NCBI GenBank assembly: GCA_944390965.1
Contig: CALXRW010000005.1
Coordinates: 16 to 64,015 of the forward strand
Direction: 5' to 3'
Source of the DNA: an uncultured Clostridia bacterium
Lineage (GTDB): Bacteria > Bacillota > Clostridia > TANB77 > CAG-508
Length of the DNA stretch: 64,000 bases
The first letter of the stretch is position 1, and each line of letters starts with the position of its first letter. Shown here piece after piece: positions 1 to 64,000 of the stretch. The translations under genes were made by a program, and so were the position numbers. The notes below the pieces were generated by a model. It did no database searches. It was not told the origin of the DNA and saw only the letters and a program-made list of their open reading frames with translations.

Positions 1-17
1 AATTAATAATTTTTTTA

Positions 18-62
18 GGGTAATTTCTTCGTAGAACGGGCGATTAAAATCGCCCCTACACA
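18..62 (-). repeat. REP-like element copy R1 (GC hairpin GGGCGATTAAAATCGCCC followed by CTACA on + strand)
   Basis: Hairpin core 38-60. Same unit recurs at least 9 times in the window. On the minus strand it reads GTAG + hairpin. Confidence 0.85.
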
Positions 63-176
63 TTAATTATTCATTATTCACTATTCATTCTTCATTATTC
101 ATTAATTAAATTTACAACATTATCTATTTTTTTAATGAATAGTGAATAATTAATAATGAATAATTAATAATTTTTT
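61..176. repeat. AT-rich imperfect palindrome built from ATTCATTATTCA-type motifs
   Basis: Left arm ATTATTCACTATTCATT (about 74-90) is complementary to AATGAATAGTGAATAAT (134-150). A near-identical module occurs at 51863-51944. Confidence 0.75.
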
Positions 177-220
177 GGGTGATTTCTTTGTAGTAGGGGC
201 GATTAAAATCGCCCCTACAC
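177..220 (-). repeat. REP-like element copy R2
   Basis: GGGGCGATTAAAATCGCCCCTACA at 196-219. Direct repeat of 1-75, including the flanks AATTAATAATTTTTT..GGGT.ATTTCTT. Confidence 0.85.
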
Positions 221-235
221 GCTAATTATTCATTA

Positions 236-271
236 ACAAAAAAATCTCACCCTTGCGAGTGAGATTTTTTG
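236..271. terminator. Bidirectional intrinsic terminator
   Basis: Stem ATCTCAC (244-250) / GTGAGAT (259-265), flanked by an A-run upstream and a T-run downstream. Lies just past the stop of the 275..487 ORF. Confidence 0.7.
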
Positions 272-274
272 TTT

Positions 275-487
275 TCACTTCAGATTGAACACAATCCGAA
301 TTTTGTTCTTTGGCAAAAGAAACAGCATGGCTTCTTCTTTAAATTCTCTATCCAATTCAAAGAAGAGTCTTCTTTCCATGTCTTCTTCGGAGATACCAAA
401 AGATGATAGGTCTACTACTACTTCCTTCTTTCTCCTTGCCATTGCCCACATCATTCTATGGGCAACAAACATCTTCATCCTTTCCAC
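275..487 (-). CDS. Hypothetical small protein (about 70 aa)
   Basis: ORF preceded by GGAGAGGAG and followed by a terminator. No recognisable motif. Confidence 0.45.
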   Translation of the reverse strand: MERMKMFVAHRMMWAMARRKKEVVVDLSSFGISEEDMERRLFFELDREFKEEAMLFLLPKNKIRIVFNLK

Positions 488-587
488 AAGAATTCTCCTC
501 TCCTTTAAGTCGGTCCTGCAGTTAGGAATACATATAGCATATTGCTAATATAGTTATTATAGCAAAAATGCAATTTTATTTCAATAC

Positions 588-3041
588 TTAATTATTTGTT
601 ATTGGCAATACTATGATTTCATCTTTTTTTGCACTTATTTTTGCTTTAGAGCCTGCTTTTAATTTGCCGTCTAGAATTGCTTCTGCTAGTTTGTCTTCTA
701 TTTGATTTTGAATTGCTCTTCTTAGAGGTCTTGCCCCATAAGTAGTATCTGTTCCTTTTTTTGCAATTAATTCTTTTGCAGAGTCTTCTACTTGAATGGT
801 AATGTTTTGTTCTTTTAATCTATTTATTACTTCTTTTAGCATAATATCAATAATTTGTTTGATTTCTGTTTCTGTTAATTTATGAAATACAATAATTTCA
901 TCAATACGGTTAATAAATTCTGGTCTAAATTGTTTTTTTAATTCCGCCATTACTTCTTTTTTTATTTCTTCATATTCTTTTTCTTCTTTTGTGTCATTGG
1001 TTGTGAATCCCAATTGTTTATTTTCTGCAATTAGTCTTGCTCCTACATTAGATGTCATGATAATAACTGTGTTTTTAAAGTTTACAGTTCTACCTTGGCT
1101 ATCGGTTAATCTACCATCTTCTAGAATTTGTAATAGCATATTCATAACATCTGGATGTGCTTTTTCTACTTCATCAAAAAGAATAACAGAATATGGTTTT
1201 CTTCTTATTTTTTCTGTTAGCTGTCCACCATCATCAAATCCTACATATCCTGGAGGTGAACCAATTAATTTAGATACAGAATGACTTTCCATATATTCAG
1301 ACATATCTACTCGTATCATGGCATCTTCATTTCCAAATAAACTTTCTGAAATTGCTTTTGCCAACTCTGTTTTGCCAACACCTGTTGGACCTAAAAATAA
1401 GAATGAACCTATTGGACGTTTTGGGTCTTTTAAGCCTACTCTACCTCTTTTAATCGCTTTGCTAACTGCTTCTACTGCTTCATTTTGTCCTACTACTCTT
1501 TTATGTAGGTTTTCTTCTAAGTTTTTTAATTTTTCTGTTTCTGTTTGATTTATTTTTTGTACTGGAATTCCTGTCCAACTACTAATAACTTCTGCAATAT
1601 CTTCCTCTGTAATATTAACAACATTTTTTGTGTTTTTGTTTTTCCATTTTGCTTTCTCTTTTTCTAATTTTTCTTTTTCTTTTTGTTCTTTATCTCTTAG
1701 TTCTGCTGCCTTTTCAAATTCTTGTACTTTAATAGCTTCTTCTTTTTCTTTTGCTGTTGTTTTAATTGTTTCTTCTAGTTTTTTGATTTCTTCTGGTTCT
1801 GTATAAGTTTTAAGTCTAACTCTAGAAGAAGTTTCGTCAATTAAATCTATAGCTTTATCTGGCAAAAACCTATCATTAATATATCTTACTGCTAAATTTG
1901 TTGCCGCTTCTATTGCTTCATCTGAAATTTTTACATTATGATGTGCTTCGTATTTATCTCGAATGCCTTTTAAAATTTGAATGGTATCTTCTACACTTGG
2001 CTCATCTACAGTAATAGGTTGGAATCTTCTTTCTAATGCTGCATCTTTTTCAATGTATTTTCTATATTCATTTAAGGTAGTAGCACCAATTAATTGAATA
2101 TCTCCTCTTGCAAGTAATGGTTTTAAGATATTAGCAGCATCAATAGCACCCTCTGCAGAACCTGCTCCAACAATTGTATGAATTTCATCTATAAATAAAA
2201 TGACGTCTCCTGCTTTTTTTACCTCATTTAAGGATTTTTTTATTCTTTCCTCAAAGTCTCCTCTATATTTAGCTCCAGCTACCATAGAAGTAATATCTAG
2301 TGTTACTACTCTTTTATTTTTTAATATTTCTGGTACATCTCCTGCTACAATTTTTTCAGCTAATCCTTCTACAGCCGCTGTTTTTCCAACACCTGGTTCT
2401 CCTATTAAACATGGATTATTTTTGGTTCTTCTTGATAAAATTTGAATTACTCTTTCTATTTCCTTTTTTCTTCCAATAACAGGGTCTAGCTTTCCTTCTT
2501 TTGCAGCTTTTGTTAAATCATTTCCAAATTGATTTAAGGTTGGCGTAGAATTAAAGCTTCCACCTGCCTTTCCTTTTTCATTTTTATTTTCCATTTCAGC
2601 TGTGTCATATTCATTTACTACTTTTATAATCTCATTGTATAATTTCTGTGGATTTACATTTAAGTCTAGCATTATTCTAACAGCTACACTATCACCTTCT
2701 CTCATAATTCCAATTAATAAATGTTCTGTTCCTATATATTCTGAGCCTAGTCTTCTTGCTTCTACAAAAGCGTTCTCAATAACTCGTTTTGTTCTAGGTG
2801 TAAAACCAATTGCTGAATTTTCTTTTGGCTCTTCTACACCAATTAGTTCTTCTATTTTCTCCTCTACTGCTTCTGGTGTTACATTTTGATTTTCCAAGAC
2901 TTTGCTTGCTAGGCCAGTTCCTTCTTTTACAATTCCATATAATAAATGTTCTGTTCCCACATAGTTATGGCCTAATTCTGCAGCAATTTCATTGGCAATT
3001 TGAATAGCATTTTCGCTTGCATTTGTAAATTTATATGTCAT
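588..3041 (-). CDS. clpC: ATP-dependent Clp protease ATP-binding subunit ClpC
   Basis: Two N-terminal Clp repeats (YVGTEHLL / YIGTEHLL), two Walker A sites ([16 protein letters not shown]), a central UVR-like coiled coil, and last position in the ctsR operon. Start set at ATG 3041 behind AAGGAG. Confidence 0.95.
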
Positions 3042-3057
3042 AAGAATCAACTCCTTT

Positions 3058-4077
3058 TTATTTATTTTCTACAATTTGTTTTATCATTTTTGCTCTCTCA
3101 ATGTCTCTTTCATAATCGCCTAGTTGTTTTCCTACATATTTTTGTAAGTTAGCTTGTTTTGTATATAAATATAATTTATTTACTTGGGTATCATCTATTT
3201 CTTTAATAATACCCATATCTACTCCTAATTTTACATCTGATAATAATTTTTTACATTCCTCAGAAGTAATTTTTTGTGCATTTGTTAAGATACCATAAGC
3301 TCTATATACTCTATCTGCTAAGTCTATTTCATTTTTCCCTAAGTAGCTTCTTGCTAATCTTTCTTGCTCCATTATTTTTTCTGCAATTATTTTTTGATTT
3401 TTTAAAATTTCCTCTTCTGTAATTCCTAAAGATTGTTTATTAGATACTTGATATAAATTTCCTTGAGTATTACTTCCTTCTCCATAGATTCCTCTAATAT
3501 TCATTCCAAAGTTATTTACCACTTCTAATACTTTTTCTATATTTCCTGTTAAAGTAAGGGCTGGTAGGTGGAACATATTAGAAATTCTAAGTCCTGTACC
3601 AACATTTGTTGGACAGCTTGTTAAAAATCCATATTTTTCATTATAGGCATAGGTAATATTTTGTCCTATTTTTTTATCAATTTCCATAGCTAAATTTAAT
3701 GCATTTTCTAGTTCTAAACCTGGTGCTAATACTTGAATTCTTAAATGATCTTCTTCATTAATCATAATACAAATATTTTCTTCTTCGTTAATTAAAATAG
3801 CACCAATATCATTTCTATTTAAGGCAAAATCTGGACTAATTAAATGTTTTTCAATTAAACTCATTTTAGTAATATCGTCCATGTCTTTTAATCTAAGTAG
3901 TCTTAAACCATATCCTAGATTTGGTAAAATTTCTTCTATTTTTTCTATTATTTTTTTCCCATCTGTTTTTGTACATTTAGGCATAAAAGGAAAGTTTGCA
4001 AAATTTCTTGCGATTCTAACTCTTGTACTCGTTACCACATCGGATTCTTTTCCTGATTGTAAATACCAATTAAGCAT
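3058..4077 (-). CDS. mcsB: Protein arginine kinase McsB
   Basis: Guanido-kinase motifs NEEDHLRIQ and [10 protein letters not shown]. Sits between mcsA and clpC and overlaps mcsA by 8 nt. Confidence 0.93.
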
Positions 4078-4612
4078 TTTCTTTTCCTCCTTTTTTCTCT
4101 AACTTTTTAATTTCATCTCTTATTTTGGCTGCTTCTTCATATTTTTCCTCTTGAATTGCTTTTTTTAATTGTGACTGTAACTGTTCTAGTTTATTTTCTT
4201 CAGGATGTATTTCTGTTTTTTCTAGCTTTATTTTGCTTGTTTTTTCTTTTCTTTTTCCTGTATATCGATTTGCACCTTGTAGCCTTTTTAAAATAGGGTC
4301 AATTCTATTTGAAAAGGTCTCATAACAATTTGCACATCCAAATTTTCCAATTTTCGTAAATTCATCATATGTCATACCACAGGTATCACATTTTTCTTGT
4401 TTTGGTAATGCTAAACTTGGCATAAAATTTAGTTCTGGTTCAAAGAAGTCTTCAAAGAAATTAGAAAAACTAAGTGGCATATTAAATTGCATATTTCCTA
4501 TTCCTAATTCTTGACTACATTTTTCACATAAATTCATTTCCTTCTTTTGTCCATTAATAATTTGTGTATATTTTACATTGGCTTCTCTTTCATGACAATG
4601 ATCACATAACAT
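4070..4612 (-). CDS. mcsA: McsA, activator of McsB (zinc-ribbon/UVR protein)
   Basis: CDHC..CEKC and CDTC..CANC zinc-ribbon pairs plus a C-terminal UVR motif (EEKYEEAAKIRDEIKKLE). ATG at 4612 preferred to TTG at 4639. Confidence 0.88.
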   Translation of the reverse strand: MLCDHCHEREANVKYTQIINGQKKEMNLCEKCSQELGIGNMQFNMPLSFSNFFEDFFEPELNFMPSLALPKQEKCDTCGMTYDEFTKIGKFGCANCYETFSNRIDPILKRLQGANRYTGKRKEKTSKIKLEKTEIHPEENKLEQLQSQLKKAIQEEKYEEAAKIRDEIKKLEKKGGKENA

Positions 4613-4631
4613 AAAAATCACATTCCTTTCT

Positions 4632-5084
4632 TTAATCAATTAAATTTAATAACATATTTTTGAAAATATTTGCTCTAATTTTATCTTTTATATCTGTATT
4701 TATCATTAGTACATTATCACTTGTTGCTACTTTTAATAGTTTTGCTTCTTTTTCGGAAATCATATTATAAGATAAAAAGTTATTAATAAAAATATCTACT
4801 TCATTTGCAGATATGCTATCTCCTAAAGTAGTAATAATATGCATAAAGTAGTTACTTTTGGTAATATTAATTTTTTTAATCTTAATACTCCCTCCTCCAC
4901 CTCTTTTACTTTCTACATAATATCCTTGTTTTGGTGTAAATCTTGTAGAAATGACATAATTAATTTGAGATGGTACACAGCCAAAGTGTTCTGCTAAGTC
5001 ATTTCTTTGAATTTCTATAAGATTGGCATCTTGTTCATCGAATAGCTCTTTGATAAAATCTTCTATTATATCTGCAATTCTCAT
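4632..5084 (-). CDS. ctsR: Class III stress-gene repressor CtsR
   Basis: First gene of the mcsA-mcsB-clpC operon. Has the VPSQINYVISTRF helix and the glycine loop KRGGGGSI typical of CtsR. Its own operator lies upstream. Confidence 0.9.
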   Translation of the reverse strand: MRIADIIEDFIKELFDEQDANLIEIQRNDLAEHFGCVPSQINYVISTRFTPKQGYYVESKRGGGGSIKIKKINITKSNYFMHIITTLGDSISANEVDIFINNFLSYNMISEKEAKLLKVATSDNVLMINTDIKDKIRANIFKNMLLNLID

Positions 5085-5097
5085 TTCTTCATCTCCT

Positions 5098-5120
5098 TTT
5101 GACTTTGACTTTCTTTGACC
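5098..5120 (-). promoter_or_regulatory. CtsR operator (three GTCAAA heptads)
   Basis: Minus strand reads GGTCAAAGAAAGTCAAAGTCAAA, an exact match to A/GGTCAAANANA/GGTCAAA plus a third heptad. It abuts the ctsR SD, downstream of a TTTGAA-17-TATAAT promoter (-10 at 5131-5136, -35 at 5154-5159). Confidence 0.85.
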
Positions 5121-5143
5121 TACGTTTATAATTATACCACGTT

Positions 5144-5180
5144 TAAAAAAACATTCAAATCTGAAATTTGAATGTTTTTT
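5144..5180 (-). terminator. Intrinsic terminator of the small upstream gene
   Basis: Stem AACATTCAAAT (5150-5160) / ATTTGAATGTT (5166-5176), followed by a T-run in minus-strand sense. Confidence 0.7.
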
Positions 5181-5191
5181 GTTAAATTTTA

Positions 5192-5398
5192 TTATTTTTC
5201 TTTATTTTTAAGATTTATCTCATTATTTCTAGCTTTATTATTGTTTTTGGTTATTTTTTGCATTTTTTCTGCTTGTTCTTTTTGTTTTTCAATTGGCAAC
5301 CAATGATGATAAGAACAAACAAATTCACCATAAAGAGTAGCATCTTCCCCTATTTCTTCTTTGAATTTATCTTTCGTAATCTCTTTTTCTTTGCTCAT
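5192..5398 (-). CDS. Hypothetical small charged protein (68 aa)
   Basis: ORF with GAGGTG 6 nt upstream of ATG 5398. No known motif. Confidence 0.5.
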   Translation of the reverse strand: MSKEKEITKDKFKEEIGEDATLYGEFVCSYHHWLPIEKQKEQAEKMQKITKNNNKARNNEINLKNKEK

Positions 5399-5438
5399 AC
5401 ATAACACCTCATTATTGTTATGTACAAATTTTATTTTT

Positions 5439-7178
5439 TTATTCTTCTAAATATTGTTTTACAACTTCCCATACACTTTCGTCTTCTCTGTCTTTTGCCC
5501 AGAATGCAACTCCACCTAATTCGTATTCTCTTGCTAAGTTTAATTTTTCTTGAATAGATTGATTATCTTCTATCCACATTTTATAAGTTGTACTTCCATT
5601 ATTATACTCTATATAATTTTGTTTAGTTTCTTCATTCCATACTCTTTCTACTGAGCTTGGAAATCTTCTGCTAATATAGCTTTCTGTGTCTGTCATATCT
5701 ATAACATCACTATCTAAGTCCTCTCCTTCTGTTTCGTACCAAACTCTTGTATAGAATGGAATTCCTAATATCATCTTTTCTTTTGGAACGCCTTCTTGTT
5801 TGCCTACAAATTTATCTAATGCTAATTTTATCCAATCATATCCTGCTACACTTCCTGCTACTGTACTACTTTCTCCATGCTGATCATATCCCATAAAAAT
5901 CATGTAATCTACATTTTTAGCCAAATTATATCTATCAAAACATTGTGACCAAGTTTCTCCTCCATCTGGTGCTGTTACATCAACAGATAGTGTCATTCCA
6001 TAGTCTTTTAATCTTGGTGCTAATTCTATAATAAATCTTGTAAATAAGTCTTTGTCTTCCATATACATATTTTCAAAGTCAATATTTATACCATCGACTC
6101 CATATTTTACTGCTAAATCCACAATTCCTTTAATTGTTTTTTCTCTTAATTTAAAGTCATTCATAATTTCACTAGTTGTTTCAATCATAGATTCATTAGA
6201 AAACAAAGCCCAAACTTCATATCCTTGTTCTTTTGCCCATTCTACATAGGCTTGACCTTCTTCTCCTGCTTTGTCTATGATATCTCCTTGTCCTAATCTT
6301 TTTAAAGCAAAAAATGTTGGTGATACCACATTTATTCCTTCAATTGTTGTTCCACTTCTGTCTGGTGCTGTTACATATTCGGAGTAATAATCCCATACCA
6401 AGCTTACTTTTTGCAATTTTTCTTCCTCTGGCATTTCTTCTCTTACAGAAATTATGTTAGCAAGCTTGTTTTCTTTAACATAACCGATTTTTCCTCTTTC
6501 TGTCCTAATTTCTGCCCATCCATCTTCTGAAGTAGATATTAATACCACTTTTTCTCCTTGTTCTACTTTATCTACTGTTCTAGAAAAGAATTTCATCCTA
6601 GATTTTACACTTAAGTTTTTAGAAGCATCTGCTTTTTGTTGAGCTCTATCTAAAGAGTCTAGCAATAAAATATCTGTTTCTTCTATATAGGTTGCTTCCA
6701 TATGATAAACATCTTGTAATTCATAAATTGGCAAATAATAAGTATCATCCTTTTGAATAACCGGAGCTGCAGTTCTCATAATACTATCATTTACTTTTAT
6801 TTCATTTTCCCCTACTACCATAACCCCAATTTTGTTATTATCTGTTGTAATAATTTGGTTGTATTGTTCGTCATAATAAATAAATGCATCATAAAAGTTC
6901 TCTAAATCCTCCATTGACAAATAAATATTTCCTTCTTCGTCAATATATACTTCTTTTTTTAGGTGTGCTGTGATATTATTGTTGTTAATAATTACATTAG
7001 TTCTGTCTGTAATTTCTTCATTTTTATAATTTGGTGAAATTACCAAAATAAATGCAACAATAGCAAGTGCAATTAGCACTACAATTCCTTTTGTAATGTA
7101 ATTTCCTCTACTTTTTCTTTCTTTTCCATGTTTATTTTTTACAGGTTTTTCTTTGTTTATTTTGTTATTTTCTTCCAT
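5439..7178 (-). CDS. Membrane-anchored glycoside hydrolase family 18 protein (YaaH/YdhD-like peptidoglycan/chitin hydrolase)
   Basis: N-terminal TM segment, an SH3-like segment (GWAEIRTERGKIGYV), and the GH18 catalytic motif DGINIDFE with TIM-barrel-like repeats. Confidence 0.8.
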   Translation of the reverse strand: MEENNKINKEKPVKNKHGKERKSRGNYITKGIVVLIALAIVAFILVISPNYKNEEITDRTNVIINNNNITAHLKKEVYIDEEGNIYLSMEDLENFYDAFIYYDEQYNQIITTDNNKIGVMVVGENEIKVNDSIMRTAAPVIQKDDTYYLPIYELQDVYHMEATYIEETDILLLDSLDRAQQKADASKNLSVKSRMKFFSRTVDKVEQGEKVVLISTSEDGWAEIRTERGKIGYVKENKLANIISVREEMPEEEKLQKVSLVWDYYSEYVTAPDRSGTTIEGINVVSPTFFALKRLGQGDIIDKAGEEGQAYVEWAKEQGYEVWALFSNESMIETTSEIMNDFKLREKTIKGIVDLAVKYGVDGINIDFENMYMEDKDLFTRFIIELAPRLKDYGMTLSVDVTAPDGGETWSQCFDRYNLAKNVDYMIFMGYDQHGESSTVAGSVAGYDWIKLALDKFVGKQEGVPKEKMILGIPFYTRVWYETEGEDLDSDVIDMTDTESYISRRFPSSVERVWNEETKQNYIEYNNGSTTYKMWIEDNQSIQEKLNLAREYELGGVAFWAKDREDESVWEVVKQYLEE

Positions 7179-7382
7179 TTACTTGCTCCTCTATTTTATT
7201 TTTCTATTTTAATTACTATATCATAAAAGTATTTTTTAGTGAATATATTTTTATAAAATTTTTTACAAAAAATTTTTTCGTGTTTTAATGCAAATTTTTT
7301 AAAATCTCTTTCCTTTTTTTATATTTTATTGTATAATATTAATGTTAAGTGTCGATTTTTCAAATAAAGGAGGGTAATTTTC

Positions 7383-7823
7383 ATGTGGATTGTTTGGCTA
7401 ATCGCTGCAGGTGTCTTTTTTATAGGCGAGATTATTACGGTTGGCTTTTTAATTTTTTGGTTTGGTGTAGGAAGTTTATTCGCTATGATTACTAGTTTTA
7501 TTTTTCCAGATAATATCTTATTGCAAAGCATTGTATTCCTTGTTTCATCAACCATTTTAATTCTTTGCACAAAACCAATTGTAAATAAGTATATCTCAAA
7601 GAAATCAGTTCCTACCAATGTTTATTCTGTAGTAGGAAAAATAGGTATTGTAACAAAACCTATTTCATTTGAAGAACCTGGGCAAGTTAAAGTAGACGGT
7701 GAAACATGGACAGCAGTTTCCAAAGATTCTTCTACAATTGAAAAAGACACAGAGGTTACTGTTCATGAAATTGATGGTGTGAAACTTATTGTTTCCCCTG
7801 TTCCAGTAGCACAAAATAAATAG
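7383..7823 (+). CDS. NfeD-family membrane protein
   Basis: Three N-terminal TM helices plus a C-terminal OB-like domain (GQVKVDGETWTA). Immediately upstream of the SPFH gene. Confidence 0.85.
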   Translation: MWIVWLIAAGVFFIGEIITVGFLIFWFGVGSLFAMITSFIFPDNILLQSIVFLVSSTILILCTKPIVNKYISKKSVPTNVYSVVGKIGIVTKPISFEEPGQVKVDGETWTAVSKDSSTIEKDTEVTVHEIDGVKLIVSPVPVAQNK

Positions 7824-7834
7824 GAGGTTTTAAG

Positions 7835-8749
7835 ATGATTCCTGTCATTATTCTTTTAGTTATTGTTTTAATTATTGCATTTAAAACAATTAAAATTGTT
7901 AGACAGTCTGAAGTATACATTATAGAAAGATTAGGTAAATTTCATAAAATAGCAGATGCTGGTCTTACCATTATTATTCCATTTTTTGATCATGTAAGAA
8001 GTGTAGTAAGTTTAAAGCAACAAACAATGGATATTCCACCTCAAGGTGTAATTACACAAGATAATGTTACCATTACTATTGACACTGTTGTGTTCTACCA
8101 AATTACTGATCCTGCAAAAGCAGTTTATGAAATTCAATCTTTGAAAAAAGGTATTGAATATCTTGCCATTACTACCATTCGTGATATTGTTGGTAAAATG
8201 GATTTAGATGCAACCTTTAGTTCAAGAGATGCCATCAATGATAAATTAAGAATTATTCTTGATGAAGCCACAGATAAATGGGGTTGTAAAATTGATAGGG
8301 TAGAAATTAAAGATATTACCCCACCTCCAGACATTCGTGATGCCATGGAAAAACAAATGAATGCAGAAAGAAATAAAAGAGCTTTAATTCTTCAAGCTGA
8401 AGGTGAAAGACAATCTGCTATTACTATTGCTGAAGGTCAAAAAGAAGCTGCTATTTTAGAGGCAGAAGCTGATAGAGAATCTAAAATTAGAAGAGCTGCC
8501 GGTGAAGCAGATGCTATTAAAAAAGTAGCTGAAGCAAAAGCAAAAGAAATTCAAATGGTTTATGAAGCAATTAAGAGTGCCAGCCCTGATGATAAATTAG
8601 TTCAATTAAAATCTTTGGAAGCATTAGAAGAAGTTGCTAAAGGTGAAGCAAATAAAATCTTTATCCCATTTGAAGCTACAGCTAGTTTAGCAAGTTTAGG
8701 TGCTATTAGCAATGTGATGAAAGATGAAGAAAAAAAGAAAAAATCTTAA
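7835..8749 (+). CDS. SPFH/Band 7 (stomatin-like, QmcA-type) protein
   Basis: TM anchor, an SPFH core (VITQDNVTITIDTVVFYQI, RVEIKDITPP) and an alanine/glutamate-rich coiled tail. Confidence 0.9.
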   Translation: MIPVIILLVIVLIIAFKTIKIVRQSEVYIIERLGKFHKIADAGLTIIIPFFDHVRSVVSLKQQTMDIPPQGVITQDNVTITIDTVVFYQITDPAKAVYEIQSLKKGIEYLAITTIRDIVGKMDLDATFSSRDAINDKLRIILDEATDKWGCKIDRVEIKDITPPPDIRDAMEKQMNAERNKRALILQAEGERQSAITIAEGQKEAAILEAEADRESKIRRAAGEADAIKKVAEAKAKEIQMVYEAIKSASPDDKLVQLKSLEALEEVAKGEANKIFIPFEATASLASLGAISNVMKDEEKKKKS

Positions 8750-8765
8750 AATACATTAAGTATAT

Positions 8766-8798
8766 AATTTTAGGTCGACCAAAGTGTCGACCTAAAAT
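8766..8798 (+). terminator. Intrinsic terminator after the SPFH gene
   Basis: Perfect 14-bp stem AATTTTAGGTCGAC / GTCGACCTAAAATT. Confidence 0.7.
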
Positions 8799-8852
8799 TA
8801 TGATATATACTCATTATAAAATACGAAATCCAAAAGGAGTGATAAAAGTAAA

Positions 8853-9215
8853 ATGAATATTGCATTATTGAAAAAAGATTTATATCAATTCAGGTTTGCT
8901 ATTATTGCTATTTTTCTCTATTTTATTTTTACACAACTTCTTTTTGGAACAGTATGTCCTTTTAGAATATTATTCAATTTTCCTTGTCCTGCCTGTGGAT
9001 TAACGCATGCAAGCATTGCCTTATTATGCGGAAATTTTATTCAAGCGTTCCAATATAATATTACTGTTGTTTTTTGGTGGATTCTCATCATTTTATTTAT
9101 AATTGATAGATATTTTTATAAATTAAAATTTAAAGTATTTCCAACTTTATTTATTATTGTTGGAATTTTAACACTCCTATTGTATGTCATTCGTATCTCT
9201 TCTTATATAGTATGA
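8853..9215 (+). CDS. DUF2752-family membrane protein
   Basis: Motif CPFRILFNFPCPACGLTHA followed by three TM helices. Confidence 0.7.
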   Translation: MNIALLKKDLYQFRFAIIAIFLYFIFTQLLFGTVCPFRILFNFPCPACGLTHASIALLCGNFIQAFQYNITVVFWWILIILFIIDRYFYKLKFKVFPTLFIIVGILTLLLYVIRISSYIV

Positions 9216-9239
9216 TATGAATATAAAGGATTATTTTGC

Positions 9240-9698
9240 TTATTTTTTTATGTGGAAAATATTTTTTATTTTATTTATAATTCTTGCAAATATTGATTTT
9301 TTATATGGTATCATTGCAGTTTCATTTGCTATTTGTTCTTCTACATTTTTTGTTTCTTGTTTTTGCTTTTTGAAAATATTATCTGGGTTATATCTTTCTC
9401 TAAGTTCTAATTGATATTTTTCTTCATTGTTTTTTAAAATGTTATTTATTTCCGCAACTTCATTTTCATCTTCACACCAGTAATTTAAATATAATAATAC
9501 AATGATAGCCATGGTTTCTTTTCTTATATTTTGTTCATTTAAAGGCAAATCTTCTGTATATTGTGGATTATAATTGATTGCTCTTTTTTCCTTTAACATA
9601 TTCATTAATGTAGCTGGCAATTTTTCTGTATATTCAGTTCCTAATAAATTTAATATCTGATATACTTCTGAATAAATTTCTTTGGTTTCTACTTTCAT
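9240..9698 (-). CDS. Hypothetical protein (152 aa)
   Basis: Translationally coupled (ATGA overlap at 9695-9698) to the upstream 471-aa ORF. No catalytic motif recognised. Confidence 0.6.
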   Translation of the reverse strand: MKVETKEIYSEVYQILNLLGTEYTEKLPATLMNMLKEKRAINYNPQYTEDLPLNEQNIRKETMAIIVLLYLNYWCEDENEVAEINNILKNNEEKYQLELRERYNPDNIFKKQKQETKNVEEQIANETAMIPYKKSIFARIINKIKNIFHIKK

Positions 9699-11110
9699 AT
9701 CTCATTTCCTTTTTCATTTTCATTTTTATTTTGTTCTTCCAGTCGTCCTTCTTCTAATGTTCTTCTTGCATCATGTAAATCTGATGATTTTATTTCTTTA
9801 CATAAACTCGATAATAACCTTCTCTTACTTTTAGGTAATTCAGATTTTATAGGATTATTAGGTATATTGGTTAAAATTCTTCTCTGGCTTTTTCGTGATT
9901 TTTCTTCTTCATTTACATTGTGTGATGGTTCATTGGTATTTGTTCGAATTCTCCTTGAGCTCTTTATTGTTGGTTCAGCAAATTCTTTTGTCTTAGGTAT
10001 TCTAATTTTAGGTCTACTTGTTAGTTCTATTTTTTCATTTGGTGTCACACTATCGTCAATGTTTTCCAAAATTTTTCTTGTTGTTGTATTTTCTCTTCTT
10101 ATTGGTTGTTCTTTATAACGTTTAGCTAATGTTATTGCATTATCAACCATATATGATTTCCAGCCTTCTTGTTCCATTTGTTCTTTCATTCTATGTAATT
10201 GTTCCATATTCCTACTTGAAATTAACTCATTAAAATTTTTAGATATATCATCCATATTTGCAGAAAGTTCCTTAAAGAGTTTTTCTTTTTCTTTTGGCGG
10301 TAAATCTGAATAATGTTGTTCATTTTTTATAAAACTCTGGCTTCCATCTTGTTCTTCACAATAATATCCTAAAATAAATTGTGGTGGTATTTTCCTTAAT
10401 TTTGAGCAAATCCTATCAAAAATACAATGTTCTTCATATTGTTGTCCAGCTGTTCTTCTATTTTTCTCTGGAAATCCTAGAAAAATCTTTTCTCCTTCTT
10501 CATTTTGTATATATGAAGGAACAGCAATGATAACATTTGCTTTTGTTCCTTCTCCAAATTTATATCCAACAATTTCTTGTCTTATTTTTTCTGAATCTTC
10601 ATTTACTCCTAGAGAAATTGCTGTGCTTAGAATTGTTTTACTATTATTATTTAAGTCTAATCCTTGGCTATTTATACTTTCTGCTATACTTTGTTTTTCT
10701 TCTCTATTACCTTTATCTATTCCATGAATTCCTATGCCATATTCCCCTTGTTCAAGTTTACCAAGAGTATCTTCTAAATTTGATTGTTTCGTTTTCGATT
10801 TCTGCTCTTTATCTAGCTCTTGATAAATAATTTCAATGTCTTTATTGCTTTGAAATCTATGTAATGTCTCAATTCCAATTTCAATTAAATGTGCTTTTTC
10901 TGTCATAATCGATCTGACATTTGTTAGTCCTAAAGCATATGCAGCTGAATGGTCTATATAAAATTTTCCATCTCTTCTATATACTCGTAGTTTTCTCTTT
11001 GTTCTCATTATTAGTTTAGTTGGTTCTCCTAATTGCCCTTCTTGATTTCTAGCTTTTAAAAGTAATTTCATCTTTTCTCTTGTTTTTTCATTACTTTTGT
11101 ATTGTAGCAT
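9695..11110 (-). CDS. Hypothetical protein (471 aa) with a basic low-complexity C-terminus
   Basis: Long ORF with coding-like composition. The central region (GIGIHGIDKGN ... VIIAVPSYIQ) is unrecognised and the tail is Lys/Arg/Glu-rich. Confidence 0.6.
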   Translation of the reverse strand: MLQYKSNEKTREKMKLLLKARNQEGQLGEPTKLIMRTKRKLRVYRRDGKFYIDHSAAYALGLTNVRSIMTEKAHLIEIGIETLHRFQSNKDIEIIYQELDKEQKSKTKQSNLEDTLGKLEQGEYGIGIHGIDKGNREEKQSIAESINSQGLDLNNNSKTILSTAISLGVNEDSEKIRQEIVGYKFGEGTKANVIIAVPSYIQNEEGEKIFLGFPEKNRRTAGQQYEEHCIFDRICSKLRKIPPQFILGYYCEEQDGSQSFIKNEQHYSDLPPKEKEKLFKELSANMDDISKNFNELISSRNMEQLHRMKEQMEQEGWKSYMVDNAITLAKRYKEQPIRRENTTTRKILENIDDSVTPNEKIELTSRPKIRIPKTKEFAEPTIKSSRRIRTNTNEPSHNVNEEEKSRKSQRRILTNIPNNPIKSELPKSKRRLLSSLCKEIKSSDLHDARRTLEEGRLEEQNKNENEKGNEI

Positions 11111-11273
11111 AATAAACTCCTATTATATCTAAAAAGATATACAATTTTATTTTTAATAAATCATATCACAATATCATTATTTTTTTCAAACATCTTCAAT
11201 ATTTTTTATAAAAAATTTGAAAATTTAATTAAACTGTGATAAAATTTTAAATGATTAAAAGGGGGTAATTTTT

Positions 11274-11558
11274 ATGTCAGAAGAAAATAATGCAGTAAAT
11301 ACACAACCAAATATTCCAGATGAATATAAACCAATAAGTATGTGGGGATATTTTGGTTATGAAATTTTATTTGCCATTCCATGTATTGGTTGGATATGTT
11401 TAATTGTTTTTGCATTAGGAGGAACTTCTAATGTTAATCTTAAAAATTTTGCACGCTCTTATTTTTGCTTTTTAATCCTTGCTGTTATATTAGGGCTTAT
11501 TGGATTCCTTCTAGTTGGTGGTATTACAGCAGCTAATACATCATTTTTATTAAGTTAA
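11274..11558 (+). CDS. Small membrane protein (94 aa, 2 TM)
   Basis: GGGGG RBS-like tract upstream and two hydrophobic helices. Confidence 0.6.
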   Translation: MSEENNAVNTQPNIPDEYKPISMWGYFGYEILFAIPCIGWICLIVFALGGTSNVNLKNFARSYFCFLILAVILGLIGFLLVGGITAANTSFLLS

Positions 11559-11560
11559 AT

Positions 11561-11768
11561 ATGTAATCCATCCAATGCAATATTATTAGATTAAGTGAAA
11601 TACTTTTTTATTTTAATTTCAACCATATATACCTATATTTTGAAGCAAAAGCTCGAACAGCCTGCTGCTTACGGATTACTCCTTGAACCTTGAGAGTTTT
11701 GCGAATAAAATATAGGTATATATGGTTGATTTTCTTAATTTAAATAATATTGCACGGATGGATTACAT
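11561..11768. repeat. Palindromic MITE-like element, copy A (family 3)
   Basis: Termini ATGTAATCCATCCAATGCAATATTATT / AATAATATTGCACGGATGGATTACAT, inner stem AACCATATATACCTATAT / ATATAGGTATATATGGTT, and a roughly 78-nt core shared with 21685-21796. Confidence 0.8.
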
Positions 11769-11806
11769 ACAATTTTTTATTTTCAAATGATAAGTCTCAT
11801 TTTTTC

Positions 11807-11947
11807 TTACATCATTCCTAGTTTTCTTACAAATTGTTTTCCTTTTTTCATCATTTTTTTCTTATTGCTACACATACCATCTGCACACATAAGAGCAATT
11901 CCTCCTACAACCATGCCTCCAATTAGCATACCTTTTACAAACTTCAT
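11807..11947 (-). CDS. Small membrane peptide (46 aa), not in the supplied ORF track
   Basis: AGGAGG 9 nt upstream of ATG 11947. Translates to MKFVKGMLIGGMVVGGIALMCADGMCSNKKKMMKKGKQFVRKLGMM. Confidence 0.5.
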   Translation of the reverse strand: MKFVKGMLIGGMVVGGIALMCADGMCSNKKKMMKKGKQFVRKLGMM

Positions 11948-11980
11948 CCTTGTTTTTCCTCCTTTTTGTTTTTTCTTTTA

Positions 11981-12358
11981 TTATGCCTTTTTCTTTTTCA
12001 AAATATACTCTTTTACAAAATAATATATTTCATGAATGGCAATAAATCCTAAGAAAATCCCAAAATATTTTTTTAAATTTTCAGATGAAATTACTGTAGA
12101 AATCTTAGCACCAATAATTGCTCCTATCACTCCAAAAAGAATAATAATTTTTGCTGTTTTCCAATCTATATTTTTATTTTTTGCATTTACAATAATAGCA
12201 CTAATAGAAGTAGGAATAAAGAAAATTAGATTAGTGGCTTGTGCAATATGTTGTTCAATTCCTAGAAATACAGAAAGAACTAAAATTAGAATGGTTCCTC
12301 CTCCCATTCCTGTTCCACTTACAATTCCAGATACAAAACCTACAAAAGTTTCAAACAT
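11981..12358 (-). CDS. Half-size TSUP (TauE/SafE) family transporter subunit
   Basis: 4 TM helices and a glycine motif GTGMGGGTIL. Its own GAGGGA RBS lies after the stop of the upstream half. Confidence 0.75.
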   Translation of the reverse strand: MFETFVGFVSGIVSGTGMGGGTILILVLSVFLGIEQHIAQATNLIFFIPTSISAIIVNAKNKNIDWKTAKIIILFGVIGAIIGAKISTVISSENLKKYFGIFLGFIAIHEIYYFVKEYILKKKKA

Positions 12359-12368
12359 TTTTTCCCTC

Positions 12369-12713
12369 TTAAAAAATCATCCTTATAGATGCATATATTA
12401 GAAATATTGTAAAAGCAATTTTTAAAATTTTAGGAGACAATTTATTCAAAAGTTTTGAGCCTACATATCCTCCAACTACACCACCAATAGCACATAATAT
12501 TCCTATTTTCCAATCAATAAAATCATTTCTGAAATAAATAATACCACTTACCAGCACCATTGGCATGATACATAATACAGAAGTCGCTCTTGCTTTCACA
12601 TCTGTCATTTTTAGTAAGTACATAAAAGCAGGAACTAGTATAAGTCCTCCACCTGATGTGAAAAATCCACTAATAATTCCTGCTAATATTCCAATTCCTG
12701 CTTTTTTCCACAT
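12369..12713 (-). CDS. Half-size TSUP (TauE/SafE) family transporter subunit
   Basis: 4 TM helices and motif FFTSGGGLILVP. Paralogous to the adjacent half-size gene. Confidence 0.75.
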   Translation of the reverse strand: MWKKAGIGILAGIISGFFTSGGGLILVPAFMYLLKMTDVKARATSVLCIMPMVLVSGIIYFRNDFIDWKIGILCAIGGVVGGYVGSKLLNKLSPKILKIAFTIFLIYASIRMIF

Positions 12714-12759
12714 ACTAACACCTTGTTTTAGTATGTGGATTTTTTCTTATTTATATACA

Positions 12760-14004
12760 TTATTTTTTTACAGTATCGTCTTCTATATAATATTTTGTTC
12801 CTAACATTTTATCTGGTAAGTATTGTTGTTCCACTTGGTGCATTGGATAGTCATGAGGATATTTGTACCCTTGTCCATAGCCATGTTCTTCCATTCCTTT
12901 TGCAGGTGCATTTCTAATATGCATAGGAATTTCTCCTGTATCTTTTGTTGCCACATCTTCTAGTGCTTTATTAATTGCTAAATAACTTGCATTAGATTTT
13001 GGTGCTTTTGCAACATATACCGCTGCCTGTGCTAATATAATTCTTGCTTCTGGCATTCCTACAGAGTGAACTGCTTGCATAGCAGATGTAGCAATTACCA
13101 ATGCATTTGGGTCTGCCATTCCTACATCTTCTGAAGAACATATAACAATTCTCCTTGCTAAAAACATAGGGTCTTCTCCTCCATTTAATGCTCGTGCCAA
13201 ATAAAAAATGGCAGCATCTGGATCACTCCCTCTCATGGATTTTATAAATGCACTAATATTATCATAATGAGAATCGCCATTTTTATCAAATAAAGCTTTT
13301 CTTTTTTGTATACTTTCTCCTGCTATTTTATCTGTAATATGAATATAACCGTCTTCTGACATTGGAGTAGTAAGAACAGCAACTTCCAATCCATTTAATG
13401 CAGTTCTTACATCCCCTCCTGCTACTTCTGCTATTTTTTCTAATGTGCTTTCTTCTATCTTTATTTTAAATGTACCTAATCCATCTTCTTTTTCTAAAGC
13501 TTTTTTCAATATGATAAGAATGTCTTTTGTTTGAAGAGGCTCTAATTTTACAACCATGGACCTTGAAATTAAAGCTTTGTTTACTTCAAAATATGGATTT
13601 TCCGTTGTTGCTCCAATTAATATCACAACACCCTCTTCTACATATGGTAGTAAGGCATCTTGTTGTAATTTATTAAAGCGATGTATCTCATCAATAAATA
13701 AAATACATTTTCCTGTTGGATTTAGTAATGTATTTTGTGCTTCCTGTATTGCATTTTTAATATCTGGTACTCCAGATGTTACTGCATTTAATTTTATAAA
13801 TTTATATTTTGTAGTTTCACTAATGACTTTTGCTAAAGATGTTTTTCCACATCCAGGTGGTCCCCAAAGAATAATACTAGATAATCTATCTGCTTGTATA
13901 GTACGGTATAATATTTTATCTTTTCCTAGTACATGTTCTTGCCCAACAAAATCGTCTAATTTTTTTGGTCTCATACGGTATGCTAATGGCTGATTCAAAT
14001 CCAC
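12760..14004 (-). CDS. rarA: Replication-associated recombination protein A (RarA/MgsA AAA+ ATPase)
   Basis: LAYRMRP..L..FVGQEH, Walker A GPPGCGKTS, Walker B LFIDEIHRFNK, and a C-terminal MgsA domain (AIFYLARALNGGEDPMFLARR). Confidence 0.92.
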   Translation of the reverse strand: MDLNQPLAYRMRPKKLDDFVGQEHVLGKDKILYRTIQADRLSSIILWGPPGCGKTSLAKVISETTKYKFIKLNAVTSGVPDIKNAIQEAQNTLLNPTGKCILFIDEIHRFNKLQQDALLPYVEEGVVILIGATTENPYFEVNKALISRSMVVKLEPLQTKDILIILKKALEKEDGLGTFKIKIEESTLEKIAEVAGGDVRTALNGLEVAVLTTPMSEDGYIHITDKIAGESIQKRKALFDKNGDSHYDNISAFIKSMRGSDPDAAIFYLARALNGGEDPMFLARRIVICSSEDVGMADPNALVIATSAMQAVHSVGMPEARIILAQAAVYVAKAPKSNASYLAINKALEDVATKDTGEIPMHIRNAPAKGMEEHGYGQGYKYPHDYPMHQVEQQYLPDKMLGTKYYIEDDTVKK

Positions 14005-14025
14005 TTTTTCTCACATTCCTTTCTT

Positions 14026-14622
14026 CTATTTTGCTAACAAAATAAGTGCTTTTTTTATGCTATCTTCTAATGTTAATTCTTTAACATCTATCTTACCTAT
14101 TACTTGATTAATTTCATATCTGGTATATCCAAGTACTTGCAATGCTGCAATTAATTCGTCAACTTTTTCTTCTCCTTGATTTATTTCTACAATTTCTTCT
14201 GTTTTTTCTGTTGCTGTTTCTGTTTTTAGTTTATCCTTTAATTCTAATACGATTCTAGCAGCTGTTTTCTTTCCAATTCCAGGTATTTTCACTAGTTTTG
14301 ATACATCATTTGTAATAACAGATAATGCAAAACTAGACGGACTTACTTCTGATAACATACTAATAGCAGATTTTGCCCCAATACCACTAACAGAGAGTAA
14401 TAATTCAAACATTCTTAATTCTTCTTGATTGATAAAACCATATAAACTAATATTATCTTCTCTAACATGATAATGTGTATAGATTTTGACTTGTAAACCT
14501 ATTTCTCCAAGTTTTTCTATTGCTTTTTGTGGCATATAAATTTGGTAACCAATTCCTCCTGTTTCCACAATAATATAGAGATTGCTTTTTACTTCTAAAC
14601 TTCCTTTTATATATGCATACAT
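14026..14622 (-). CDS. ruvA: Holliday junction DNA helicase subunit RuvA
   Basis: MYAYIKGSLE N-terminus, HhH motifs (LLSVSGIGAKSA, KIPGIGKKTA) and a C-terminal domain III. Start at ATG 14622 behind GAGGAGG. Confidence 0.92.
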   Translation of the reverse strand: MYAYIKGSLEVKSNLYIIVETGGIGYQIYMPQKAIEKLGEIGLQVKIYTHYHVREDNISLYGFINQEELRMFELLLSVSGIGAKSAISMLSEVSPSSFALSVITNDVSKLVKIPGIGKKTAARIVLELKDKLKTETATEKTEEIVEINQGEEKVDELIAALQVLGYTRYEINQVIGKIDVKELTLEDSIKKALILLAK

Positions 14623-14765
14623 GAATTTTGCCTCCTCATTTTTATCAAACAAATTTTCTGTTGCTATTGTATCATATTCTTAGTTTTTTTCAAGCATTTT
14701 TTAAAATTTCTTTTCAGTTGATTTTTGTTTGTTTTTTTTATATAATTTTATTCTAGGAGGTTTTT

Positions 14766-15449
14766 ATGAGTCATTTTTTAGATAGAACGGAAATGTTAAT
14801 TGGAAAGGAAAAAATACAAAAATTACAACACGCTACAGTTGCTGTTTTCGGAATTGGAGGTGTTGGTTCATATGCAGCAGAAGCTCTGGTAAGAAGTGGT
14901 ATTGGAAATTTGGTTATCATAGATCATGATAAGGTAGATGTTACTAACATAAATCGTCAATTAATTGCAGATACTACTACAATTGGTCTTCCGAAGGTTT
15001 TAGTTGCTAAAGAAAGATATTTAAAAATTAACCCTAATCTTCATATTACTGTTTTTGAAAAATTTTTTAATGAAGAAACTCTTCCTGAGTTAATGGAAAT
15101 TTCATATGATTATATTATAGATGCAATTGACTCCGTTTCTTCTAAACTTCTCTTGATTGAAACAGCTTACCAAAAAAAGATTCCTATTATTTCTTGTATG
15201 GGAACAGGTAATAAATTAAATCCTTCTTTATTTGAAGTTTCAGACATATCTCATACTGAAGTCTGTCCTCTTGCTAAAATAATACGAAAAGAATTAAAAA
15301 AGAAAGGAATTTCTGATTTGAAAGTAGTATATTCAAAAGAAAAGCCTTATAAAATGGATACAGGTTCTTCCTGTCCTGCAAGTATTTCTTTTGTTCCTTC
15401 TGTTGCAGGCCTATTAATGGCAAGCGAAGTAATACAAGATTTTTTTTAA
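14766..15449 (+). CDS. tcdA: tRNA threonylcarbamoyladenosine dehydratase (ThiF/TcdA family)
   Basis: Rossmann motif VAVFGIGGVGSYAAEAL, then IIDHDKVDVTNINRQ. Confidence 0.85.
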   Translation: MSHFLDRTEMLIGKEKIQKLQHATVAVFGIGGVGSYAAEALVRSGIGNLVIIDHDKVDVTNINRQLIADTTTIGLPKVLVAKERYLKINPNLHITVFEKFFNEETLPELMEISYDYIIDAIDSVSSKLLLIETAYQKKIPIISCMGTGNKLNPSLFEVSDISHTEVCPLAKIIRKELKKKGISDLKVVYSKEKPYKMDTGSSCPASISFVPSVAGLLMASEVIQDFF

Positions 15450-15617
15450 TTTTTTCTTTTTTAAAAGCTTTTTTATAATCTCCATTTATTTTGCATTCTT
15501 TCCCCAATTTTACATGAAAATTTTGGCATATTTTTAAATCTTATGGTTAAAATATATTTATGAGTTTCTGTGAAACAAAACTTTTCCATGCTATAGTTTT
15601 TTGGGAAGGTGATATAT

Positions 15618-15947
15618 ATGGCAATTGATTTTTGTGTCATTGGTGAAAGGCTAAAAGCAAACAGGGTAAAAAAAGGAATCACCCAAGAAGCTCTTGCTGA
15701 AAAGCTTGGTGTTTCTGTAGCTTTTTTAAGTAGAATAGAGAGAGGTAGTTCTCATATCAATTTAACAAGATTATCTCAAATTTGTGAAATTTTAGATATA
15801 ACAGAAGGAGAAATTCTAAATGGTGTTTCTACCAAATCTAAAAATTATTTAACCACTGATTTTTCTTCTTTGTTAAAAAATTGTCCACCAGAAAAATTAA
15901 GATTAATTTATAAAATTGCAAAAACAATTATAGAAGATGAAGAATGA
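15618..15947 (+). CDS. XRE-family helix-turn-helix transcriptional regulator
   Basis: HTH_3 signature GITQEALAEKLGVSVAFLSRIERG. ATG 15618 follows GGAAGGTGA. Confidence 0.85.
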   Translation: MAIDFCVIGERLKANRVKKGITQEALAEKLGVSVAFLSRIERGSSHINLTRLSQICEILDITEGEILNGVSTKSKNYLTTDFSSLLKNCPPEKLRLIYKIAKTIIEDEE

Positions 15948-15954
15948 AAAAAAG

Positions 15955-15990
15955 GTAAGAGCATTTATTCTATTTGCTCTTACTTTTTTT
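15955..15990. terminator. Bidirectional terminator between convergent genes
   Basis: Stem GTAAGAGC / GCTCTTAC with an A-run before and a T-run after. Confidence 0.7.
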
Positions 15991-15999
15991 AATATAATT

Positions 16000-16944
16000 T
16001 TATCCTAATATTTTTGCTTCTATTTGTTCCATTTTATATTTTTGTGTTTGTTCATCTAACTTGAATTCTACTAAAGATTTATCAAGGGTTTCTTCATTTT
16101 GTCTTAAGTCTGTAGTAAAATAATATTTTATTTGTTCTATTTCTAATTTTTTTGTTACAATTACTTTAAAAGTTTCTACCATGTGCTTTTCATCTTCACA
16201 GTCTAAAATTAATTGTGGCATTTTTTCAAAACCAGAATCCATTGTTACAAAACTTTCATAGAAATCTTTATATAATTTAAGTCTTTCTTCTAATTTTCCT
16301 TCCCAGTCTTCTTCTCTTCTAATAACTTCAAACAAAAAGTTAGCTACTTTTTTATCTTTACCAATTTTAATTCCACAACCAGTTACTTTAAATACTTTTC
16401 CTAATTTTTTTGCGGTAATAGCTGGTTTTACAGTGTAATCCTCAAAATTTTGTGCCTTTTTTAAATAAGCAATAATAATTTGATTTCCTGCTAGTCTTTT
16501 TTTAATCATAGGAACAGGTTTCGTATTATCTGTTGGTTGCCATTTACATTCTATACCTCTTGAATTTAATAAATATTTTCCCATTTTTTCTAGGCAATAA
16601 ATACGATAAATACCTTTCCCTTCGTCTGATGTAAAGTAATATCTTGTTAATATTTTAGTTTTAATTAGTTGTTCTAATTTATTATTTAGTTTGTCTTGTG
16701 TTTTAATTTCTTCTGGTATTTCTTTTATTGTCAATAATTGGTATAATTGCCTAGATGTGATAAATTCAAACTTGTTTACCAATTCCATAATCTTAAAATG
16801 GATATCATTAATATGTCCTAAATTAATTTTATGTATAATTTGATTCATAGATACATATCCATCTTTTCCATCAAATTTTTTAATTTCGCCTTCTCTTATT
16901 GCAAATGGTGAAATTTTTGCTTTGATTTCATTGTCTTCAACCAT
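16000..16944 (-). CDS. Hypothetical wHTH protein, replication-relaxation-family-like
   Basis: Pattern IMELVNKFEFITSRQLYQLL ... ILTRYYF ... GIYRIYCLEKMGKYLL resembles the winged-helix N-terminus of replication-relaxation (plasmid/ICE) proteins. The remainder is unrecognised. Confidence 0.4.
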   Translation of the reverse strand: MVEDNEIKAKISPFAIREGEIKKFDGKDGYVSMNQIIHKINLGHINDIHFKIMELVNKFEFITSRQLYQLLTIKEIPEEIKTQDKLNNKLEQLIKTKILTRYYFTSDEGKGIYRIYCLEKMGKYLLNSRGIECKWQPTDNTKPVPMIKKRLAGNQIIIAYLKKAQNFEDYTVKPAITAKKLGKVFKVTGCGIKIGKDKKVANFLFEVIRREEDWEGKLEERLKLYKDFYESFVTMDSGFEKMPQLILDCEDEKHMVETFKVIVTKKLEIEQIKYYFTTDLRQNEETLDKSLVEFKLDEQTQKYKMEQIEAKILG

Positions 16945-16987
16945 AATTTTGAGTACCCCCTTTTTTTCATTATATCTATTTTTTCTT

Positions 16988-17710
16988 CTATTTGCAAGTT
17001 AATTGTTTTACTTCTTCTTTTGTTAAATATCTCCATGTGCCTATTTTTAAGTCTTTTACACTGAGCATTCCTATTTTGCTTCTATGAAGAGCCAATACTG
17101 GCTTTCCAATTGCTTCACACATTTTGCGAATCTGCCTGTTTCTGCCTTCATGTATAGTTATCTCGAGTCTTGTTGTTTTCTTTTCTTCATCTTTTTTTAG
17201 AATTTTTACTTTTGCTTGTTTTGTTAATTTGTTATCAATCATTACCCCATTTTTTAGTTCTTCTATTTCTTTTAAAGTAATATCTCCTTTTATAGTAACT
17301 GTATATGTTTTTTCAATTTCATGTTTTGGGTGTGTAATTTGGTATACAAATTCTCCGTCATTTGTCAAAAGAATCGCCCCTGATGTATACATATCTAGCC
17401 TTCCTACTGGAACAAGTCGTGTATTTTTTATCTTTACTAAGTCTAGAACTGTATCTCTATCAAATTGGTCTTTTACTGTTGTGACATATCCAATGGGTTT
17501 ATTTAATAAAATATATACTTTTTTCTCTTTTTGGTTTGTAAGTTCTTGGTCTTTAAATATAATTTTATCCTTAGTAGGATCAATTTTAGTTCCTAATTGT
17601 GTTACTATATTCCCATTTACTTTTACAAGACCTTGCAGAATATATTCTTCGCATTTTCTTCTTGAAGCAATTCCCTTTTCTGCTAGATATTTTTGTAATC
17701 TTTCTTCCAT
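16988..17710 (-). CDS. rluB: RsuA/RluB-family 16S/23S rRNA pseudouridine synthase
   Basis: N-terminal S4 domain (RLQKYLAEKGIASRR) and catalytic motif VGRLDMYTSG. Confidence 0.88.
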   Translation of the reverse strand: MEERLQKYLAEKGIASRRKCEEYILQGLVKVNGNIVTQLGTKIDPTKDKIIFKDQELTNQKEKKVYILLNKPIGYVTTVKDQFDRDTVLDLVKIKNTRLVPVGRLDMYTSGAILLTNDGEFVYQITHPKHEIEKTYTVTIKGDITLKEIEELKNGVMIDNKLTKQAKVKILKKDEEKKTTRLEITIHEGRNRQIRKMCEAIGKPVLALHRSKIGMLSVKDLKIGTWRYLTKEEVKQLTCK

Positions 17711-17722
17711 TTTTCCCCTTTC

Positions 17723-18625
17723 TTATAAAAGATTGTCTAGTTGTTCTAAAACTTTTTCAAAATATTCTGGTAATGGTGCTGTTAATGTTATTTTTTCTTG
17801 TGTAATAGGATGTTGAAATATTAGTTGTTTTGCATGTAGCATTTGTCCTTCTACTCCGAATTCATTTTTCCCATTAGAATATACCATATCTCCTACAACA
17901 GGATGTCCTATTTCTGCCATATGCACTCTTATTTGATGTGTTCTCCCAGTTTCAATTTTTACTTCTACTAGAGTATATTTCCCATATCTCTTTAAAACTT
18001 TAAAGTGAGTAATGGCTTCTTTTCCTTTTTTCGTTACCGCCATTTTTTTTCTGTCTTTTGTACTTCTTCCTATTGGCATTTGAATTGTTGCTTCGTTTTC
18101 TTGAATATTTCCTCTTACAAGTGCAATATAGGTTTTCTTCATTTCTTTCTTTTTTAATTGTTCACTTAATCCAATATGCGCTTTATCATTTTTTGCTACA
18201 ACAATTAGCCCTGATGTGTCTTTATCTAGTCTATGCACAATCCCTGGTCTTATTTTACCTCCTATACCAGATAGGCTTCCTTTACATTTTGCCATGACTG
18301 CATTTACTAGTGTATGATCTGGGTTACCATTTCCTGGGTGTACTACCAATCCTTTTGACTTGTTAATAACAATAATATCATTGTCTTCATAAATAATGTC
18401 TAATGGAATTTCTTGTGGTTTTAGTTCTATTTCTTCTGGTTCCTCTTCTTCTATTAAAATTTTGTCTCCTATTTTTACAATATAAGAATTTTTTTCTATT
18501 TTTCCATTTACTTTTACTTTTCCTTCTTCTATTAATTTTTGTAGTCTAGTTCTAGAGATTTCTGTTTCTTGTTTTTTGATGGCTTTATCTAATCTTTCTC
18601 CTCCTGTTTTTATGATAAATTCCAT
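17723..18625 (-). CDS. rluD: RluA/RluD-family 23S rRNA pseudouridine synthase
   Basis: S4 domain, catalytic HRLDKDTSGL, and GRTHQIRVH. Confidence 0.9.
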   Translation of the reverse strand: MEFIIKTGGERLDKAIKKQETEISRTRLQKLIEEGKVKVNGKIEKNSYIVKIGDKILIEEEEPEEIELKPQEIPLDIIYEDNDIIVINKSKGLVVHPGNGNPDHTLVNAVMAKCKGSLSGIGGKIRPGIVHRLDKDTSGLIVVAKNDKAHIGLSEQLKKKEMKKTYIALVRGNIQENEATIQMPIGRSTKDRKKMAVTKKGKEAITHFKVLKRYGKYTLVEVKIETGRTHQIRVHMAEIGHPVVGDMVYSNGKNEFGVEGQMLHAKQLIFQHPITQEKITLTAPLPEYFEKVLEQLDNLL

Positions 18626-18644
18626 TTATTTTCCTCCTAGTATC

Positions 18645-18685
18645 GTAATTTCTTTGAAGAACGTGCGATTAAAATCGCCCCTACA
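18645..18685 (-). repeat. REP-like element copy R3 (stem partly degenerate)
   Basis: GTAATTTCTTTGAAGAACGTGCGATTAAAATCGCCCCTACA, ending 19 nt upstream of the rluD start. Confidence 0.8.
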
Positions 18686-18717
18686 TTTTTATAATGGAGA
18701 TTTTTTTATGCAACATA

Positions 18718-19485
18718 TTATTCAGCTTTTATTGGCTCAAATTTTCCTTTGGTTTTATCTTTTTTAAAAAATAATTTTATTACATATACTGGCAAAACAC
18801 TCATTCTAATAATTCTTTTAGGTTCTCTTGCTAATCGCCATAACCATTCCATTCCCATTTTTTGTATCGCTTTTGGTGCTCTTTTTATTCTTCCTGCTTC
18901 ATAGTCAAATGTACCACCTTGCCCTGTTGCCACATCCACTTTTAATTCTTTTCTATGCTGATATATCCATTTTTCTTGTTTAGGAGCTCCCATTGCCACA
19001 AATACAATATTGGGTTGTAATTGATTGATTTCTTCTATTACTTCTCTTTCCTTTTCTCCTTCTATGTATCCATCATGAGTTCCAACGATTTTTAAATTTG
19101 GAAAAGATTTTAAAACATTTTCTTTTGTTTTTTCTGGAATTCCTGGCATTCCTCCCAATAAATAGACTGTGAAGCCTTCTTTTTCTGCTACTCTTAGTAC
19201 TTCCCTAAAATAGGCCTGTCCAGGTATTCTTTGTTTGAATTTCTTTTTTTGCATTTTTGCTCCTAACATGATTCCTACACTATCGGGAGTAGATAAGTCA
19301 GACTGTTGTAAAATATCAAAGAATTCCTTATCTTTATTGGCTTTCATAACAAATTCTGTATTGGGTGCAAATATCATTTTACATGTTTTATGACTTTCTA
19401 GTATAAGTTTTTTAGTAATTTCTCCTGATTCCTCTAATGTAATATTATCTATTGGTACACCTAAAATGGTAATTTGTTCTCTCAA
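18718..19485 (-). CDS. WecB/TagA/CpsF-family glycosyltransferase (GT26)
   Basis: Motifs ILGVPIDN, FAPNTEF, FVAMGAPKQEKWI, and GMEWLWRL. Confidence 0.85.
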   Translation of the reverse strand: MREQITILGVPIDNITLEESGEITKKLILESHKTCKMIFAPNTEFVMKANKDKEFFDILQQSDLSTPDSVGIMLGAKMQKKKFKQRIPGQAYFREVLRVAEKEGFTVYLLGGMPGIPEKTKENVLKSFPNLKIVGTHDGYIEGEKEREVIEEINQLQPNIVFVAMGAPKQEKWIYQHRKELKVDVATGQGGTFDYEAGRIKRAPKAIQKMGMEWLWRLAREPKRIIRMSVLPVYVIKLFFKKDKTKGKFEPIKAE

Positions 19486-19985
19486 TTTGTTTTTCCTCCA
19501 TCTTTATTTTTTATATAATATACAGCTGTTACTATTGCTAAACTTACCCAACCTATTACAATTAAAATATCTGCTATATTAAATACTGGGAAAGAAATAA
19601 TTGGTGAAAAATCTATAAAATCTAATACAAATCCTCTTGCTATCCTGTCAATTAAGTTACTAATTCCCCCTGCTAATATCATGGTCAATATAATTTGTGT
19701 TTTTCTGTCGATTCGATCTTTTTGTATGATCATAAACCTTATGATAATTCCTAATATGATAATATTTACTAGAACAAACATCATGGTACTATTTTGCCCT
19801 ATTCCAAATGCCCCACCTCTATTTTCTACATAGGTAAAATTTAATACATTAGGAATGATGTTTTTAATTTCTTTTCCTATATTTTCTACTATATAAAATT
19901 TGGATATTTGATCTATAACAATAAGCAATATTACTAATATTACAATTACATATGGTTTAAAATTCTTTTTTCCTTCGTCCTTCAT
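19482..19985 (-). CDS. lspA: Lipoprotein signal peptidase II
   Basis: Motifs VENRGGAFG and NLIDRI..G.V.DFIDF ... FNIAD. Four TM helices. Confidence 0.9.
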   Translation of the reverse strand: MKDEGKKNFKPYVIVILVILLIVIDQISKFYIVENIGKEIKNIIPNVLNFTYVENRGGAFGIGQNSTMMFVLVNIIILGIIIRFMIIQKDRIDRKTQIILTMILAGGISNLIDRIARGFVLDFIDFSPIISFPVFNIADILIVIGWVSLAIVTAVYYIKNKDGGKTN

Positions 19986-20002
19986 TTTTTCTTTTCCTTT
20001 CT

Positions 20003-21631
20003 TTAATCATTTGGTACATTTCTCTGATATACACAGAAATACTTATCTGAATATAATTCTTCATATCCTTCATCTCTGCTGATAAACATGTTTAATTTTG
20101 ATTTTTTAAATAAAATAACATGAGTAATTTCATATTCTTTAAATTTATCTTCATAATATACCCCAAGATTGGATATGTTCATAAAATCTGAAAAAATGTC
20201 TTTTTTCCCATTAAATTCTGGTGAGTATAAATCTGCCCTTGAATCAATAAATACTGGAATATCATTTAATAGTAAATAACTGCCATAATTGTATTCATTA
20301 AATAATCTCATAGTTTTTAAATCTATATTATTTTTTATATATTCTGTAGCTTGCACAGGATAATTGCTTTCACTTACGAATTTATCATCTAGTTTTGGCT
20401 TTATAATATTTATACTCCACACAATGGTAATAGCAAATACAATAATAGTTCCTGTATATTGTGTTACTATTTTTTCTACTTTTTCTAAAAATCCATCTGC
20501 ATATTTTTTTAAGAATGCATAAATGAGTCTGCCTAAAACAGGAACGCATAGTAAGTATACAAGTGACATCTGCCTTCTGCTACTAAATGCCATTAGGATA
20601 AGTCCACCTAATAGGAATCCATCCTTTAAACGAATTTTAGTATCTGTAAACATTAAAATAGCAATATATACAATTAGGAGTAGTAAAAATTCTTTTGTTC
20701 CCATTAAAGTTAATGGTAAATGTTCATTAATATTCTGTGTAGTATTTCCTTCCATTGTTTTGATTAGATAAGTATATGGCGTATCTCCCAATGGTGTTAA
20801 TAGTCCTGTTAATGTACAAATAAGCATAAGTATAATTAGCCATTTAGTTTGTTCATTTTCTACTACTTTAATTTTATAACTTTTTCTTCTTGATTTTTCT
20901 ACTCTTTTATCAAAATTGTCTATACTATCTTGTAACTTTTCTATTTTTTCTATATATTTCTTCTTTTTTTCTTCATCAGTTACTTTTTCTAATTTTCTTT
21001 TTAGTATTTTTATTTGCTTTTTACTAAAAAACGGAGATGCTTTGCTTAAGTTTGCTACTATATATTCTCCTATATAAGGTAAATATAATACAAAGTAAAA
21101 TGGCCATACAGCAACATGAAGATTAGCAATTAAAATTGAAATTACGATAAGATAAATAGGATACCTTTTCTTTTTTGTGTCTAAAAATTGTTCAATAAAG
21201 TAAATGGTTAATACAAACAGAATAAAAGTGACTAATTGGGCTCTTGCTGTAATAAATGATTTGGCTAAGAATATAGCAGCCATTGTTAATACAAATGCAA
21301 TTACTCTACTTTGAATTAATTTTTTACTGGTGAAATAAAGAACTAAGCCCAAAATACATGTTAAAATAATAGTTGCCACATAAATACCTGCGTAGCCAAA
21401 CATATGATAGACTATGTATGTAAGCACATCATATAACCAATGGGGATACGTATATGGCAAGTCTTCATGCCAAGAAAATGGATCCATATGGGTAATTCCA
21501 TTTTCCATAATATATTCTCCTATTTTTATACTATAATAGGTATCATTTTGAAAAGTTACAGGAGTAATGGCAATACAAAAAATAATAATACAAATTACAG
21601 CAATAAAACTAAATTTTGTTCCTTGTTTCAT
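20003..21631 (-). CDS. Large polytopic membrane protein of unknown function (possible GT-C-type glycosyltransferase)
   Basis: At least 12 predicted TM helices, a lysine-rich cytoplasmic loop and a C-terminal soluble domain. No specific motif recognised. Confidence 0.6.
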   Translation of the reverse strand: MKQGTKFSFIAVICIIIFCIAITPVTFQNDTYYSIKIGEYIMENGITHMDPFSWHEDLPYTYPHWLYDVLTYIVYHMFGYAGIYVATIILTCILGLVLYFTSKKLIQSRVIAFVLTMAAIFLAKSFITARAQLVTFILFVLTIYFIEQFLDTKKKRYPIYLIVISILIANLHVAVWPFYFVLYLPYIGEYIVANLSKASPFFSKKQIKILKRKLEKVTDEEKKKKYIEKIEKLQDSIDNFDKRVEKSRRKSYKIKVVENEQTKWLIILMLICTLTGLLTPLGDTPYTYLIKTMEGNTTQNINEHLPLTLMGTKEFLLLLIVYIAILMFTDTKIRLKDGFLLGGLILMAFSSRRQMSLVYLLCVPVLGRLIYAFLKKYADGFLEKVEKIVTQYTGTIIVFAITIVWSINIIKPKLDDKFVSESNYPVQATEYIKNNIDLKTMRLFNEYNYGSYLLLNDIPVFIDSRADLYSPEFNGKKDIFSDFMNISNLGVYYEDKFKEYEITHVILFKKSKLNMFISRDEGYEELYSDKYFCVYQRNVPND

Positions 21632-21684
21632 GGCTTGTCTCCTCTTATAAACTATGTCTCTTTTGAAAATAAAAACTCTTATAT

Positions 21685-21796
21685 ATCCATCCCATGAACT
21701 TATATTTTGAAATAAAAGCTCGAACAGCCTTCTGCTTCCGGATTACCCCTTGAACCTTGAGAGTTTTATTGAAAAATATAAGTTCATGGGATGGAT
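21685..21796. repeat. Palindromic MITE-like element, copy B (family 3)
   Basis: Termini ATCCATCCCATGAACTTATAT / ATATAAGTTCATGGGATGGAT enclose a core about 90% identical to 11636-11712. Confidence 0.8.
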
Positions 21797-21854
21797 AAAA
21801 TCTTTTTTCTTTCCATTTTATATTAAAATTTCTTATTCTTTCCTATTATATATA

Positions 21855-21892
21855 AAAAATCCAAAAAAGTATAGCTTTTTTGGATTTTTTTA
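21855..21892. terminator. Bidirectional terminator downstream of the OB-fold gene
   Basis: Stem AATCCAAAAAAG / CTTTTTTGGATT with flanking A- and T-runs. Confidence 0.7.
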
Positions 21893-21908
21893 TTGAATTT
21901 CTATTTTA

Positions 21909-22631
21909 TTACATTGCTTCTTGATTTTCTGTTTGCTCTTCTTTTACGGCATTTCCCTCTTCATTGATTACTTCTAAGCTTATAATAGAAACTTCATAAG
22001 CAACTCTTTGTTCAGATGTACCATCTTCAAATTTCTTTTCGTATATTCTAGATTGTACCCTTCCTGTTATTTTAATCCTTGTTCCTACTTCTACGTTTTG
22101 GCAAAATCTTGCATTTCTTCCCCATGCAATACAAGGAATATAATCAGATTTGCTATATGATCTATTTACTGCTAATAAAATATCTGATATTTCTCTTCCA
22201 AATGGTGTTTGTCTGTAGATAGGTTTTTTGCAAATATAACCTTGTAATACAACTTCGTTTGAATTTGCCTCTTTCTTAACAACACCGTCTTCGATAATTT
22301 CTTCTCTTGGTGTAATCTCTTTTGCAAATACAGTAAGAATTAATTTGCTTTTTTCGTTTTCATACCCATTGTATGATCTAAATTGTCCTTCTACTAAAAT
22401 TTTGTTTCCAATACTTAAATCTGTTTCCATAATTAATCTTTCAGATACTGTAATAGGAATGATATCTGAAATATCACTTAATCTTGGAACATCTAGATTA
22501 AATATGTAGAATCTCTCTCCATAGATTTCATGACTAAATTTTTTTTCACTTGCTACTTTTCCTATTAATACCAAGTGATTGTTTTCTGTATAGTTTGTAA
22601 TCAATTTCATTTCCTCCTTATATTTATCCAT
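21909..22631 (-). CDS. Double OB-fold protein, SSB-like
   Basis: Two tandem OB-like segments (LVLIGKVASEKKFSHEIYGERFYIF... and VVLQGYICKKPIYRQTPFGREISDILLAV...) and an acidic C-terminal tail. Confidence 0.45.
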   Translation of the reverse strand: MDKYKEEMKLITNYTENNHLVLIGKVASEKKFSHEIYGERFYIFNLDVPRLSDISDIIPITVSERLIMETDLSIGNKILVEGQFRSYNGYENEKSKLILTVFAKEITPREEIIEDGVVKKEANSNEVVLQGYICKKPIYRQTPFGREISDILLAVNRSYSKSDYIPCIAWGRNARFCQNVEVGTRIKITGRVQSRIYEKKFEDGTSEQRVAYEVSIISLEVINEEGNAVKEEQTENQEAM

Positions 22632-22741
22632 TGTGTGTTTGTTATTTTGTAATTGGTATTTAATGGTATGGTTACCATCCTATGCTATTATACTACTTTT
22701 TTTTTAGTTTGTCTACATAAAATGTTAATTTTTTTCATTTT

Positions 22742-23251
22742 TTATGTTTTTAATTGATATAAAAGGCTTATTGTCCCTATTACCATATCCACATACTTAT
22801 TGGAACCATTATTTTTCATTGCAATTTCCTGTTGCTCAATTTCTTTTTGTTTGATTGTTTTTATATTTCTTTGTATACATAATAATGTATTATCCTCTTC
22901 TACACTAGATGCAGTTATGGTTGCCTTGGAATTGAAACCATAAGTAATAACAATTGCTTTAAGAGCCTTTATATTTTCAAGGTTATTATTTACATCCATA
23001 TTTAGCAAAACATATTTTGTGTCCCTTAATAAATGATTAATTTCTTCTTTAAATTCTACAGGCAACATTTTGTCGATAATAACAGTTTCTAATTTTATAT
23101 TTTTTAGATTTTTTATACTTTTTTCATTAATGGTTATCATTTCACTATTGATGTCATTTTCTTTAAACTTTTTATTTAATTTATGGATGATTTCTGTTTC
23201 ATTATGTTTTTCTGACATAATACCAATTAAAGGCATTGTTCTCTCCTTCAT
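22742..23251 (-). CDS. Hypothetical protein (169 aa)
   Basis: ORF only. Weak resemblance to a Mur-ligase-like segment (VITYGFNSKATITASSV). Confidence 0.45.
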   Translation of the reverse strand: MKERTMPLIGIMSEKHNETEIIHKLNKKFKENDINSEMITINEKSIKNLKNIKLETVIIDKMLPVEFKEEINHLLRDTKYVLLNMDVNNNLENIKALKAIVITYGFNSKATITASSVEEDNTLLCIQRNIKTIKQKEIEQQEIAMKNNGSNKYVDMVIGTISLLYQLKT

Positions 23252-23265
23252 TTTTTCTATTTATA

Positions 23266-23457
23266 TTATTCCATATTTTGCATGAAATATTCATTATTGT
23301 AATTTTCTATATTTTCTTCTTGGATAGAAGATGCCGCTTCAATAGCTGCTGTATTTCTTTCTTGTTTGGTAGCATTCGCAAATAAAAATAATGCTACAAT
23401 AATAGAGAGTGTAATCATACAAGAAATCATCTTTTCTTTTTTTAATAAAATAAGCAA
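23266..23457 (-). CDS. Small membrane-anchored hypothetical protein (63 aa)
   Basis: Single N-terminal TM helix and an acidic tail. Confidence 0.4.
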   Translation of the reverse strand: MLILLKKEKMISCMITLSIIVALFLFANATKQERNTAAIEAASSIQEENIENYNNEYFMQNME

Positions 23458-23520
23458 TTTAAAAACCCTCCTAAAATAAGCTAATATATTTGTATGCTTA
23501 GTTTAAGAGGATTATACTTT

Positions 23521-24111
23521 TTATTTCTTATTTTTTAATTTATTCTTGATTTCATGGTAAAATTGAATCCATGTATAAATGTGTTTTATTCTTACATCTC
23601 GAAAATCTTTATTAAAAATATTATCAAAAATAAATGTTTTTACTCCTACATTTGCCACTTCTAAACATTTTAGTGGTTCGTCATCCATAAATACATCAAT
23701 ATCTAATTCCTTGCACAATTTTGCTTTGTCTTCTACTTCTACAAAGAGTTGATCATATTTTATTTCATTTTTCTCGAGCCATTCTTTTGATTCCTCATAT
23801 GGTTCATGAAACCATACTTTATTTCTACTACTAATAATAAAAATTTTATGTCCATCTTGCCATAAATCATTTATTACTTGTTTAGCAAATGGTCTTGGAG
23901 GGTAATTTTTTTCTGCTTCATATAATCCTTCTTCAAACCATAGTCTAAAATCATTTTTTTCTGACCAATTAAATATTTCTATGGTATCTCTTCCATAAGG
24001 ATTAATTAAATTTTTCCCATTTAACTTTTCATAATCAAATTTTTGTCCATATGCTAGTCTATTTTCATGAGAATTTGTTAGAGTATCATCAATATCAATT
24101 CCTATATTCAT
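23521..24111 (-). CDS. HAD-superfamily 5'(3')-deoxyribonucleotidase-like phosphatase
   Basis: HAD motif I IGIDIDDTLT, and a later FMDDEP motif. ATG 24111 gives a 4-nt overlap with the murI stop. Confidence 0.65.
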   Translation of the reverse strand: MNIGIDIDDTLTNSHENRLAYGQKFDYEKLNGKNLINPYGRDTIEIFNWSEKNDFRLWFEEGLYEAEKNYPPRPFAKQVINDLWQDGHKIFIISSRNKVWFHEPYEESKEWLEKNEIKYDQLFVEVEDKAKLCKELDIDVFMDDEPLKCLEVANVGVKTFIFDNIFNKDFRDVRIKHIYTWIQFYHEIKNKLKNKK

Positions 24112-24893
24112 ATTGTTTCCTCCTTTTTTAACCATTTTTCTGCCATTGTTTTAAATTCCTCTATTTCTTTTGTTAATATTATCTCATAATTTCCTTTTGG
24201 TTCTATTGTTTCTAGTTGTTCTTGTTTTAATATTTCTTTTACTTTTTTTGCTACTATATAAGATGTATCCACTATTTTAATCTTTTCTGGTAGGTTTCTT
24301 GCTATTATATTTGTATAAATAGGATAATGTGTACAGCCTAATATTAGTGTATCTATTTCTTTATTATGAAAAGGTTTTAAGTATTCTTGAATGGTTCTTT
24401 CTACTCTTTCCTCTTTTTCTCCTTTTTCTCCTTTTTCTGCCATAGAAGCTAATAATGGACAAGCCTGATTGATTACTTTTGTTTGAGGAATTTGTTTTAT
24501 AATTTCTCTTTCCCATGCCTTACTTCGAATAGTTCCTTCTGTTGCGATAACACCAATTGTTTTACACTTTTTTCTTTGTTTTAATTCTAAAACAGTAGGT
24601 TCTATAATTCCTATGATAGGAACAGAATATAAAGGTTTAACCTCCTCTAACGCTTGACTTGTAGCTGTTCCACAAGCAATTACAATCATTTTTACTTGTC
24701 TGTTAATAAGGATTTCTATATTATTTTTAGTAAGTGCCAGAATTTCTTCTTTTGATTTTCCTCCATAAGGAAAGTTTTTTGTATCTGCTAAATATAGAAA
24801 TTTTTCTTTAGGAAGTTCTTTGATTAATTGAGATAAGACAGTAATTCCTCCCATTCCAGAATCAAATATGCCAATTGCCCTATTATCCACCAT
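24108..24893 (-). CDS. murI: Glutamate racemase
   Basis: Motifs IGIFDSGMGG, VIACGTAT and LGCTHYP, with the two catalytic Cys. Confidence 0.93.
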   Translation of the reverse strand: MVDNRAIGIFDSGMGGITVLSQLIKELPKEKFLYLADTKNFPYGGKSKEEILALTKNNIEILINRQVKMIVIACGTATSQALEEVKPLYSVPIIGIIEPTVLELKQRKKCKTIGVIATEGTIRSKAWEREIIKQIPQTKVINQACPLLASMAEKGEKGEKEERVERTIQEYLKPFHNKEIDTLILGCTHYPIYTNIIARNLPEKIKIVDTSYIVAKKVKEILKQEQLETIEPKGNYEIILTKEIEEFKTMAEKWLKKEETI

Positions 24894-26106
24894 TTTTCCT
24901 CCTATTTATTATTCCTTGTGCTGCTTTTTTGCCAGAGGCAACTGCTCTTACCACTGTTGACTTCTTTTCTGTTAAATCTCCTCCTGCAAATATTCCATCT
25001 TTTTCTGTCATTCCATTTTCATCTACTGCAATAAGTCCATCTTTTGTATGAAGTCCTATGCTCTCTATCAATTGTGGATTAGGTGTTAAACCAATTGCCA
25101 AAACAACAATATCTGCAGGAAGAGTATATTCAGAATTTTCTACTTCTTTTACTTTTCCCTCTTCTAATCTTGTTTTAATGCACGTTACTTCTTTCCCCGA
25201 AAAAGCTATTACTTTTGTTAGAAATAAAATTTCAATTCCTTCTTTTAAGCAGTCTTTAACTTCACTATTATTTGCGGGCATTTTTTCTCTATCTCTTCGG
25301 TAAAGAATACATACTCTTTTTGCTCCCATTTTTTTTGCAGTTCTTGCACAATCCATTGCTACATTTCCACCACCAATTATCATAACCTCTTTTGATAAGC
25401 AAATATTTTCTTTCTCATAATATTTCTTTAAAAAAATATCTGATGTATATACCTCTTTTTCTCCTAAATCATATGTACTTGGTTTTCCGGCACCAATTCC
25501 TAAAAATATTTCTTCATACCCTTCTTGTTTTAGCTTTTCTATTGTAATTTGTTTTCCTAATTCTATATTTGTTTTAAAAATAACTCCATTCTTTTTCAAT
25601 TTTTGTGTAATATCATCTATCAAATTTTTTGGTAATCTAAAATCGGGTATTCCATATCTAAGAATTCCTCCTAGTTCTTTTTCCTTCTCAAAAACGGTAA
25701 CACCAATTCCTTCTTTGTTTAGTTCATGCGCTACTGTTAGTCCAGATGGTCCAGAGCCAATAATCGCTACTTTTCCTTTTTTCTTTACTGGAGAAACTAT
25801 TTCTTTTTTATTTTTTCTTGCCCATTCATTCACTTCTTTTTCTAGCATTCCAATAGATACGGGATTTCCTTTTATCCCACGAACACAACTTCCTTGACAT
25901 TGTTCTTCTTGATAGCATACTCTACAACAAATACTACTTAGTGAATTATTGTTTTGTAAAAGAACATAGGCTCCTTCTAAATCTTCTTGTTTCATTTTTT
26001 GAATAAATCCAGGTATATCTGTGTGAACAGGGCAACCTTTTACACTACATGGTTTGTTTTTGCAATTTAAACATTCTTCTATTTTTTGCTGAATTTCTTT
26101 TTCCAT
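24883..26106 (-). CDS. GltD-like NAD(P)H-dependent oxidoreductase (glutamate synthase small-subunit family)
   Basis: N-terminal Cys clusters for Fe-S, and two dinucleotide folds (VAIIGSGPSG, VMIIGGGNVAMD). Confidence 0.85.
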   Translation of the reverse strand: MEKEIQQKIEECLNCKNKPCSVKGCPVHTDIPGFIQKMKQEDLEGAYVLLQNNNSLSSICCRVCYQEEQCQGSCVRGIKGNPVSIGMLEKEVNEWARKNKKEIVSPVKKKGKVAIIGSGPSGLTVAHELNKEGIGVTVFEKEKELGGILRYGIPDFRLPKNLIDDITQKLKKNGVIFKTNIELGKQITIEKLKQEGYEEIFLGIGAGKPSTYDLGEKEVYTSDIFLKKYYEKENICLSKEVMIIGGGNVAMDCARTAKKMGAKRVCILYRRDREKMPANNSEVKDCLKEGIEILFLTKVIAFSGKEVTCIKTRLEEGKVKEVENSEYTLPADIVVLAIGLTPNPQLIESIGLHTKDGLIAVDENGMTEKDGIFAGGDLTEKKSTVVRAVASGKKAAQGIINRRKNGG

Positions 26107-26149
26107 TTTTCTGCCTTTCTATTGATTATGTAATATGATTTATTTATGT

Positions 26150-26176
26150 GGGTCGGCGATGGCGCCGACCCCTACA
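26150..26176 (-). repeat. REP-like element copy R4 (stem-swapped variant)
   Basis: GGGTCGGCG-ATGG-CGCCGACCC-CTACA. Shares the right flank CTACATCTAAAAT with copy R6. A degenerate second GC hairpin lies at about 26212-26235. Confidence 0.75.
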
Positions 26177-26260
26177 TCTAAAATGATTTATTTTTGTCGA
26201 TATAACATTTTGGTTCGGCCAAGGCCGCCCTGATGCTGTTAAATAAATTTTATTCTATTA

Positions 26261-27673
26261 TTATGCTTTGTAGAATGCTTCATATGCTCTATGCGCTTCG
26301 TAAATATCAAATTTACTTGTTACTTCGCTTGGGGCATGCATAGATAATACAGGAATACCGCAATCTATTACATCCATTCCTTTATTTGCTAAAATATAGG
26401 CAATAGTTCCCCCGCCTCCTACATCTACTTTACCAAGTTCTGATAATTGATATTGTATATCATTATTTTCAAATATATTTCTTACTTCTGCAACATATTC
26501 TGCATTAGCATCAGATGCTCCTGATTTTCCTCTTGCCCCTGTGTACTTATTTAAGCCTACGCCATGTCCTAAGCGAGCACAATTATTCTTTTCAGAAACA
26601 TGTGAATATGTTGGATCCAATCCTGCATCCACATCTGCAGATAACATTTTGGAATGGCAAAATACTTCTTCTAATGCATTTGCTTTATTTTCTCCTTTTT
26701 TATTTAAGATTTCTGCTATAAAGTAATCAAATACTTGAGATTCCATTCCTGTGTTTCCCATACTTCCAATTTCTTCTTTATCTGCCAAAATGCAGATAGC
26801 TGTCTTATTTGGCTTTTCCACATTTAGAATGGCACGTAGTGCAGTAAATCCACATACTCTATCATCTTGACCATATCCTAAAACCATGCTTCTATCTAAT
26901 CCTAAAGTTTTACTTTGAAAAGCAGGCACTAATTCTAATTCTGAACTCATAAAGTCTACTTCTGTAATTCCATATTTTTTATTTAAAATATTTAAAATAT
27001 TTAATTTTACTTTTTCAGGAGCCTTTGTTCCTTCAAATGGAATGCTTCCTACTAGAATATTTAAATCTTCTCCTGCAATTCCTTCTTTTAATTTTTTCTC
27101 CATTTGCTCTTGCGCAAGATGTGGTAAAAGGTCTGTTATTGTAAACACAGGGTCTTCCTCATTTTCTCCAATTGCCACTTCTATTTTTTCTCCATCTGGT
27201 TTTACTATTACACCATGGATACTAAGTGGAATTGTTGTCCACTGATATTTTTTAATTCCACCATAATAATGTGTTTTTAATAACGCTAGCTCATTGTCTT
27301 CATATAATGGATTTGGTTTTAAATCTAGTCTTGGTGAGTCAATGTGTGCTCCTACAATATGGCATCCTTTATTAAGAGCTTCTTTTCCTATTACTGCAGC
27401 ATAAATTGTTTTAGAACGATTACAATAATATACTTTGTCTCCTTCTTTTAAACTTTCTACCTGTTCTATATTTTGAAATCCATTTTTTTCTAGCATTTCT
27501 TTTGAAAGTTTTGCTGCTTCTCTTTCTGTTTTAGCATGATTTAAGAAATAAATATATTCTTCTGCAAATTTAAAAATTCTTTCTCTTTCTTGTGGATTTG
27601 TTTTTTCCCATCCATTCTTCTTTTTGGCAAATAGTTTCTCTTTTAGTTCTTCTCCATTTGGTATATCACTCAT
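26261..27673 (-). CDS. M18-family aminopeptidase
   Basis: Motifs GAHIDSPRLDLKP, DKEEIGS, SADVD and SMHAPSE. Confidence 0.88.
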   Translation of the reverse strand: MSDIPNGEELKEKLFAKKKNGWEKTNPQERERIFKFAEEYIYFLNHAKTEREAAKLSKEMLEKNGFQNIEQVESLKEGDKVYYCNRSKTIYAAVIGKEALNKGCHIVGAHIDSPRLDLKPNPLYEDNELALLKTHYYGGIKKYQWTTIPLSIHGVIVKPDGEKIEVAIGENEEDPVFTITDLLPHLAQEQMEKKLKEGIAGEDLNILVGSIPFEGTKAPEKVKLNILNILNKKYGITEVDFMSSELELVPAFQSKTLGLDRSMVLGYGQDDRVCGFTALRAILNVEKPNKTAICILADKEEIGSMGNTGMESQVFDYFIAEILNKKGENKANALEEVFCHSKMLSADVDAGLDPTYSHVSEKNNCARLGHGVGLNKYTGARGKSGASDANAEYVAEVRNIFENNDIQYQLSELGKVDVGGGGTIAYILANKGMDVIDCGIPVLSMHAPSEVTSKFDIYEAHRAYEAFYKA

Positions 27674-27798
27674 ATTTTTTCCTCCTTTTGATTTGCAAAG
27701 TAATAAATCTCACTTTGTATTTTCTTAATTTTTCCAATTATATCATTCTTTTATTATATTAACAAGATTTTTAAAAATTATTCCTTTTATTCTAAATC

Positions 27799-27897
27799 TT
27801 GTTTTTTATGTCGACTGATGATATAATACAGTTATTCTAATATACAAGGAGTGGAAACACTCATATCCCCCATGCAACTGCACGGGGGATGTTTTTT
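27799..27897 (+). ncRNA. Candidate small transcription unit (promoter + about 60-nt RNA + terminator)
   Basis: TTGTTT-17-TGATATAAT (extended -10, 27819-27827), then the GC hairpin ATCCCCC..GGGGGAT (27865-27890) and TTTTTT. No ORF with a usable RBS. Confidence 0.35.
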
Positions 27898-27908
27898 AAG
27901 ATATTTTT

Positions 27909-28904
27909 TTATTTTCTAATAATTTTTCCTTGTTTTTCAAACCATTCAATTGTGTCTTTTAAGGTTTCCTGAATATTTCTTGGTTGATATCCTAATTCCT
28001 TTTTCGCTTTCTCAATAGAAAAATTACTATTCGTACCTAATGTATATACAGCATATGAGGTAAATAATGGTTTTTGTTTTCGTATTTTGTAATAAATTTC
28101 GGATAAAAATCCTGTGGCAAAAGCAAACCATCTTGCAATTTTAAATTTAGGAGCTTTTACTCCCGTAATTTCTTCAATTGTTTTCATTAAATCTTTTACA
28201 CTAATATAATTACCTGCTAAAATATAGCACTCTCCTGGTTTTCCTTTTTCTGCTGCCTTTATAATTCCTTCTGCTACATCCCTAACGTCTACAAAATTAT
28301 ACCCACCCTCTAAATAGGCACCAATTTTTTTGTTTGCACAATCAATTACTAATTTTCCTAAATTGGATGGAATGTATTCATATGGACCAATCACTCCTGA
28401 TGGATGTGTAATAATTACTTCTGGCATTTCTGTGGCATGTTCTATTAAAAATTTAGTGGCTTCTGCTTTTGTTTTGGCATAACTTCCTTTTACAAATTTA
28501 GAAGAAAAATCTCTTGTTTCTGATATGACCATTCCTTTAGGCTCTTCTTTTATAGCATGTACAGAACTAGTATATATTAATCTTTTTATTTTTTCCTCCT
28601 TACAGGCTTGCCATACATTTTTTGTTCCCTGTACATTTACTTCTTTCATTAATTTTTTATTGGTACTTCCAATTTCTATAATTCCTGCTAAATGAAATAC
28701 CATATCTTTTCCTCTAAATGCCTGTTTTAATGTTTCAATTTTTCTAACATCTCCATAGGCAAATTGAATTGGAAATTCTTTTAAAAATGTGATATCCTCT
28801 CCTTCTAAAACAAATGCTGTTACTTCATAGTTTTTTTGAATCAATTCTTTTATTAAAACATTCCCGATATGTCCTGTTGCACCTGTTACAACACATTTTG
28901 GCAT
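27909..28904 (-). CDS. NAD-dependent epimerase/dehydratase (dihydroflavonol-reductase-like SDR)
   Basis: VTGATGHIGN Rossmann motif and a YAKTK catalytic motif. ATG 28904 follows GAGGTGA. Confidence 0.85.
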   Translation of the reverse strand: MPKCVVTGATGHIGNVLIKELIQKNYEVTAFVLEGEDITFLKEFPIQFAYGDVRKIETLKQAFRGKDMVFHLAGIIEIGSTNKKLMKEVNVQGTKNVWQACKEEKIKRLIYTSSVHAIKEEPKGMVISETRDFSSKFVKGSYAKTKAEATKFLIEHATEMPEVIITHPSGVIGPYEYIPSNLGKLVIDCANKKIGAYLEGGYNFVDVRDVAEGIIKAAEKGKPGECYILAGNYISVKDLMKTIEEITGVKAPKFKIARWFAFATGFLSEIYYKIRKQKPLFTSYAVYTLGTNSNFSIEKAKKELGYQPRNIQETLKDTIEWFEKQGKIIRK

Positions 28905-28980
28905 GTTTCTCACCTCTTTTGATTCTTTTCTTAATTATATCATATTTTTTCAGTATTTTCCATGGCTTTTGAAGTAGTAT

Positions 28981-29418
28981 CTATTGTTCAAGCATATTTA
29001 CAATTTCAGATTTTCTCATAACACCTACTCCACGAGCTGTTTCTGTTCCGTCTTTTATTATTACTAAAGTAGGAATAGAAAATGCCTCATATTCCGTTGC
29101 TAATTCTTCTTCCTGATCTACATTTACTCTTACTACTTTTACATTCTCATTTTCATTTGCTATTTTCTGAATTGTTGGTTCTAATCTCTTACAAGGATCA
29201 CACCAATCTGCATAGAAATCAACTAAAACAGGTTTTTCACTTTTTAATACTTCTTCTTCAAAATTTTCTCTTGTCACCTCTAAAATTTCAACTTGTTTTA
29301 TGTCTTCTTCTGTTTTTGATATTTCTTCTTCTTCCTGTTGATTTAAGAGAATACTTGCCAGTATTATAAGAGATAAAAAAACAATAATTAATAAAATAAC
29401 TCCTATTTTTTTCTTCAT
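28981..29418 (-). CDS. Membrane-anchored thioredoxin-family protein
   Basis: N-terminal TM anchor and the active site WCDPC within a thioredoxin fold. Confidence 0.88.
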   Translation of the reverse strand: MKKKIGVILLIIVFLSLIILASILLNQQEEEEISKTEEDIKQVEILEVTRENFEEEVLKSEKPVLVDFYADWCDPCKRLEPTIQKIANENENVKVVRVNVDQEEELATEYEAFSIPTLVIIKDGTETARGVGVMRKSEIVNMLEQ

Positions 29419-29436
29419 ATTTCTTCCTACCTTTCT

Positions 29437-30072
29437 CTAAAAAAACATCATATAAATTCCCATTATAATTAATATAATACCAGAAATAATTTTTATAATA
29501 CGATAATGTTTTTTAATGAAATTGAATACTTCTTTTAATTTTTCAATTAGGATAACAGATATAATAAATGGTATTCCTAATCCAATGGCATAAACTAACA
29601 TTAATAAAATACCTTTTATTAAATCTTGCTGTTTAGCAATTAGTAATAACGCTGAACTTAAAAATGTACCAATGCAAGGAGTCCAACTAAAAGAAAATAA
29701 AATTCCAAATAATATGGCTTTGAAAAAATTTAAATCTTTTGTTTGTGTTTTTATCATTTTGGTTTTATTTAAAAATTTTATCTTTAAGACATCCATATAA
29801 TTAAGCCCTAGTAAAATAATTAAAATAGCAAATATTATTTTTATATAGGAAATGGATTGGCTAATAAAACTACCTAATTGACTGGCAAAAATAGATAATA
29901 TTAAAAATACAATGGTAAAACCTATAACAAAACCTATTGCATTTTTAATTGCTTTTTTCAAATTCTTTTCTTCTTTTCCCATGAAGTAGGATAGATATAT
30001 TGGCAACATAGGTAATAAACAAGGTGATATGAAACTAGCAATTCCTTCTAAAAATGTAAATATATATTCCAT
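29437..30072 (-). CDS. ccdA: Cytochrome c biogenesis/thiol-disulfide transporter CcdA (DsbD family)
   Basis: Six TM helices, with conserved Cys in SPCLLPMLP and WTPCIG. Confidence 0.88.
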   Translation of the reverse strand: MEYIFTFLEGIASFISPCLLPMLPIYLSYFMGKEEKNLKKAIKNAIGFVIGFTIVFLILSIFASQLGSFISQSISYIKIIFAILIILLGLNYMDVLKIKFLNKTKMIKTQTKDLNFFKAILFGILFSFSWTPCIGTFLSSALLLIAKQQDLIKGILLMLVYAIGLGIPFIISVILIEKLKEVFNFIKKHYRIIKIISGIILIIMGIYMMFF

Positions 30073-30182
30073 ATTTTTTCATCCTTTATACAATTATTTG
30101 CATGTATTATATCTTTATTATTTTCAAAATTCAATTCTTTTTATGCAAATTTTAAGCCAGATATACTCTGGCTTTTTTGTTT

Positions 30183-30710
30183 TTAATCTATTTTCTCTAT
30201 ATCAATTCTTGCATTTTCATAAATAATATCTTCTATGGATAATCCTACTAATTTTAAAATATCTCCTTGATTTAATTGCAAAATAACTGTGCTTGTTAAT
30301 GTCATTCTGTTAGCTGTATTTTCTCTTAAAATTGGACTTTCGTTTAAAGTATCTAATAAGACGATATCATTTACTTGAAGTGCAGCATTAAAATTAAATG
30401 TTCCAATTATTTGTTCTTCTCCAAGCAATTGATAAGATATTTGGTATATCCCTGTTTCATTTATGGTAATCTCATCACTTTCTGGCTCATGTGCAATAGC
30501 ATTTCCCACTTCTATGGTATTGTTACTAAATTTGATTGTTGCATTTCCTATTTCTGTGTTATCTCCTTCTACAGCAATTGCTGACAAAATATCCTTTTCC
30601 TGATTTTTATTTCCGCAAAACATAACTAGCAAAAAAATAATAATTGAAAAACAAATAATAGTAATAGTTAAAATTTTATATAATTTATTTGTATTGCATT
30701 CACAGCACAT
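30183..30710 (-). CDS. Membrane-anchored protein with a C1q/BclA-C-terminal-like beta-sandwich domain
   Basis: TM anchor, then the pattern TGIYQISYQL ... LQLNQGDILKL ... typical of TNF/C1q-like jelly-roll domains of exosporium proteins. Confidence 0.35.
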   Translation of the reverse strand: MCCECNTNKLYKILTITIICFSIIIFLLVMFCGNKNQEKDILSAIAVEGDNTEIGNATIKFSNNTIEVGNAIAHEPESDEITINETGIYQISYQLLGEEQIIGTFNFNAALQVNDIVLLDTLNESPILRENTANRMTLTSTVILQLNQGDILKLVGLSIEDIIYENARIDIEKID

Positions 30711-30763
30711 AAAAATCCCCCCATACTATATTGTATGGGAGGATTTTGTTTTTGTTCTTAATT

Positions 30764-31189
30764 TTATTCATCATCAATAGGTATATATTTCTTTTCTGGC
30801 AATTTTTTGGTTTCTTCCTTTTTTGGTATTTCTATTTTTAAAATTCCATTTTTGAAAGATGCCTTGATATCTTCGCTTTCAATATCTTCTCCTACATAAA
30901 AGCTTCTTGAACATGAACCCATGTATCTTTCTTTTCTTACATATTTGCCTTCTTCTTTTTCTTCTTTGTCATTATCAATAGTAGCATGTACTGTTAAATA
31001 TCCATCTTCTACTTCAAGTTTAATATTTTCTTTTTCATATCCTGGTAAATCTATGTCAATAATATATTTGTCTTTCTTTTCCTTAATGTCTGTTTTCATG
31101 ACTTTGCTTTCACCTTCTGTAAAAAATGGATCTCTAAACATTTCTCCTAATAAATCAAATTCATGATTTCTTCTTGGTATCATCATCAT
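30764..31189 (-). CDS. Hsp20/alpha-crystallin small heat-shock protein
   Basis: Alpha-crystallin domain (DIKEKKDKYIIDIDLPGYEKENIKLEVEDGYLTV ... FKNGILKIEIPK). Confidence 0.93.
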   Translation of the reverse strand: MMMIPRRNHEFDLLGEMFRDPFFTEGESKVMKTDIKEKKDKYIIDIDLPGYEKENIKLEVEDGYLTVHATIDNDKEEKEEGKYVRKERYMGSCSRSFYVGEDIESEDIKASFKNGILKIEIPKKEETKKLPEKKYIPIDDE

Positions 31190-31281
31190 AGTAATCTACT
31201 TCCTTTCATTTTTATGTGTTGACACCATTTAGGTAGCACATTTTTATTTTTAAAAGATATCTTTTACTTTTTACATTTTTT

Positions 31282-31323
31282 ATTATAGCACTAATTTTAG
31301 CAGTGTCAAGTGGAGACTGCTAA
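31282..31323 (-). promoter_or_regulatory. hsp20 sigma-A promoter overlapped by a CIRCE-like inverted repeat
   Basis: Minus strand reads TTAGCAGTC-N9-CACTGCTAA (31297-31323). The -35 TTGACA (31304-31309) lies inside the spacer, 16 nt from the -10 TATAAT (31282-31287). Confidence 0.6.
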
Positions 31324-31583
31324 TTTTCACAAAAGTTTCACATTTTTTAATTCTATCCATTTCCAATTTTATCAATCTATCTTGTTTTTATATTAAGTTC
31401 AGTATGTTCTGTGAATATATGGCATTTTTTCTGTATTGATTTTGAATAAACTTATTGGTACCTATTGCCATTAGCAGCTTTATGTATTGGCCTAACTTCA
31501 AAAGCTTTTACTCGTCTTTTATCATAGCTTGAAAAAATATCGTATGTTTATTTAACATTCAAATTTTTTAATTTTCACATGCA

Positions 31584-31635
31584 TTGCAAAACATTTGCAA
31601 AATTATTTGACAAATTTGTTTAAACTGTGTATAAT
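31584..31635 (+). promoter_or_regulatory. Consensus sigma-A promoter with an upstream 7-3-7 palindrome
   Basis: TTGCAAA-ACA-TTTGCAA (31584-31600), then TTGACA (31607-31612), 17 nt, TATAAT (31630-31635). Confidence 0.6.
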
Positions 31636-31641
31636 AATTAT

Positions 31642-31732
31642 AGGAAATGGAGAAACCACAAACGTGGTCAACCTCGGAATAATGTTTTAGACACATCAAA
31701 CTTTGGCGAGTTTACAGATGTGTCTGTTTTTT
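31642..31732 (+). ncRNA. Candidate about 90-nt small RNA (possible type I antitoxin)
   Basis: Starts just downstream of a consensus promoter. Ends in the strong hairpin AGACACATC(AAACT..AGTTT)GATGTGTCT + GTTTTTT (31689-31732). Convergent with the hydrophobic peptide gene, whose stop is at 31736. Confidence 0.45.
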
Positions 31733-31735
31733 GGT

Positions 31736-31858
31736 TTATTTGCTCTTACGAAGTAGTATTACAAGTGCTATTATCGAAGTAAGAGCTATGATAGTTACTC
31801 CTATTAATGAATAATATAATATGTATATTGTTGCAATTAATGTTTGTATTTCTACCAT
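31736..31858 (-). CDS. 40-aa hydrophobic peptide with a basic C-terminus (candidate type I toxin)
   Basis: GGAGGTGA 6 nt upstream of ATG 31858. Translates to MVEIQTLIATIYILYYSLIGVTIIALTSIIALVILLRKSK. The SD can pair with the upstream CCTCC. Confidence 0.5.
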   Translation of the reverse strand: MVEIQTLIATIYILYYSLIGVTIIALTSIIALVILLRKSK

Positions 31859-31969
31859 AAGCCTCACCTCCTTGTTGGAGGCAAACCACATCTGCTTGTT
31901 CTCATTTCCTATGTTTAATACTATATAACATTTGTTCGCAAAAATCAAGTGAACATAACTTTTTTGTGC

Positions 31970-32027
31970 AAAAAATCCAAGATTTATTGATTCTATAAAA
32001 AAATATAATCAGTAAATCTTGGATTTT
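31970..32027 (-). terminator. spo0A terminator
   Basis: 15-bp stem AAAATCCAAGATTTA / TAAATCTTGGATTTT, followed by a T-run in minus sense. Confidence 0.7.
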
Positions 32028-32087
32028 ATTTTTTAAAACTATTATTTAAATTTTATGTATTTTTACTATTGTAATATTTTTCATAAT

Positions 32088-32906
32088 CTATGCTGATTTT
32101 AATTCAAGACGTAATTTGTCAGCTATCATTGCTATAAATTCTGAATTTGTAGGTTTCCCTTTGCTTGCTGATACTGTATAACCAAAAATGCCATCTACAG
32201 CATCTAATTGCCCCCTTGACCAAGCTACTTCAATTGCATGGCGAATTGCTCTTTCTACTCTACTTGGTGTTGTTCCAAATGTTTTTGCAATGTCTGGATA
32301 TAATTGTTTTGTAATCTGATTGATAATTTCAATATCATTTACCACCATCATAATCGCTTCTCTTAAATATTGATATCCCTTAATATGAGCTGGCACTCCC
32401 ACTTCATGTATCACGTTTGTTACTAGGGCTTCTAAATTTTTCTCATCTTTTTGCTTTTCTGGAGATAATTCTATGTATTGTGCTTTTATTTCCTTTCCTA
32501 TAAAATTATTTTTGACAGGAGTTGATTGGTAATTCTTCAATTCTTTGATTCTTTTTATTAATAATTCAATATCGAATGGTTTTACAACATAATATTCTGC
32601 TCCTAGGTTAATAGCTCTCTGGGTAATTTTATCTTGCCCCACGGCAGATAGCATAATACATAATGGGTGTTTCTGTAGATTAACAGAATTTAATTTCTCT
32701 AATACTCCTATTCCATCTAAATGTGGCATAATCACGTCTAGTAAGATAATATCTGGCTGTGCATTTGTGATCATTTCGAAAGCTTCATTGCCATCCTTTG
32801 CCACTCCAATTACTTCCATATCATCTTGTTTTTCTAAATATCCGGTCAATGTTTTTGCAAATTCTGTGTTGTCATCTGCGATTAAAACTGTGATTTTCTC
32901 TTTCAA
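32088..32906 (-). CDS. spo0A: Sporulation master regulator Spo0A
   Basis: Receiver domain ([18 protein letters not shown]) plus the Spo0A-specific C-terminal domain ([36 protein letters not shown]). Confidence 0.96.
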
Positions 32907-33022
32907 AACAATTCCTCCTAAACTAAAATATTTGTAAAATTTTTACAGTTATGATTATAATCTTTTTTCTTTCAGAACGCAATACTTTTCTGGAAAATTT
33001 TTCAAGTTTTTTCGTTTTTTCG

Positions 33023-33643
33023 CTATATATCAATAAATTTTTCTTCTAGTATGTTATATTTTTCTAGTTTTATTGTTTTATTGCTGTTAAGATTTGTAAA
33101 ATCTTTCCACATTTTTTTTGGAATTTCTAGTTCTGCTTTTATATTTTGTAAATATGTCTTGTTTTGTAAATTCCATTTTCTTTTTTTAGCTTCATATTCT
33201 AAATTGGGAAAATTTGCATATGTAATTTCAACCTCTACAACATAGCCCCAATCTTGATAAACAATTTTCGTTTTTTCAATTGCTTTTTTGGTGCTATCTC
33301 CATATGCCTTTGTTAAGCCTCCTGTTCCTAATAAAATTCCTCCAAAAAATCTTGTTACTATAATTAAAACATTTTGTAGCTCCGCCCCTTTTAAGTGGTT
33401 AAGAATCGGTTGACCTGCCGTTCCTGCCGGTTCTCCATCATCACTGCTTTTCTCTATTAGTTGTTCTTCTTTTAAAATACGGTAGGCAAAGCAATGGTGC
33501 CTTGCTCCTTTATAGTTTTTCTTTGTTTTTTGCAATATATCTTTTACTTGTTCTTCTTTTTGTACAGGATAAATTTGTGCAATGAATTTTGACTTTTTTT
33601 CCTCTATTTCTGCTATTTCAGCTTTTTCGATTGTTTTTATCAT
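33023..33643 (-). CDS. yigZ: YigZ/IMPACT-family protein (UPF0029)
   Basis: Motifs KSKFIA, ARHHCFAYRI and DDGEPAGTAGQPIL. Confidence 0.85.
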   Translation of the reverse strand: MIKTIEKAEIAEIEEKKSKFIAQIYPVQKEEQVKDILQKTKKNYKGARHHCFAYRILKEEQLIEKSSDDGEPAGTAGQPILNHLKGAELQNVLIIVTRFFGGILLGTGGLTKAYGDSTKKAIEKTKIVYQDWGYVVEVEITYANFPNLEYEAKKRKWNLQNKTYLQNIKAELEIPKKMWKDFTNLNSNKTIKLEKYNILEEKFIDI

Positions 33644-33647
33644 TTAA

Positions 33648-34908
33648 TTATTCCTTTCCTTCTGTATTTTTTCCTGCTACATATCCTGTGCTATAAGCAA
33701 TTTGCAAGTTAAAACCTCCTGTATAGGCATCTACATCAATTAATTCTCCTGCAAAAAATAGTCCTTTCACAATTTTTGATTCCATTGTATTAGGAATAAT
33801 CTCTTTAATAGAAATTCCTCCCGCTGTTATAATGGCTTCCTCTACTGGTCTAAATTTCTGTATCTCTAATGTTAGATTTTTTATACTATTTACCATCTTT
33901 TTCCTTTCTTCTTTTGTAATTTCATTTATTTTTTTGTTTTCCAATAAATTCCATTTATTTATCATAGGTAAAATCATTTTCTGAGGTAATAATTTCTTGA
34001 TACCATTTTTTAGTTCTTTATTTTTAGCTTCATCAAAATCTCTTAAAATTCTTTTTTCCAATATTTCTTCTGTTAATGCAGGTTTCAAGTCAATATGCAA
34101 TTGTATCTTGTGGTTTTGCATTAGTGTTTCTATATGGGAATATCTTAACAAATGGGATGAGCTACTCAATATTATTGGTCCAGAAACGCCAAAATGAGTA
34201 AATAACATTTCTCCAAAATCTGTATAAATTATTTTCTTCTTTTCTCGATCTTCTATTTTAATAGCTACATTTTTTAAAGATAATCCTTGTAGACTTAATA
34301 CAAACTTTTTATCATAAACTTCCAAGGGAACTAAAGAACCTCTTATTGGGATAATAGTGTGTCCCAATGTTTTTGCTAATTGATATCCATCTCCTGTGCT
34401 ACCTGTTAAAGGATAACTTTTTCCACCTGTTGCTATAATTACTTTATCTGCTGAAATTGTTTCATAATCGGTTTTTAGACCTTTTATTTTCCCGTTTTCT
34501 GCTAATATTTTTTCTACCCTGCAATTTGTTCTTATTTCTACTTTTTGCCTTTTCAGTTCTTCCAAAAAAGCATCTCGTACTTCTTTTGCGGTATCTGACA
34601 CAGGAAATATTCGACTACCTCTTTCTGTCTTTGTTTTCACTCCTCTTTCTTCTAGGAATTGAATGATGTCTTTATTATCAAATTTTTTGAATGCACTATA
34701 AAGGAACATCCCATTTCCGGGTATGTTTGGTATAAAATCTTCTATTGGTAAACTACTTGTAATATTGCATCTGCCTTTTCCAGTAATTAATAGTTTTTTC
34801 CCTAATTCTTGGTTTTTCTCGAATAAAATTACCTGATTTCCCTCTTTTGCTGCTGTAATTGCAGCCATCATTCCAGCTGGTCCACCGTCCAACTACAAGT
34901 ACTTTCAT
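33648..34908 (-). pseudogene. HI0933/YhiN-family FAD-dependent oxidoreductase with a +1 frameshift in the dinucleotide-binding motif
   Basis: ATG 34908 gives MKVLVVG, then the frame breaks. The remainder (from 34892) reads DGGPAGMMAAITAAKEG. Removing one C (complement of G 34887) restores MKVLVVGGGPAGMMAA. Confidence 0.7.
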
Positions 34909-34926
34909 TATATTATCCTTCCTATA

Positions 34927-36150
34927 TTAAAGATTTATTCCTAAATTTCTAACTGCTTTTAAGACACCCAATTTCCCGTACTCATAAGTAAGTCCACCTT
35001 GTTGAAAAGCTAAATATGGAGGTCTAATAGGTGCATCACAAGATAATTCTATGGAAGACCCTGATATAAATGTTCCTGCCGCCATAATTACTTGATTGGT
35101 ATATCCAGGCATGTCCCATGGTTCTGGAATTACATGAGAATCAATTGGAGAACCCATTTGAATTCCTTGGCAATATTTAATTAATTCTTCTGCGTTATGA
35201 AATCCAATTGTTTGTACAATATCTGTTCTTTTTTCATCATATCTTGGCTCTACCTGATATCCTAATTTCTCTAAAAGGCAACTCGTAAAAACTGCTGTTT
35301 TTAAACTGTTAGCTACTACTTGTGGTGCCATAAAAATACCTTGTAAAATTGGTTTATTAATTCCTAAGGTAGGTCCTACCTCTTTTCCAAGTCCTGGTGC
35401 TGTTAACCTTTCTGCTGCCAATTCAACTAATTCCTTTTTCCCTGCAATATATGCACCATTTGGTACAATTCCTCCACCTAAGTTTTTTATAAGAGAACCT
35501 ACCATTAAATCTGCTCCAACTTCCACTGGTTCTTTTTCTTCTACAAACTCTCCATAACAATTGTCGCACATGATAATTACTTGTTTATTTATTCTTTTAA
35601 TGCTAGAAATAATATGTTCTATTTTTTCAATTGTTAAGCTTTTTCTTGTTGCATATCCCCTAGAACGTTGTATAGTTATTAATTTAACATTCCCTTTTTT
35701 TACTCTTTCCACTATTTTTTCTTCATCAAATTCATTTTCTTTTAAATCAATTTGTTCATAGTAGACTCCATATGCTTTCAAGGAACTTGGATTTTCCTCA
35801 AGGCCAATAACAGAATCTAATGTATCATATGGCTTTCCACTAATACTAAGCATGGTATCTCCTGGTCTTAGCATGGCAAATAATGAAACCGTTAATGCGT
35901 GTGTTCCTGAAATAAATTGGTTTCTAACTAAAGAATCTTCTGCCCCTAAGACTTCTGAAAATATATTTTCAATTTTTTCTCTTCCGATATCATTATAACC
36001 ATATCCTGTTGTACTATTGAAGTGAACTTCTGATATTTTTTGATTTTGAAATGCAGATAGTACCTTCTCACTATTTTTTTGACAATTTTTTTCTATTTCT
36101 TTGATAATTGGTTCTATTTCTCTTTCAACAGCTTGCAATATATCTTCCAT
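34927..36150 (-). CDS. YnbB-type PLP enzyme (methionine gamma-lyase-like / aluminium-resistance family)
   Basis: N-terminal pattern KVL.AFQ..K..E.HF..TTGYGYND.GRE and a PLP-fold middle region. Confidence 0.75.
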   Translation of the reverse strand: MEDILQAVEREIEPIIKEIEKNCQKNSEKVLSAFQNQKISEVHFNSTTGYGYNDIGREKIENIFSEVLGAEDSLVRNQFISGTHALTVSLFAMLRPGDTMLSISGKPYDTLDSVIGLEENPSSLKAYGVYYEQIDLKENEFDEEKIVERVKKGNVKLITIQRSRGYATRKSLTIEKIEHIISSIKRINKQVIIMCDNCYGEFVEEKEPVEVGADLMVGSLIKNLGGGIVPNGAYIAGKKELVELAAERLTAPGLGKEVGPTLGINKPILQGIFMAPQVVANSLKTAVFTSCLLEKLGYQVEPRYDEKRTDIVQTIGFHNAEELIKYCQGIQMGSPIDSHVIPEPWDMPGYTNQVIMAAGTFISGSSIELSCDAPIRPPYLAFQQGGLTYEYGKLGVLKAVRNLGINL

Positions 36151-36276
36151 TTTTATCCTCCTGATAATATCTTTACTTTAAGAAAATCTCTCCCGGTATT
36201 TTGGGAAATTATTTGTACTATTAGAAAAATGTCGAAATTGCACATGCAAGTTCAACATTTTCTTTAGCTTGTTTTT

Positions 36277-37617
36277 CTATTCTTTTGCGTCTTTTTTCTC
36301 TTCTTCCTCTTCTTGATTTTCCTTTTCTTTTTTATGTTTATACGCTTTTACCCATAATATTCTTTTGTCTTCATATTCTTCTATTTTGTAAGTTACATCC
36401 TCGGTTTCTATAATTGGTTTTTCCTCGTCTTCTGGAATTCTACCCAATTCTTCTGTTAGGTATCCTGATAAAGTATCATATTCTCCTTCTGGAATTTCAA
36501 CGCCCAAAATTTTTTTCAATTCAAAAATAGATACACTTCCACTAATTCTAAAAGTATCTTCATCTATTTTTTCATATTCTGTTTCAATTTCATCGTATTC
36601 ATCAAAAATATTGCCAACCAATTCTTCAATAATGTCTTCCATAGTAACAATTCCTTCTGTTCCACCATATTCATCTACAACAATCGCAATTTGTTTTTTG
36701 TTTTTTTGTAATTCTCTAAATAATTCATTAATTGGTTTTGCTTGTGGTACAAAATATGCTTCTCTCATGACATTTTTGATTTTTACTTTTTTATTAGTTT
36801 TTATATATTTAAATAAATCTTTAATATATAAAACACCAACAATTTCATCAATAGATTCTTCATAAACTGGTATACGACTATATTTGTATTCATCCAATGT
36901 GTCTAATATTTCCTCAATATCTGAATTTACTTCTATTGCATATACATCTGTTCTGTGTGTCATAATTTCAATTACTGTTTTATCATTAAATTCAAATACA
37001 TTGTTAATAAGTTCTTTTTCTTCTTCTTGAATAGAGCCTTTTTCTTGTCCCACATCTACCATCATTCGAATTTCTTCTTCTGTTACTACTTCCTCTTCAT
37101 TTTCTCCTACTCCAAATATTTTTGATACAATATTAGTAGATATTGTTAGTAATTTTACAAATGGTGCTGTAACAAAATAAATAAATCTTACAATTCCAAT
37201 TGCTAAGAATGCTATTTTTTCATGATTTTTCATTGCTAATCTTTTAGGAACTAACTCTCCAAATACAAGTGTAAAATAAGATAAAATTAAGGTAATAATG
37301 ATAATAGCAATAGCTCTCCATGTTCCAATTGTAATTGCTGGTATCCATTCATTTAAAATAGGTGCTAATTTATCTGCAAAGGCATCTGATGCAAAAGCAC
37401 TAGATAGAAATCCAGCTAGGGTAATTCCTATTTGAATTGTTGCTAAAAATTGGCTTGGCTTTTTTAACATTTTTTGTATTTGTTTTGCTTTTTTATTTCC
37501 TTCTTTTGCTTGTTTGTCAATTTTAGCATCATTAATGGAAATAAAAGCAATTTCTGTTGCTGCAAAAAAGGCATTTAGCAGAATTAAAATAAGTAAGACA
37601 AAAATTTGTGATAACAT
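36277..37617 (-). CDS. CNNM/TlyC-family hemolysin-like protein (DUF21 + CBS pair + CorC_HlyC)
   Basis: DUF21 TM domain (ATEIAFIS ... GELVPKRLA), a CBS pair, and a C-terminal transporter-associated domain. Confidence 0.88.
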   Translation of the reverse strand: MLSQIFVLLILILLNAFFAATEIAFISINDAKIDKQAKEGNKKAKQIQKMLKKPSQFLATIQIGITLAGFLSSAFASDAFADKLAPILNEWIPAITIGTWRAIAIIIITLILSYFTLVFGELVPKRLAMKNHEKIAFLAIGIVRFIYFVTAPFVKLLTISTNIVSKIFGVGENEEEVVTEEEIRMMVDVGQEKGSIQEEEKELINNVFEFNDKTVIEIMTHRTDVYAIEVNSDIEEILDTLDEYKYSRIPVYEESIDEIVGVLYIKDLFKYIKTNKKVKIKNVMREAYFVPQAKPINELFRELQKNKKQIAIVVDEYGGTEGIVTMEDIIEELVGNIFDEYDEIETEYEKIDEDTFRISGSVSIFELKKILGVEIPEGEYDTLSGYLTEELGRIPEDEEKPIIETEDVTYKIEEYEDKRILWVKAYKHKKEKENQEEEEEKKDAKE

Positions 37618-37749
37618 TAATTTTTTTACATCCTTTCTAGTGAATTATTTTATCCATAATTCATATGAAATATTATAACTTTTATCGTCATATCTGTCAA
37701 TATGTTTTTCTTGCTAACTGCCTTTCTTGTTACAGTTTTCCCCTGTTTT

Positions 37750-39006
37750 TTACATTCCTGCTTTTGGCAATTTTTCTTGAGAAATTTCCATAGTCTTTGT
37801 TTTTGTTTCTACTTCCATTTTATCTCCTTTTTGATTATTCACAATGACTGTAAATTCTTCATTATAATCTACTTCTAATTGAATAAGTCCTTGATATAAT
37901 TCATATCCATTAGAGCTACTCGTTTCTTCTAAATAATAAGTACCAGGATTTAAAAAGGGAATCATAATTTTTCCTTGTTCATCTGTGGTTAATTCATGAT
38001 ATAATTCCACTTTATTTTCATCTAGTAGTCTAAATTGTGTATTTTTAATTGGTTCTCCTGTTATTTTATCCTTTTTTAGCACTATAATTGTGGTGTTATT
38101 ATAGTGGTAATCAATTTCTGTTATATTTTCCCCTAATTCTATTCTACTTCCTGTTAATGCATAATCTTGGAAACTTACATCTTGGGATTTTCCATATAAA
38201 ACTGGTGTAGTAATAACCTCTGCCGTACTTTTTATTTCAAAACTTCCACTTTTGGTTAAACTTTTAAGAGGAATTCTAATTTTAAAGATTTCTCCTCCTG
38301 AAAAAGTTTGTTTTTCCTCATTTTGTTGATTTGTTAATAAAGTACCTTCTGGAACCTCTCCTTGCAAGGTTAATTGATAGTTTTGGATATTTCCTCCTGC
38401 TTCTGCTTTAAATGTTCTATAAACATATCCTGTATTGTTTTCTAATTTCCATTGATTGTCTTGAGCTGTTATTGTTACATTTGCTGTTGGCTTTACTTGC
38501 GTAGAATTTCTTGCTACTGTCACAATTTGTTTCAAGGCATTTAGGGTTCTTTGTCCCGCTTCCCCAATTGCTTCATATCTTTCAAAGTTTCCTGCATCAT
38601 TATCATAAAGCATACAATACACCGCTTGTTTTGTGGCAACAAATGCCTCTATTTCGTTTGCACACCCTAATTCTTCTGGCGTTTTATAGGGAAATCCATT
38701 AATAATTGCTTTCCATACTAGACTATTTTGGATACCTCCTTCTACTGTCACTGTATAAGGTATTGTTTCCGTTACTCCTGGTTTTTCTCTCTGTATGCAA
38801 TAGGCCGGATATTCTATCCCATCCTTTTGATAAACAACATATGTTGTTAGTACTTCTATTCCATTATAGTATAGTAAATCTACATATTCACCTTTTGAAT
38901 ATAATTCTGCTTTTTCAATAGTAAAAGTAGCTTGCGTTTTACAACTTATTCCTACCATTAATAATACAACCATAATAAATATACAACTTATTTTTTTCAT
39001 AATCAT
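37750..39006 (-). CDS. Secreted surface protein: thioester (TQXA-type) domain + SpaA/CnaB-like domain, C-terminal LPKAG motif without membrane anchor
   Basis: Signal peptide, AYCIQREKPG (Cys motif), INGFPYKTPEELG and FVATKQAVY (Gln motif), a prealbumin-like domain (IIVLKKDKITGEPIKNTQFRLLDEN...GTYYLEETSSSNGY), and the ORF ends ...EKLPKAGM-stop. Confidence 0.65.
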   Translation of the reverse strand: MIMKKISCIFIMVVLLMVGISCKTQATFTIEKAELYSKGEYVDLLYYNGIEVLTTYVVYQKDGIEYPAYCIQREKPGVTETIPYTVTVEGGIQNSLVWKAIINGFPYKTPEELGCANEIEAFVATKQAVYCMLYDNDAGNFERYEAIGEAGQRTLNALKQIVTVARNSTQVKPTANVTITAQDNQWKLENNTGYVYRTFKAEAGGNIQNYQLTLQGEVPEGTLLTNQQNEEKQTFSGGEIFKIRIPLKSLTKSGSFEIKSTAEVITTPVLYGKSQDVSFQDYALTGSRIELGENITEIDYHYNNTTIIVLKKDKITGEPIKNTQFRLLDENKVELYHELTTDEQGKIMIPFLNPGTYYLEETSSSNGYELYQGLIQLEVDYNEEFTVIVNNQKGDKMEVETKTKTMEISQEKLPKAGM

Positions 39007-39030
39007 TTTCCTTCCTTATTTTTTTAATTT

Positions 39031-39090
39031 CAGCTCTACCCTTGGCTCCCTTATGTAAGGGAGCTGTCGCATTTATGCGACTGAGAGCTC
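39031..39090 (-). other. GC-rich structured segment in the adhesin 5' leader
   Basis: Nested pairings AGCTCT/AGAGCT, GGCTCCC/GGGAGCT and TCGCA/TGCGA suggest a three-way junction. Lies 25-85 nt upstream of the start codon. Confidence 0.3.
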
Positions 39091-39135
39091 TTTCTTTTAA
39101 TTACATCTATACATTAAATAATGGGTATAATTTTT

Positions 39136-39207
39136 AAGTAATTTCTTCGAAGAACGGGCGATTAAAATTACCCCTACATTTTTTCATAGATTACTTTACA
39201 CTATCTT
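39136..39207 (-). repeat. REP-like element copy R5 (long form, stem degenerate)
   Basis: AAGTAATTTCTTCGAAGAACGGGCGATTAAAATTACCCCTACATTTTTTCATAGATTACTTTACACTATCTTTT. Confidence 0.85.
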
Positions 39208-39825
39208 TTAAGAGTTTTCTATTCCTTGTATACATCTTCTGTATTCTGGTTCATTTTCTACGCATGTAATTAAAGTGATTCTATTATCTTCCGTATTTTC
39301 TAAATAAGACCAATCTGTGTCTTTTATGATAGTTATATATTCTACCATATAGGTTTTTGTTGTATTTTTATAGGTATAATAAATCTTATCCCCTATTTTT
39401 AAGTCTTTAATATTTTGAAAATAATTTTTAGGATAACCTCTATTATGTGCAATTAATCCAACATTTCCTTTTTCTAAAGCAGTATGTTCAAAATGCCCTA
39501 CAAATTCGTCCATAATTTCTTTGGTAGTTCCTTCTTTTATTGGTGCAACTAGTCCTATTGTGGGTATCTCAATTTCCCATACATTTTCTTGATTTGTGTT
39601 TTCTTCATATGGATGTAATTCAGATACATCCACCATAGTTTCATTTTTTGTTTGTAATGTACTATTGGTTTTCTGACTATTCCATATTGCATTATTAAAA
39701 TTATTTTCTACTGTGGAATTTCCCTCTAAGAATAAAAAAAATAACAAAATTATGGAAGAGATATAAACAGAAAGCCCTTTTAGGGTGTACAAATGTCTAT
39801 CACCTCCTGCTTCTAATTTTTTCAC
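39208..39825 (-). CDS. Sortase-family transpeptidase
   Basis: TM anchor, catalytic His (GLIAHNRGY), TLxTC motif (ITLITC) and a downstream Arg (YRR). Confidence 0.85.
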   Translation of the reverse strand: MKKLEAGGDRHLYTLKGLSVYISSIILLFFLFLEGNSTVENNFNNAIWNSQKTNSTLQTKNETMVDVSELHPYEENTNQENVWEIEIPTIGLVAPIKEGTTKEIMDEFVGHFEHTALEKGNVGLIAHNRGYPKNYFQNIKDLKIGDKIYYTYKNTTKTYMVEYITIIKDTDWSYLENTEDNRITLITCVENEPEYRRCIQGIENS

Positions 39826-40321
39826 TATTGGGATTTTTTAAAAGAAATAAAATTACTTAGAATAAAATTTTGAAATTGCAATTAAAATTTTATGAAAACA
39901 TTTTATATGATTTTTGTTGTTTTGTAAAGGATTTTTCATTGACCTTTTTCGACAAAAAGAGGTTATCTCAAATAAGAAATCACACTTTATCATGTTTAAA
40001 ATCTACAAACTTTTTATCATGTTTTGTTTCTTATTATGGGATAGCCTCCTAATATAAAGGGTAATTATTTTTGTATAAGACTTCTACTTTTTCTTTTATT
40101 TGCCGATAGGCATCACATCCTTTCTTTTATTTGATTATTTATCTATATTTTTTGATTATTCGATATTCATTCCTCCTTTTCTCTATTTTCTATTTTGTCT
40201 TACTTGCTAGCATTTATTTTTCTCCCTCCTTTCTTCTATGCCTTTATTTTATTTTTATCATATGTCCATTTTGTGAATGCTACTTGAAGTTTAAGTGTAT
40301 TTTTCCACTTCCTCAAAAAGC

Positions 40322-40362
40322 AAAAAAAGTACTGATTTTTCTAAGAAAATCAATACTTTTTT
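40322..40362. terminator. Bidirectional terminator downstream of the DUF5684 gene
   Basis: Stem AGTACTGATTTT(T)C / GAAAATCAATACT with flanking A- and T-runs. Confidence 0.6.
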
Positions 40363-40377
40363 CTGTTTTATTTATCA

Positions 40378-40837
40378 TTATGTATCTTCCTTTATTACTT
40401 CTTCTGATATAACTTCTGCTTTTACTTCATTGTTGAATCCATATTCTGCTTTGCCAAAAGCTAACATCATTTCAAAAATAACTGGTAAAAATATTAACCC
40501 AACAGTATATCCTTCATCTTTATGAAATGCTTTTGCTAATTTAATAGAAACAGGTATACTCATTCCAAGTGTTACCGTCCATGTAGGAATAAAAGGAATC
40601 AACCCAGCAAGATAAATAAATAAGAGCCAAGGAGATAATCCAATTAATTTGTAAAGTGTAATGGAACTGTAAATGGGTACAATTGCTTTCCATCCCTCTT
40701 CTCCTGCTTTTACAAAGATTTTCCATCTTGCAATGATTCTTAGTATTATACATGCTAATGATATAACTAATATGATGATTACATATGCCATAATAAATGT
40801 AAGAAATATTCCTAAAATTGCTTCTAATTCATCCATA
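40378..40837 (-). CDS. DUF5684-family small membrane protein
   Basis: RWKIFVKAGEEGWKAIVPIYSSITLYKLIG ... LAKAFHKDEGYTVGLIFLPVIF..LAFG. Start set at ATG 40837 behind GAGGTGA. Confidence 0.7.
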
Positions 40838-40953
40838 GCTTTCACCTCTTTATAGTTTCTATTATGCCATATTTGCTTTAATTTGTCAATTTTTACAATA
40901 TTCCTATTTTGGAATTTCTCCACAAAAAAAGAACAAGTTTCCCTGTTCTTTTC

Positions 40954-41069
40954 TTATTGCATAGGAAAAATCGTCAGATTTTTCCGGAGCAACAAGGTTA
41001 AGTTACCTATGTTTTCGTGCGATTGCGAAGCAATCTGTACATGTGGCGAAGCCACTTTTCTTATTATAC
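40954..41069 (+). repeat. Family-2 intergenic repeat, copy C1
   Basis: Hairpins GGAAAAATC/GATTTTTCC, GATTGC-GAA-GCAATC and GTGGC-GAA-GCCAC, then TTTTC. About 98% identical to the reverse complement of 63935-64000. Confidence 0.8.
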
Positions 41070-41073
41070 TTAT

Positions 41074-41565
41074 TTATGGAGTAGTTGTTGTGGTTGTAGT
41101 TGTTGTTGAATTTTGTGGTCCTAAGTATGTAGATTTTCCAAATCCTAACATCATGTAGAAAACTGGTGGTAATAATATTAACCCAACAATAAATCCTGTA
41201 CTTTTTCCAAATGCTTTACCTAATTTATAGCTTGCAATAGATAATATAACAATTGCTGCAATCCATCCTATAAATGGAATAGCGGTTGCATAAATAATTA
41301 AACTTAATAATGGATGTAATCCTCCTAATTGGAATAGTACTACAGTATTGTGACCTGGTAAAATAGCTTCCCAACCTTCTCTTCCGGCTTTTTTAAATAT
41401 TTTCCACAATCCAATAATGTAAACAACAACTGATGCAATTAGAAGAGCTATCATAACAACAAAGAATATTACTCCCATAGTAGCAATCATTCCTGCAGCG
41501 GTAGCAGCTTCTGCTGCAGCTGAGTTTCTTGCATAGCTTGATGCATAATAATCATAATCGTACAT
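41074..41565 (-). CDS. DUF5684-family small membrane protein (paralog) with a poly-Thr tail
   Basis: LWKIFKKAGREGWEAILPGHNTVVLFQLGG ... LGKAFGKSTGFIVGLILLPPVFYMMLGFG, ending NSTTTTTTTTTTP. Confidence 0.7.
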   Translation of the reverse strand: MYDYDYYASSYARNSAAAEAATAAGMIATMGVIFFVVMIALLIASVVVYIIGLWKIFKKAGREGWEAILPGHNTVVLFQLGGLHPLLSLIIYATAIPFIGWIAAIVILSIASYKLGKAFGKSTGFIVGLILLPPVFYMMLGFGKSTYLGPQNSTTTTTTTTTP

Positions 41566-41679
41566 AATATTAACCCCTTTCTTTTTTTTTCTAACTCATT
41601 TTTACCATTTTTCTCGCATTTTGTCAAGAAAAAATAAAAAATTAATAGGAATATATTAAAAATATTCCTATTAATATAT

Positions 41680-44292
41680 CTATGCACCATAGTAGCTGTC
41701 TATTAATATTTGTTTTAATTCTTCAATTAATGGTAATCTTGGATTTGCTGTTGTACATTGATCTTCAAATGCTCTTTCTGCTAACATATCCACTTTTGCC
41801 ATAAATTCTTCTTCTGGAATTCCTGCTTCTTTTAAAGATTTTGGCATTTCTAGTTTGTTCATCAATTCTTTTACATTCCAAATAAGTGATTCTACTCCTT
41901 CTTCATTGGTAAATGCTTTCCAGCCCATTTTTCTAGAAAGATTTGCATATTTTTCGTCAGCAATAAAATATTCATATTTAGGGAAAGATACAAATTTAGT
42001 TGGTTTTGAACTATTGTATTTAATAACATAAGGAAGGATAATGGCATTTGCTCTTCCATGTGGGATATGGAATTCTGCTCCCAATTTATGTGCTAGAGAA
42101 TGATTAATTCCTAAAAACGCATTTGTAAATGCCATACCTGCTATTGTACTTGCATTGTGCATTTTTTCTCTTGCTATTTTATTGCTTCCTTCTTTATAAG
42201 CTACCTCTAGATATTTAAATACGAGTTCTACTGCTTTTTCTGCTAAACCATCTGTATAATCAGAAGCCATATTAGATACATATGATTCTAGTGCATGTGT
42301 TAATACGTCCATCCCTGTATCTGCTGTTATTCTAGCTGGTAATGTCATAACTAGATCAGGGTCAATAATAGCAACATCTGGTGTAAGTTCATAATCTGCT
42401 AATGGATATTTCATGTTTTTTACTTTGTCTGATATGACAGCAAATGAAGTAACTTCTGATCCTGTCCCTGAAGTAGATGGAATTGCTACCATCTTTGCTT
42501 TTGTTCCTAATTTAGGAAATTTATATGTCCTTTTTCTAATATCCATAAATTTTAATTTTAAACCTTCTATGTCTGCATCTGGGTGTTCATAAAATAGCCA
42601 CATTCCTTTAGCTGCATCTATACTACTTCCTCCTCCTAAAGCAATAATAACATCTGGTTTGAAGTTATTCATTGCTTCTACTCCTCTTTTAATGGTGTCA
42701 AAAGATGGGTCTGGTTCTACATCTCCAAAGATTTCGGAATGTACATATTTTTCTCTTTTTCTTAAATGATATAATATTTTATCTAAATATCCAAATTTTA
42801 TCATTGCTTCATCTGTAACAATAAAAGCTCTTGAAATATCTGGCATTTTTTCTAAATAACTAATAGACCCTGCTTCAAAATATATTTTTTCTGGAATTTT
42901 AAACCATTGCATATTAACCCTCCTTTTAGCAACTTTTTTTACATTAATTAAATTAACAGAAGATACATTTGCTGTTGTAGAATTTCCTCCGAAAGTACCG
43001 CATCCTAATGTTAATGATGGCATATTGGTATTATAAATGTCTCCAATAGCCCCATGAGTAGATGGAGAATTTACTATAATTCTTCCTACTTTTACTTTAT
43101 TGGCAAACTTTTCTATTATTTCTTGATTCTCAGAGTGAATAACAGCAGTATGTCCTAGTCCTCCGAATTCTATTAGTTTTTCTGCTTTATCGATTCCTTC
43201 TTCTGCATTATCAACAATATAATAGGCCAAAACAGGACTTAATTTTTCTTTTGAAAATGGAAATTCAATTCCCACTCCAGTTTGTAATGTTACTAATACT
43301 TTTGTATCTTTTGGTACTTCTACTCCTGCTCTACTTGCAATAGTATAAGGGCTTTGTCCAACAATATCAGCATTTAAAGCTTCTTCCTTTTCAGCAATAA
43401 ACATATTTTCTTTAATTTTTCTCATTTCTTCTTCAGATAAGAAATAGCATCCAGCTTCTTTCATTAATTTTTCAAATTCTTCTTGAATTTCTCTATCTAC
43501 TATAACTGCTTGTTCTGATGCACAAATCATTCCATTGTCAAATGATTTCGACATTACTAAATCATTAACAGATGTTTTTAGTTTAGCTGATTTTTCTATA
43601 TAGCATGGCACGTTACCAGGTCCAACACCCAAAGCTGGTTTTCCACAAGAATATGCTGCTTTTACCATTCCTGTTCCCCCTGTTGCTAAGATTAAATTTA
43701 CATCTGGATGGTTCATTAAAAAATTAGTTGCCGTAATAGAAGGTTCCTCAATCCACAAAATACAATCTTTAGGTGCTCCTTCTTTTACCGCAGCATCTCT
43801 TAAAATTCTTGCTGCTTCTACACTACATTTTTGTGCAGATGGATGGAATCCAAAGATAATAACATTTCTTGTTTTTGCTGAGATAAGAGATTTAAACATA
43901 GTAGTAGAAGTTGGATTGGTAACAGGAGTAACCCCTGCAATAATCCCTACTGGTTCTGCAATTTCCTCTGTTCCTTCTTCTTCGTTTGTAGATATTACTC
44001 CTACTGTTTTATCATATTTAATGCTATGATATACATATTCTGTTGCAAACATGTTTTTAGTAATCTTATCTTCATAAATTCCTCTTTTTGTCTCTTCAAT
44101 AGCCATTTTGGCTAATTTCATATGGTTTTCTAGCCCAGCCATTGCCATTGCTTTTATAATGCGATTAACTTGTTCTTGATCTAATGAAAGATATTCTTGA
44201 GAAGCAATTTTAGCTCTTTCTACCAAGCTATCTACCATTTGTTTAATTCTTTGTTTTTCTTCTTCACTTACTTCTTTTGCCATTTTCATCAT
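41680..44292 (-). CDS. adhE: Bifunctional acetaldehyde-CoA/alcohol dehydrogenase
   Basis: 870 aa. N-terminal ALDH domain (catalytic Cys in GMICASEQ) and a C-terminal iron-ADH domain (GGGSSIDAAK, His cluster HSLAHKLG). Confidence 0.96.
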   Translation of the reverse strand: MMKMAKEVSEEEKQRIKQMVDSLVERAKIASQEYLSLDQEQVNRIIKAMAMAGLENHMKLAKMAIEETKRGIYEDKITKNMFATEYVYHSIKYDKTVGVISTNEEEGTEEIAEPVGIIAGVTPVTNPTSTTMFKSLISAKTRNVIIFGFHPSAQKCSVEAARILRDAAVKEGAPKDCILWIEEPSITATNFLMNHPDVNLILATGGTGMVKAAYSCGKPALGVGPGNVPCYIEKSAKLKTSVNDLVMSKSFDNGMICASEQAVIVDREIQEEFEKLMKEAGCYFLSEEEMRKIKENMFIAEKEEALNADIVGQSPYTIASRAGVEVPKDTKVLVTLQTGVGIEFPFSKEKLSPVLAYYIVDNAEEGIDKAEKLIEFGGLGHTAVIHSENQEIIEKFANKVKVGRIIVNSPSTHGAIGDIYNTNMPSLTLGCGTFGGNSTTANVSSVNLINVKKVAKRRVNMQWFKIPEKIYFEAGSISYLEKMPDISRAFIVTDEAMIKFGYLDKILYHLRKREKYVHSEIFGDVEPDPSFDTIKRGVEAMNNFKPDVIIALGGGSSIDAAKGMWLFYEHPDADIEGLKLKFMDIRKRTYKFPKLGTKAKMVAIPSTSGTGSEVTSFAVISDKVKNMKYPLADYELTPDVAIIDPDLVMTLPARITADTGMDVLTHALESYVSNMASDYTDGLAEKAVELVFKYLEVAYKEGSNKIAREKMHNASTIAGMAFTNAFLGINHSLAHKLGAEFHIPHGRANAIILPYVIKYNSSKPTKFVSFPKYEYFIADEKYANLSRKMGWKAFTNEEGVESLIWNVKELMNKLEMPKSLKEAGIPEEEFMAKVDMLAERAFEDQCTTANPRLPLIEELKQILIDSYYGA

Positions 44293-44497
44293 CCTTTCCT
44301 TTTCATATTATTTTCTCATTTTTGGCATCTTATTCATAATGTAAAGCCTTCTATGCGGTAAGTTTTTTAAAGAATTTTTTCCCTAGAATAAATCCGGCAT
44401 TTATTATACCATACAAAAAAAGAAAAAAGTATTTTTATTTAAAAAAATTCTATTTTTCTTTTTGTAACATATTCATATATAAAGGAGTTGATTTTTA

Positions 44498-44707
44498 ATG
44501 GAAAAAAACACAGATTTTTCCCCTTATGATTTAGATTCTGGTTTTGCTGATATGTATAAAGACCCAATGATGAATCCTATGTTTCAATATGAACAAGCCT
44601 ACATGTATTACCGTTATTTAACACAGCAAATGGATTACAAAATAAAATGCAAAGAGTATGAAAAAATGTGTAAAAATGAAGGAAGACCAGAAAGAAGAAT
44701 TGAATAA
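44498..44707 (+). CDS. Hypothetical small protein (69 aa, Met/Tyr-rich)
   Basis: AAGGAG RBS 9 nt upstream. No known motif. Confidence 0.5.
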   Translation: MEKNTDFSPYDLDSGFADMYKDPMMNPMFQYEQAYMYYRYLTQQMDYKIKCKEYEKMCKNEGRPERRIE

Positions 44708-44711
44708 TTTT

Positions 44712-46016
44712 TTATTCTATACTTCCTAGTACCATTTTGGGCTTTATTGCCTTTTTCTCTGAAATTTGAAATGCATTTTTTACATTTTCAATTGCACCCT
44801 GTGCTTTTCCCTCATCATTTACATGCACAAATGCAAGGCTCTCCCCTATTTTTACTATATCTCCTATTTTCTTATTTAGAACAATCCCTACTTCATGATC
44901 TATTTTATCTTCTTTTTTCATTCTTCCTGCTCCTAAGTAAACAGATACACTTCCTATTTTATCTGCATCAATTTCTTGTACAAAACCTTCTGTATCTGCT
45001 AAAACAGGTAAAATATACTTTGCTTTTGGAAATTTAGTAACATCTTCTATATAACTCGTATCTCCTCCTTGGTTTAGTACTAATTCAAATAATTTGGCAA
45101 AAGCTTTTCCATTTTGAATTACCTCTTTTATTTTCTCTTTATTTTCACTTAAGTTTTCACCTTTTCCTGCTAATTTTATCATATAAGAACCTAATTCTAT
45201 AACAATCTCCTCTAAATCTGGTATTGATTTTCCTTTTAAGAATTCTATTGCTTCTATTATTTCAAGAGAATTTCCAATCGCCATTCCTAATGGTTCATTC
45301 ATGTTTGTTAATACACAGACTGTTTCTCTTCCAGCCTGTTTCCCGATTTTTACCATCATTTTAGATAGTGCTACTGCTTCTTCTTTTGTTTTCATAAAAG
45401 CACCTTTTCCACAGGTCGCATCAATCACGATTTTATGGCTTCCTGATGCTATTTTTTTGCTCATAATACTAGATGCAATTAATGGAATACTAGCCGTACA
45501 ATTAATAGCATCTCTTAAAGCATATATTTTTTTATCTGCTGGTGCTAAATCTAGTGTTTGCCCTGTCAAGCAAATTCCTATTGTTTGCGTATTTTCTATA
45601 ATTTTTTTGACACTTAAATTTGTTTGATAGCCAGGAATAGATTCTAGCTTATCAATTGTCCCTCCTGTGATTCCTAAACCCCTTCCAGACATCTTTGCAA
45701 CTGGAATACCCAGAGATGCTATTACAGGAAGTAAAGCAATTGTTACTTTATCTCCCACTCCTCCGGTACTATGCTTATCTACCATAATAGCTCCTATTTC
45801 TGATAAATCTACTTTTTCTCCAGACTCTGCCATTGCTAAGGTTAAGTCCGTAATTTCTTTTTCTTTCATTCCATTAATATATATTGCCATAATAAGAGCC
45901 GCTGCTTGATAATCAGGAATATTTCCTCTGGTATATTCTGTTATGAAATAATTAATCTCTTCTTTATTTAATTCTTGTTTGTCTCTTTTTTTCCCTATAA
46001 TTGTTAAAATATCCAC
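44712..46016 (-). CDS. pdp: Pyrimidine-nucleoside (thymidine) phosphorylase
   Basis: Motifs DKHSTGGVGDK, SGRGLGITGGTIDKLESIPG and a C-terminal PYNP domain. Confidence 0.93.
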   Translation of the reverse strand: MDILTIIGKKRDKQELNKEEINYFITEYTRGNIPDYQAAALIMAIYINGMKEKEITDLTLAMAESGEKVDLSEIGAIMVDKHSTGGVGDKVTIALLPVIASLGIPVAKMSGRGLGITGGTIDKLESIPGYQTNLSVKKIIENTQTIGICLTGQTLDLAPADKKIYALRDAINCTASIPLIASSIMSKKIASGSHKIVIDATCGKGAFMKTKEEAVALSKMMVKIGKQAGRETVCVLTNMNEPLGMAIGNSLEIIEAIEFLKGKSIPDLEEIVIELGSYMIKLAGKGENLSENKEKIKEVIQNGKAFAKLFELVLNQGGDTSYIEDVTKFPKAKYILPVLADTEGFVQEIDADKIGSVSVYLGAGRMKKEDKIDHEVGIVLNKKIGDIVKIGESLAFVHVNDEGKAQGAIENVKNAFQISEKKAIKPKMVLGSIE

Positions 46017-46028
46017 TTTGAACTCCTT

Positions 46029-46664
46029 TTAAACAAAATTTTTAATAAAGCTCTTTCTATGTAAAGGACATGGCCCAAATTCTTTCAATGCTTGGATATG
46101 GCTTGCTGTTCCATATCCTTTATGCTTTTTAAATCCATATTGTGGGTAAATTTCGTCCCATTCTTGCATTATGTGGTCTCTTGTTACTTTTGCAATAATA
46201 GAAGCTGCTGCAATACTGTAACATTTAGCATCTCCCTGTATAATAGATGTATAGGGAATTTGATGTGTATCAATATGTTCTAATGCATCTACTAAAATTC
46301 TCTCTGGTTTAAATTTCATTCCTTCTATAGCGATGGTAAGTGCCTTTTTAGTCGCATTTAGAATATTAAGTTCATCTATGTCTTCCTGATTTACAATCCC
46401 TACTTGCCAACATATGGCTTCTTGAGTAATTTGTTGATATAGAATTTCTCGCTTTTTTTCTGATACTTTTTTAGAATCATTTACCCCTTCAATCCACGAA
46501 TTTTCTGGGAGAATACAGCATGCCACAACCACTGGTCCCGCCAGTGGTCCTCTTCCTGCTTCATCAATTCCTGCAATTTTGCTAATTCCCTCTTTGTAAA
46601 GTTTATCCTCATATTCTTTTAGTTTTGTTAATCTCTCTAACTCTTTTTCTTTCATTTTTTTCAT
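46029..46664 (-). CDS. rnhB: Ribonuclease HII
   Basis: Motifs GIDEAGRGPLAGPVV, DSKK and ASIIAKV. Confidence 0.93.
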   Translation of the reverse strand: MKKMKEKELERLTKLKEYEDKLYKEGISKIAGIDEAGRGPLAGPVVVACCILPENSWIEGVNDSKKVSEKKREILYQQITQEAICWQVGIVNQEDIDELNILNATKKALTIAIEGMKFKPERILVDALEHIDTHQIPYTSIIQGDAKCYSIAAASIIAKVTRDHIMQEWDEIYPQYGFKKHKGYGTASHIQALKEFGPCPLHRKSFIKNFV

Positions 46665-46670
46665 TCCTTA

Positions 46671-47144
46671 CTAAGAAAGTCCTTTTAATTCAGATAGTTT
46701 ATAATACGTATTTCCATCTGTATAAGTAAATCCTTTTGGATAAACTACTTCTACTTCTCCTTCATAATTTACATAAAAATAGTCTCCCTCTTCTGTTTCT
46801 ATTCCTTCTAATCCCTCTCCTTGTAAAATACTTTCATCCCATTTATAGTATTTTTCTACTTCTGTTGATATTACACCAGCTTGTTGTAATTCATTTGCTT
46901 CATTAGAACCTGCTGTTACTTTTTGACCTGTTAAAGCATTTGGTAATTCTTCAGCCGTTACTTCAAAACTCAATTTTTCATAGATTGTTTTAGCTTTTGC
47001 TTGGATTAATAATAAATTTGTTTTTATTGTTTCTAAGTTTACGGATTTTATCATTCCTGTTCCAGAATAAATAACAGTTCCTGCTAATATAATTAATACA
47101 ATTATTGTAATAATAAGTGCAATTAATGTAATTCCTCTTTCCAT
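46671..47144 (-). CDS. Prepilin-type N-terminal domain protein (pseudopilin-like)
   Basis: N-terminus MERGITLIALIITIIVLIILAG resembles a class III signal peptide / methylation motif, with Ala in place of Glu5. Confidence 0.6.
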   Translation of the reverse strand: MERGITLIALIITIIVLIILAGTVIYSGTGMIKSVNLETIKTNLLLIQAKAKTIYEKLSFEVTAEELPNALTGQKVTAGSNEANELQQAGVISTEVEKYYKWDESILQGEGLEGIETEEGDYFYVNYEGEVEVVYPKGFTYTDGNTYYKLSELKGLS

Positions 47145-47328
47145 CTTTTCATCAGTCCTTTCTTCTTTTGCTTATTATATACATAAATTAAATTTTTTTC
47201 AATATTCTTAGGAACAAGATTTTCTTTTATCTATAACATTTTTTTCACATTTTTTTCACAAAACTGTTGTATGATAAAAGTGTTTTAGGTTATGATATAA
47301 TTAAAATTTAAGAAAGGGATGTATCAAA

Positions 47329-48540
47329 ATGGAAGAAAAAGATTTAAACACAGAAACTTCCTATAAAACTGTAGGAAATAGTTTCCAAAGTGAAAAGGGT
47401 GGTTTTGCAAAAAGCATTATTTTACCTTTTGTTTCAGGAATAGTAGGAGCAACTTTAGTAATGGGTGTATGCTTTAGTGTTCCTCAAATAAAAAACAAAA
47501 TCATGGGTGAAATACAAACTGGCAACACCACTACTGTAGGTAGTGGAAATTATACCACTTCCTCTAATAATTTAGTATCCTTATCTAATTATTCAGATAC
47601 CTCCGTTGGAGTAGCAGAAAAAGTACTTCCTTCTATTGTAGGAATTCAAGTTGAATATAATGTAAATTCTATTTTTTACAGACAAACATCTACTGCAACT
47701 GCAGAAGGTTCTGGAGTAATTATTAGTGAAGATGGTTATATTTTGACCAATAATCATATTGTAAGTAATTCATCTTCCTATTATCAAGTATCTGAAGCAA
47801 GCAGAATTGTTGTATATCTATATAATGATCCAACAGAATATGAAGCTAAAATTGTAGGAACAGATGAAGAAACTGATTTAGCTGTTATTAAAATTGAAAA
47901 GACTGGTTTAACTCCTGCAGAATTAGGTGATTCCGATCAGGTTAAAATAGGAGAATTTGCTATGGCAATTGGTAATCCTTTGGGTATGCAAAATAGTGTT
48001 TCAAGCGGTATTATAAGTGCTGTAAATAGAGAAATTACAGATACAGATGGAAAAAACTATACTTTAATTCAAACAGATGCTGCTATTAATTCAGGAAATA
48101 GTGGTGGTGCTTTAGTAAATAGCAGTGGTCAAGTAATTGGAATTAATACTTTAAAATTAATGGGTACCGGTGTAGAAGGTATGGGATTTGCTATTCCTAT
48201 TAATGATACTAAACCAATTTATGAGGATTTGATTCAATATAGCAAAGTAAAGAGACCTTATATTGGCTTTAGTGGAAGAGACTTAGACGAAGCAACTGCA
48301 AAAGCAAATAATTTAGTAGTAGGTGCTTATGTTGTTTCTATAGAAGAATTTTCTGCCGCTGAAAAGGCTGGTTTAAGACCTGGTGATGTCGTAATCAAAA
48401 TTAATGGAACATCTATCACAACAATGGATGAATTAAATGCCATTAAAAATGAATGTCAAATTGGTGATGAAATTACTTTAACAATTGTAAGAGACGGTCA
48501 AGAGAAAGAACTTAAATTAACCTTAATGGAACAACCTTAG
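47329..48540 (+). CDS. HtrA/DegP-family serine protease with a PDZ domain
   Basis: TM anchor, catalytic triad context (TNNHIV, DLAVIK, GNSGGALV) and a C-terminal PDZ domain. Confidence 0.92.
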   Translation: MEEKDLNTETSYKTVGNSFQSEKGGFAKSIILPFVSGIVGATLVMGVCFSVPQIKNKIMGEIQTGNTTTVGSGNYTTSSNNLVSLSNYSDTSVGVAEKVLPSIVGIQVEYNVNSIFYRQTSTATAEGSGVIISEDGYILTNNHIVSNSSSYYQVSEASRIVVYLYNDPTEYEAKIVGTDEETDLAVIKIEKTGLTPAELGDSDQVKIGEFAMAIGNPLGMQNSVSSGIISAVNREITDTDGKNYTLIQTDAAINSGNSGGALVNSSGQVIGINTLKLMGTGVEGMGFAIPINDTKPIYEDLIQYSKVKRPYIGFSGRDLDEATAKANNLVVGAYVVSIEEFSAAEKAGLRPGDVVIKINGTSITTMDELNAIKNECQIGDEITLTIVRDGQEKELKLTLMEQP

Positions 48541-48766
48541 AATATTTACTTTCTCTTCACAAGGAATTCACATAAGCACGATATAGTAATAATTGAAAAT
48601 ATCCCCTTTATTTTTAAAAAGAAAGGCCCCATCAAATAAACAGGAGTCTTTCTTTTTGGTCTTAGAAAAGCTTTATATATTTCAGCGTTTTTCTTGACTA
48701 AACCTTAAAAATAGAGTATGATAGATTCGTGTTAGATTATGAAAATATGAAAGGATGTAATAAATT

Positions 48767-51058
48767 ATGGTATGTTCTGTATGTAATAAAAATACAGCTG
48801 TCATTTTTATAAATAAAATAGAAAATGGTAAACAAGTTACAGAAGGACTTTGTTATAATTGTGCCAAGGAAAGAGGATTGAACCCACTGGAAATATTGGC
48901 AAAGCAAGCCAATCTTTCTGAAGAGAATTTGCAAGATATGGCAAAACAGTTCGAAGACATCTTCCAAGATGTTACAAATAATGTTGATATGGAAAATTTA
49001 GAAAATAATCCCAATGGTGAGCAAAACATTCCTATCGGAGCTATTATAACAAATATGTTTTCTTCTGATAAAAATAAATCTGATAAGTCAGAAAAATCTA
49101 ATGATCCTAATAAGAAAAAAACAAAAGTAGAAAAAAAGCCAAAGGAAGAAAAGAAAAGGTTTATTGACACATATGGAACGAATTTAACACAGAAAGCTAG
49201 AAATCACGAACTAGATACTGTTGTTGGAAGAGACAAAGAAATTCAAAGAGTCATACAAATTTTAAATAGACGTTCTAAAAATAATCCTTGCTTAATTGGT
49301 GAACCTGGGGTTGGGAAAACAGCTATTGCGCAAGGATTGGCCATTAAAATTGCTAACCAGCAAGTACCTCCTAAGTTGTTAAATAAGGAAGTATATTTAT
49401 TAGATATGACTTCTGTTGTTGCTGGGACACAGTTTAGAGGCCAATTTGAAGGTCGTATGAAAGCCATTATAGATGAGTGCAGGAATAGTAAAAATATTAT
49501 TTTAGTTATTGATGAAATTCACAATATTATTGGTGCTGGTGATGCTGAAAATGCAATGAATGCTGCTAATATTTTAAAGCCATCTTTAGCCAATGGCGAA
49601 GTACAAGTAATTGGTACAACTACACTAAAAGAATATCGCAAACATATTGAAAAAGATTCTGCTTTGGAAAGAAGATTTCAGCCAGTTTTGGTGGAAGAGC
49701 CAACTGTTGATGATACGATTTCTATTTTAAGAGGAATTAAAAAATATTATGAAGAATATCATAAAGTTCGTATTTCTGATGATGTTATTACACAAACAGT
49801 AAAAATGTCTGAGAGATATATTCATGACAGATTTTTACCAGATAAAGCAATTGACATTTTAGATGAAGCATGTTCTAAAATTAATTTAAATAATAAGGAA
49901 TTATATGAATTAGAACTTCTACGAAATGAGCTTAAAAAAATACAAGATGAAAAAGAGGAAGCCGTTTCTTCTGATTCTATAGAAGATTATCAAAAAGCTG
50001 CAGATTTAAAGACTAAAGAATGTAATTTACTAGAAAAAATAGATGAATTAAATCAAAAATTTCAATATACTAATTTAACCATACAAGATATTGCTAGAGT
50101 AATTGAAAGTTGGACTAAAATTCCTGTTACTAAAGTAACGGAAGAGGAAACTCATAAGTTATTAACTTTAGAGGAAAATTTACACCATCGAATTATTGGA
50201 CAAGATGAAGCTGTAAAAGCTGTAAGTAGAGCCATTCGTAGAAATCGTGCTGGATTACAAACATCCAAAAGACCACCTTCTTTTATTTTCGTTGGTCCTA
50301 CCGGTGTTGGTAAAACAGAACTTGCTAAATCTTTGGCCATAGAAATGTTTGGAAGTGAAGATTCCATTATTCGTATTGATATGTCCGAGTATATGGAAAG
50401 TCATTCTACCTCTAAATTAATAGGTTCGCCTCCTGGTTATGTAGGATATGATGATAGTGGATGGCTTACAGATAAAGTAAAAAGGAAACCATATTCTATT
50501 ATCTTATTAGATGAAATTGAAAAAGCTCATCCAGATGTATTTAACTTGCTTCTTCAAATTTTAGATGATGGAAGATTGACAGACAGCCAAGGAAATACTG
50601 TTAATTTTGAAAATACAATTATCATTATGACATCTAACGCTGGTTCTAATTTAAATAATAATTCTATTGGATTTGGAAAACAGACTCTAGATAAGAATAA
50701 AATTGAAGAAAATTTAAAAAGTATTTTTAGACCAGAATTTTTAAACAGAGTAGATGAAATTGTAGTATTTGACAGTCTTACTAAAGAACAATTATTACAA
50801 ATTGTAGATTTATTATTAGAAAATACAAAATCTGCATTAAGTAATAAAAATATTGATTTTTCAATATCAGAACAAGCAAAACATTATTTATTAGATAAAG
50901 GAACAGACTTAAAATATGGTGCAAGACCTTTAAGAAGAGCTATTCAACGTTATGTAGAAGATGAGCTAGCTGAAATGATTTTAAGATGTGAATTGTTAGA
51001 TGGTGACAAAATTTTTGTAGATGTTGCAGATGATAAATTAATATTTCAAAGAAATTAA
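48767..51058 (+). CDS. clpE: ClpE-type AAA+ Clp ATPase (N-terminal zinc ribbon, no Clp_N repeats)
   Basis: CSVC...CYNC zinc ribbon, two Walker A sites ([16 protein letters not shown]) and a middle UVR-like coil. Confidence 0.88.
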   Translation: MVCSVCNKNTAVIFINKIENGKQVTEGLCYNCAKERGLNPLEILAKQANLSEENLQDMAKQFEDIFQDVTNNVDMENLENNPNGEQNIPIGAIITNMFSSDKNKSDKSEKSNDPNKKKTKVEKKPKEEKKRFIDTYGTNLTQKARNHELDTVVGRDKEIQRVIQILNRRSKNNPCLIGEPGVGKTAIAQGLAIKIANQQVPPKLLNKEVYLLDMTSVVAGTQFRGQFEGRMKAIIDECRNSKNIILVIDEIHNIIGAGDAENAMNAANILKPSLANGEVQVIGTTTLKEYRKHIEKDSALERRFQPVLVEEPTVDDTISILRGIKKYYEEYHKVRISDDVITQTVKMSERYIHDRFLPDKAIDILDEACSKINLNNKELYELELLRNELKKIQDEKEEAVSSDSIEDYQKAADLKTKECNLLEKIDELNQKFQYTNLTIQDIARVIESWTKIPVTKVTEEETHKLLTLEENLHHRIIGQDEAVKAVSRAIRRNRAGLQTSKRPPSFIFVGPTGVGKTELAKSLAIEMFGSEDSIIRIDMSEYMESHSTSKLIGSPPGYVGYDDSGWLTDKVKRKPYSIILLDEIEKAHPDVFNLLLQILDDGRLTDSQGNTVNFENTIIIMTSNAGSNLNNNSIGFGKQTLDKNKIEENLKSIFRPEFLNRVDEIVVFDSLTKEQLLQIVDLLLENTKSALSNKNIDFSISEQAKHYLLDKGTDLKYGARPLRRAIQRYVEDELAEMILRCELLDGDKIFVDVADDKLIFQRN

Positions 51059-51081
51059 AGCACAAATATATGGAGGAATTT

Positions 51082-51657
51082 ATGAAACATGTTCCGAATA
51101 TTTTAACAATTGTTAGATTTATTTTAATCCCTTTCATTGTTTATTTTGCAATGAAGGAGCAGTACATTATAACAACCATTATTTTAATAATATCTGGTAT
51201 TACAGATATTCTAGATGGTATTATTGCAAGAAAATTTAATTTTATTACTGATTTTGGAAAACTGATGGATCCATTAGCAGATAAAGCAACACAAGTGGCA
51301 ACTTTAGTTGTTCTTGTGTTGCAAAATATCATTCCTTTCTGGATTTTAGCAGTAGTAATTATTAAAGAATTTATTATGGTTGCTGGCGCCTCTTTCCTCT
51401 ATGGAAAAGAGACCGTTGTATTTAGTAAGTGGTATGGAAAGCTTTCAACCGTATTATTTTATATTGCCATTTTTTCATCACTTATTATAAAATATTTTAA
51501 TATTACCTTTAATTTTGCAGATTATATTTATTATCTAGCAGTTGCAGTTACTATTTTCTCTTTAATTATGTACTTTAAAGCCTTTTGGGTAAAGGGATAT
51601 ATTAAAGAAGCAAATACCAACCATCAAGAAGAGGAAAATAAAAAACATCTCAACTGA
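51082..51657 (+). CDS. pgsA: CDP-diacylglycerol--glycerol-3-phosphate 3-phosphatidyltransferase
   Basis: CDP-alcohol phosphatidyltransferase motif DGIIARKFNFITDFGKLMDPLADK. ATG 51082 follows GGAGG. Confidence 0.88.
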   Translation: MKHVPNILTIVRFILIPFIVYFAMKEQYIITTIILIISGITDILDGIIARKFNFITDFGKLMDPLADKATQVATLVVLVLQNIIPFWILAVVIIKEFIMVAGASFLYGKETVVFSKWYGKLSTVLFYIAIFSSLIIKYFNITFNFADYIYYLAVAVTIFSLIMYFKAFWVKGYIKEANTNHQEEENKKHLN

Positions 51658-51699
51658 GATGCTTTTTTTAGGGATTGTCAAAGACTATCTTATACAATT

Positions 51700-51944
51700 T
51701 TAAACAGTTCCTTTGAAGAACGGGCGATTAAAATCGCCCCTACATCTAAAATTATTCATTATTCACTATTCATTTTTCATTATTCATTAATAGATATAAG
51801 AATTATCTTTCTCGAGCGTTTTCTTTGAAGCTGGGTCGCCGAGGGCGGCGACCCCTACATGCAAATTATTCATTAATTCAATTTACAACATCACTGATTA
51901 TATTTAATGAATAGTGAATAATTTATAATGAATGATGAATAATT
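51700..51944 (-). repeat. Composite repeat block: two REP-like hairpins (R6 canonical 51722-51744, R7 stem-swapped 51833-51859) interleaved with ATTCATT-type palindrome modules
   Basis: Collinear with 1-235, except that R7 and its flank are inserted inside the AT-rich module, after ATTCATTAAT. Confidence 0.85.
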
Positions 51945-52556
51945 CTATTCATAATCTTCTATCGCCGCATTTAGATTTTCTTTCCCATATACCTTGATTC
52001 CTTCTTTTAATTTTTCTATATCTGATTCTGGCAAAAATTGTGTAGATATTTGTGTCATTTCTTTTAATGTTTCTATTCCTCTTTCATCAATACTATAAAT
52101 TGCAACATACCCATCTCTTTCTCTTAGTGCATAGTGCTCGTTACAGTTTCCTTCTACTTCTTTTTGTAATACAATTTCATTAGGTGCAAAACTTACAACT
52201 GTCCAATCATTGTAAAATTCATTTACCTCTTTTTCTGTTAGGTTTACTAATTCCTTTGGAATTTCTACATAACTCTTTGTTGTGTGTTTACATCCTTTAA
52301 AATATTTTTTTAGAATCAATGCCGCATTTGGTGAAACTTTCTTTTCTTCTCCACTTGTTGTAATTATTTCATTTTCTACTTCTTGTTGTTCTATGTTTTC
52401 TATTGATTCTTCTTTTATTTCTTTCACAGCAATTTCTTCTATTTCTTGTTCTTGTGGATTATTAAATTGACTTATTTTAAAAATATAAAATCCTAAACAT
52501 GCAGATATTACTAGTAATATAATCCCAAAAAATACATAAATGTATATTTTCTTCAT
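51945..52556 (-). CDS. Membrane-anchored BofC C-terminal-domain-like protein
   Basis: TM anchor. The C-terminus DGYVAIYSIDERGIETLKEMTQISTQFLPESDIEKLKEGIKVYGKENL matches the BofC_C pattern. Confidence 0.5.
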   Translation of the reverse strand: MKKIYIYVFFGIILLVISACLGFYIFKISQFNNPQEQEIEEIAVKEIKEESIENIEQQEVENEIITTSGEEKKVSPNAALILKKYFKGCKHTTKSYVEIPKELVNLTEKEVNEFYNDWTVVSFAPNEIVLQKEVEGNCNEHYALRERDGYVAIYSIDERGIETLKEMTQISTQFLPESDIEKLKEGIKVYGKENLNAAIEDYE

Positions 52557-52621
52557 AGCTTTTCCCACCCTTTACGTAATTTCTTTTTCCTATTCTTTGT
52601 AAATTTAGAAAAAATATACAT

Positions 52622-54983
52622 TTACTTTGAAATATCACTTAATTGTGTTGAGATTTCTATTTTTCCTCGCTTATTAACTATAATACAGATTTCTCCGTTT
52701 TTATCAGTTCGATATGTCATAATTTTATACTTTTTTAATCGATTCAATATTTCTTCTGATGGATGTCCGAAATTATTTTTGCCCACTCCAATTAATGCAA
52801 TTCTTGGGTTTACCTTTTTCAGAAATTCTTCTGTTGTAGAACTTTTTGAACCGTGATGTGCAATTTTTAGTATAGTAGCAGATACATCTATTTTTTGTTC
52901 CAATAGCATTTTCTCTGCTTTTTGTTCTATATCTCCTGTAAATAACATTTTAAATTTGCCATAGTTTAATTTTAATACCATAGAATTATTGTTTTGATCT
53001 TCAAATTTTTCATTAGTTGGATATAAAACTTCTATTATAATATCATCTTCAAGTTCTATTCTGTCTCCTGCTTTCAAAGTTTGTACCTTTATTTTATTTT
53101 GATTTACTATTTCTATAACTTCCTGATATTCTTGGCTTTCTTTAGTTTGTTCTAAAAAAATAAGCGTTTTTATTCTTATATTTTCCATTAGATACAATAA
53201 ACCTCCATAATGGTCTGTATCAAAATGGGAAATAAATACATAATCCAAACAATTTATATTTCTATCCAATAAGTAAGGAAGCAATACAGATTCTCCAACA
53301 TCATAATTTTCTCGATTTAAACCTCCACCTCCATCAATCAAGACTTTCTTTTGCTTAGGTGTAATAATTAATGTACTATCTCCGCTGTCCAACATCAATG
53401 AAATAAACTTTTAATGTCAAAGGAAAGATTGAAATATGTTTAAAAATAAGCATTGTAATCAAATATATTATTAGTATCTTTTTTTTATTTAAGCATAACC
53501 ACTGACATTGCTTTTTTTGAAATCTATATAAGTTTTTGTTAGATTTTAAATCAATACTATATTTTATAATTCCCAAAAGTAAAAAATATAGTATTACATT
53601 GATAAATGCCGGTGTTGGCAAAATAATCTCTGAAAATGGCAGATGAGAGACAAATTCCGATATGAGATTTAATAAAGATAGTAGTAATTTTAAAATAATT
53701 GCTAAAAAACTAGCTAAAGGATAAATAATATAAGATGAAAAAATACATACAAAACCCAAAATAGTAATTATTTCAATTAAGGTTGAAACAAATAAATTTG
53801 CAATTAAAAAGGTTAAACTTAAGGTATTAAAACAATATAATAAAATAGGGAATAAAACAATTTGTGCCGAAAGAATAACAGAAGTCATGTTGCACAATTT
53901 AGGAAAAGGAATTTTCTTTTTCAATAATATACTAATAGGTTTGGTAAACAAAATAATACCTATTGTCCCTCCATAGGATAAAATGAGTCCAAAATCATAA
54001 ATAGCATATGGATTATTCATTAGAATACATAGTAAAGAAATGGCAATACTTGTTTGTATGTCTGATTTACGGTATACAATCTTCGCTCCCATCAGAATTA
54101 TTCCCATAATGCATGCTCTCACAACAGAAGATGTAAAACCCACCAGTAACATAAACAAAATAAGAATGATAATAATGAGTATATAGATTTTTCTTTTTCC
54201 AATGGCTACTTTTTCCAAGAGAAATGTCATTCCTAATATTATGTATTGTACATGCATCCCAGAAACTGCTAAAATGTGTGATAAACTGCTTTTTCTAAAG
54301 TTTTCTTGAATTTCTTCTCCTAACTCTGATGTTTCTCCTATTAAAATTCCCATTAATAAGTCTTTATCTTTTTCTAATAGCTTTTCTGCTTTTCCCATCA
54401 TACTGATTTTTAATTTATTCACTGTTCTTAATATTAGTTTTCCTTGTTCTCTTTGTAAAATATCTATTTTTTCTCCAACCATAGTTCCATAAATTTTCTT
54501 TGTTTTTAAATAGGCTGAATAGTCAAATCCCCCATAATTTCTTCTTATAGATGGTTTTTCATATTCTCCTTTTATTTGAACAAAATCACCATATACTAAT
54601 GGTATTTCTTTTGAAAAACGTAAAATATATTTTTTATTTGTTTCTATTTCTTTTATAATACATGTTTTAAAGTATTCCTTCTCTTCTGGATTGCTTTCTA
54701 CTATTCCCGTCATCATTTTTAATGTTTGTTGATAAGTCGTTTGATATTCTTTTTCCCATTGTAAAATTTGCAAATTACTTAATATACTTGTCATGAAAAA
54801 TATAAGTAGAAAATTCCACTTTAGTAATATCTTGAAATATCTAATTTTTTTCCACCTTTTTAATAAGAAGTAAATAATAAAGTATAAAAATATATTAAAA
54901 GGGATTATACTTATTTTTAAGTATAACCCCCATATAATTCCAATAATATATCCTACACATGCAATTAAAATTGGTCGTTTCAT
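52622..54983 (-). pseudogene. comEC: ComEC/Rec2 DNA internalisation channel, split by a +1 frameshift at the metallo-beta-lactamase HxHxDH-domain entry
   Basis: The upstream ORF ends ..VYFIDVGQRR-stop and the downstream ORF reads LDSGDSTLII. Deleting one C (complement of G 53384) restores the canonical FIDVGQGDSTLI motif. Confidence 0.8.
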
Positions 54984-55011
54984 TTTGTTGATTCCTCACT
55001 TTTTTTGCTTT

Positions 55012-55085
55012 AAGTAATTTCTGAGAAGAACGGGCGATTAAAATCGCCCCTACATTTTTCACAAATTACCTTACACTATCTTTTA
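55012..55085 (-). repeat. REP-like element copy R8 (long form)
   Basis: AAGTAATTTCTGAGAAGAACGGGCGATTAAAATCGCCCCTACATTTTTCACAAATTACCTTACACTATCTTTT. Its left end lies 28 nt upstream of the comEC start. Confidence 0.85.
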
Positions 55086-55101
55086 ATTGCCCCCATTTTG
55101 T

Positions 55102-56532
55102 TTAGAATCTCCTTGCTCCCATATATTTTTCATTATAGTAGCCACTTGATATAGTATCAATTACTACTCCTCTTGTTTCATTTGCTGCATGGATAAATTG
55201 AGAATTTCCTATGTAAATACCAACATGTCCTAATTCTGATGTCCCCCATCCAGCAAAATATAATAAATCTCCTGGTTGTAAATAATCTCTTCCAACCTCT
55301 ACTCCACTGCTTGCTTGTATAGAACAAGAACGACTTAGCGAATATCCACATTGATTATAGACATAATATGTAAATCCTGAGCAATCAAATCCACCACTTG
55401 GTGTTGTTCCTCCATATACATAAGGATAGCCTTTAAACTGCATTGCATAATCTACAATACCTTGTCCAGAACTATTAGCAGGTGGATTCCCTGTACTGTT
55501 ATTTCCATTAGTTTCATCAGTATTTTCTATATGGTCTGCTACCAAGTCTTTTGATATATAAGCATATTCCCCATTAAATTCAATTTTGTAGAAATCTCCT
55601 TCTTCTCCCACTATAATAACTTCTGTATTTTTAGAAAGTGTTCCTAATATTTGAGAACTTGTATTTGATTCTTGTCTTATATTAGCTGAACTTACTGATA
55701 CATAATAAGTATCTCTTTTACTATCTCTTTGTTCCATTAAAGCTCTTGAGGTAGTTTCTGTTGGTTCACTAGATATAAGTCTTGTTGCTACATATCCTTC
55801 TAAATCATCTACTCGGATTTTTGTCCATTCTTCTCCTTCTTCTAATATGATTACTTCTGTGTTTCTTGGAATTGCTTTTAGAACCTCTGCTTCCATATCT
55901 CCACTTGCCCTTACATTAGCACTACTTGTATTAATATAACCTTTTTTCTCTTCTGATGTTTCTACTGGTTCTTGAGGTTCTTCTTGGCTTGGTGTTTGAT
56001 TTAGTTTATCTAATTCAGTTTTAATAACCCATCCTGTTTTCTCACCATATTGTACATAACACCAGTTATTAATTGTATTTTGGGTTATTATTTCTGTTCC
56101 AGTTGGTATTATGTCTGTTTTACTTGCATAAATTACTGGAATTATATAAACAGAAATTTCATTTTTAGTCTCTTCTGGATTTTGTTGTTCAGTTGGTTGT
56201 TCATTCTGCGTTTCTGTATTTTCAACTGGTTGTTCTTGTGTTGCTTCTGTCGGTGTTACATTTTCCTCCTGAAGTATTTCAACTAAATCTGATCTAATAT
56301 ATCCTACATATTCATCTACCTGTACTTGATACCAATCTCCAATTTGATCTAATATTTCAAATGTTTCTCCAGCTTGTACATCTGTTAAAATAGTTGCTTC
56401 CGTAGATGCCTCTCTTCTTACTCTTGTTCCATCTGTGGTTGCTCTTCCTTGTGTTGCTAAAGAGGGAAGTGAAAAAAATACAAGTATTGGTAGCACTAGT
56501 AACAGGCATAAACTTAATTTTTTTATTATCAT
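55102..56532 (-). CDS. NlpC/P60 (C40) cell-wall peptidase with repeated SH3b domains
   Basis: Signal peptide, four SH3-like repeats (GWVIKTEL, EGYVATRL, YAYISKDL etc.), and a catalytic Cys in FDCSGFTYYVY. ATG 56532 follows AAGGAG. Confidence 0.9.
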   Translation of the reverse strand: MIIKKLSLCLLLVLPILVFFSLPSLATQGRATTDGTRVRREASTEATILTDVQAGETFEILDQIGDWYQVQVDEYVGYIRSDLVEILQEENVTPTEATQEQPVENTETQNEQPTEQQNPEETKNEISVYIIPVIYASKTDIIPTGTEIITQNTINNWCYVQYGEKTGWVIKTELDKLNQTPSQEEPQEPVETSEEKKGYINTSSANVRASGDMEAEVLKAIPRNTEVIILEEGEEWTKIRVDDLEGYVATRLISSEPTETTSRALMEQRDSKRDTYYVSVSSANIRQESNTSSQILGTLSKNTEVIIVGEEGDFYKIEFNGEYAYISKDLVADHIENTDETNGNNSTGNPPANSSGQGIVDYAMQFKGYPYVYGGTTPSGGFDCSGFTYYVYNQCGYSLSRSCSIQASSGVEVGRDYLQPGDLLYFAGWGTSELGHVGIYIGNSQFIHAANETRGVVIDTISSGYYNEKYMGARRF

Positions 56533-56681
56533 GGAAAATTTCTCCTTCTTTTTTATTACGGAAACAGTATATAGCAAAATATGTATTTTGTCAAATGGAA
56601 ATTTTTTCCTTGAAATTCCACTTCAAAAGTATTATAATTATTAAATATGAAATTATTTAGCTAATATAGAAGGTGTAAATT

Positions 56682-57407
56682 ATGTCATTTGAAAGATTTT
56701 TTTCTGTCCAGTTTTCAGATATTGATAAAAACAATATATTAAAGCCAAATGCATTGTTAAATTATCTACAAGAAATTGGTAGTTTACATACAGACAGTGT
56801 AAAGCTTGGACTATACCAAACAAAAGAGCTACATTTTACCTGGATTGTATTAGGCTGGAAAATTAAAATATCCCAACTACCTAATTGGAATGAAAAGTTA
56901 AGAGTTGTTACATGGCCAAGAAGTTTTAATGAATTCTTCTATTTCCGTGATTATGAAATATGGGACAGCAAAAATAATTTAATTGCATGTGCCTCTTCTA
57001 AATGGATTTGTTTTGATACCGAATCTCAACGTATAGAAAAAGTAAGCGAAAAAGTAAAATCTCTTCTACCAATTGAAGAAAAGACTATTTTTGATGAAAA
57101 AATTGGTAAGTTAAAACAGCCAGCTAGTTATGATAATACCTTTTCTTATACTATTTTAAAACATGATATTGATACCAATAATCATTTAAATAATGTAAAA
57201 TATTTAACTCTTGCTTTAGAAGCATTACCAGATTCTATTTCTAGCACAGATATTTCTGAAATAGAAATTATGTATAAAAATAGTAGTTATTTGCATGAAG
57301 ATATTGTATGTTTATATCACAAAAAAAGCGAAAAAGAACATTTTGTTACAATAAAGAGCAAAGATCAAACTGTTTTACATGGAATTATAAAATTTACATT
57401 AAAATAA
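56682..57407 (+). CDS. Acyl-ACP thioesterase
   Basis: Double hot-dog pattern (FSDIDKNNILKPNALLNYLQE ... HDIDTNNHLNNVKY). Confidence 0.8.
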   Translation: MSFERFFSVQFSDIDKNNILKPNALLNYLQEIGSLHTDSVKLGLYQTKELHFTWIVLGWKIKISQLPNWNEKLRVVTWPRSFNEFFYFRDYEIWDSKNNLIACASSKWICFDTESQRIEKVSEKVKSLLPIEEKTIFDEKIGKLKQPASYDNTFSYTILKHDIDTNNHLNNVKYLTLALEALPDSISSTDISEIEIMYKNSSYLHEDIVCLYHKKSEKEHFVTIKSKDQTVLHGIIKFTLK

Positions 57408-57440
57408 GAAATAATATGAAACTTCATAGTTTCCTATACA

Positions 57441-57482
57441 ATAAAAAGAAGGAGCTATTTCTAGTACTCCTTCTTTTTTTAT
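57441..57482. terminator. Bidirectional terminator between the thioesterase gene and rplL
   Basis: Stem AAGAAGGAG / CTCCTTCTT with flanking A- and T-runs. Confidence 0.75.
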
Positions 57483-57490
57483 TTTTTGTT

Positions 57491-57862
57491 TTAAGCTAAT
57501 TCTACAACAGCTCCTGCTTCTGTAAATTTTGCTTTTAATTCTTCTGCTTCTTCTTTTGAAGCTTTTTCTTTTACTGTTTTTGGTGCCCCATCTACTAAGT
57601 CTTTTGCTTCTTTTAATCCTAATCCTGTAGCATCTCTTACAACTTTAATAACAGCAATTTTATTTGCTCCAGCCTCTTTTAATACTACATCAAATTGTGT
57701 TTTTTCTTCAGCTGCTCCTGCTGCAGCTCCTCCAGCTACTGGTGCTGCAACTGCTGCTGCAGATACACCATATTTTTCTTCAATTCCTTTTACTAATTCT
57801 GATAATTCAATAACTGTTAAGCTATCGATTTCTTCTAATAATTTTGTTATTTTTTCTTCCAT
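57491..57862 (-). CDS. rplL: 50S ribosomal protein L7/L12
   Basis: Ala-rich hinge [20 protein letters not shown] and a C-terminal domain [24 protein letters not shown]. Confidence 0.96.
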
Positions 57863-57893
57863 TTTTTTCATTTCCTTTCTTTTTTATTCAAAA

Positions 57894-58394
57894 TTAATTT
57901 TCATTTTTGGTTTTAACCACTTCATTAAGTGCAATAGCAAGTTTTGTAACATTGCCAAGTAAGCTTCCTGCAAGTTTTGCAAGTAATACCTCTCTTGAAG
58001 GTAATTTAGCAAGTGTAATAATTTCTTCACTAGATGTAACTTTACCTTCAATAACTCCTACTTTAATTTTGTAAAAATCGTTTGATTTTGTATATTCATA
58101 AATAGCTTTTGCAGGTTCTAGGTAATCTTCATTTCCTATTATAACTGCTGTAGGTCCATTTAAGAATTCTTCTAATCCTTCAATTTTACATTCTTCAAAA
58201 GCTCTTTTTGTAATATTGTTTTTTATAACTAAGTATTCTCCATTTACTTTTCTTAATGAATTTCTTAGTTTTGTTACATCTGCAACATTAATTCCTCTGT
58301 AATCTGTTAAAAGAACAAGCTTTGCATTTTTAATTTTTTCTGCTAATTCTTTTACTTCCTCTTGTTTTTTTTCAATAATTTTTGCATTTGCCAT
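57894..58394 (-). CDS. rplJ: 50S ribosomal protein L10
   Basis: Position upstream of rplL, and the pattern VLLTDYRGINVADVTKLR. Confidence 0.95.
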   Translation of the reverse strand: MANAKIIEKKQEEVKELAEKIKNAKLVLLTDYRGINVADVTKLRNSLRKVNGEYLVIKNNITKRAFEECKIEGLEEFLNGPTAVIIGNEDYLEPAKAIYEYTKSNDFYKIKVGVIEGKVTSSEEIITLAKLPSREVLLAKLAGSLLGNVTKLAIALNEVVKTKNEN

Positions 58395-58583
58395 TTTTTT
58401 GTTTCACCTCCACACATTTTATTTAAAGAATAAATCTAATTTCTCTAAACCTTTTTAATATTTACTATATTAAATTAAGGTCTAGCAAAAAGCATATGAG
58501 ATTTGTTGACGCAAAAAATTGTGAAACAATTTTTCTATGCATCTATTTTTCAAATTACATGAAATGCAGTTTTCTATAACTTG

Positions 58584-58692
58584 AAAAACTCTGTACATAC
58601 CACCAAGGCATATACAGAGTTTGCATTTACTCTTTCTTAACACCTCGGTAGGACTTACTTAAATATTTGCCTACTGTCTTTGGCTATTTAGT
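58584..58692 (-). promoter_or_regulatory. Probable L10 (rplJL) leader with attenuator
   Basis: Minus strand has AAGACAGTAGG...CCTACCGAGGTG, then the hairpin AAACTCTGTATAT/ATGTACAGAGTTT + TTTTT. This resembles Firmicute L10 leaders that act by attenuation. Confidence 0.45.
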
Positions 58693-58695
58693 TTT

Positions 58696-58790
58696 TTATT
58701 GTATAGGAAATTTCCAGAACAATAAGATTAAGTTACCTATGTTTTCACTCGATTGTGTTGCAATCTGTACATGCGATGAAGTCACTTTTT
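58696..58790 (+). repeat. Family-2 intergenic repeat, copy C2 (diverged)
   Basis: TTATTGTATAGGAAATTTCC...GATTAAGTTACCTATGTTTTCACTCGATTGTGTTGCAATCTGTACATGCGATGAAGTCACTTTTT aligns with C1 at about 80% identity. Confidence 0.7.
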
Positions 58791-59470
58791 TATGAATTAA
58801 CATAGATTCCAGGTCCCATTGTTGTAGAAATTGCAATACTTTTTACATATTGTCCTTTTGCAGCAGCTGGTTTTGCTCTATTTATTGCTTCCATGACTGT
58901 ATTATAATTTTCAGTTAATTTTTCTGCTCCAAAAGATACTTTTCCAAATCCTAAATGAATAATATTGGTTTTGTCTAATCTATATTCTACTTTACCAGAT
59001 TTAATTTCAGATATTGCTTTTTTTACGTCCATAGTAACAGTTCCAGATTTAGGATTTGGCATTAATCCTTTTGGTCCTAATACTTTACCTAATCTTCCAA
59101 TTACTCCCATCATATCTGGTGTTGCAACAATAACATCATATTCAAACCAATTTTCTTTTTCAATTTTTGGTACTAATTCTTCTGCACCCACAAAGTCAGC
59201 TCCAGCTTCTTCAGCTTCTTTTGCTTTATCTCCTTTTGCAAATACTAATACTTTTAATGTTTTTCCTTTACCATGTGGAAGTACAACAGTTCCTCTAACT
59301 TGTTGATCAGCTTGTTTTGAATCAACACCTAATTTAACATGTAATTCTAAAGTTTCATCAAATTTTGCTTTTGGCATTTTTAAAATTGTTTCAATTGCTT
59401 CTTTCGCTGAATAAGATTTTGTTTTATCTATCAACTTTTCTGCTTCTAGATATTTTTTTCCTCTTTTCAT
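58790..59470 (-). CDS. rplA: 50S ribosomal protein L1
   Basis: Motifs [21 protein letters not shown] and GTVVLPHG. Confidence 0.96.
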
Positions 59471-59605
59471 ATTTTTCCTCCTTTTGGTAATAACGGATTT
59501 CTCCTCCCATTTTTTGCTAATAGCCTTTATTTATGTTAATAATTATAACATACTAAAATTGTTTTTACTTTTTATGCGATGGATAACGAAGTAATACGCC
59601 GCTAA

Positions 59606-60031
59606 TTATTTGCAGACAACGCCCATTGAACGAGCAGTTCCCTTAACCATCTTCATAGCAGCTTCTATTGATGCTGCATTTAAATCTTCCATTTTTTGCT
59701 CTGCTATTTGTCTTACTTGTTCTTCTGTAATAGTAGCAACTTTTTCTTTGTTTGGTTTTCCTGAACCTTTTTCAATTTTTAACGCTTTTCTAATTAAAAC
59801 TGCAACTGGTGGTACTTTTGTAATAAATTCAAAAGATTTGTCTGCATATACTGTAATTACCACTGGTATAACCATTCCTGGTTGATTTGCTGTTCTATCA
59901 TTAAATTCTTTAACAAATTGCATAATATTAACACCACTTGAACCTAAAGCAGGTCCTACTGGTGGGGCTGGAGTTGCTTTGCCAGCTTCAATTTGCAATT
60001 TAATTACATTTTTTACTTCTTTCTCTGCCAT
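59606..60031 (-). CDS. rplK: 50S ribosomal protein L11
   Basis: [21 protein letters not shown] signature. Confidence 0.96.
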
Positions 60032-60055
60032 TTTAAGACAGCCTCCTTTTTATTT

Positions 60056-60589
60056 TTAAATTTTCTGTACCTGAGAGAATTCTAACTCTACTGGTGTTTC
60101 TCTTCCAAACATAGAAACTAATACTTTTACTTTATTTTTTTCTTTATTAATTTCTTGAATCACTCCTGTGAAGTTTTCTAAAGGTCCATTTAATACTCGT
60201 ACAGTATCATTGACATCATAATCCACAGTAATGGTTGTTGGAACTTCAAATCCCATACTTCTAATTTCTTCTTCTGTTAATGGAATAGGGTCTGTTCCTG
60301 ATCCTACAAATCCTGTAACACCTCTTGTGTTCCTTACAATGTACCAAGACTCTTCTGTTACAATCATCTTTACTAGTACATAACCTGGAAAAACTTTTTT
60401 TAAATTGGTTTTTCTTTTACCATCTTTTATTTCAATTTGTTCTTCCATTGGAACTACAATATCAAAGAAGAAATCTTCAAGTTCTCTATTTTTAACTGTT
60501 TTTTCTAAATCTGTTTTTACTTTATTTTCGTATCCAGAATAGGTATGAACTACATACCATCTTGGTTCTTTTTTTTCTTCTTGAGACAT
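60056..60589 (-). CDS. nusG: Transcription termination/antitermination factor NusG
   Basis: NGN domain (WYVVHTYSGYENKV) plus a KOW domain. Follows secE. Confidence 0.95.
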   Translation of the reverse strand: MSQEEKKEPRWYVVHTYSGYENKVKTDLEKTVKNRELEDFFFDIVVPMEEQIEIKDGKRKTNLKKVFPGYVLVKMIVTEESWYIVRNTRGVTGFVGSGTDPIPLTEEEIRSMGFEVPTTITVDYDVNDTVRVLNGPLENFTGVIQEINKEKNKVKVLVSMFGRETPVELEFSQVQKI

Positions 60590-60626
60590 TGGTTAGCCTC
60601 CTTTTTTATATTTTCCACTAAGGTAT

Positions 60627-61001
60627 TTATTCTTGCACACTTTCGTTTGCACTTTCTGATACATTTTCTGTAGATTCATTACTATTCTCTTCTACCTCTG
60701 TATTTCCTTCTGTTGTTGTATTGTCTGTATTTTCGATAGTATTAGTATTTACTACATTTTCTGTAGATGTATCCTCTGTTTGAACAATTCCTTTTAATTT
60801 GTTAATTCCATAAGTGTTTAAACCTTCAAATGCTAAATCTAATACGAATACAATTGCAGCTGTAATTAGTACAACAACAATAACTGCTATTGTATTGTTA
60901 ACAACTTGTTTTGGTGTTGGCCAAATAACTTTTTTTAATTCTGCCTTGAAATTTTTAAAAAAGTGGCGTTTTTCTTTTCCTTCTTTTTCTTTGTTTGCCA
61001 T
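60627..61001 (-). CDS. secE: Preprotein translocase subunit SecE with a long acidic Asn/Thr/Glu-rich C-terminal extension
   Basis: FFKNFKAELKKVIWPTPKQV plus a single TM helix, then about 55 aa of low complexity. Conserved rpmG-secE-nusG context. Confidence 0.88.
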   Translation of the reverse strand: MANKEKEGKEKRHFFKNFKAELKKVIWPTPKQVVNNTIAVIVVVLITAAIVFVLDLAFEGLNTYGINKLKGIVQTEDTSTENVVNTNTIENTDNTTTEGNTEVEENSNESTENVSESANESVQE

Positions 61002-61020
61002 TTCATTTCCTCCTAAAAGG

Positions 61021-61185
61021 TTATTTTGTTTCTTTGTGTGGGGTACGTTTTTTGCAGAATTTGCAATATTTTGTTATTTCTAATCTATCTGTATTATTTC
61101 TTTTATTTTTTGATGTCATATAGTTTCTTCTCTTGCATTCTGTACATTCTAATGTAATGGATTCTCTTGGTCCTTTTGCGGCCAT
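61021..61185 (-). CDS. rpmG: 50S ribosomal protein L33
   Basis: CTECKRRNY...[16 protein letters not shown] zinc ribbon. Start at ATG 61185 behind GGAGGTG. Confidence 0.92.
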
Positions 61186-61295
61186 TTCAATACACCTCCG
61201 TTTATTTTTCTGAAGCATTTTTGTTTACGATGTGATATGTATTTACAATAAAATACATGCTTATATACTTTATCATATTTTCCTTAATATGTCAA

Positions 61296-61787
61296 CTATT
61301 TCATTGATTTTGTTTCAGTTTTTTTGTTCCATATTTTATTATATAATTTTTGCAATAAAATAGTTAGTATAATTCCTGTTAAAATACCAAAGGAATCTAA
61401 AAAAATATCTGTTATTTGTGCACTTCTTCCAGGAATAAAATATTGATGCCATTCATCTGTTATAGCATAAACTGTTCCTACTATTTGGCTAAGTATAAAA
61501 GGCCTTTTCACTAAAAAAGTTGTCATAAAGGAATATATTAAAATTCCCCCTATTATATAGATGACATAATGGGCAAGTTTCCTAATGAAGGGCTCTATTT
61601 TCTGAATGAGTTCCTCTCTTTGATTTTCTGTTAAATGGTTTGGTATGATATTCTCTAAAACTATTCTTACTGTTCCCTGACTTGTACCACTTGACTGCTC
61701 TCCACCTTGGTGGGAAAACATAAAAATTGTACTAACCCAAATGATTAATAAAATTCCTAATATGACTCTATTCATGTTTCTCCTCAT
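61296..61787 (-). CDS. VanZ-family membrane protein
   Basis: Motifs KLAHYVIY and DEWHQYFIPGRS. Four TM helices. Confidence 0.8.
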   Translation of the reverse strand: MRRNMNRVILGILLIIWVSTIFMFSHQGGEQSSGTSQGTVRIVLENIIPNHLTENQREELIQKIEPFIRKLAHYVIYIIGGILIYSFMTTFLVKRPFILSQIVGTVYAITDEWHQYFIPGRSAQITDIFLDSFGILTGIILTILLQKLYNKIWNKKTETKSMK

Positions 61788-62347
61788 CTTTTCTTTTTTA
61801 CAGAAAAACCAAATTTTCCAACTGGCTTTCCTAAAGTATAATAGTTTCCATTTGCATAAGTAATTAAATTACATTTATTAATATCAAATTTCCCTGTTTC
61901 ATCTATATATTTTTCATCTGCATCAATAGACAACACTTCTGCCATAAACATATGATGGCTCCCTAGTTCTTTAATATCTATTACTTTACATTCAATGGAA
62001 ACAGGACTTTCTTTTATTAAAGGAGCTTTTACAAATTGTGCTTTTTCTTTTGTTAAATGCATTTGTTTGAATTTATCTATTTTTGCTCCAGTTTTTACAC
62101 CACACCAATCAGTGGCAAATGCTAATTCTTTCGTAGTAAGATTAATAACAAACTCACCTTGTTCTTTTATCATTTTATATGAATATCTTTCTGGTCTAAC
62201 AGAAATATAAACTGTTGCAGGGTTTGTATTTAATATTCCTGTCCATGCAACAGTAATAATATTTGATTTTTTTATGGTTCCACATGTTACCATAACAACA
62301 GGGAGTGGATAAATAAAAGTTCCCGGTTTCCATATCACTTTTCCCAT
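61784..62347 (-). CDS. Flavin reductase-like (FMN-binding split-barrel) protein
   Basis: Pattern PLPVVMVTCG ... NIITVAW ... FVINL. Confidence 0.8.
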   Translation of the reverse strand: MGKVIWKPGTFIYPLPVVMVTCGTIKKSNIITVAWTGILNTNPATVYISVRPERYSYKMIKEQGEFVINLTTKELAFATDWCGVKTGAKIDKFKQMHLTKEKAQFVKAPLIKESPVSIECKVIDIKELGSHHMFMAEVLSIDADEKYIDETGKFDINKCNLITYANGNYYTLGKPVGKFGFSVKKKR

Positions 62348-62349
62348 TT

Positions 62350-63597
62350 TTATCTTTCACCTTTTTCTTGTTTTTGATCTTTTTTTACAAAAAACTCATC
62401 TAATTCTTCTGGTACAACACATTCATATTGATTATTTTCTTGATAAATGCTTCCTATGCAATATAAATCTTCTGCTATTCTTCTTTCCTTTAAGAAGTTC
62501 TCATCTTGGTCAATTTTTCTTATAAATTCACAATAATGAATATCATCTAACTGTTCTTCTGTTACATCATCCATAACAAATAATTTTTCTCTTCTACCAT
62601 TTTGTCTTTTCCCTATTGGTATTAACTTATAAATTCCAAAGTTTTCTTCTCCTTTTGATACAGTCCCAACTTTTATAATTCTTCTTGAAAAATCTATATT
62701 TGTTCCTATTCTCCCCTTTTCAAAATCCTTTTTTGTTCCTCTTAATTCTCTTTCTTCTCTTTTAAAAGAATCTTCTACAAAAGGTTGGTATGAGATTTCA
62801 AAAGTTTTTTTGTTCAATTCTCCAATATATCCACTTCTCTTAGCTAGAGATTCTATTAAGTGCTTTCTACTAAACAAAGTAGAAGAATATAGTCTTAGTT
62901 TTCCTATGTTCTCTCTTAAAGATTCAAAATTAATGTTTTCATGCGTATATACCATATAATCAAAATTAGCTCCATTCCATTGTTCTGAAATACGATAGCG
63001 ATATAGTGAATATGGACAAATTTTACTGCTAAAAGTTGAATATGGTCTTTGTCCTTGCATTTTTTCAATTTTCACTTTATCTCCTGATGCTCTTTGAAAA
63101 TATATGCTCTGCTCTCTTTCTTTTTCCTCTTTTAATTTTCTTTTTATTTCTTCATTTCTTTTTTCCTCTTCATCTTGCAATTTTTTTCTTTTTTCATCTT
63201 CGTATTTTCTCTTTTCGAACTCTTCTCTTTCTTTTTCTTCATGTCTAATTTGTTCTATAAAATTTTTATAATCATCTAAAAATTTTCTTTCATTTCTTTT
63301 TCTCCAAAAACGTTCATTGATACTGACTATATCTTTTTGTACATCTTCTAAATTCTCTGTAGATTGCTCTAATGATACAGCCAAATCGGGATGAACTTTA
63401 AGTGACATTTTTCTAAACGCCTCATGTATTTTTTCTGGAGATATTTCTTCTTCTTTAATTCCTAGCATATCACAAATAGATATATATTTTCCACTTGTAA
63501 ACTTTTCTTTATATTCTTCACTTGTACTCATCATAAACTCATGAAGGCTAGGATATTTTTTTACCATATTGTATTTTAAAGGAATTCTAGTTCTCAT
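62350..63597 (-). CDS. J-domain (DnaJ-like HPD) protein with an unknown C-terminal domain
   Basis: ICDMLGIKEEEISPEKIHEAFRKMSLKVHPD is a J-domain helix II-HPD-loop pattern. It is followed by a Lys/Glu coiled coil and about 220 aa of unrecognised sequence. Confidence 0.6.
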   Translation of the reverse strand: MRTRIPLKYNMVKKYPSLHEFMMSTSEEYKEKFTSGKYISICDMLGIKEEEISPEKIHEAFRKMSLKVHPDLAVSLEQSTENLEDVQKDIVSINERFWRKRNERKFLDDYKNFIEQIRHEEKEREEFEKRKYEDEKRKKLQDEEEKRNEEIKRKLKEEKEREQSIYFQRASGDKVKIEKMQGQRPYSTFSSKICPYSLYRYRISEQWNGANFDYMVYTHENINFESLRENIGKLRLYSSTLFSRKHLIESLAKRSGYIGELNKKTFEISYQPFVEDSFKREERELRGTKKDFEKGRIGTNIDFSRRIIKVGTVSKGEENFGIYKLIPIGKRQNGRREKLFVMDDVTEEQLDDIHYCEFIRKIDQDENFLKERRIAEDLYCIGSIYQENNQYECVVPEELDEFFVKKDQKQEKGER

Positions 63598-63626
63598 TTT
63601 ACTACCTCTTCTTATAATATTGTTTT

Positions 63627-63697
63627 AAGTAATTTCTTCGAAGAACGGGCGATTAAAATCGCCCCTACATTTTTTCATAAATTACTTTACACTATCT
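63627..63697 (-). repeat. REP-like element copy R9 (long form)
   Basis: AAGTAATTTCTTCGAAGAACGGGCGATTAAAATCGCCCCTACATTTTTTCATAAATTACTTTACACTATCT. Its left end lies 29 nt upstream of the J-domain gene start. Confidence 0.85.
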
Positions 63698-63782
63698 ATA
63701 ATATTTGTCTCCTTTCCATTTTAATGGATTTGTTTTTATATATTCCAAAATTTTGAGATATTCTTTTTCGTTTCTAATAATG

Positions 63783-63812
63783 TTTTCATAGATTACTTTA
63801 CACTATCTTTTT
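63783..63812 (-). repeat. Solo right-flank fragment of the REP-like long form
   Basis: TTTTCATAGATTACTTTACACTATCTTTT without the GC hairpin. Confidence 0.7.
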
Positions 63813-63863
63813 TATCATTTTTTATAGACACTACATTTCAGTTATCTCAATTCTTTTTCAAAT

Positions 63864-63897
63864 CTTATTATAACACATTTCTTATTATAACACATTT
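63864..63897 (+). repeat. Perfect 17-bp tandem duplication
   Basis: CTTATTATAACACATTT occurs twice, back to back. Confidence 0.9.
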
Positions 63898-63934
63898 TTT
63901 TAGAAAAAGAAATATAAAGGTTTTTATACAATAA

Positions 63935-64000
63935 GAAAAGTGGCTTCGCCACATGTACAGATTGCTTCGCAATCGCACAAAAACATAGGTAACTTAACCT
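63935..64000 (-). repeat. Family-2 intergenic repeat, copy C3 (inverted, truncated by the window end)
   Basis: AAGAAAAGTGGCTTCGCCACATGTACAGATTGCTTCGCAATCGCACAAAAACATAGGTAACTTAACC is the reverse complement of C1 with one mismatch. Confidence 0.85.

Follow-up and report, generated by a model that had tools for sequence, protein, structure and literature searches.

The DNA analysed here, a window of 64,000 nucleotides (64 kb), contains a family of short GC-rich hairpins headed by the tetranucleotide GTAG, and this raises the question of what these hairpins are and which enzymes have spread them. The initial annotation interpreted them as REP sequences of the type mobilised by RAYT transposases. 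Our analysis indicates that they are probably the REPs of a RAYT/REP system of AT-rich uncultured gut Clostridia, and that they have been spread in part inside an IS6-type MITE. Hence, the earlier interpretation holds for the hairpin core, which brackets RAYT genes in related genomes, but not for the long copies, which are MITEs of the IS6 type.

In the REP core, T-GTAG forms the head of a hairpin with 7 bp of GC stem and a loop of 4 nt. In total, nine TGTAGGGG heads were found in the window, all on the minus strand, compared to a mean of 0.23 in shuffled sequences, which agrees with the coordinates and the single orientation described previously. The pattern GGGCGATTNNAATCGCCCCTACA, with up to three mismatches, matched the plus strand at positions 38, 197, 18663, 39156, 51722, 55032 and 63647, while no matches are expected by chance (100 shuffles). 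Variant GC hairpins at 26150-26176 and 51833-51859 share the CTACA end with the canonical copies, and their stems are preserved through compensated changes. A generic detector of GTAG followed by a perfect GC stem gave zero matches in 20 shuffles. The copies at 18663 and 39156 have one or two stem mismatches, and the latter folds no better than shuffled sequences. All nine units have the architecture by which REPs are defined, GTAG directly next to an imperfect GC-rich palindrome (20-40 nt by definition). As proposed in the initial annotation, all nine copies are intergenic according to our own gene calls over the 64 kb.

In the source genome the REP seldom stands alone, as a conserved 3' tail, (G)TTCTTCGAAGAAATTAC, is fused to it. 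The window contains singlets only, without inverted doublets (REPINs). Four further copies were found in L111, within 9.6 kb beyond the window. A scan of the window with Rfam 15 yielded the L10 leader (58573-58701) as its sole match at the gathering score, and nothing meaningful around the REP copies at E values up to 5. Three of the REP copies sit in AT-rich palindromic units of ~160 nt. At the left edge these units form a tandem array, in which the REP and its tail lie between the AT-rich inverted arms AATGAATAGTGAATAAT and ATTATTCACTATTCATT. The array extends to the left beyond the window, and its number of units differs between strains (3+1 in L121, at least four in L122). Metagenomic contigs of the source species were also seen to break at REP repeats. 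The features of the window are detailed in Table 1.

Table 1. Features of the hairpin family and associated mobile elements in the 64-kb window.
Feature	Position	Strand	Remarks
Tandem array, right-hand end	1..250	-	Period ~159-160 nt (159-nt spacing); AT-module matches
REP copy	38..60	-	TGTAG + GGGCGAT/TTTA/ATCGCCC, then tail GTTCTACGAAGAAATTACCC; inside AT-rich palindromic unit
REP copy	196..219	-	GTAG/CTAC on each side, symmetric
REP + tail unit	18645..18685	-	Without IS6-type end; one stem mismatch; 19 nt before rluD start
Variant REP	26150..26176	-	TGTAG + GGGTCGGCG/CCAT/CGCCGACCC; compensated 9-bp stem
IS6-type MITE, decayed REP at 39156-39178	39132..39205	-	Target duplication ambiguous (CTTAAAA); same site in L221
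REP (51722-51744) + tail, AT-rich arm	51698..51800	-	Convergent spacer after clpB-like and CDP-OH-transferase genes
Variant REP	51833..51859	-	TGTAG + GGGTCGCCG/CCCT/CGGCGACCC; AT-rich arm
IS6-type MITE, REP at 55032-55054	55008..55080	-	Between NlpC/P60 gene and comEC
Target-site duplication AATATTATA, right copy	63613..63621	-	Flanks 63622-63696 MITE
IS6-type MITE (75 nt), REP at 63647-63669	63622..63696	-	Inserted in last codons of RAYT remnant
RAYT (TnpA-REP-like) 3' remnant, 36 C-terminal codons	63692..63799	-	Translation CKVIYENIIRNEKEYLKILEYIKTNPLKWKGDKYYR*; overlaps solo fragment
9-bp target-site duplication AATATTATA, left copy	63697..63705	-	Flanks 63622-63696 MITE
Solo IS6-type end A (GATAGTGTAAAGTAATCTATGAAAA)	63783..63807	-	Joined to RAYT remnant at TATGAAAA microhomology

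The motif also occurs outside the window: at least 108 genome blocks, for the most part MAGs of Clostridia with 25-31% GC, contain an identical 22-mer of the REP core. A RAYT (HUH-Y1) gene lies between two inverted copies of this 22-mer, at a fixed spacing of ~525 nt and with no IS6 end A nearby, in at least six lineages of related low-GC gut Clostridia (ORFs of L010/L117, L103, L126-133, L134-136, L257 and L259-261). Three ORFs were scanned against family libraries (L103, L010 and L030, of which only L103 and L010 are REP-flanked), and they scored 28.5-47 bits with Pfam Y1_Tnp (PF01797; gathering score 23). With NCBIfam REP_Tyr_transpos (NF047646), the ORFs of L103 and L030 reached 63.5 bits, which is below the equivalog cut-off of 80, versus 16-17 bits with the IS200 model. 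In the PDB, the relatives' RAYT matched a single entry, E. coli TnpA-REP (4ER8), and both HUH and Y115 fell into register in the alignment.

RAYT loci differ from lineage to lineage. The single-copy RAYT P0040 had the same neighbour genes in all 23 contigs read, and RAYT P0063 at every place shown. The RAYT of L259 is flanked by REP plus tail with 97% identity over 38 nt to the window copies, and in L134 a RAYT gene occupies the position syntenic to the spacer at 51698-51800. Furthermore, inverted doublets with the spacer GTTCTTCGAAG occur in eight relatives (L006, L007, L019, L026, L027, L039, L080 and L103), and this spacer equals the first 11 nt of the conserved tail. Orthologous spacers of relatives variably contain or lack REPs; the REP plus tail unit at 18645-18685 has an orthologous copy in the sister genome L023. 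Six conspecific strains compared over 11.6 kb did not differ in which REPs or MITEs they carry, so that any current activity is putative.

The three long copies are REPs inside a 75-bp MITE of the IS6/IS26 type. Its left end matches end A of the partner IS in 27 of 28 nt, and its right end matches the IS terminal repeat partially (the AAGTAATTT core and flanking bases, ~12 of 14 nt, with the last 4 nt missing). The initial annotation was correct in describing an outer 9-bp inverted repeat and a TTTACACTATCT tail and in placing a solo fragment at 63783-63812, but these features are IS6-type ends. Full-length partner ISs of 1.7-1.86 kb, with the ends GATAGTGTAAAGTAAT and GGTAGTGTAAACTAAT, were found on metagenome contigs, and the one in L181 is flanked by an 8-bp target duplication, ATATGTCA. 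The partner IS is intact in L179 and decayed in L181, L224, L238 and L215. The IS ORF of L179 (484-493 aa) scored 33.3 bits with DDE_Tnp_IS240 (gathering score 27), and the best NCBIfam model for its protein was IS6, with a score of 67.8 that lies below the cut-off of 125. Zinc-finger extensions and target duplications of 8 bp are known from IS6 clades VII and VIII of Clostridia (PMC6807381). No IS6-like transposase was found within the 64-kb window.

Of 32 REP-bearing MITEs, 15 lie between direct repeats that measure 7 nt or more, most often 8 nt, compared to 3.2% of mismatched flank pairs, which served as the null. Among the three MITEs of the window, only the one at 63622-63696 has a clear target duplication; those of 39132-39205 and 55008-55080 are ambiguous because the element end resembles the A-rich target. 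In the relative L017, the spacer orthologous to the 55008-55080 site is empty. Target duplications are not produced when HUH-Y1 elements of the IS200/IS605 type transpose. The 8-bp duplications in combination with the IS-derived terminal repeat are therefore the signature of a DDE transposase and not of an HUH enzyme. IS26-type elements move by cointegrates, so a 75-bp derivative that inserts simply would depart from the usual behaviour of this group.

These results bear on whether the RAYT system alone could account for the family. In this model, which is that of the initial annotation, all copies would be classical REPs or REPINs that an intact RAYT encoded elsewhere in the genome now mobilises in trans, and the presence of the IS6-like end would be a coincidence. 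This would agree with the presence of the 22-mer beside the RAYT genes of relatives, with REP gain and loss at orthologous spacers, and with REP plus tail units that have no IS6 end (18645-18685, L111 9503-9558, L020 and L067). We nevertheless consider it unlikely, as the long form is flanked by 8-bp direct repeats 15 times as often as the null, its left end is identical over 27 nt to that of a DDE insertion sequence, RAYT is represented in the window by nothing more than a stump, and inverted doublets are absent from it.

The opposite possibility is that the hairpin originated as part of the IS6-type MITE, that an IS6-like transposase is responsible for all spread, and that the RAYT-side copies are secondary, with no part for RAYT. 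Neither the RAYT genes bracketed by inverted copies without end A nor the Methylococcaceae, in which the same 22-mer occurs in REPIN-like doublets and the MITE is absent, fit this explanation. Moreover, other GTAG hairpins occupy the same position of the MITE scaffold in L014, L148, L151 and L242. We therefore find this origin highly improbable, although the MITE is abundant and widely distributed (a single metagenome scan gave at least 50 distinct flanks) and the local RAYT is dead.

The state of this local RAYT was resolved at the right-hand side of the window. The initial annotation reported that the window has no Y1 transposase gene; an intact RAYT is indeed absent from the 64 kb, but a truncated 3' remnant is present beside the J-domain gene (Table 1). 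It was detected by tblastn (E = 2.9e-9) and was also aligned at the DNA level. The remnant shares 63-69% identity with six RAYTs and retains every invariant residue. As it has kept only the region of the catalytic Tyr and has lost the HUH part, it is a pseudogene. It is not bracketed by inverted REPs. The sister lineage L263 has the remnant in the same arrangement.

Our preferred reading, a RAYT/REP system partly carried by a MITE, would involve the following steps. The REP would supply a single-stranded DNA hairpin recognised by the REP-associated tyrosine (HUH-Y1) transposase. Three REP copies would have been captured in the 75-bp MITE, with a left end from an IS of the IS6/IS26 family, and the MITE would spread by DDE-type transposition, creating 8-bp target duplications. 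Three more copies lie in the ~160-nt AT-rich palindromic units that make up the length-changing tandem array. The RAYT beside the J-domain gene has been destroyed, with a MITE-type end joined at codon ~118 and a second MITE inserted in its last codons. Since the local RAYT was destroyed, at least part of the recent spread would be owed to the IS6-type vehicle and not to RAYT. The copies, the association with RAYT in relatives, the remnant, the identity of the IS6-type end, the target duplications and the orientation counts are direct observations; how the changes at the RAYT locus followed one another, and whether the RAYT or the IS6-type enzyme moved a given copy, we infer from them.

The initial annotation also stated that all copies have the same polarity. 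This is true of the heads, nine of nine being on the minus strand, although the copy at 196-219 is symmetric and its polarity therefore ambiguous. However, polarity is not a property of a fixed strand or of replication, but tracks gene direction: in L111, just outside the window, REP copies are inverted together with their inverted downstream genes. The uniform polarity probably arises because, between genes that run in the same direction, hardly any copies other than sense ones persist. In relatives, 61 single REPs between co-directional genes were sense versus 12 antisense (p = 5e-9), and for MITEs the numbers were 22 versus 0. In a divergent spacer, too, the REP was sense to its downstream gene. 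Selection is a plausible cause of this bias. Downstream of the stem, the gene-sense strand reads GUUCUUCGAAG, which does not have the form of an intrinsic terminator. On the opposite strand it is followed by CUAC-A-UUUUU(U), i.e. CUACAUUUUU(U), with a U-run that begins 5 nt past the stem. Because this strand looks terminator-like, antisense hairpins would be expected to be polar inside operons.

The elements also lie at restricted distances from genes. Of the 24 MITE copies with a co-oriented downstream gene, 19 end 12-38 nt before the start codon, and in tail-type copies the hairpin lies 35-50 nt from it. The distances reported earlier for rluD (19 nt), comEC (28 nt), the J-domain gene (29 nt) and the gltD-like gene (43 nt) agree with our gene calls. 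Furthermore, the long copies fold better than shuffled sequences, with z values of -3 to -4. Such spacing, sense orientation and folding might be taken to indicate a selected cis-acting RNA module, for example a 5'-UTR stem-loop for mRNA stability or processing or an operon-internal attenuator, that is conserved for its function and is not mobile DNA. This is very unlikely. The downstream genes are unrelated (rluD, comEC, the J-domain gene, ftsH, an rpiA-like gene, mini-RNase III and others), the element is missing from orthologous spacers and has no Rfam match, and the target duplications and IS-derived end imply that it arrived by insertion. Moreover, the intergenic spacers are very short, so that any insertion falls near a ribosome-binding site.

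More speculatively, and with a rather low probability, a RAYT-less REP lineage may hitch-hike in the IS6-family MITE and have become fixed in the sense orientation as a portable 5'-UTR or inter-cistronic stem-loop, which in reverse acts as a terminator. If so, the chimeric 75-bp element would stabilise mRNA, direct processing or insulate transcription units. Dozens of unrelated genes in a clade of gut Clostridia would have it fixed 12-38 nt before their start codons, almost exclusively in the sense orientation.

A RAYT/REP system partly carried by a MITE would extend the host range of genuine GTAG-REP/RAYT systems to the AT-rich gut Clostridia (Bacillota). RAYT genes were already noted in Clostridia in earlier literature; REP families are not known to have been described in Bacillota. 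Two unrelated mobile systems would be joined in one non-autonomous element, an HUH-type REP hairpin within a DDE-type IS6 MITE, and the same MITE family would have helped to destroy the adjoining RAYT gene. The element would thus be an actual example of REPs that outlast the enzyme mobilising them or exchange it for another. From the extreme sense bias of copies immediately before genes, an influence on transcription or on the fate of mRNA is predicted for these still-uncultured organisms. A practical point for assembly is that REP repeats are contig break sites in the source species.

The family resembles the GTAG-tagged REP/REPIN and RAYT systems of E. coli, Pseudomonas and Stenotrophomonas (Nunvar 2010; Bertels & Rainey 2011; Di Nocera 2013) in the GTAG that abuts a GC-rich imperfect palindrome, the repeated extragenic copies (nine over the 64 kb), the several hairpin classes per genome and the compensated stems. 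In the relatives only, the resemblance includes a single-copy HUH-Y1 gene between inverted copies and inverted doublets. In contrast to these systems, the host is a member of the Clostridia with 29% GC, whereas the GTAG repeats listed in one survey were restricted to Proteobacteria, Cyanobacteria, Chloroflexi and PVC (Di Nocera 2013). The window further differs in having tail-fused singlets only, a truncated local RAYT and part of the family inside a DDE-type MITE. The partner IS is similar to the IS6/IS26 clades VII/VIII of Clostridia (ISCpe7, ISTet2, ISHahy6) in its DDE_Tnp_IS240 domain, Cys-rich N-terminal motifs, length, GGnnnTG-type ends and 8-bp target duplications. The nearest named kin of the MITE are the IS6-family MITEs in ISfinder (MITEBth2, MITEHarch3). 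It differs from known IS6 elements and MITEs in that the IS protein scores below the NCBIfam IS6 cut-off, the MITE is just 75 bp long, its right terminal repeat is weak, and its interior is the REP hairpin of an unrelated HUH mobile system. The pneumococcal BOX, RUP and SPRITE elements and the Correia elements of Neisseria are likewise short, non-coding, intergenic hairpin repeats, and some are MITEs with target duplications and effects on neighbouring transcripts; they differ from the present family in sharing no common sequence, GTAG head or RAYT association with it. ISs that target REPs include IS1397 and ISKpn1 in the loops of enterobacterial REPs and IS110-family elements in Pseudomonas REPs. 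In these cases, as here, a DDE or other IS is physically coupled to a REP. However, there the IS enters the REP, whereas here a miniature IS derivative carries it.

Exactly nine copies of the head TGTAGGGG lie in the 64 kb of the window, all on the minus strand, compared with a mean of 0.23 in shuffled sequence. The initial annotation of a nine-copy, one-orientation hairpin family is thereby borne out, and the long form with its 9-bp outer inverted repeat was found as described, as were the TTTACACTATCT tail and the solo fragment. The canonical core GGGCGATTAAAATCGCCCCTACA (plus strand, at most two mismatches) had no match in 100 dinucleotide-preserving shuffles of the window, and a generic detector requiring GTAG plus a perfect GC stem no shorter than 6 bp had none in 20 shuffles. 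Stems of variants are retained via compensated changes (GGGCGAT/ATCGCCC, GGGTCGGCG/CGCCGACCC and GGGTCGCCG/CGGCGACCC), copies 18663 and 39156 contain stem mismatches, and copy 196-219 is symmetric, with GTAG and CTAC at its two sides. A scan of the whole window against Rfam at gathering score, with permissive scans of two repeat regions, gave no real match to the REPs; the sole match in the window was an ordinary L10 leader. No tRNAs are present in the window, and the copies are dispersed and do not form arrays with unique spacers; CRISPR, tRNA and tandem-repeat readings were dropped. Directly past the stop of a 470-aa gene, adjoining variant REP 26150, lies a GC-rich stretch, CAGGGCGGCCTTGGCCGAACC, possibly another REP that has degenerated or else the stem of a terminator.

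Coordinates of the repeats, transposase genes and related features in the window and in the compared stretches (L-handles)
Feature	Stretch	Position (strand)	Remark
Canonical REP cores	window	38, 197, 18663, 39156, 51722, 55032, 63647	
Variant hairpins	window	26150-26176, 51833-51859	same head
GC-rich stretch	window	26195-26240 (-)	
Long copies	window	39132-39205, 55008-55080, 63622-63696	about 75 nt each
Solo fragment (end A)	window	63783-63807 (-)	25 nt
RAYT 3' remnant	window	63692-63799 (-)	adjoins J-domain gene
L10 leader	window	58573-58701 (-)	RF00557, 51 bits vs gathering score 44
Inverted REPs	L111	5059-5080, 5220-5243, 6118-6141, 9530-9551	
RAYT cassette	L103	1297-1865	near clpC
RAYT cassette	L134	9963-10485	near clpB/CDP-OH-transferase; matches window 48765-51576
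RAYT cassette	L257	~9985-10500	scpB/greA/ssb; matches window 19551-22724
RAYT cassette	L117	9907-10474	PBP5
RAYT cassette	L259	3182-3782	leuS
J-domain upstream region	L263	1-494	vs window 63598-64000
Region bordered by IS6-like end A	L208	1863-4188	
Second repeat family	window	40948-41068, 58711-58789, 63925-64000	
Second repeat family	L112	327-660	
Second repeat family, insertion	L114	6900-7018	vs window 57478/57479
122-nt unit	window	59471-59605	rplK-rplA spacer
122-nt unit	L111	13993-14249	
122-nt unit	L115	4640-5018	
122-nt unit	L116	4511-4978	
85-nt repeat	window	11616-11700, 21683-21767	
85-nt repeat	L195	2147-2238	

The motif is not confined to the window. When one genome per species was scanned for exact matches, the 22-mer GTAGGGGCGATTTTAATCGCCC turned up in at least 108 stretches, each up to 8 kb, against about 0.07 matches expected by chance in the whole collection; copy numbers from the genome and metagenome scans are lower bounds. 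Among the matches listed, the sources were mostly uncultured gut, rumen and caecal Clostridia MAGs of 25-31% GC. Many of these loci carry inverted doublets, consisting of a GTAG hairpin, the spacer GTTCTTCGAAG and a second hairpin ending in CTAC. Since GTTCTTCGAAG separates the paired hairpins in relatives, the "second small palindrome" noted earlier corresponds to the spacer of these REPIN-like doublets. The 22-mer was also present in Methylococcaceae (L008, L035, L036, L041, L060, L066, L094), in a Clostridia MAG of 61% GC (L009, L022, L024, L096) and in an Actinomycetota MAG (L056); in these distant taxa it typically forms inverted REPIN-like doublets. Such a distribution suggests either that the RAYT/REP system has been transferred horizontally or that there was convergence on a single hairpin for RAYT recognition.

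When all ORFs of the 22-mer loci were searched with E. coli RayT, 150-aa ORFs were found in two stretches (L010 and L103), each between two inverted 22-mer copies about 525 nt apart. Both exceed the Pfam gathering score for Y1_Tnp. The L103 ORF scored 63.5 bits with the NCBIfam model "REP-associated tyrosine transposase" (RAYT), short of the equivalog cut-off of 80, versus 17 bits with the IS200 model. Among solved structures it has a single relative, E. coli TnpA-REP (4ER8), with which the HUH histidines and Tyr115 align. The protein family has 2,628 members at E ≤ 1e-5, many of them on contigs under 2 kb in length, which is to be expected where repeats bracket a gene. Tracing family members to contigs revealed the same cassette, REP-RAYT-REP, in a further four lineages (L126-133, L134-136, L257 and L259-261), and the chromosomal locus of the cassettes differs from lineage to lineage. 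One such RAYT (protein cluster P0040) had the same neighbouring genes in 23 of 23 contigs read, and hence is single-copy at a fixed locus. The L259 RAYT is flanked by REP plus tail, with 97% identity over 38 nt to the window copies, which implies that the tail belongs to the RAYT-associated unit. Its architecture and its link to RAYTs in relatives place the core in the GTAG-REP superfamily. The proposed REP/RAYT reading of the hairpin core therefore stands, as the same 22-mer brackets RAYT ORFs in inverted orientation in related lineages.

The long copies had also been regarded as REP/RAYT units. They do contain a REP, but their outer frame is that of an IS6-type MITE with 8-bp duplications. 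The nlpC-comEC spacer of L017, a related genome, lacks the whole ~75-nt long form, 5' module included, and the module is therefore inserted DNA rather than a native promoter. The idea of an intrinsic promoter in this module was dropped for the same reason and because the -35 would lie outside the element; a sigma-70 promoter scan (71 sites vs 68 expected) is uninformative in such AT-rich DNA. Direct repeats of 8-9 nt surround several long copies, and a metagenome scan with the left end found at least 120 loci, among which 50 or more distinct left flanks occurred. Flanking direct repeats of 7 nt or longer (mode 8) were present in 15 of 32 REP-bearing copies, taken from the metagenome scan matches listed, the window and related loci, compared with 3.2% of mismatched left/right pairs; at two of the three window MITEs the target duplication is ambiguous.

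The 27-nt left end of the long copies, GATAGTGTAAAGTAATCTATGAAAAAT, also terminates a 1.7-1.86-kb element with GGTAGTGTAAACTAAT as opposite terminus, bordered in L181 by the 8-bp duplication ATATGTCA. An intact element in L179 encodes a 484-493-aa protein with Cys-rich N-terminal motifs, which scored 33.3 bits with DDE_Tnp_IS240 (gathering score 27); IS6 was the best NCBIfam model, at 67.8 bits under its cut-off of 125. Clostridia IS6/IS26 elements with zinc-finger extensions (clades VII and VIII) measure 1.2-1.76 kb and have 8-bp duplications, and a GGnnnTG end feature has been described for IS6/IS26-family elements (PMC6807381). The left end of the MITE is identical to IS end A at 27 of 28 positions, and the right end is a weaker copy (GTTTTAAGTAATTT vs GTGTAAAGTAATTT). 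Since its right two-thirds consist of the REP plus tail unit, the MITE is chimeric: an IS6 end is joined to a REP unit, the tail of which happens to look like the terminal repeat. Hence, the long copies are best read as IS6-type MITEs, and the enzyme taken to have moved any given copy is a putative one. Other GTAG hairpins occupy the same position on the MITE scaffold in L014, L148, L151 and L242. Elsewhere, an IS6-like end A borders a region in L208 coding for DnaC-like and relaxase-like proteins, and a recurrent module, GCACATTGAAAAGTTAAAAATATAC, follows end A and some of the MITEs (L208, L142, L181, L150, L242, L252).

The window was reported to have no Y1 transposase gene. No intact one is present, but a RAYT 3' remnant is. 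A tblastn search with the L103 RAYT matched the minus strand at 63799-63698 (64.7% identity over 34 residues, E = 2.9e-9), and E. coli RayT matched the same site (E = 0.01). The remnant frame, CKVIYENIIRNEKEYLKILEYIKTNPLKWKGDKYYR followed by a stop codon, is 63-69% identical to six RAYT C-termini and keeps all positions invariant in the family and E. coli RayT; DNA homology extends from TATGAA through the stop codon. Upstream, the frame is joined to the solo fragment, a lone IS6-type end, at a junction, TATGAAAA, common to the MITE end and the RAYT gene, and the N-terminal part is wholly missing, HUH included. The last RAYT codons hold a 9-bp duplication, AATATTATA, flanking MITE 63622-63696. 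Minus this MITE and one duplicate, the frame would read GDKYYKKR up to its stop and end 4 nt before the J-domain gene start. This RAYT copy is dead. The same truncation was found in six conspecific contigs and in the sister lineage L263, with a J-domain protein only 86% identical, and the inactivation is therefore old. L263 was ruled out as an ancestral intact state, as the truncated arrangement is already there. We do not claim a RAYT 5' UTR or start-codon remnant upstream of the solo end, as the best local alignment there reached z ~3 and some shuffles scored higher. About 495 nt upstream of the J-domain gene, comprising repeats, RAYT stump and MITE, are nearly identical in L263 and the window; recombination or fast gene evolution may explain this near-identity beside an 86% identical protein.

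Our sample of this genome comprised the 64-kb window and about 13 kb of flanks from conspecific contigs. At the window positions syntenic with the L103, L134 and L257 RAYTs there is no RAYT, and two of the three carry REP clusters. Left of the window, conspecific stretches L121 and L122 show a REP array followed by LRR and cation-efflux genes, with no RAYT there. None of six RAYT clusters traced to contigs (P0040, P0033, P0063, P0009, P0099, P0014) was tied to the window species; three of the six proved to lie in neighbourhoods that correspond to window positions free of a RAYT.

Orthologous spacers of relatives differ in whether they hold a REP. The rplK-rplA spacer holds a REP in L017 and none in the window; upstream of the 470-aa gene L061 has two copies and the window none, and downstream of it the window has a copy and L061 none. 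Copy 18663 also occurs in the sister genome L023, where the DNA is 88-92% identical. AT-rich palindromic units, whose arms are AATGAATAGTGAATAAT and ATTATTCACTATTCATT, enclose copies 38, 197 and 51722 as well as variant copies in L111 and L121. Downstream of clpC, such units are repeated in tandem every 159-160 nt, in a number that varies by strain (at least two at the window edge, 3+1 in L121, at least four in L122). Six conspecific strains showed no REP/MITE polymorphism over 11.6 kb, where two other repeat families do vary. Metagenome contigs of the species are numerous, with 128 collection blocks for one protein.

For a second repeat family, ~107-121 nt with three small GC hairpins, Rfam gave no match at gathering score. 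Short direct repeats (e.g. TTTTCTTATT) flank this family, which shows insertion polymorphism and, in some strains, occurs as tandem arrays upstream of the window end. A 122-nt unit in the rplK-rplA spacer, which duplicates the last ~45 nt of rplK, is present in 0, 1, 2 or at least 3 copies across conspecific strains, with related sequence in the L017 spacer. The two window copies of an 85-nt intergenic repeat are mutually 85% identical, with 93% identity to a metagenome copy in L195.

The uniform REP polarity in the window mirrors the orientation of its genes, 58 of the 68 called being on the minus strand. The single polarity ascribed to all copies holds inside the window, but beyond its end copies are inverted along with the genes. 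L111, which reaches 9.6 kb past the window, carries four inverted REPs; the first closely precedes dut and the last closely precedes rpe, and both genes are inverted too. One of the four lies ~350 nt from an oppositely oriented MITE in a shared divergent spacer. Counted over the low-GC loci plus the window, single REPs with co-directional genes on both sides were sense in 61 cases vs antisense in 12 (p = 5e-9), and MITE copies in 22 vs 0. The MITE end lies 12-38 nt before the start codon in 19 of 24 copies with a co-oriented gene downstream, and the genes downstream of REP and MITE copies are unrelated to one another. With the majority gene strand per 8-kb locus as a crude, weak proxy for replication direction, REPs in convergent and divergent spacers were split 16:15, without bias, and antisense REPs lay mostly against the local majority strand. 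The cause of the polarity thus leans towards the genes rather than replication. Sense copies have an A-rich 5' flank, and therefore CUACAUUUUU after the hairpin on the opposite strand; antisense copies are mostly without this run. From these sequence patterns, selection against polar antisense insertions would be the simplest reading of the bias. Insertions would land in short operon spacers, where antisense orientation would be polar and hence removed by selection, and closeness to the ribosome-binding site would result from short spacer length alone. Terminator and stabiliser effects of the element are putative.

A 2013 survey reported GTAG repeats in Proteobacteria, Cyanobacteria, Chloroflexi and PVC only, and a 2017 study found Group 1 RAYTs "also in the Clostridia", with flanking repeats that were only modestly abundant. 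Our literature search found no published description of the REP/RAYT/IS6-type-MITE combination. Its constituents, i.e. REP, RAYT, IS6-family insertion sequence and MITE, are of already known kinds. What is new is their combination: an AT-rich gut Clostridia host, a REP inside an IS6-type MITE, a RAYT broken by that MITE family and, as a further element, the near-absolute orientation bias upstream of genes.

Follow-up and report, generated by a model that had tools for sequence, protein, structure and literature searches.

Background

REPINs are extragenic hairpin repeats with frequent compensatory changes that are mobilised by a single-copy RAYT (PMC3116915, PMC3337134), and their two highly conserved ends, which are invariant 16-mers overlapping REPs, enclose a less conserved spacer (PMC3116915). 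Two palindromes found in a 64,000-nt stretch of DNA from an uncultured Clostridia bacterium (hereafter the window, by which the whole stretch is meant) resemble REPINs in being short, non-coding and extragenic hairpin repeats that number in the tens or hundreds, with frequent compensatory changes in both sides of the hairpin, no transposase inside or adjacent in most cases and vertical inheritance within one lineage. They differ from REPINs, whose ends are conserved, by an invariant centre and variable arms; the arms lack the GTAG head that is the criterion for a REP, and no RAYT was found in the window or in related loci.

In classical MITEs (e.g. Correia/CREE, RUP, ERIC), conservation is concentrated in the terminal inverted repeats, to which the transposase binds, and insertion as a rule leaves a target duplication of fixed length. 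The repeats described here share with MITEs a size of 110-260 bp, a non-coding and intergenic nature, inverted repeats, a multi-copy occurrence, insertion polymorphism and, in one instance, a target duplication. However, every layer of these repeats is an inverted repeat, the outermost layers are the least conserved and differ among copies, the conserved part is central and target duplications are inconsistent. We know of no parent IS that shares these ends, and the window and 290 kb of related loci yielded none that has them together with a transposase.

IS200/IS605 elements and PATEs also offer points of resemblance, namely recognition of hairpins, no clear TIR/TSD logic and a strand-specific orientation (11:1 in the present case), which Ton-Hoang et al. 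reportedly expected in 2010 of elements whose active strand has to serve as lagging-strand template. Those elements carry separate hairpins, LE and RE, near their two ends and insert on the 3' side of a fixed target of 4-5 nt, whereas here a single large nested hairpin is found with variable junctions and no fixed target, other than perhaps a ATAGGAAA motif. HUH origins and nick sites (rolling-circle Rep, relaxases, IS91) similarly present an invariant single-stranded motif on a freely covarying stem, and CTTGA, present twice in the apex, resembles the nick sites or targets of CTTG type that Reps of the pC194 family and IS91 use, a likeness taken here as a lead only; dozens of chromosomal copies stand, however, against one origin. 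Finally, integron attC sites differ in that the arms do not follow the core-site consensus RYYYAAC / GTTRRRY and in that the copies are dispersed among housekeeping genes, while attC sites are arrayed beside intI.

The family thus matches REPINs, classical MITEs and IS200/IS605 derivatives each incompletely. We consider it probable (with a probability of about 0.62) that both palindromes are copies of a lineage-restricted, non-autonomous and non-coding family of mobile repeats that form long imperfect DNA hairpins and are MITE- or REPIN-like. This repeat family has not been described before. As selfish DNA it would be of a fairly ordinary kind; its construction, in which the tip is fixed and the stems can be exchanged, is unusual and reverses that of REPINs and classical MITEs by its invariant asymmetric tip, its swappable self-mirroring stems, its nested copies and its 11:1 orientation.

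Two palindromes with a common core

Both palindromes occur where the earlier note had placed them, at 11561-11768 (copy A) and 21685-21796 (copy B). Their 54-nt apical blocks (11647-11700 and 21714-21767) are identical at 51 of 54 positions, and a search with the corresponding apex pattern, AAAAGCTCGAACAGCCT.CTGCTT.CGGATTAC.CCTTGAACCTTGAGAGTTTT, gave exactly two matches in the window and 0 in shuffles, for a chance expectation of 0. The identity of ca. 90% previously given for the core therefore holds for the apex but falls to 81% (68/84) over the 84 nt that include the basal stems. Likewise, the apical 45 nt had been described as the best conserved part, which is correct for one 28-nt half, nearly invariant, but not for the other, which is variable and carries alternative blocks.

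When folded as a single strand, copy A (11561-11768, 208 nt) gave an energy of -47.3 kcal/mol (z = -11.65) and the region of copy B a z of -7.39. The self-complementary arms AACCATATATACC/GGTATATATGGTT reported for copy A are present. The terminal inverted repeats ATCCATCC.ATG/CA.GGATGGAT also exist in both copies, although they are not the ends of the element and correspond to a middle layer, a B1-type arm, of a multi-layer hairpin. As for the double change in the basal helix (GCAAAA/TTTTGC versus ATAAAA/TTTTAT), it is real and occurs in exactly two states among 34 copies, with 17 copies each. It represents a subfamily difference in perfect DNA palindromes and is no evidence for RNA structure, because the stems are palindromic at the DNA level with no strand bias of G.U versus A.C.

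Copy number, host lineage and database searches

A scan of one genome per species with a 22-nt core pattern gave 25 matches in the MAG "uncultured Clostridia bacterium" BRZ_GA bin106 and a single match in a second MAG. With a gapped pattern, 11 further real copies were recovered from metagenome contigs, nearly all in one ENA chicken-gut assembly, and the copies retrieved amount to 38 in total. Metagenome matches L028, L029 and L034 were discarded as chance occurrences in unrelated G+C-rich DNA. DNA of the window itself was found in ca. 20 chicken-gut metagenome runs and, in four DNA runs, the depth of core k-mers was about 55-110 times that of the flanks. The host lineage of the family is an uncultured Clostridia lineage of the chicken gut with roughly 55-110 copies per genome. 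The window has a G+C content of 29% and carries housekeeping Firmicute genes such as ctsR-mcsB-clpC, spo0A, nusG-rplKAJL and comEC. The wider search with the core that the earlier note had proposed thus revealed a dispersed family in genomes and metagenomes, and genome, metagenome and depth searches indicate dozens of copies where only two might have existed. The family marks an abundant lineage whose genome has several families of hairpin repeats.

Such repeats break short-read assemblies, as seen at the core, where contigs end at 11636/11706 in copy A and at 21714/21755 in copy B. At least one chimeric contig (L026) links two loci via the repeat.

No family match was returned by Rfam for the whole window at gathering thresholds or for both copies at E < 10, the best scores being sub-threshold matches to plant miRNA hairpins (41.8 bits for a gathering threshold of 80 and 37.5 for one of 100) that are spurious because the palindrome is AT-rich. 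The core thus matches none of the RNA families in Rfam, a possibility that had been raised against its being a mobile element. Nothing similar was detected in plasmids or phages, which were searched with the core by BLAST, or in a scan of viral contigs. None of the 69 ORFs of the window encodes a transposase, recombinase, RT or RAYT, no multi-copy gene or transposase occurs among 447 ORFs in ca. 290 kb of related loci, and no TnpA, TnpB, Rep, relaxase or Y2 transposase linked to the family was found.

Layered hairpins of two subfamilies

Alignment of the copies defines two subfamilies, A and B, which have the core in common and otherwise carry unrelated, self-mirroring arms. Read from the outside in, type A begins with a variable outer palindrome (often ..CAGACAGAGGGACGGCAATGTCATTAAGTTAAG); next come an asymmetric bulge that is conserved, then the inner arm CAACCATATATACC and lastly the core. 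In type B, an outer module (TTTTCTTTTGAAAATAAAAA..) is followed by the arm ATCCnnnnnATGAAC and then by the core, on the other side of which an additional module of ca. 45 nt with a small hairpin (GAAACTTTGAAGTTTC) is often found.

In copy A, the plus strand successively displays the outermost left arm ATCCATCCAATGCAA (11566-11580), which is of B1 type and homologous to ATCCATCCCATGAAC of copy B, the A-type outer left arm TATTATTAGATTAAG (11581-11595), which pairs with 11734-11749, the left side of the asymmetric internal bulge (11596-11619), whose 24 nt face 5 nt on the right side, and the inner left arm CAACCATATATACC (11620-11633), a perfect complement of 11715-11728. This bulge is kept in type A copies. 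The core unit TATATTTT...AAAATATA (11634-11714) comprises two basal stems and the 54-nt apex and is assigned to the minus strand, which the orientation statistics given below suggest to be the gene-sense strand, S. It is followed on the plus strand by the inner right arm GGTATATATGGTTG (11715-11728), the A-type outer right arm CTTAATTTAAATAATA (11734-11749) and the outermost B1-type right arm TTGCACGGATGGAT (11750-11763), and then on the minus strand by a B-type outer module that was read by eye (GACTTATCATTTGAAAATAAAAAATTGTATGTA, 11764-11796; family consensus GATTTTTCTTTTGAAAATAAAAATTCATATAT) and owing to which the composite reaches ca. 11796. Copy A therefore consists of a B shell within which an A unit lies in the opposite orientation, the A unit being enclosed by B1 arms (11566-11580 and 11750-11763) and by a B outer module on the minus strand. 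In copy B, the minus-strand core unit (21700-21781, apex 21714-21767) lies between the B1 arms ATCCATCCCATGAAC (21685-21699) on the left and GTTCATGGGATGGAT (21782-21796) on the right, both on the plus strand.

The near-invariant half of the apex (11673-11700 in copy A, 21740-21767 in copy B) reads GGATTACYCCTTGAACCTTGAGAGTTTT on one strand and AAAACTCTCAAGGTTCAAGGRGTAATCC on the other. In copy A, its S strand is the minus strand, AAAACTCTCAAGGTTCAAGGAGTAATCC, and includes a GGR-GTAA-TCC mini-hairpin. This invariance also holds in the metagenome copies, which had not been selected by that half. Sub-lineages of type A carry diagnostic blocks (e.g. GCGTAAGC in place of GCTCGAAC) that are common to unlinked loci, B arms occur as at least 8 different sequences that are nearly all perfect palindromes, and 7 stem pairs show double changes across copies. 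Over 505 arm positions, the mismatches comprise 7 A:C, 5 G:T and 5 others with no strand bias, and both strands of the element fold with equal energy. Comparison of two orthologous copies (L010 and L030) further revealed a mirrored arm change, CGGC/GCCG versus CAGC/GCTG, from which it follows that the arms are kept alike in place, as expected from within-hairpin DNA correction or from selection for pairing. Transmission of half-elements followed by foldback copying was rejected as a source of the mirrored arms, since the asymmetric bulges that separate the stem layers have been conserved with no mirror image.

Insertion, nesting and decay

Evidence for mobility comes in the first place from the locus of copy B. 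In a sister species (L058, L059), in which the orthologue of the 542-aa protein is 87% identical and the flanks are collinear, the spacer between the SSB-domain gene and the next gene measures 94 nt versus 277 nt in the window. Empty and filled sites share the terminator followed by ATATATAATAGGAAA, and also ATAAGAGGAGACAAGCCATG ahead of the start codon. The excess in the window amounts to ca. 183 bases, from about 21653 to about 21836. Comparison with relatives that lack the element, as had been recommended, thus sets the approximate ends of copy B (ca. 21653-21836, minus strand, ca. 180-183 bp with a short direct repeat, ATA or ATAAGA, at the junctions) and shows that its extent had been under-called at 21685-21796. 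Insertion took place ca. 25 nt past the T-run of the intrinsic terminator of the SSB-domain gene (21854-21890, minus strand), which lies outside the element and is kept at the empty site, and directly beyond a ATAGGAAA motif. Copy B is likewise absent from L060/L061, and a more distant relative used as an outgroup is empty at the loci of both copy B and copy A. These alignments show copy B as an insertion later than the split of the two sister species.

In the second place, a type A unit (AATGTCATTAAC...GTTAATGACATT) is found in L004 and its orthologue L036 within the apex of an older, diverged core, between GATTCCTTCT and GATTACTTCT. This nested insertion in L004 is flanked by a 10-bp direct repeat matching at 9 of 10 positions and, together with the empty site in the sister species, bears out the earlier description of the element as MITE-like. 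Target duplications vary: this nested case has 10 bp, copy B has only ATA or ATAAGA, and full-length type A copies show none. A fixed target duplication at copy B was sought in several registers, none of which was convincing.

Cores of 101 nt are identical at unlinked loci (L005, L017 and L020 on the one hand, L002 and L014 on the other). Decay is demonstrated by old copies (L035 and the disrupted core of L004) that have lost arm pairing and in which the "invariant" block is altered, and by strain-level indels within the core (a 7-nt deletion in L046 and a 13-nt duplication in L040). The block therefore appears conserved since only intact copies spread and not since each copy is needed. Within the species of the window, no empty site was detected in eight metagenome runs, in which both loci are fixed.

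Genomic context, orientation and a possible RNA function

None of the 38 copies overlaps an ORF. The gene context previously given for the two window copies is correct: copy A lies between convergent genes, a 94-aa gene on the plus strand that ends in a stop codon 8 nt away from the first arm and, on the minus strand, a 46-aa gene with two TauE-like genes, and copy B lies between two minus-strand genes, the SSB-domain gene, which has its own terminator, and the 542-aa gene. Among 27 independent loci with both neighbours known, 13 are convergent, 12 co-directional and 2 divergent, versus 22, 156 and 22 intergenic regions, respectively, in the background of the same DNA, a marked excess of convergent settings (chi-square p = 5e-9). 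Orientation can be judged from co-directional pairs alone and, in 11 of these 12, the strand as written in the earlier note is antisense to the genes (p = 0.006). The opposite, gene-sense strand (S) bears the GGR-GTAA-TCC hairpin, so that the earlier hint at a role of the minus strand is borne out by an 11:1 bias. A GC-skew test of replication versus transcription as the source of this orientation was abandoned as confounded, local skew following gene strand on short contigs.

Inspection by eye indicated that B copies often begin just past the locus-specific intrinsic terminator of the upstream gene, with an ATAGGAAA motif at the junction. In a crude scan, 8 of 17 B copies had a terminator-like site immediately preceding them on the S strand, and 2 of 17 had one immediately following. 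The ATAGGAAA motif is probably part of the target because it is present at the empty site as well; it shows no enrichment in the window at large. An intrinsic terminator, with its short G+C-rich stem, 3-8-nt loop and U-tract, was not recognised by scan within either element, the only one nearby being that of the SSB-domain gene, and no U-tract follows the stems on either side.

These data bear on a rather unlikely alternative, in which the S strand would supply the host with a useful cis-acting RNA module in 3' UTRs and inter-cistronic leaders (a terminator or insulator, a 3'-end stabiliser, an RNase III or protein site, or a ribosome-interacting site), transposition serving only as its means of spread. 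The 11:1 sense orientation to co-directional genes and the enrichment at gene 3' ends are in line with such a module, as is the situation of type A copies, which abut the stop codons of both convergent neighbours with no separate terminator where the outgroup, at the position of copy A, has a plain terminator hairpin. The empty terminator scan and the lack of a U-tract past the stems nevertheless disagree with a terminator. At the RNA level, the S-strand block would read AAAACUCUCAAGGUUCAAGGRGUAAUCC and would contain a GGR/UCC stem closed by a GNRA loop, together with AAGGAGUAAUCC, which resembles an extended Shine-Dalgarno sequence. Weak S-strand signals occur in the apex, where the apical P2 stem shows A-U to G.U changes in 10 copies and GGA/UUU in L035, pairs that form on the S strand only, and the core folds slightly better on that strand in 26 of 33 copies, which are not independent. 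Yet the stems display no G.U strand bias and the alternative apex block TTACGC disrupts the CUC/GAG pairing. Metatranscriptome contigs do extend from the flanking gene into the core, but the ratio of core to flank depth in these unstranded RNA contigs is 3-68x and does not exceed the DNA copy ratio. Finally, the plus strand of type B resembles the 3' end of 16S rRNA (p ~0.01, post hoc), a likeness that is weak for type A (p = 0.16); mimicry of the 16S 3' end was set aside as marginal and post hoc. The loss of the invariant block in old copies and the strain variants with indels, which point to an absence of constraint in situ, argue against any such module.

Putative mobilisation

Under the favoured reading of a mobile repeat family, the element would move as, or be recognised in, a single-stranded hairpin, its gene-sense S strand being the lagging-strand template. 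A trans-acting and probably single-copy enzyme would read the invariant apex on a stem whose pairing matters and whose sequence does not. This recognition, for which we infer a logic like that of HUH-type Rep, relaxase and Y1-transposase substrates (a fixed motif shown on a stem), is suggested by the invariant, single-stranded-looking tip, the pairing-only stems and the fixed orientation. Arm-to-arm correction, by mismatch repair or by template switching in the hairpin, would keep the stems perfect, and new copies would settle in spacers that lie close to terminators and are rich in hairpins, the tips of older copies among them, producing nested layers. Effects on host transcripts, such as termination or 3'-end and leader structure, would be a by-product, and any host function of the repeats, like the mobilising enzyme itself, is put forward here as conjecture.

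A bolder and doubtful proposal is that the repeats are substrates of an undescribed ssDNA mobilisation system with a REPIN-like lifestyle and an inverted architecture, in which a single-copy enzyme of HUH or other type might recognise or nick the invariant 28-nt apex on a covarying, self-correcting hairpin and insert the element one way near terminators and into older tips, or else that the apex might function as RNA, in a module of 3' UTRs or leaders with complementarity to the 16S rRNA 3' end. Should the mobilising enzyme be found, the family could offer a clean natural system for hairpin-directed, terminator-proximal insertion and arm-to-arm correction; otherwise it would be ordinary selfish DNA.

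Two further explanations appear very improbable. In the first, the repeats would be independently transcribed small RNA genes or self-cleaving ribozymes with the apex as the functional RNA, for which a conserved apex, covarying stems and core sequence in metatranscriptome contigs can be cited; against this stand the Rfam results, empty even at E < 10, the lack of a conserved promoter or terminator beside the core, an RNA depth proportional to DNA copy number and the decay of copies. The second, equally improbable, sees in the hairpins dispersed DNA binding or recognition sites for a host protein that acts, for instance, in the nucleoid, in replication, in segregation or in DNA uptake. Three CTYGAR direct repeats in the invariant 28-nt block and the competence gene comEC in the window agree with this, but 60-100 copies are few for uptake sequences, the family is confined to three close species, and insertion polymorphism and decay suit selfish spread better.

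Inversion of copy A

The locus of copy A was compared among 12 sequences (the window, ten contigs encoding an identical 94-aa protein, and L005, the orthologue in bin106 of a sister lineage), which fall into two haplotypes. In 7 of the 12 strain contigs, the inner part of the element (ca. 11596-11733 with the bulges) is flipped between flanks that are identical; the inversion is found in L005 and also in contigs of two RNA runs. The orthologous pair L004/L036 is likewise inverted, and three further orthologous pairs are not. These inversions and a promoter-like 9/12 match on the plus strand at 11683-11711 might evoke an invertible promoter switch, whose outer type A repeats would flank TTGAAC-17 nt-TAAAAT and be flipped by a recombinase to switch the neighbouring genes, but this is scarcely credible given that the promoter match is at chance level (5 found versus 5.2 expected in shuffles) and missing from type B, that the inverted orientation is always accompanied by the same flank SNPs and by a 16-nt deletion in one arm, indicating a single historical event, that no sample has both orientations in these contig-level data and that the window has no recombinase. 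An active switch was thus rejected, the orientation following strain haplotype, and the alignments fit occasional recombination between the long inverted arms. The historical inversion of copy A falls between the A-type outer arms at 11581-11595 and 11734-11749 and, in the inverted haplotype, the asymmetric bulge has inverted along with the core.

Other repeats in the window and in related loci

Besides the hairpin mobile repeat family, a second high-copy repeat family was found in the window, with the core GAAGAACGGGCGATTAAAATCGCCCCTACA and copies at positions 14-88, 173-247, 18639-18713, 39132-39206, 51698-51772, 55008-55082 and 63623-63697. When read on the reverse strand these copies start with TGTAGGGG followed by a G+C-rich hairpin, two features by which the family looks REP-like. 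In four metagenome runs, the k-mer depth over positions 18329-18719 was ca. 25 times that of the flanks. A related G+C-rich hairpin repeat, TGGGTCGGCGATGGCGCCGACCCCTACA, which has the CCCCTACA tail in common with the GAAGAACGGGCGATTAAAATCGCCCCTACA family, is located at 26149-26182 and 51832-51865 in the window and near position 100-140 of the related locus L022.

A further palindromic repeat family was detected in two other related loci, L013 (ca. 4560-4660) and L016 (ca. 330-440), with the layout GACAGAGGGA[AC]..GAGCTTTTGTCTTAAC..loop..GTTAAGACAAAAGCTC..TCCCTCTGTC and with a T-run after some of the copies. Its GACAGAGGGAC ends also form the outermost layer in many type A copies of the hairpin family. 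Finally, a 79-nt repeat occurs in two window copies (40981-41059 and 58711-58789) having 82% identity, one flanked by two DUF5684 genes and the other by rplA and the ribosomal protein L10 leader. This leader (58573-58701, minus strand; Rfam RF00557, 51 bits vs a gathering score of 44) is located upstream of rplJ-rplL.

The copy B site and a chimeric contig

A perfect TATAAT, read by eye, is found directly past the terminator of the SSB-domain gene that adjoins copy B (21837-21853 in the window; ca. 1520-1545 in the sister-species empty site, L058). In the empty site, again by eye, it stands ca. 25 nt ahead of the following gene's ribosome-binding site. Provided that this TATAAT is the promoter of that gene, copy B would lie within its 5' leader.

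One metagenome contig (L026, from ERZ779866) is 99.9% identical to the window copy B flank over its left part (ca. 1-1455), while its right part (ca. 1352-2473) matches L007, an unrelated locus. L026 is a chimeric assembly with its joint through the repeat core.

Other genes of the window

Near copy A, a minus-strand ORF (9695-11110), whose protein gave no Pfam match, encodes a product of 454, 470 or 471 aa depending on the strain contig; within it, ca. 525 bp of the window (9608-10132) are unaligned in L005, the sister-species orthologue of the copy A locus. A TauE/SafE-type exporter is encoded by two half-size minus-strand ORFs (11981-12358 and 12369-12713; 125 and 114 aa). Every strain shows this split, as does the outgroup, where the products have 117 and 108 aa, so the half-ORFs are a natural two-gene arrangement rather than the product of a frameshift. 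Two ClpC/ClpB-type AAA+ paralogues (588-3050, minus strand, and 48767-51058, plus strand) are 55% identical, the latter being devoid of a Clp_N domain.

What the first reader, a model, noticed from the sequence alone, without database searches (positions are those of the whole stretch)
31584..31882. Candidate type I toxin-antitoxin-like locus: 40-aa hydrophobic peptide convergent with a promoter-to-terminator small RNA unit
On the minus strand a 40-aa ORF (31736-31858) has a strong SD (GGAGGTGA). It encodes MVEIQTLIATIYILYYSLIGVTIIALTSIIALVILLRKSK, which is one TM helix plus a basic tail, the usual look of type I toxins. Its leader (31859-31882) can fold in two ways: CCTCC-AACAA-GGAGG, which sequesters the SD, or GCCTC...GAGGC, which exposes it.

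On the plus strand there is a consensus promoter, TTGACA-17-TATAAT (31607-31635), preceded by the 7-3-7 palindrome TTGCAAA-ACA-TTTGCAA. It drives a transcript of about 90 nt that ends in a strong hairpin plus a U-run (31689-31732), four bases from the peptide stop codon. In minus-strand sense that hairpin lacks a U-tract, so the peptide mRNA probably reads through and becomes complementary to the small RNA. This is the 3'-overlap geometry seen in txpA/RatA-type systems.
Basis: inference. Interest (0 to 1): 0.65.

Follow-up and report, generated by a model that had tools for sequence, protein, structure and literature searches.

The report
Toxin-like membrane peptide with antisense RNA
A conserved 40-residue membrane-peptide gene with a masked ribosome site faces a small antisense RNA gene; this looks like a previously undescribed family of type I toxin-antitoxin-like modules in uncultured gut Clostridia, often next to spo0A.

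Summary
The 40-aa ORF, its GGAGGTGA ribosome site, the consensus + strand promoter and the hairpin plus U-run are all at the stated coordinates.

The unit is far from chance. I recovered 72 distinct copies from gut Clostridia MAGs. The whole ~340-nt block is conserved while its flanks are not.
- The peptide is under purifying selection (dN/dS 0.29).
- The ribosome site is buried in a hairpin in 41 of 42 distinct leaders.
- The small-RNA promoter matches consensus at 11-12 of 12 positions in 69 of 72 copies. The peptide promoter is always weaker.
- Copies occur several per genome and in tandem arrays of two or three.

Four chicken-gut metatranscriptomes hold exact contigs confined to 31599-31932, but they carry no strand information.

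The peptide matches no Pfam or NCBIfam family and no paper. The best reading is a new family of type I toxin-antitoxin-like modules.

Its geometry is closer to par (Fst/RNA II) and SprA1/SprA1AS than to txpA/RatA, because the small RNA stops 3 nt short of the ORF.

An unexpected feature is that the first ~37 nt of the small RNA are a same-sense copy of the mRNA leader, including its anti-ribosome-site arm.

Toxicity, antitoxin action and transcript strands remain untested.

The parts
31920..31948 (-). Promoter of the peptide mRNA: TTGATT-17-TATAGT, 9 of 12 matches. The predicted start is about 31913/31912.
   Evidence: scan. Across the family the peptide promoter scores only 7-11 of 12 (TAGACA, TTGATT or TTGTTT with TATAGT, TATACT or TAAAAT).
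31859..31913 (-). 5' leader of the peptide mRNA, about 54 nt. It holds the 5' motif AUAGGAAAUGAGAA (31912-31899), CAGAUGUG (31894-31887), the anti-SD arm UUUGCCUCC (31885-31877), the loop AACAA (31876-31872) and the SD arm GGAGGUGAG (31871-31863).
   Evidence: The 9-bp SD-sequestering hairpin is the MFE fold. GGAGG is fully paired in 41 of 42 distinct family leaders, while the loops vary in sequence and length (4-9 nt). The leader is almost invariant in 72 modules.
31736..31858 (-). 40-codon ORF plus stop: MVEIQTLIATIYILYYSLIGVTIIALTSIIALVILLRKSK. It has an acidic N-terminus, a ~30-residue hydrophobic helix and a basic C-terminus.
   Evidence: dN/dS is 0.29 over 53 distinct 40-codon ORFs. 62 of 72 modules have exactly 40 codons, 9 length variants remain open ORFs of 38-46 codons, and one copy is broken. 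73 clusters at 50% identity were found among 1.84 billion proteins. No Pfam or NCBIfam family matches.
31689..31725 (.). Hairpin shared by both transcripts: outer stem AGACACATC/GATGTGTCT, inner stem AAACT/AGTTT, loop TTGGCG. On the + strand it is followed by T6 (31727-31732). On the - strand of this copy no U-run follows.
   Evidence: Covariation in the outer stem: A-U in 28 sequences versus G-C in 14 at one pair, and 2 double changes at another. The peptide-strand T-run is 4 or more in 27 of 61 family members and 2 or fewer in 34 of 61, including the window.
31607..31635 (+). Promoter of the small RNA: TTGACA-17-TATAAT, 12 of 12 matches.
   Evidence: 69 of 72 modules score at least 11 of 12 against TTGACA-N16-18-TATAAT at the same position.
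31642..31733 (+). Predicted small RNA of about 90 nt. Its parts are the 5' AUAGGAAAUGGAG tail, a 5' hairpin ACCAC-AAAC-GUGGU (31655-31668), a variable linker (31669-31688), and the terminator hairpin with U-run.
   Evidence: Fold. 62 distinct family versions share this layout. No Rfam family matches. Exact RNA contigs begin at 31640 (X4) and 31652 (X5).
31640..31677 (+). Leader-like 5' part of the small RNA: a same-sense copy of the first ~37 nt of the peptide mRNA (31912-31876 on the - strand). It includes a copy of the anti-SD arm (GUGGU..ACCUC here; GUGGUUUGCC(UC) in most copies).
   Evidence: Inverted repeat I1. Median 28 of 37 identical positions across 62 modules, above every shuffle. 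The two 5' ends change together in 2-3 lineages.
31649..31660 (+). GGAGAAACCACA, complementary to the leader's UGUGGUUUGCCUCC (31890-31877, - strand). That gives 12 bp with a 2-nt bulge and is a candidate second contact site.
   Evidence: It is the best duplex site in most modules. Support is weak for a single sequence: 18 of 1000 shuffles (22-nt test) and 180 of 1000 (46-nt test) do as well. Forming it also requires opening two hairpins.
31584..31600 (.). 7-3-7 palindrome TTGCAAA-ACA-TTTGCAA just upstream of the -35 box. It is specific to this copy and is not part of the conserved module.
   Evidence: Sequence. The flank beyond the -35 box is not conserved.

Best explanation
This is a type I toxin-antitoxin-like module from a previously undescribed family.

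**The peptide mRNA.** A weak promoter drives an mRNA of about 225 nt or more for a 40-residue single-helix membrane peptide. The primary transcript is translationally silent, because a 9-bp leader hairpin (UUUGCCUCC/GGAGGUGAG) buries the ribosome-binding site.

**The small RNA.** A convergent consensus promoter makes an RNA of about 90 nt, presumably in excess. It ends at a hairpin placed 3 nt after the peptide stop codon.

**How they meet.** Both RNAs contain that hairpin, so their 3' ends are perfectly complementary. I infer that pairing starts there and does two things: it exposes the mRNA to double-strand-specific cleavage, and it tethers the small RNA to the mRNA.

**The second contact.** The 5' third of the small RNA is a copy of the mRNA's own inhibitory leader. 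Once tethered, it can hold the ribosome site closed through its anti-SD copy, or exchange partners with the leader hairpin.

**Shown versus inferred.** Shown: the ORF, the promoters, the hairpins, the complementarity, their conservation, purifying selection, copy number, and RNA confined to the module. Inferred: transcript strands and ends, peptide toxicity, antitoxin action, and the order of pairing steps.
For: - Conserved block: the ~340-nt conserved block ends at the two promoters and the flanks diverge.
- Coding: dN/dS is 0.29; 71 of 72 modules keep an open ORF of 38-46 codons (62 of exactly 40); one pseudogene.
- Masked ribosome site: the SD is paired in 41 of 42 distinct leaders although the loops vary.
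- Promoter asymmetry: the small-RNA promoter scores at least 11 of 12 in 69 of 72 modules, against 7-11 of 12 for the peptide promoter.
- Shared hairpin: it shows compensatory changes and has U-runs on both strands in 27 of 61 copies.
- Copy number: several copies per genome, and tandem arrays of 2-3 in L004, L005, L007, L011 and L023.
- Expression: exact-match contigs in four chicken-gut RNA runs cover only 31599-31932, with zero depth on both flanks.
- Leader copy: the small-RNA 5' end and the mRNA 5' end align same-sense, median 28 of 37 identical.
- Pairing with the ribosome site: the part of the small RNA after its 5' hairpin loop pairs with the SD-to-start region better than its own shuffles. 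The mean is -11.5 versus -8.6 kcal/mol over 55 modules.
- Fit to a known system: the architecture matches the par features listed in PMC7472228.
Against: - There are no strand-resolved reads. The RNA evidence is unstranded contigs, and in run X1 the flanks are covered too.
- No toxicity or neutralisation data exist, and the peptide resembles no known toxin.
- One copy sits just downstream of spo0A in about 28 of the 84 loci fetched by then, drawn from different species. That could mean a housekeeping role rather than an addiction module.
- The module was not found on phages or plasmids, where many type I systems live.
- The 5' complementarity is weak by shuffle test for a single sequence, and forming it means opening two hairpins.
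- The leader and the small-RNA 5' end are nearly invariant, so covariation cannot test the proposed intermolecular pairs.
- The window copy lacks a U-tract for the mRNA, so its 3' end is unknown.
Confidence: 0.65

Rival explanations
1. A non-toxic small membrane protein with an ordinary cellular role, perhaps tied to spo0A or sporulation, whose level is tuned by an antisense RNA. The regulation would be the same, but the peptide would be neither a toxin nor part of an addiction module.
For: A full-length spo0A lies directly upstream on the same strand in about 28 of the 84 loci fetched by then. Their Spo0A proteins are only 67-77% identical to the window's, which indicates long vertical retention at one site. 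Selection is purifying. No phage or plasmid carries the module. There is no similarity to any known toxin.
Against: More than half of the loci are elsewhere in the genome. Several genomes carry 2-3 dispersed copies plus tandem arrays. There is a pseudogene (L009) and a copy without the small-RNA gene (L087). The combination of a masked SD, a weak promoter and a consensus antisense promoter is the usual signature of a product that must be kept off.
Confidence: 0.22
2. A selfish repeat (MITE-like element) bounded by the 14-18-nt inverted repeat ATAGGAAATG(G)AGAA. On this reading the ORF and 'promoters' are incidental.
For: An inverted repeat brackets the unit (I1). The unit is multi-copy and tandem. 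The two repeat arms change together in 2-3 lineages.
Against: Conservation extends outside the repeat into both promoters. The ORF shows clear coding constraint, and 71 of 72 modules keep an open ORF of 38-46 codons. Some dispersed copies carry a fragment of the spo0A 3' end, which points to segmental duplication rather than transposition.
Confidence: 0.05
3. The + strand unit is not a functional RNA. The hairpin would be only a terminator for neighbouring genes, and the promoter match would be fortuitous in AT-rich DNA.
For: AT-rich DNA gives many promoter-like hits: 21 found against 16 expected. The RNA contigs are unstranded.
Against: The match is 12 of 12 here and at least 11 of 12 at the same offset in 69 of 72 modules, whatever the genomic context. 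The RNA body between promoter and hairpin is more conserved than the ORF's 3' half. There is no + strand gene downstream.
Confidence: 0.05

Closest known systems
par of pAD1 and its relatives (Fst toxin mRNA RNA I / antitoxin RNA II; Enterococcus faecalis)
   Same: Both have convergent promoters and a small RNA 3' of the toxin ORF that does not overlap it. Both share a terminator hairpin that makes the 3' ends complementary, and the hairpin is bidirectional with U-runs on both sides in 27 of 61 family members. Both have a 5' stem-loop that sequesters the SD, a possible helix involving the extreme 5' end, and extra complementarity outside the overlap (features from PMC7472228).
   Different: The peptide has no PXXXG motif and no conserved Trp, and it does not match the Fst Pfam model. 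In place of two DNA direct repeats that make the RNA 5' ends complementary, the ends here are an inverted repeat, so the two RNAs share the same 5' sequence. The only direct-repeat-type complementarity targets the anti-SD arm, not the start codon. The window copy has no U-tract on the peptide strand.
SprA1/SprA1AS (PepA1) of Staphylococcus aureus
   Same: In both, the antisense RNA is encoded at the 3' end, the overlap lies outside the ORF, and the functional contact is proposed to be made in trans by the non-overlapping 5' domain at the ribosome-binding region (classification in PMC8594479).
   Different: There is no sequence relationship in the peptide or the RNA. The 5' contact here is only predicted and is weak for single sequences.
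txpA/RatA and bsrG/SR4 of Bacillus subtilis
   Same: Both are convergent 3'-overlapping toxin mRNA and antisense RNA pairs in a Firmicute. The expected outcome is cleavage and decay of the toxin mRNA after duplex formation (established knowledge of these systems; PMC6563280).
   Different: In those families the antisense RNA overlaps the 3' part of the ORF (PMC8594479). Here it stops 3 nt short of the stop codon. The peptide is not a Hol_Tox/TxpA-type sequence.
Clostridioides difficile type I systems (CD0956.2/RCd10 and others)
   Same: These are also small hydrophobic toxins of 34-59 aa with a charged C-terminus and antisense RNA antitoxins, found in a member of the Clostridia (PMC6563280).
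   Different: No sequence similarity was detected. The C. difficile systems lie in prophages or next to CRISPR arrays, whereas this family was not found in phage collections and often sits beside spo0A.

Membership tests
Type I toxin-antitoxin system (generic) | Small (under 60 aa) hydrophobic, membrane-spanning peptide ORF | tested here: met
   The 40-aa ORF has a ~30-residue hydrophobic core with acidic N and basic C ends. It is conserved and under purifying selection.
Type I toxin-antitoxin system (generic) | A separately transcribed antisense RNA complementary to the toxin mRNA | tested here: inconclusive
   A consensus promoter, an intrinsic terminator and a shared hairpin are conserved in 69-72 modules. 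RNA contigs are confined to the module. No strand-specific reads were available.
Type I toxin-antitoxin system (generic) | The peptide is toxic when over-produced, and the RNA neutralises it | not testable with these tools
   This needs expression experiments.
par / Fst-RNA II family | Convergent promoters with a shared bidirectional intrinsic terminator | tested here: inconclusive
   Convergent promoters: yes. U-runs on both sides of the hairpin occur in 27 of 61 family members. The window copy has a U-run on the small-RNA side only.
par / Fst-RNA II family | Two DNA direct repeats (DRa, DRb) that make the RNA 5' regions complementary over the SD and start codon | tested here: not met
   The 5' ends form an inverted repeat, so the RNAs have the same sense. 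A single gapped 12-nt direct repeat pairs the small RNA with the anti-SD arm. Pairing with the SD-to-start region is imperfect.
par / Fst-RNA II family | Intramolecular 5' stem-loop that sequesters the SD | tested here: met
   A 9-bp hairpin is predicted here, and GGAGG is paired in 41 of 42 distinct leaders.
par / Fst-RNA II family | Fst-type peptide (PXXXG motif, conserved Trp; Pfam Fst_toxin) | tested here: not met
   The peptide has no proline and no Trp, and no Pfam hit even at E up to 10. Motif definition taken from PMC7472228.
TxpA/RatA (and BsrG/SR4, SprG/SprF) families | The antisense RNA overlaps the 3' part of the toxin ORF | tested here: not met
   The small-RNA U-run ends at 31732 and the stop codon lies at 31736-31738. 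Class definition taken from PMC8594479.
TxpA/RatA (and BsrG/SR4, SprG/SprF) families | Hol_Tox/TxpA-type peptide | tested here: not met
   Pfam Hol_Tox does not match the 40-aa peptide. In the same call it does match the 29-aa peptide of L085.
Known RNA families (Rfam 15) | A match to a curated covariance model | tested here: not met
   Nothing reaches the gathering threshold. Only chance-level hits to the spo0A terminator appear at E up to 10.

The most novel reading that the evidence does not exclude
The antitoxin RNA is a trans-acting copy of the toxin mRNA's own cis-inhibitory leader. It has the same 5' end and the same anti-SD arm at the same spacing. The middle segment is replaced so that the anti-SD copy is masked in a look-alike hairpin.

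Once tethered through the shared terminator, the two look-alike hairpins would swap partners. The small RNA's pseudo-SD arm would pair with the mRNA's anti-SD, and the small RNA's anti-SD would pair with the mRNA's SD. Alternatively, the small RNA would recapture mRNAs that have lost their leader by processing.

One copy of this family would be stably retained beside spo0A across many genera, linking the module to the sporulation master-regulator locus.
Probability: 0.2. Interest if true: 0.65.

Novelty: new member of a known kind. Interest (0 to 1): 0.5.

Why it matters
Type I toxin-antitoxin systems are hard to find because the peptides are tiny and the RNAs are not annotated. Known Gram-positive families come from a handful of cultured species.

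This family is widespread in uncultured, low-G+C gut Clostridia from chicken, human, mouse and rabbit. Its peptide is at most labelled 'hypothetical protein' in the databases, its antisense RNA gene is not in Rfam, and it is absent from the searched literature.

It offers a compact ~340-nt module for testing how a masked ribosome site and an antisense RNA cooperate. It has one unusual feature: the small RNA carries a copy of the mRNA's inhibitory leader.

If the peptide is toxic, the module could also serve as a counter-selection marker for genetically intractable gut Clostridia. The repeated position next to spo0A raises a testable question: does it stabilise or modulate that locus?

Tried and rejected
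- **Known RNA families.** Rfam at gathering and permissive thresholds gave nothing for the module.
- **Known protein families.** Pfam and NCBIfam gave no family for the peptide.
- **Literature.** A search for the peptide and leader strings gave no paper.
- **Mobile elements.** Phage and plasmid collections gave no match. IMG/VR holds one contig with the leader 17-mer, and it belongs to a different peptide.
- **Upstream in-frame start.** Gene callers use MWFASNKEVRL- to make a 51-aa product. I rejected this because homologues shift frame upstream of the SD (MRI.RCGLPPTKEEVRR versus MWFASNKEVRL) and the SD sits inside that stretch.
- **Leader mini-ORF.** AUG at +8 gives MRTSRCGLPPTRR*, ending in the SD. 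I rejected it as a conserved feature: loop indels change its frame and stop, and the AUG is lost in some copies.
- **Riboswitch or attenuator.** The + strand unit cannot be one for a downstream gene, because there is no + strand gene there.
- **MITE.** Rejected because of the coding constraint and because the conserved promoters lie outside the repeat.
- **Long-range 5'-3' closure of a read-through mRNA** (leader AUAGGAAAUGAGAA with the complement of the small-RNA 5' end). It is attractive because the two ends co-vary. It is unlikely as a family mechanism, because many members have a good terminator in between. I left it unexplained.
- **Leader CAGAUGUG against the terminator's CACAUCUG**. Both are invariant, so this cannot be tested by covariation.
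- **The 12-bp small-RNA/anti-SD duplex as the main contact.** The shuffle test is weak and the energetics are unfavourable.
- **Strand assignment.** This was not possible, because all runs that hold the locus are kept as unstranded contigs.

Full report
**1. What is in the window**

The DNA is low in G+C and clostridial. spo0A lies at 32088-32906 on the minus strand (Response_reg and Spo0A_C domains in the syntenic loci). It ends in a long AT-rich hairpin at about 31974-32025.

Downstream on the same strand come, in order:
- a promoter-like site, TTGATT-17-TATAGT, at 31948-31920;
- a 54-nt leader;
- the 40-codon ORF at 31858-31736, with GGAGGTGA at 31871-31864.

On the plus strand, a perfect TTGACA-17-TATAAT at 31607-31635 points at the ORF. 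It is followed about 50 nt later by a two-tier hairpin (31689-31725) and T6 (31727-31732), 3 nt before the stop codon.

The 7-3-7 palindrome at 31584-31600 is real. It is not conserved in relatives, so I do not count it as part of the unit.

**2. Is it more than chance?**

Yes. The peptide has 64 relatives in the 5.8-billion-protein collection, mostly unnamed (two carry a source's 'hypothetical protein' label). It also has 73 clusters at 50% identity among 1.84 billion representatives. These share a 37-46-residue core, M[IV]E..L..IIY[IL]LF..L.G.TI.A.AL.IAL..ILSK.

A scan of one genome per species gave 130 matches. I fetched 80 loci, all gut Clostridia MAGs such as Clostridium sp. CAG:567 and CAG:575, from human, chicken, mouse and rabbit samples.

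From these and four metagenome loci I extracted 72 distinct modules. The conserved DNA block starts at the peptide promoter and ends at the small-RNA promoter, and the flanks are unrelated.

**3. The ORF is a real gene**
- 62 of 72 modules have exactly 40 codons. Nine others keep an open ORF of 38-46 codons. One copy (L009) has a premature stop.
- Over 53 distinct 40-codon ORFs, dN/dS is 0.29.
- Synonymous divergence is about three times lower in codons 1-24 than in codons 25-40. That suggests an added RNA-level constraint on the 5' half.
- The 51-aa form picked by gene callers is an artefact. Upstream of the SD the homologues change frame.

**4. The leader keeps translation off**

The minimum-energy fold pairs UUUGCCUCC with GGAGGUGAG. 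In 41 of 42 distinct family leaders GGAGG is fully paired, while the loop varies in sequence and length from 4 to 9 nt. The few arm changes are mostly wobble-compatible.

**5. The small RNA gene is part of the module**

Its promoter matches the consensus at 11-12 of 12 positions in 69 of 72 modules. The peptide promoter reaches only 7-11 of 12. This asymmetry is what type I systems need.

The RNA has four parts: a conserved 5' tail, a hairpin AAACCAC-NNNN-GUGGUUU, a variable linker, and the terminator. The terminator's outer stem shows compensatory A-U to G-C changes. No Rfam model matches. There is no plus-strand gene downstream for it to regulate in cis.

**6. Expression**

Four chicken-gut RNA runs hold contigs identical to the window that lie only within 31599-31932:
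- X2: 31599-31885
- X3: 31672-31932
- X4: 31640-31890
- X5: 31652-31891

Depth is zero at 31540-31598 and at 31940-31990. This fits transcription of the module at a higher level than its neighbours. The left ends near 31640-31652 fit the predicted small-RNA start. The X2 contig that reaches 31599 fits some read-through of the peptide mRNA.

These are unstranded assembler contigs. In run X1 the flanks are covered as well. The evidence is therefore supportive but not decisive.

**7. Overlap geometry**

The small RNA does not enter the ORF. In 27 of 61 distinct modules, however, there is a T4-T8 run, so the hairpin is a bidirectional terminator.

By the T1TAdb classes (PMC8594479) this places the family with Fst/RNA II and SprA1/SprA1AS: a 3' overlap outside the ORF, with the regulatory contact elsewhere. 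It does not belong with TxpA/RatA.

**8. A second contact, and an unexpected feature**

The first ~37 nt of the small RNA and of the mRNA are the same sequence in the same sense. The median is 28 of 37 identical positions, above every shuffle. The shared stretch runs AUAGGAAAUG(G)AGAA ... GUGGUUUGCC(UC). The two ends change together in two or three lineages.

So the small RNA carries a copy of the mRNA's anti-SD arm at the same distance from the 5' end. In the small RNA, that copy is paired with GGAGAAACCAC. Two trans contacts follow from this:
- The small RNA's GGAGAAACCACA can pair with the mRNA's UGUGGUUUGCCUCC. This is the best duplex in most modules. It is weak by shuffle test and energetically costly.
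- The small RNA's anti-SD copy plus linker can pair with the SD-to-start region. This is better than shuffles over 55 modules, at -11.5 versus -8.6 kcal/mol, and clear in only 16 of them.

I treat the partner-swap model as a hypothesis. Both elements are almost invariant, so covariation cannot test it.

**9. Genomic behaviour**

A full-length spo0A lies just upstream in about 28 of the 84 loci fetched by then, and those Spo0A proteins are only 67-77% identical to the window's. The other loci are elsewhere, and some carry a fragment of the spo0A 3' end.

Six of the sampled assemblies contributed two or three separate loci. Arrays of two or three modules at about 530-560-nt spacing occur in L005, L007, L011 and L023, and a closer pair about 290 nt apart in L004. 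The window itself has one copy.

The module is absent from the phage and plasmid collections.

**10. Comparison and verdict**

The architecture works like par/Fst as summarised in PMC7472228. It has convergent promoters, a shared terminator, an SD-sequestering 5' stem-loop and extra 5' complementarity.

It is not a member of that family. The peptide lacks the PXXXG and Trp hallmarks and matches no Pfam model. The 5' ends also form an inverted repeat rather than direct repeats.

It is not TxpA/RatA-like in overlap or in peptide. No similarity to the C. difficile toxins or to any named family was found.

I therefore file it as a new family of a known kind, type I toxin-antitoxin-like modules. 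My confidence that the peptide is a toxin held in check by the small RNA is about 0.65. The main rival, at about 0.2, is a non-toxic membrane peptide under antisense control.

Noticed in passing
window 31282-31322 (- strand), upstream of hsp20 (30764-31189): The hsp20 promoter is a 12 of 12 TTGACA-16-TATAAT with an upstream TG. It is overlapped by a CIRCE-like inverted repeat, TTAGCAGTC-N9-CACTGCTAA, which suggests HrcA-type heat-shock control.
   Followed up: partly
window 31970-32035: spo0A ends in a very long AT-rich hairpin (about 23 bp per arm) with A/T runs on both sides. It gave only chance-level miRNA-like hits in Rfam.
   Followed up: no
L085 12,600-13,010 (the same 32,274-nt contig as L091): A 29-aa Pfam Hol_Tox peptide (MNDMYKLLTLLLAFGTFIIVLLTFIFKFS) sits behind the same 21-nt leader, AAGCAGATGTGGTTTGCCTCC. 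It has its own convergent TTGACA-17-TATAAT small RNA and a shared terminator, and that small RNA's first ~30 nt again resemble the mRNA 5' end. Only this one contig was found, so a recombinant or convergent origin cannot be told apart.
   Followed up: partly
window 31706-31711 versus L001/L059-type copies: The apical loop of the shared hairpin is TTGGCG in window-type copies and its exact reverse complement, CGCCAA, in other copies, while the stems are kept. This looks like a loop inversion. It moves a YUNR-like UUGG from one transcript to the other.
   Followed up: no
L009, L020, L052, L069 (leader region): A structured insertion of about 60 nt lies in the leader between AUAGGAAAUGAGAAU and AAGCAGAUGUGG. 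In L009 the ORF also has a premature stop after four codons.
   Followed up: no
L087 (metagenome contig): This is a module with an intact leader and a 40-aa ORF but no small-RNA gene downstream, that is, an apparent orphan peptide gene.
   Followed up: no
window 31887-31894 and 31715-31722: The leader's CAGAUGUG is an exact complement of the 5' arm of the mRNA's own terminator (CACAUCUG). It is also identical to the 3' arm of the small RNA's terminator. Both are invariant across the family, more than a terminator alone would require. This is unexplained.
   Followed up: partly
L002, L015, L043, L056, L062: Short Spo0A C-terminal fragments (52-64 aa, 75-88% identical) accompany dispersed module copies. 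This suggests the module spreads by segmental duplication of the spo0A 3' end together with the module.
   Followed up: partly
window 58573-58701 (- strand): The ribosomal protein L10 leader (Rfam RF00557, 51 bits) is the only Rfam family above threshold in the window.
   Followed up: no
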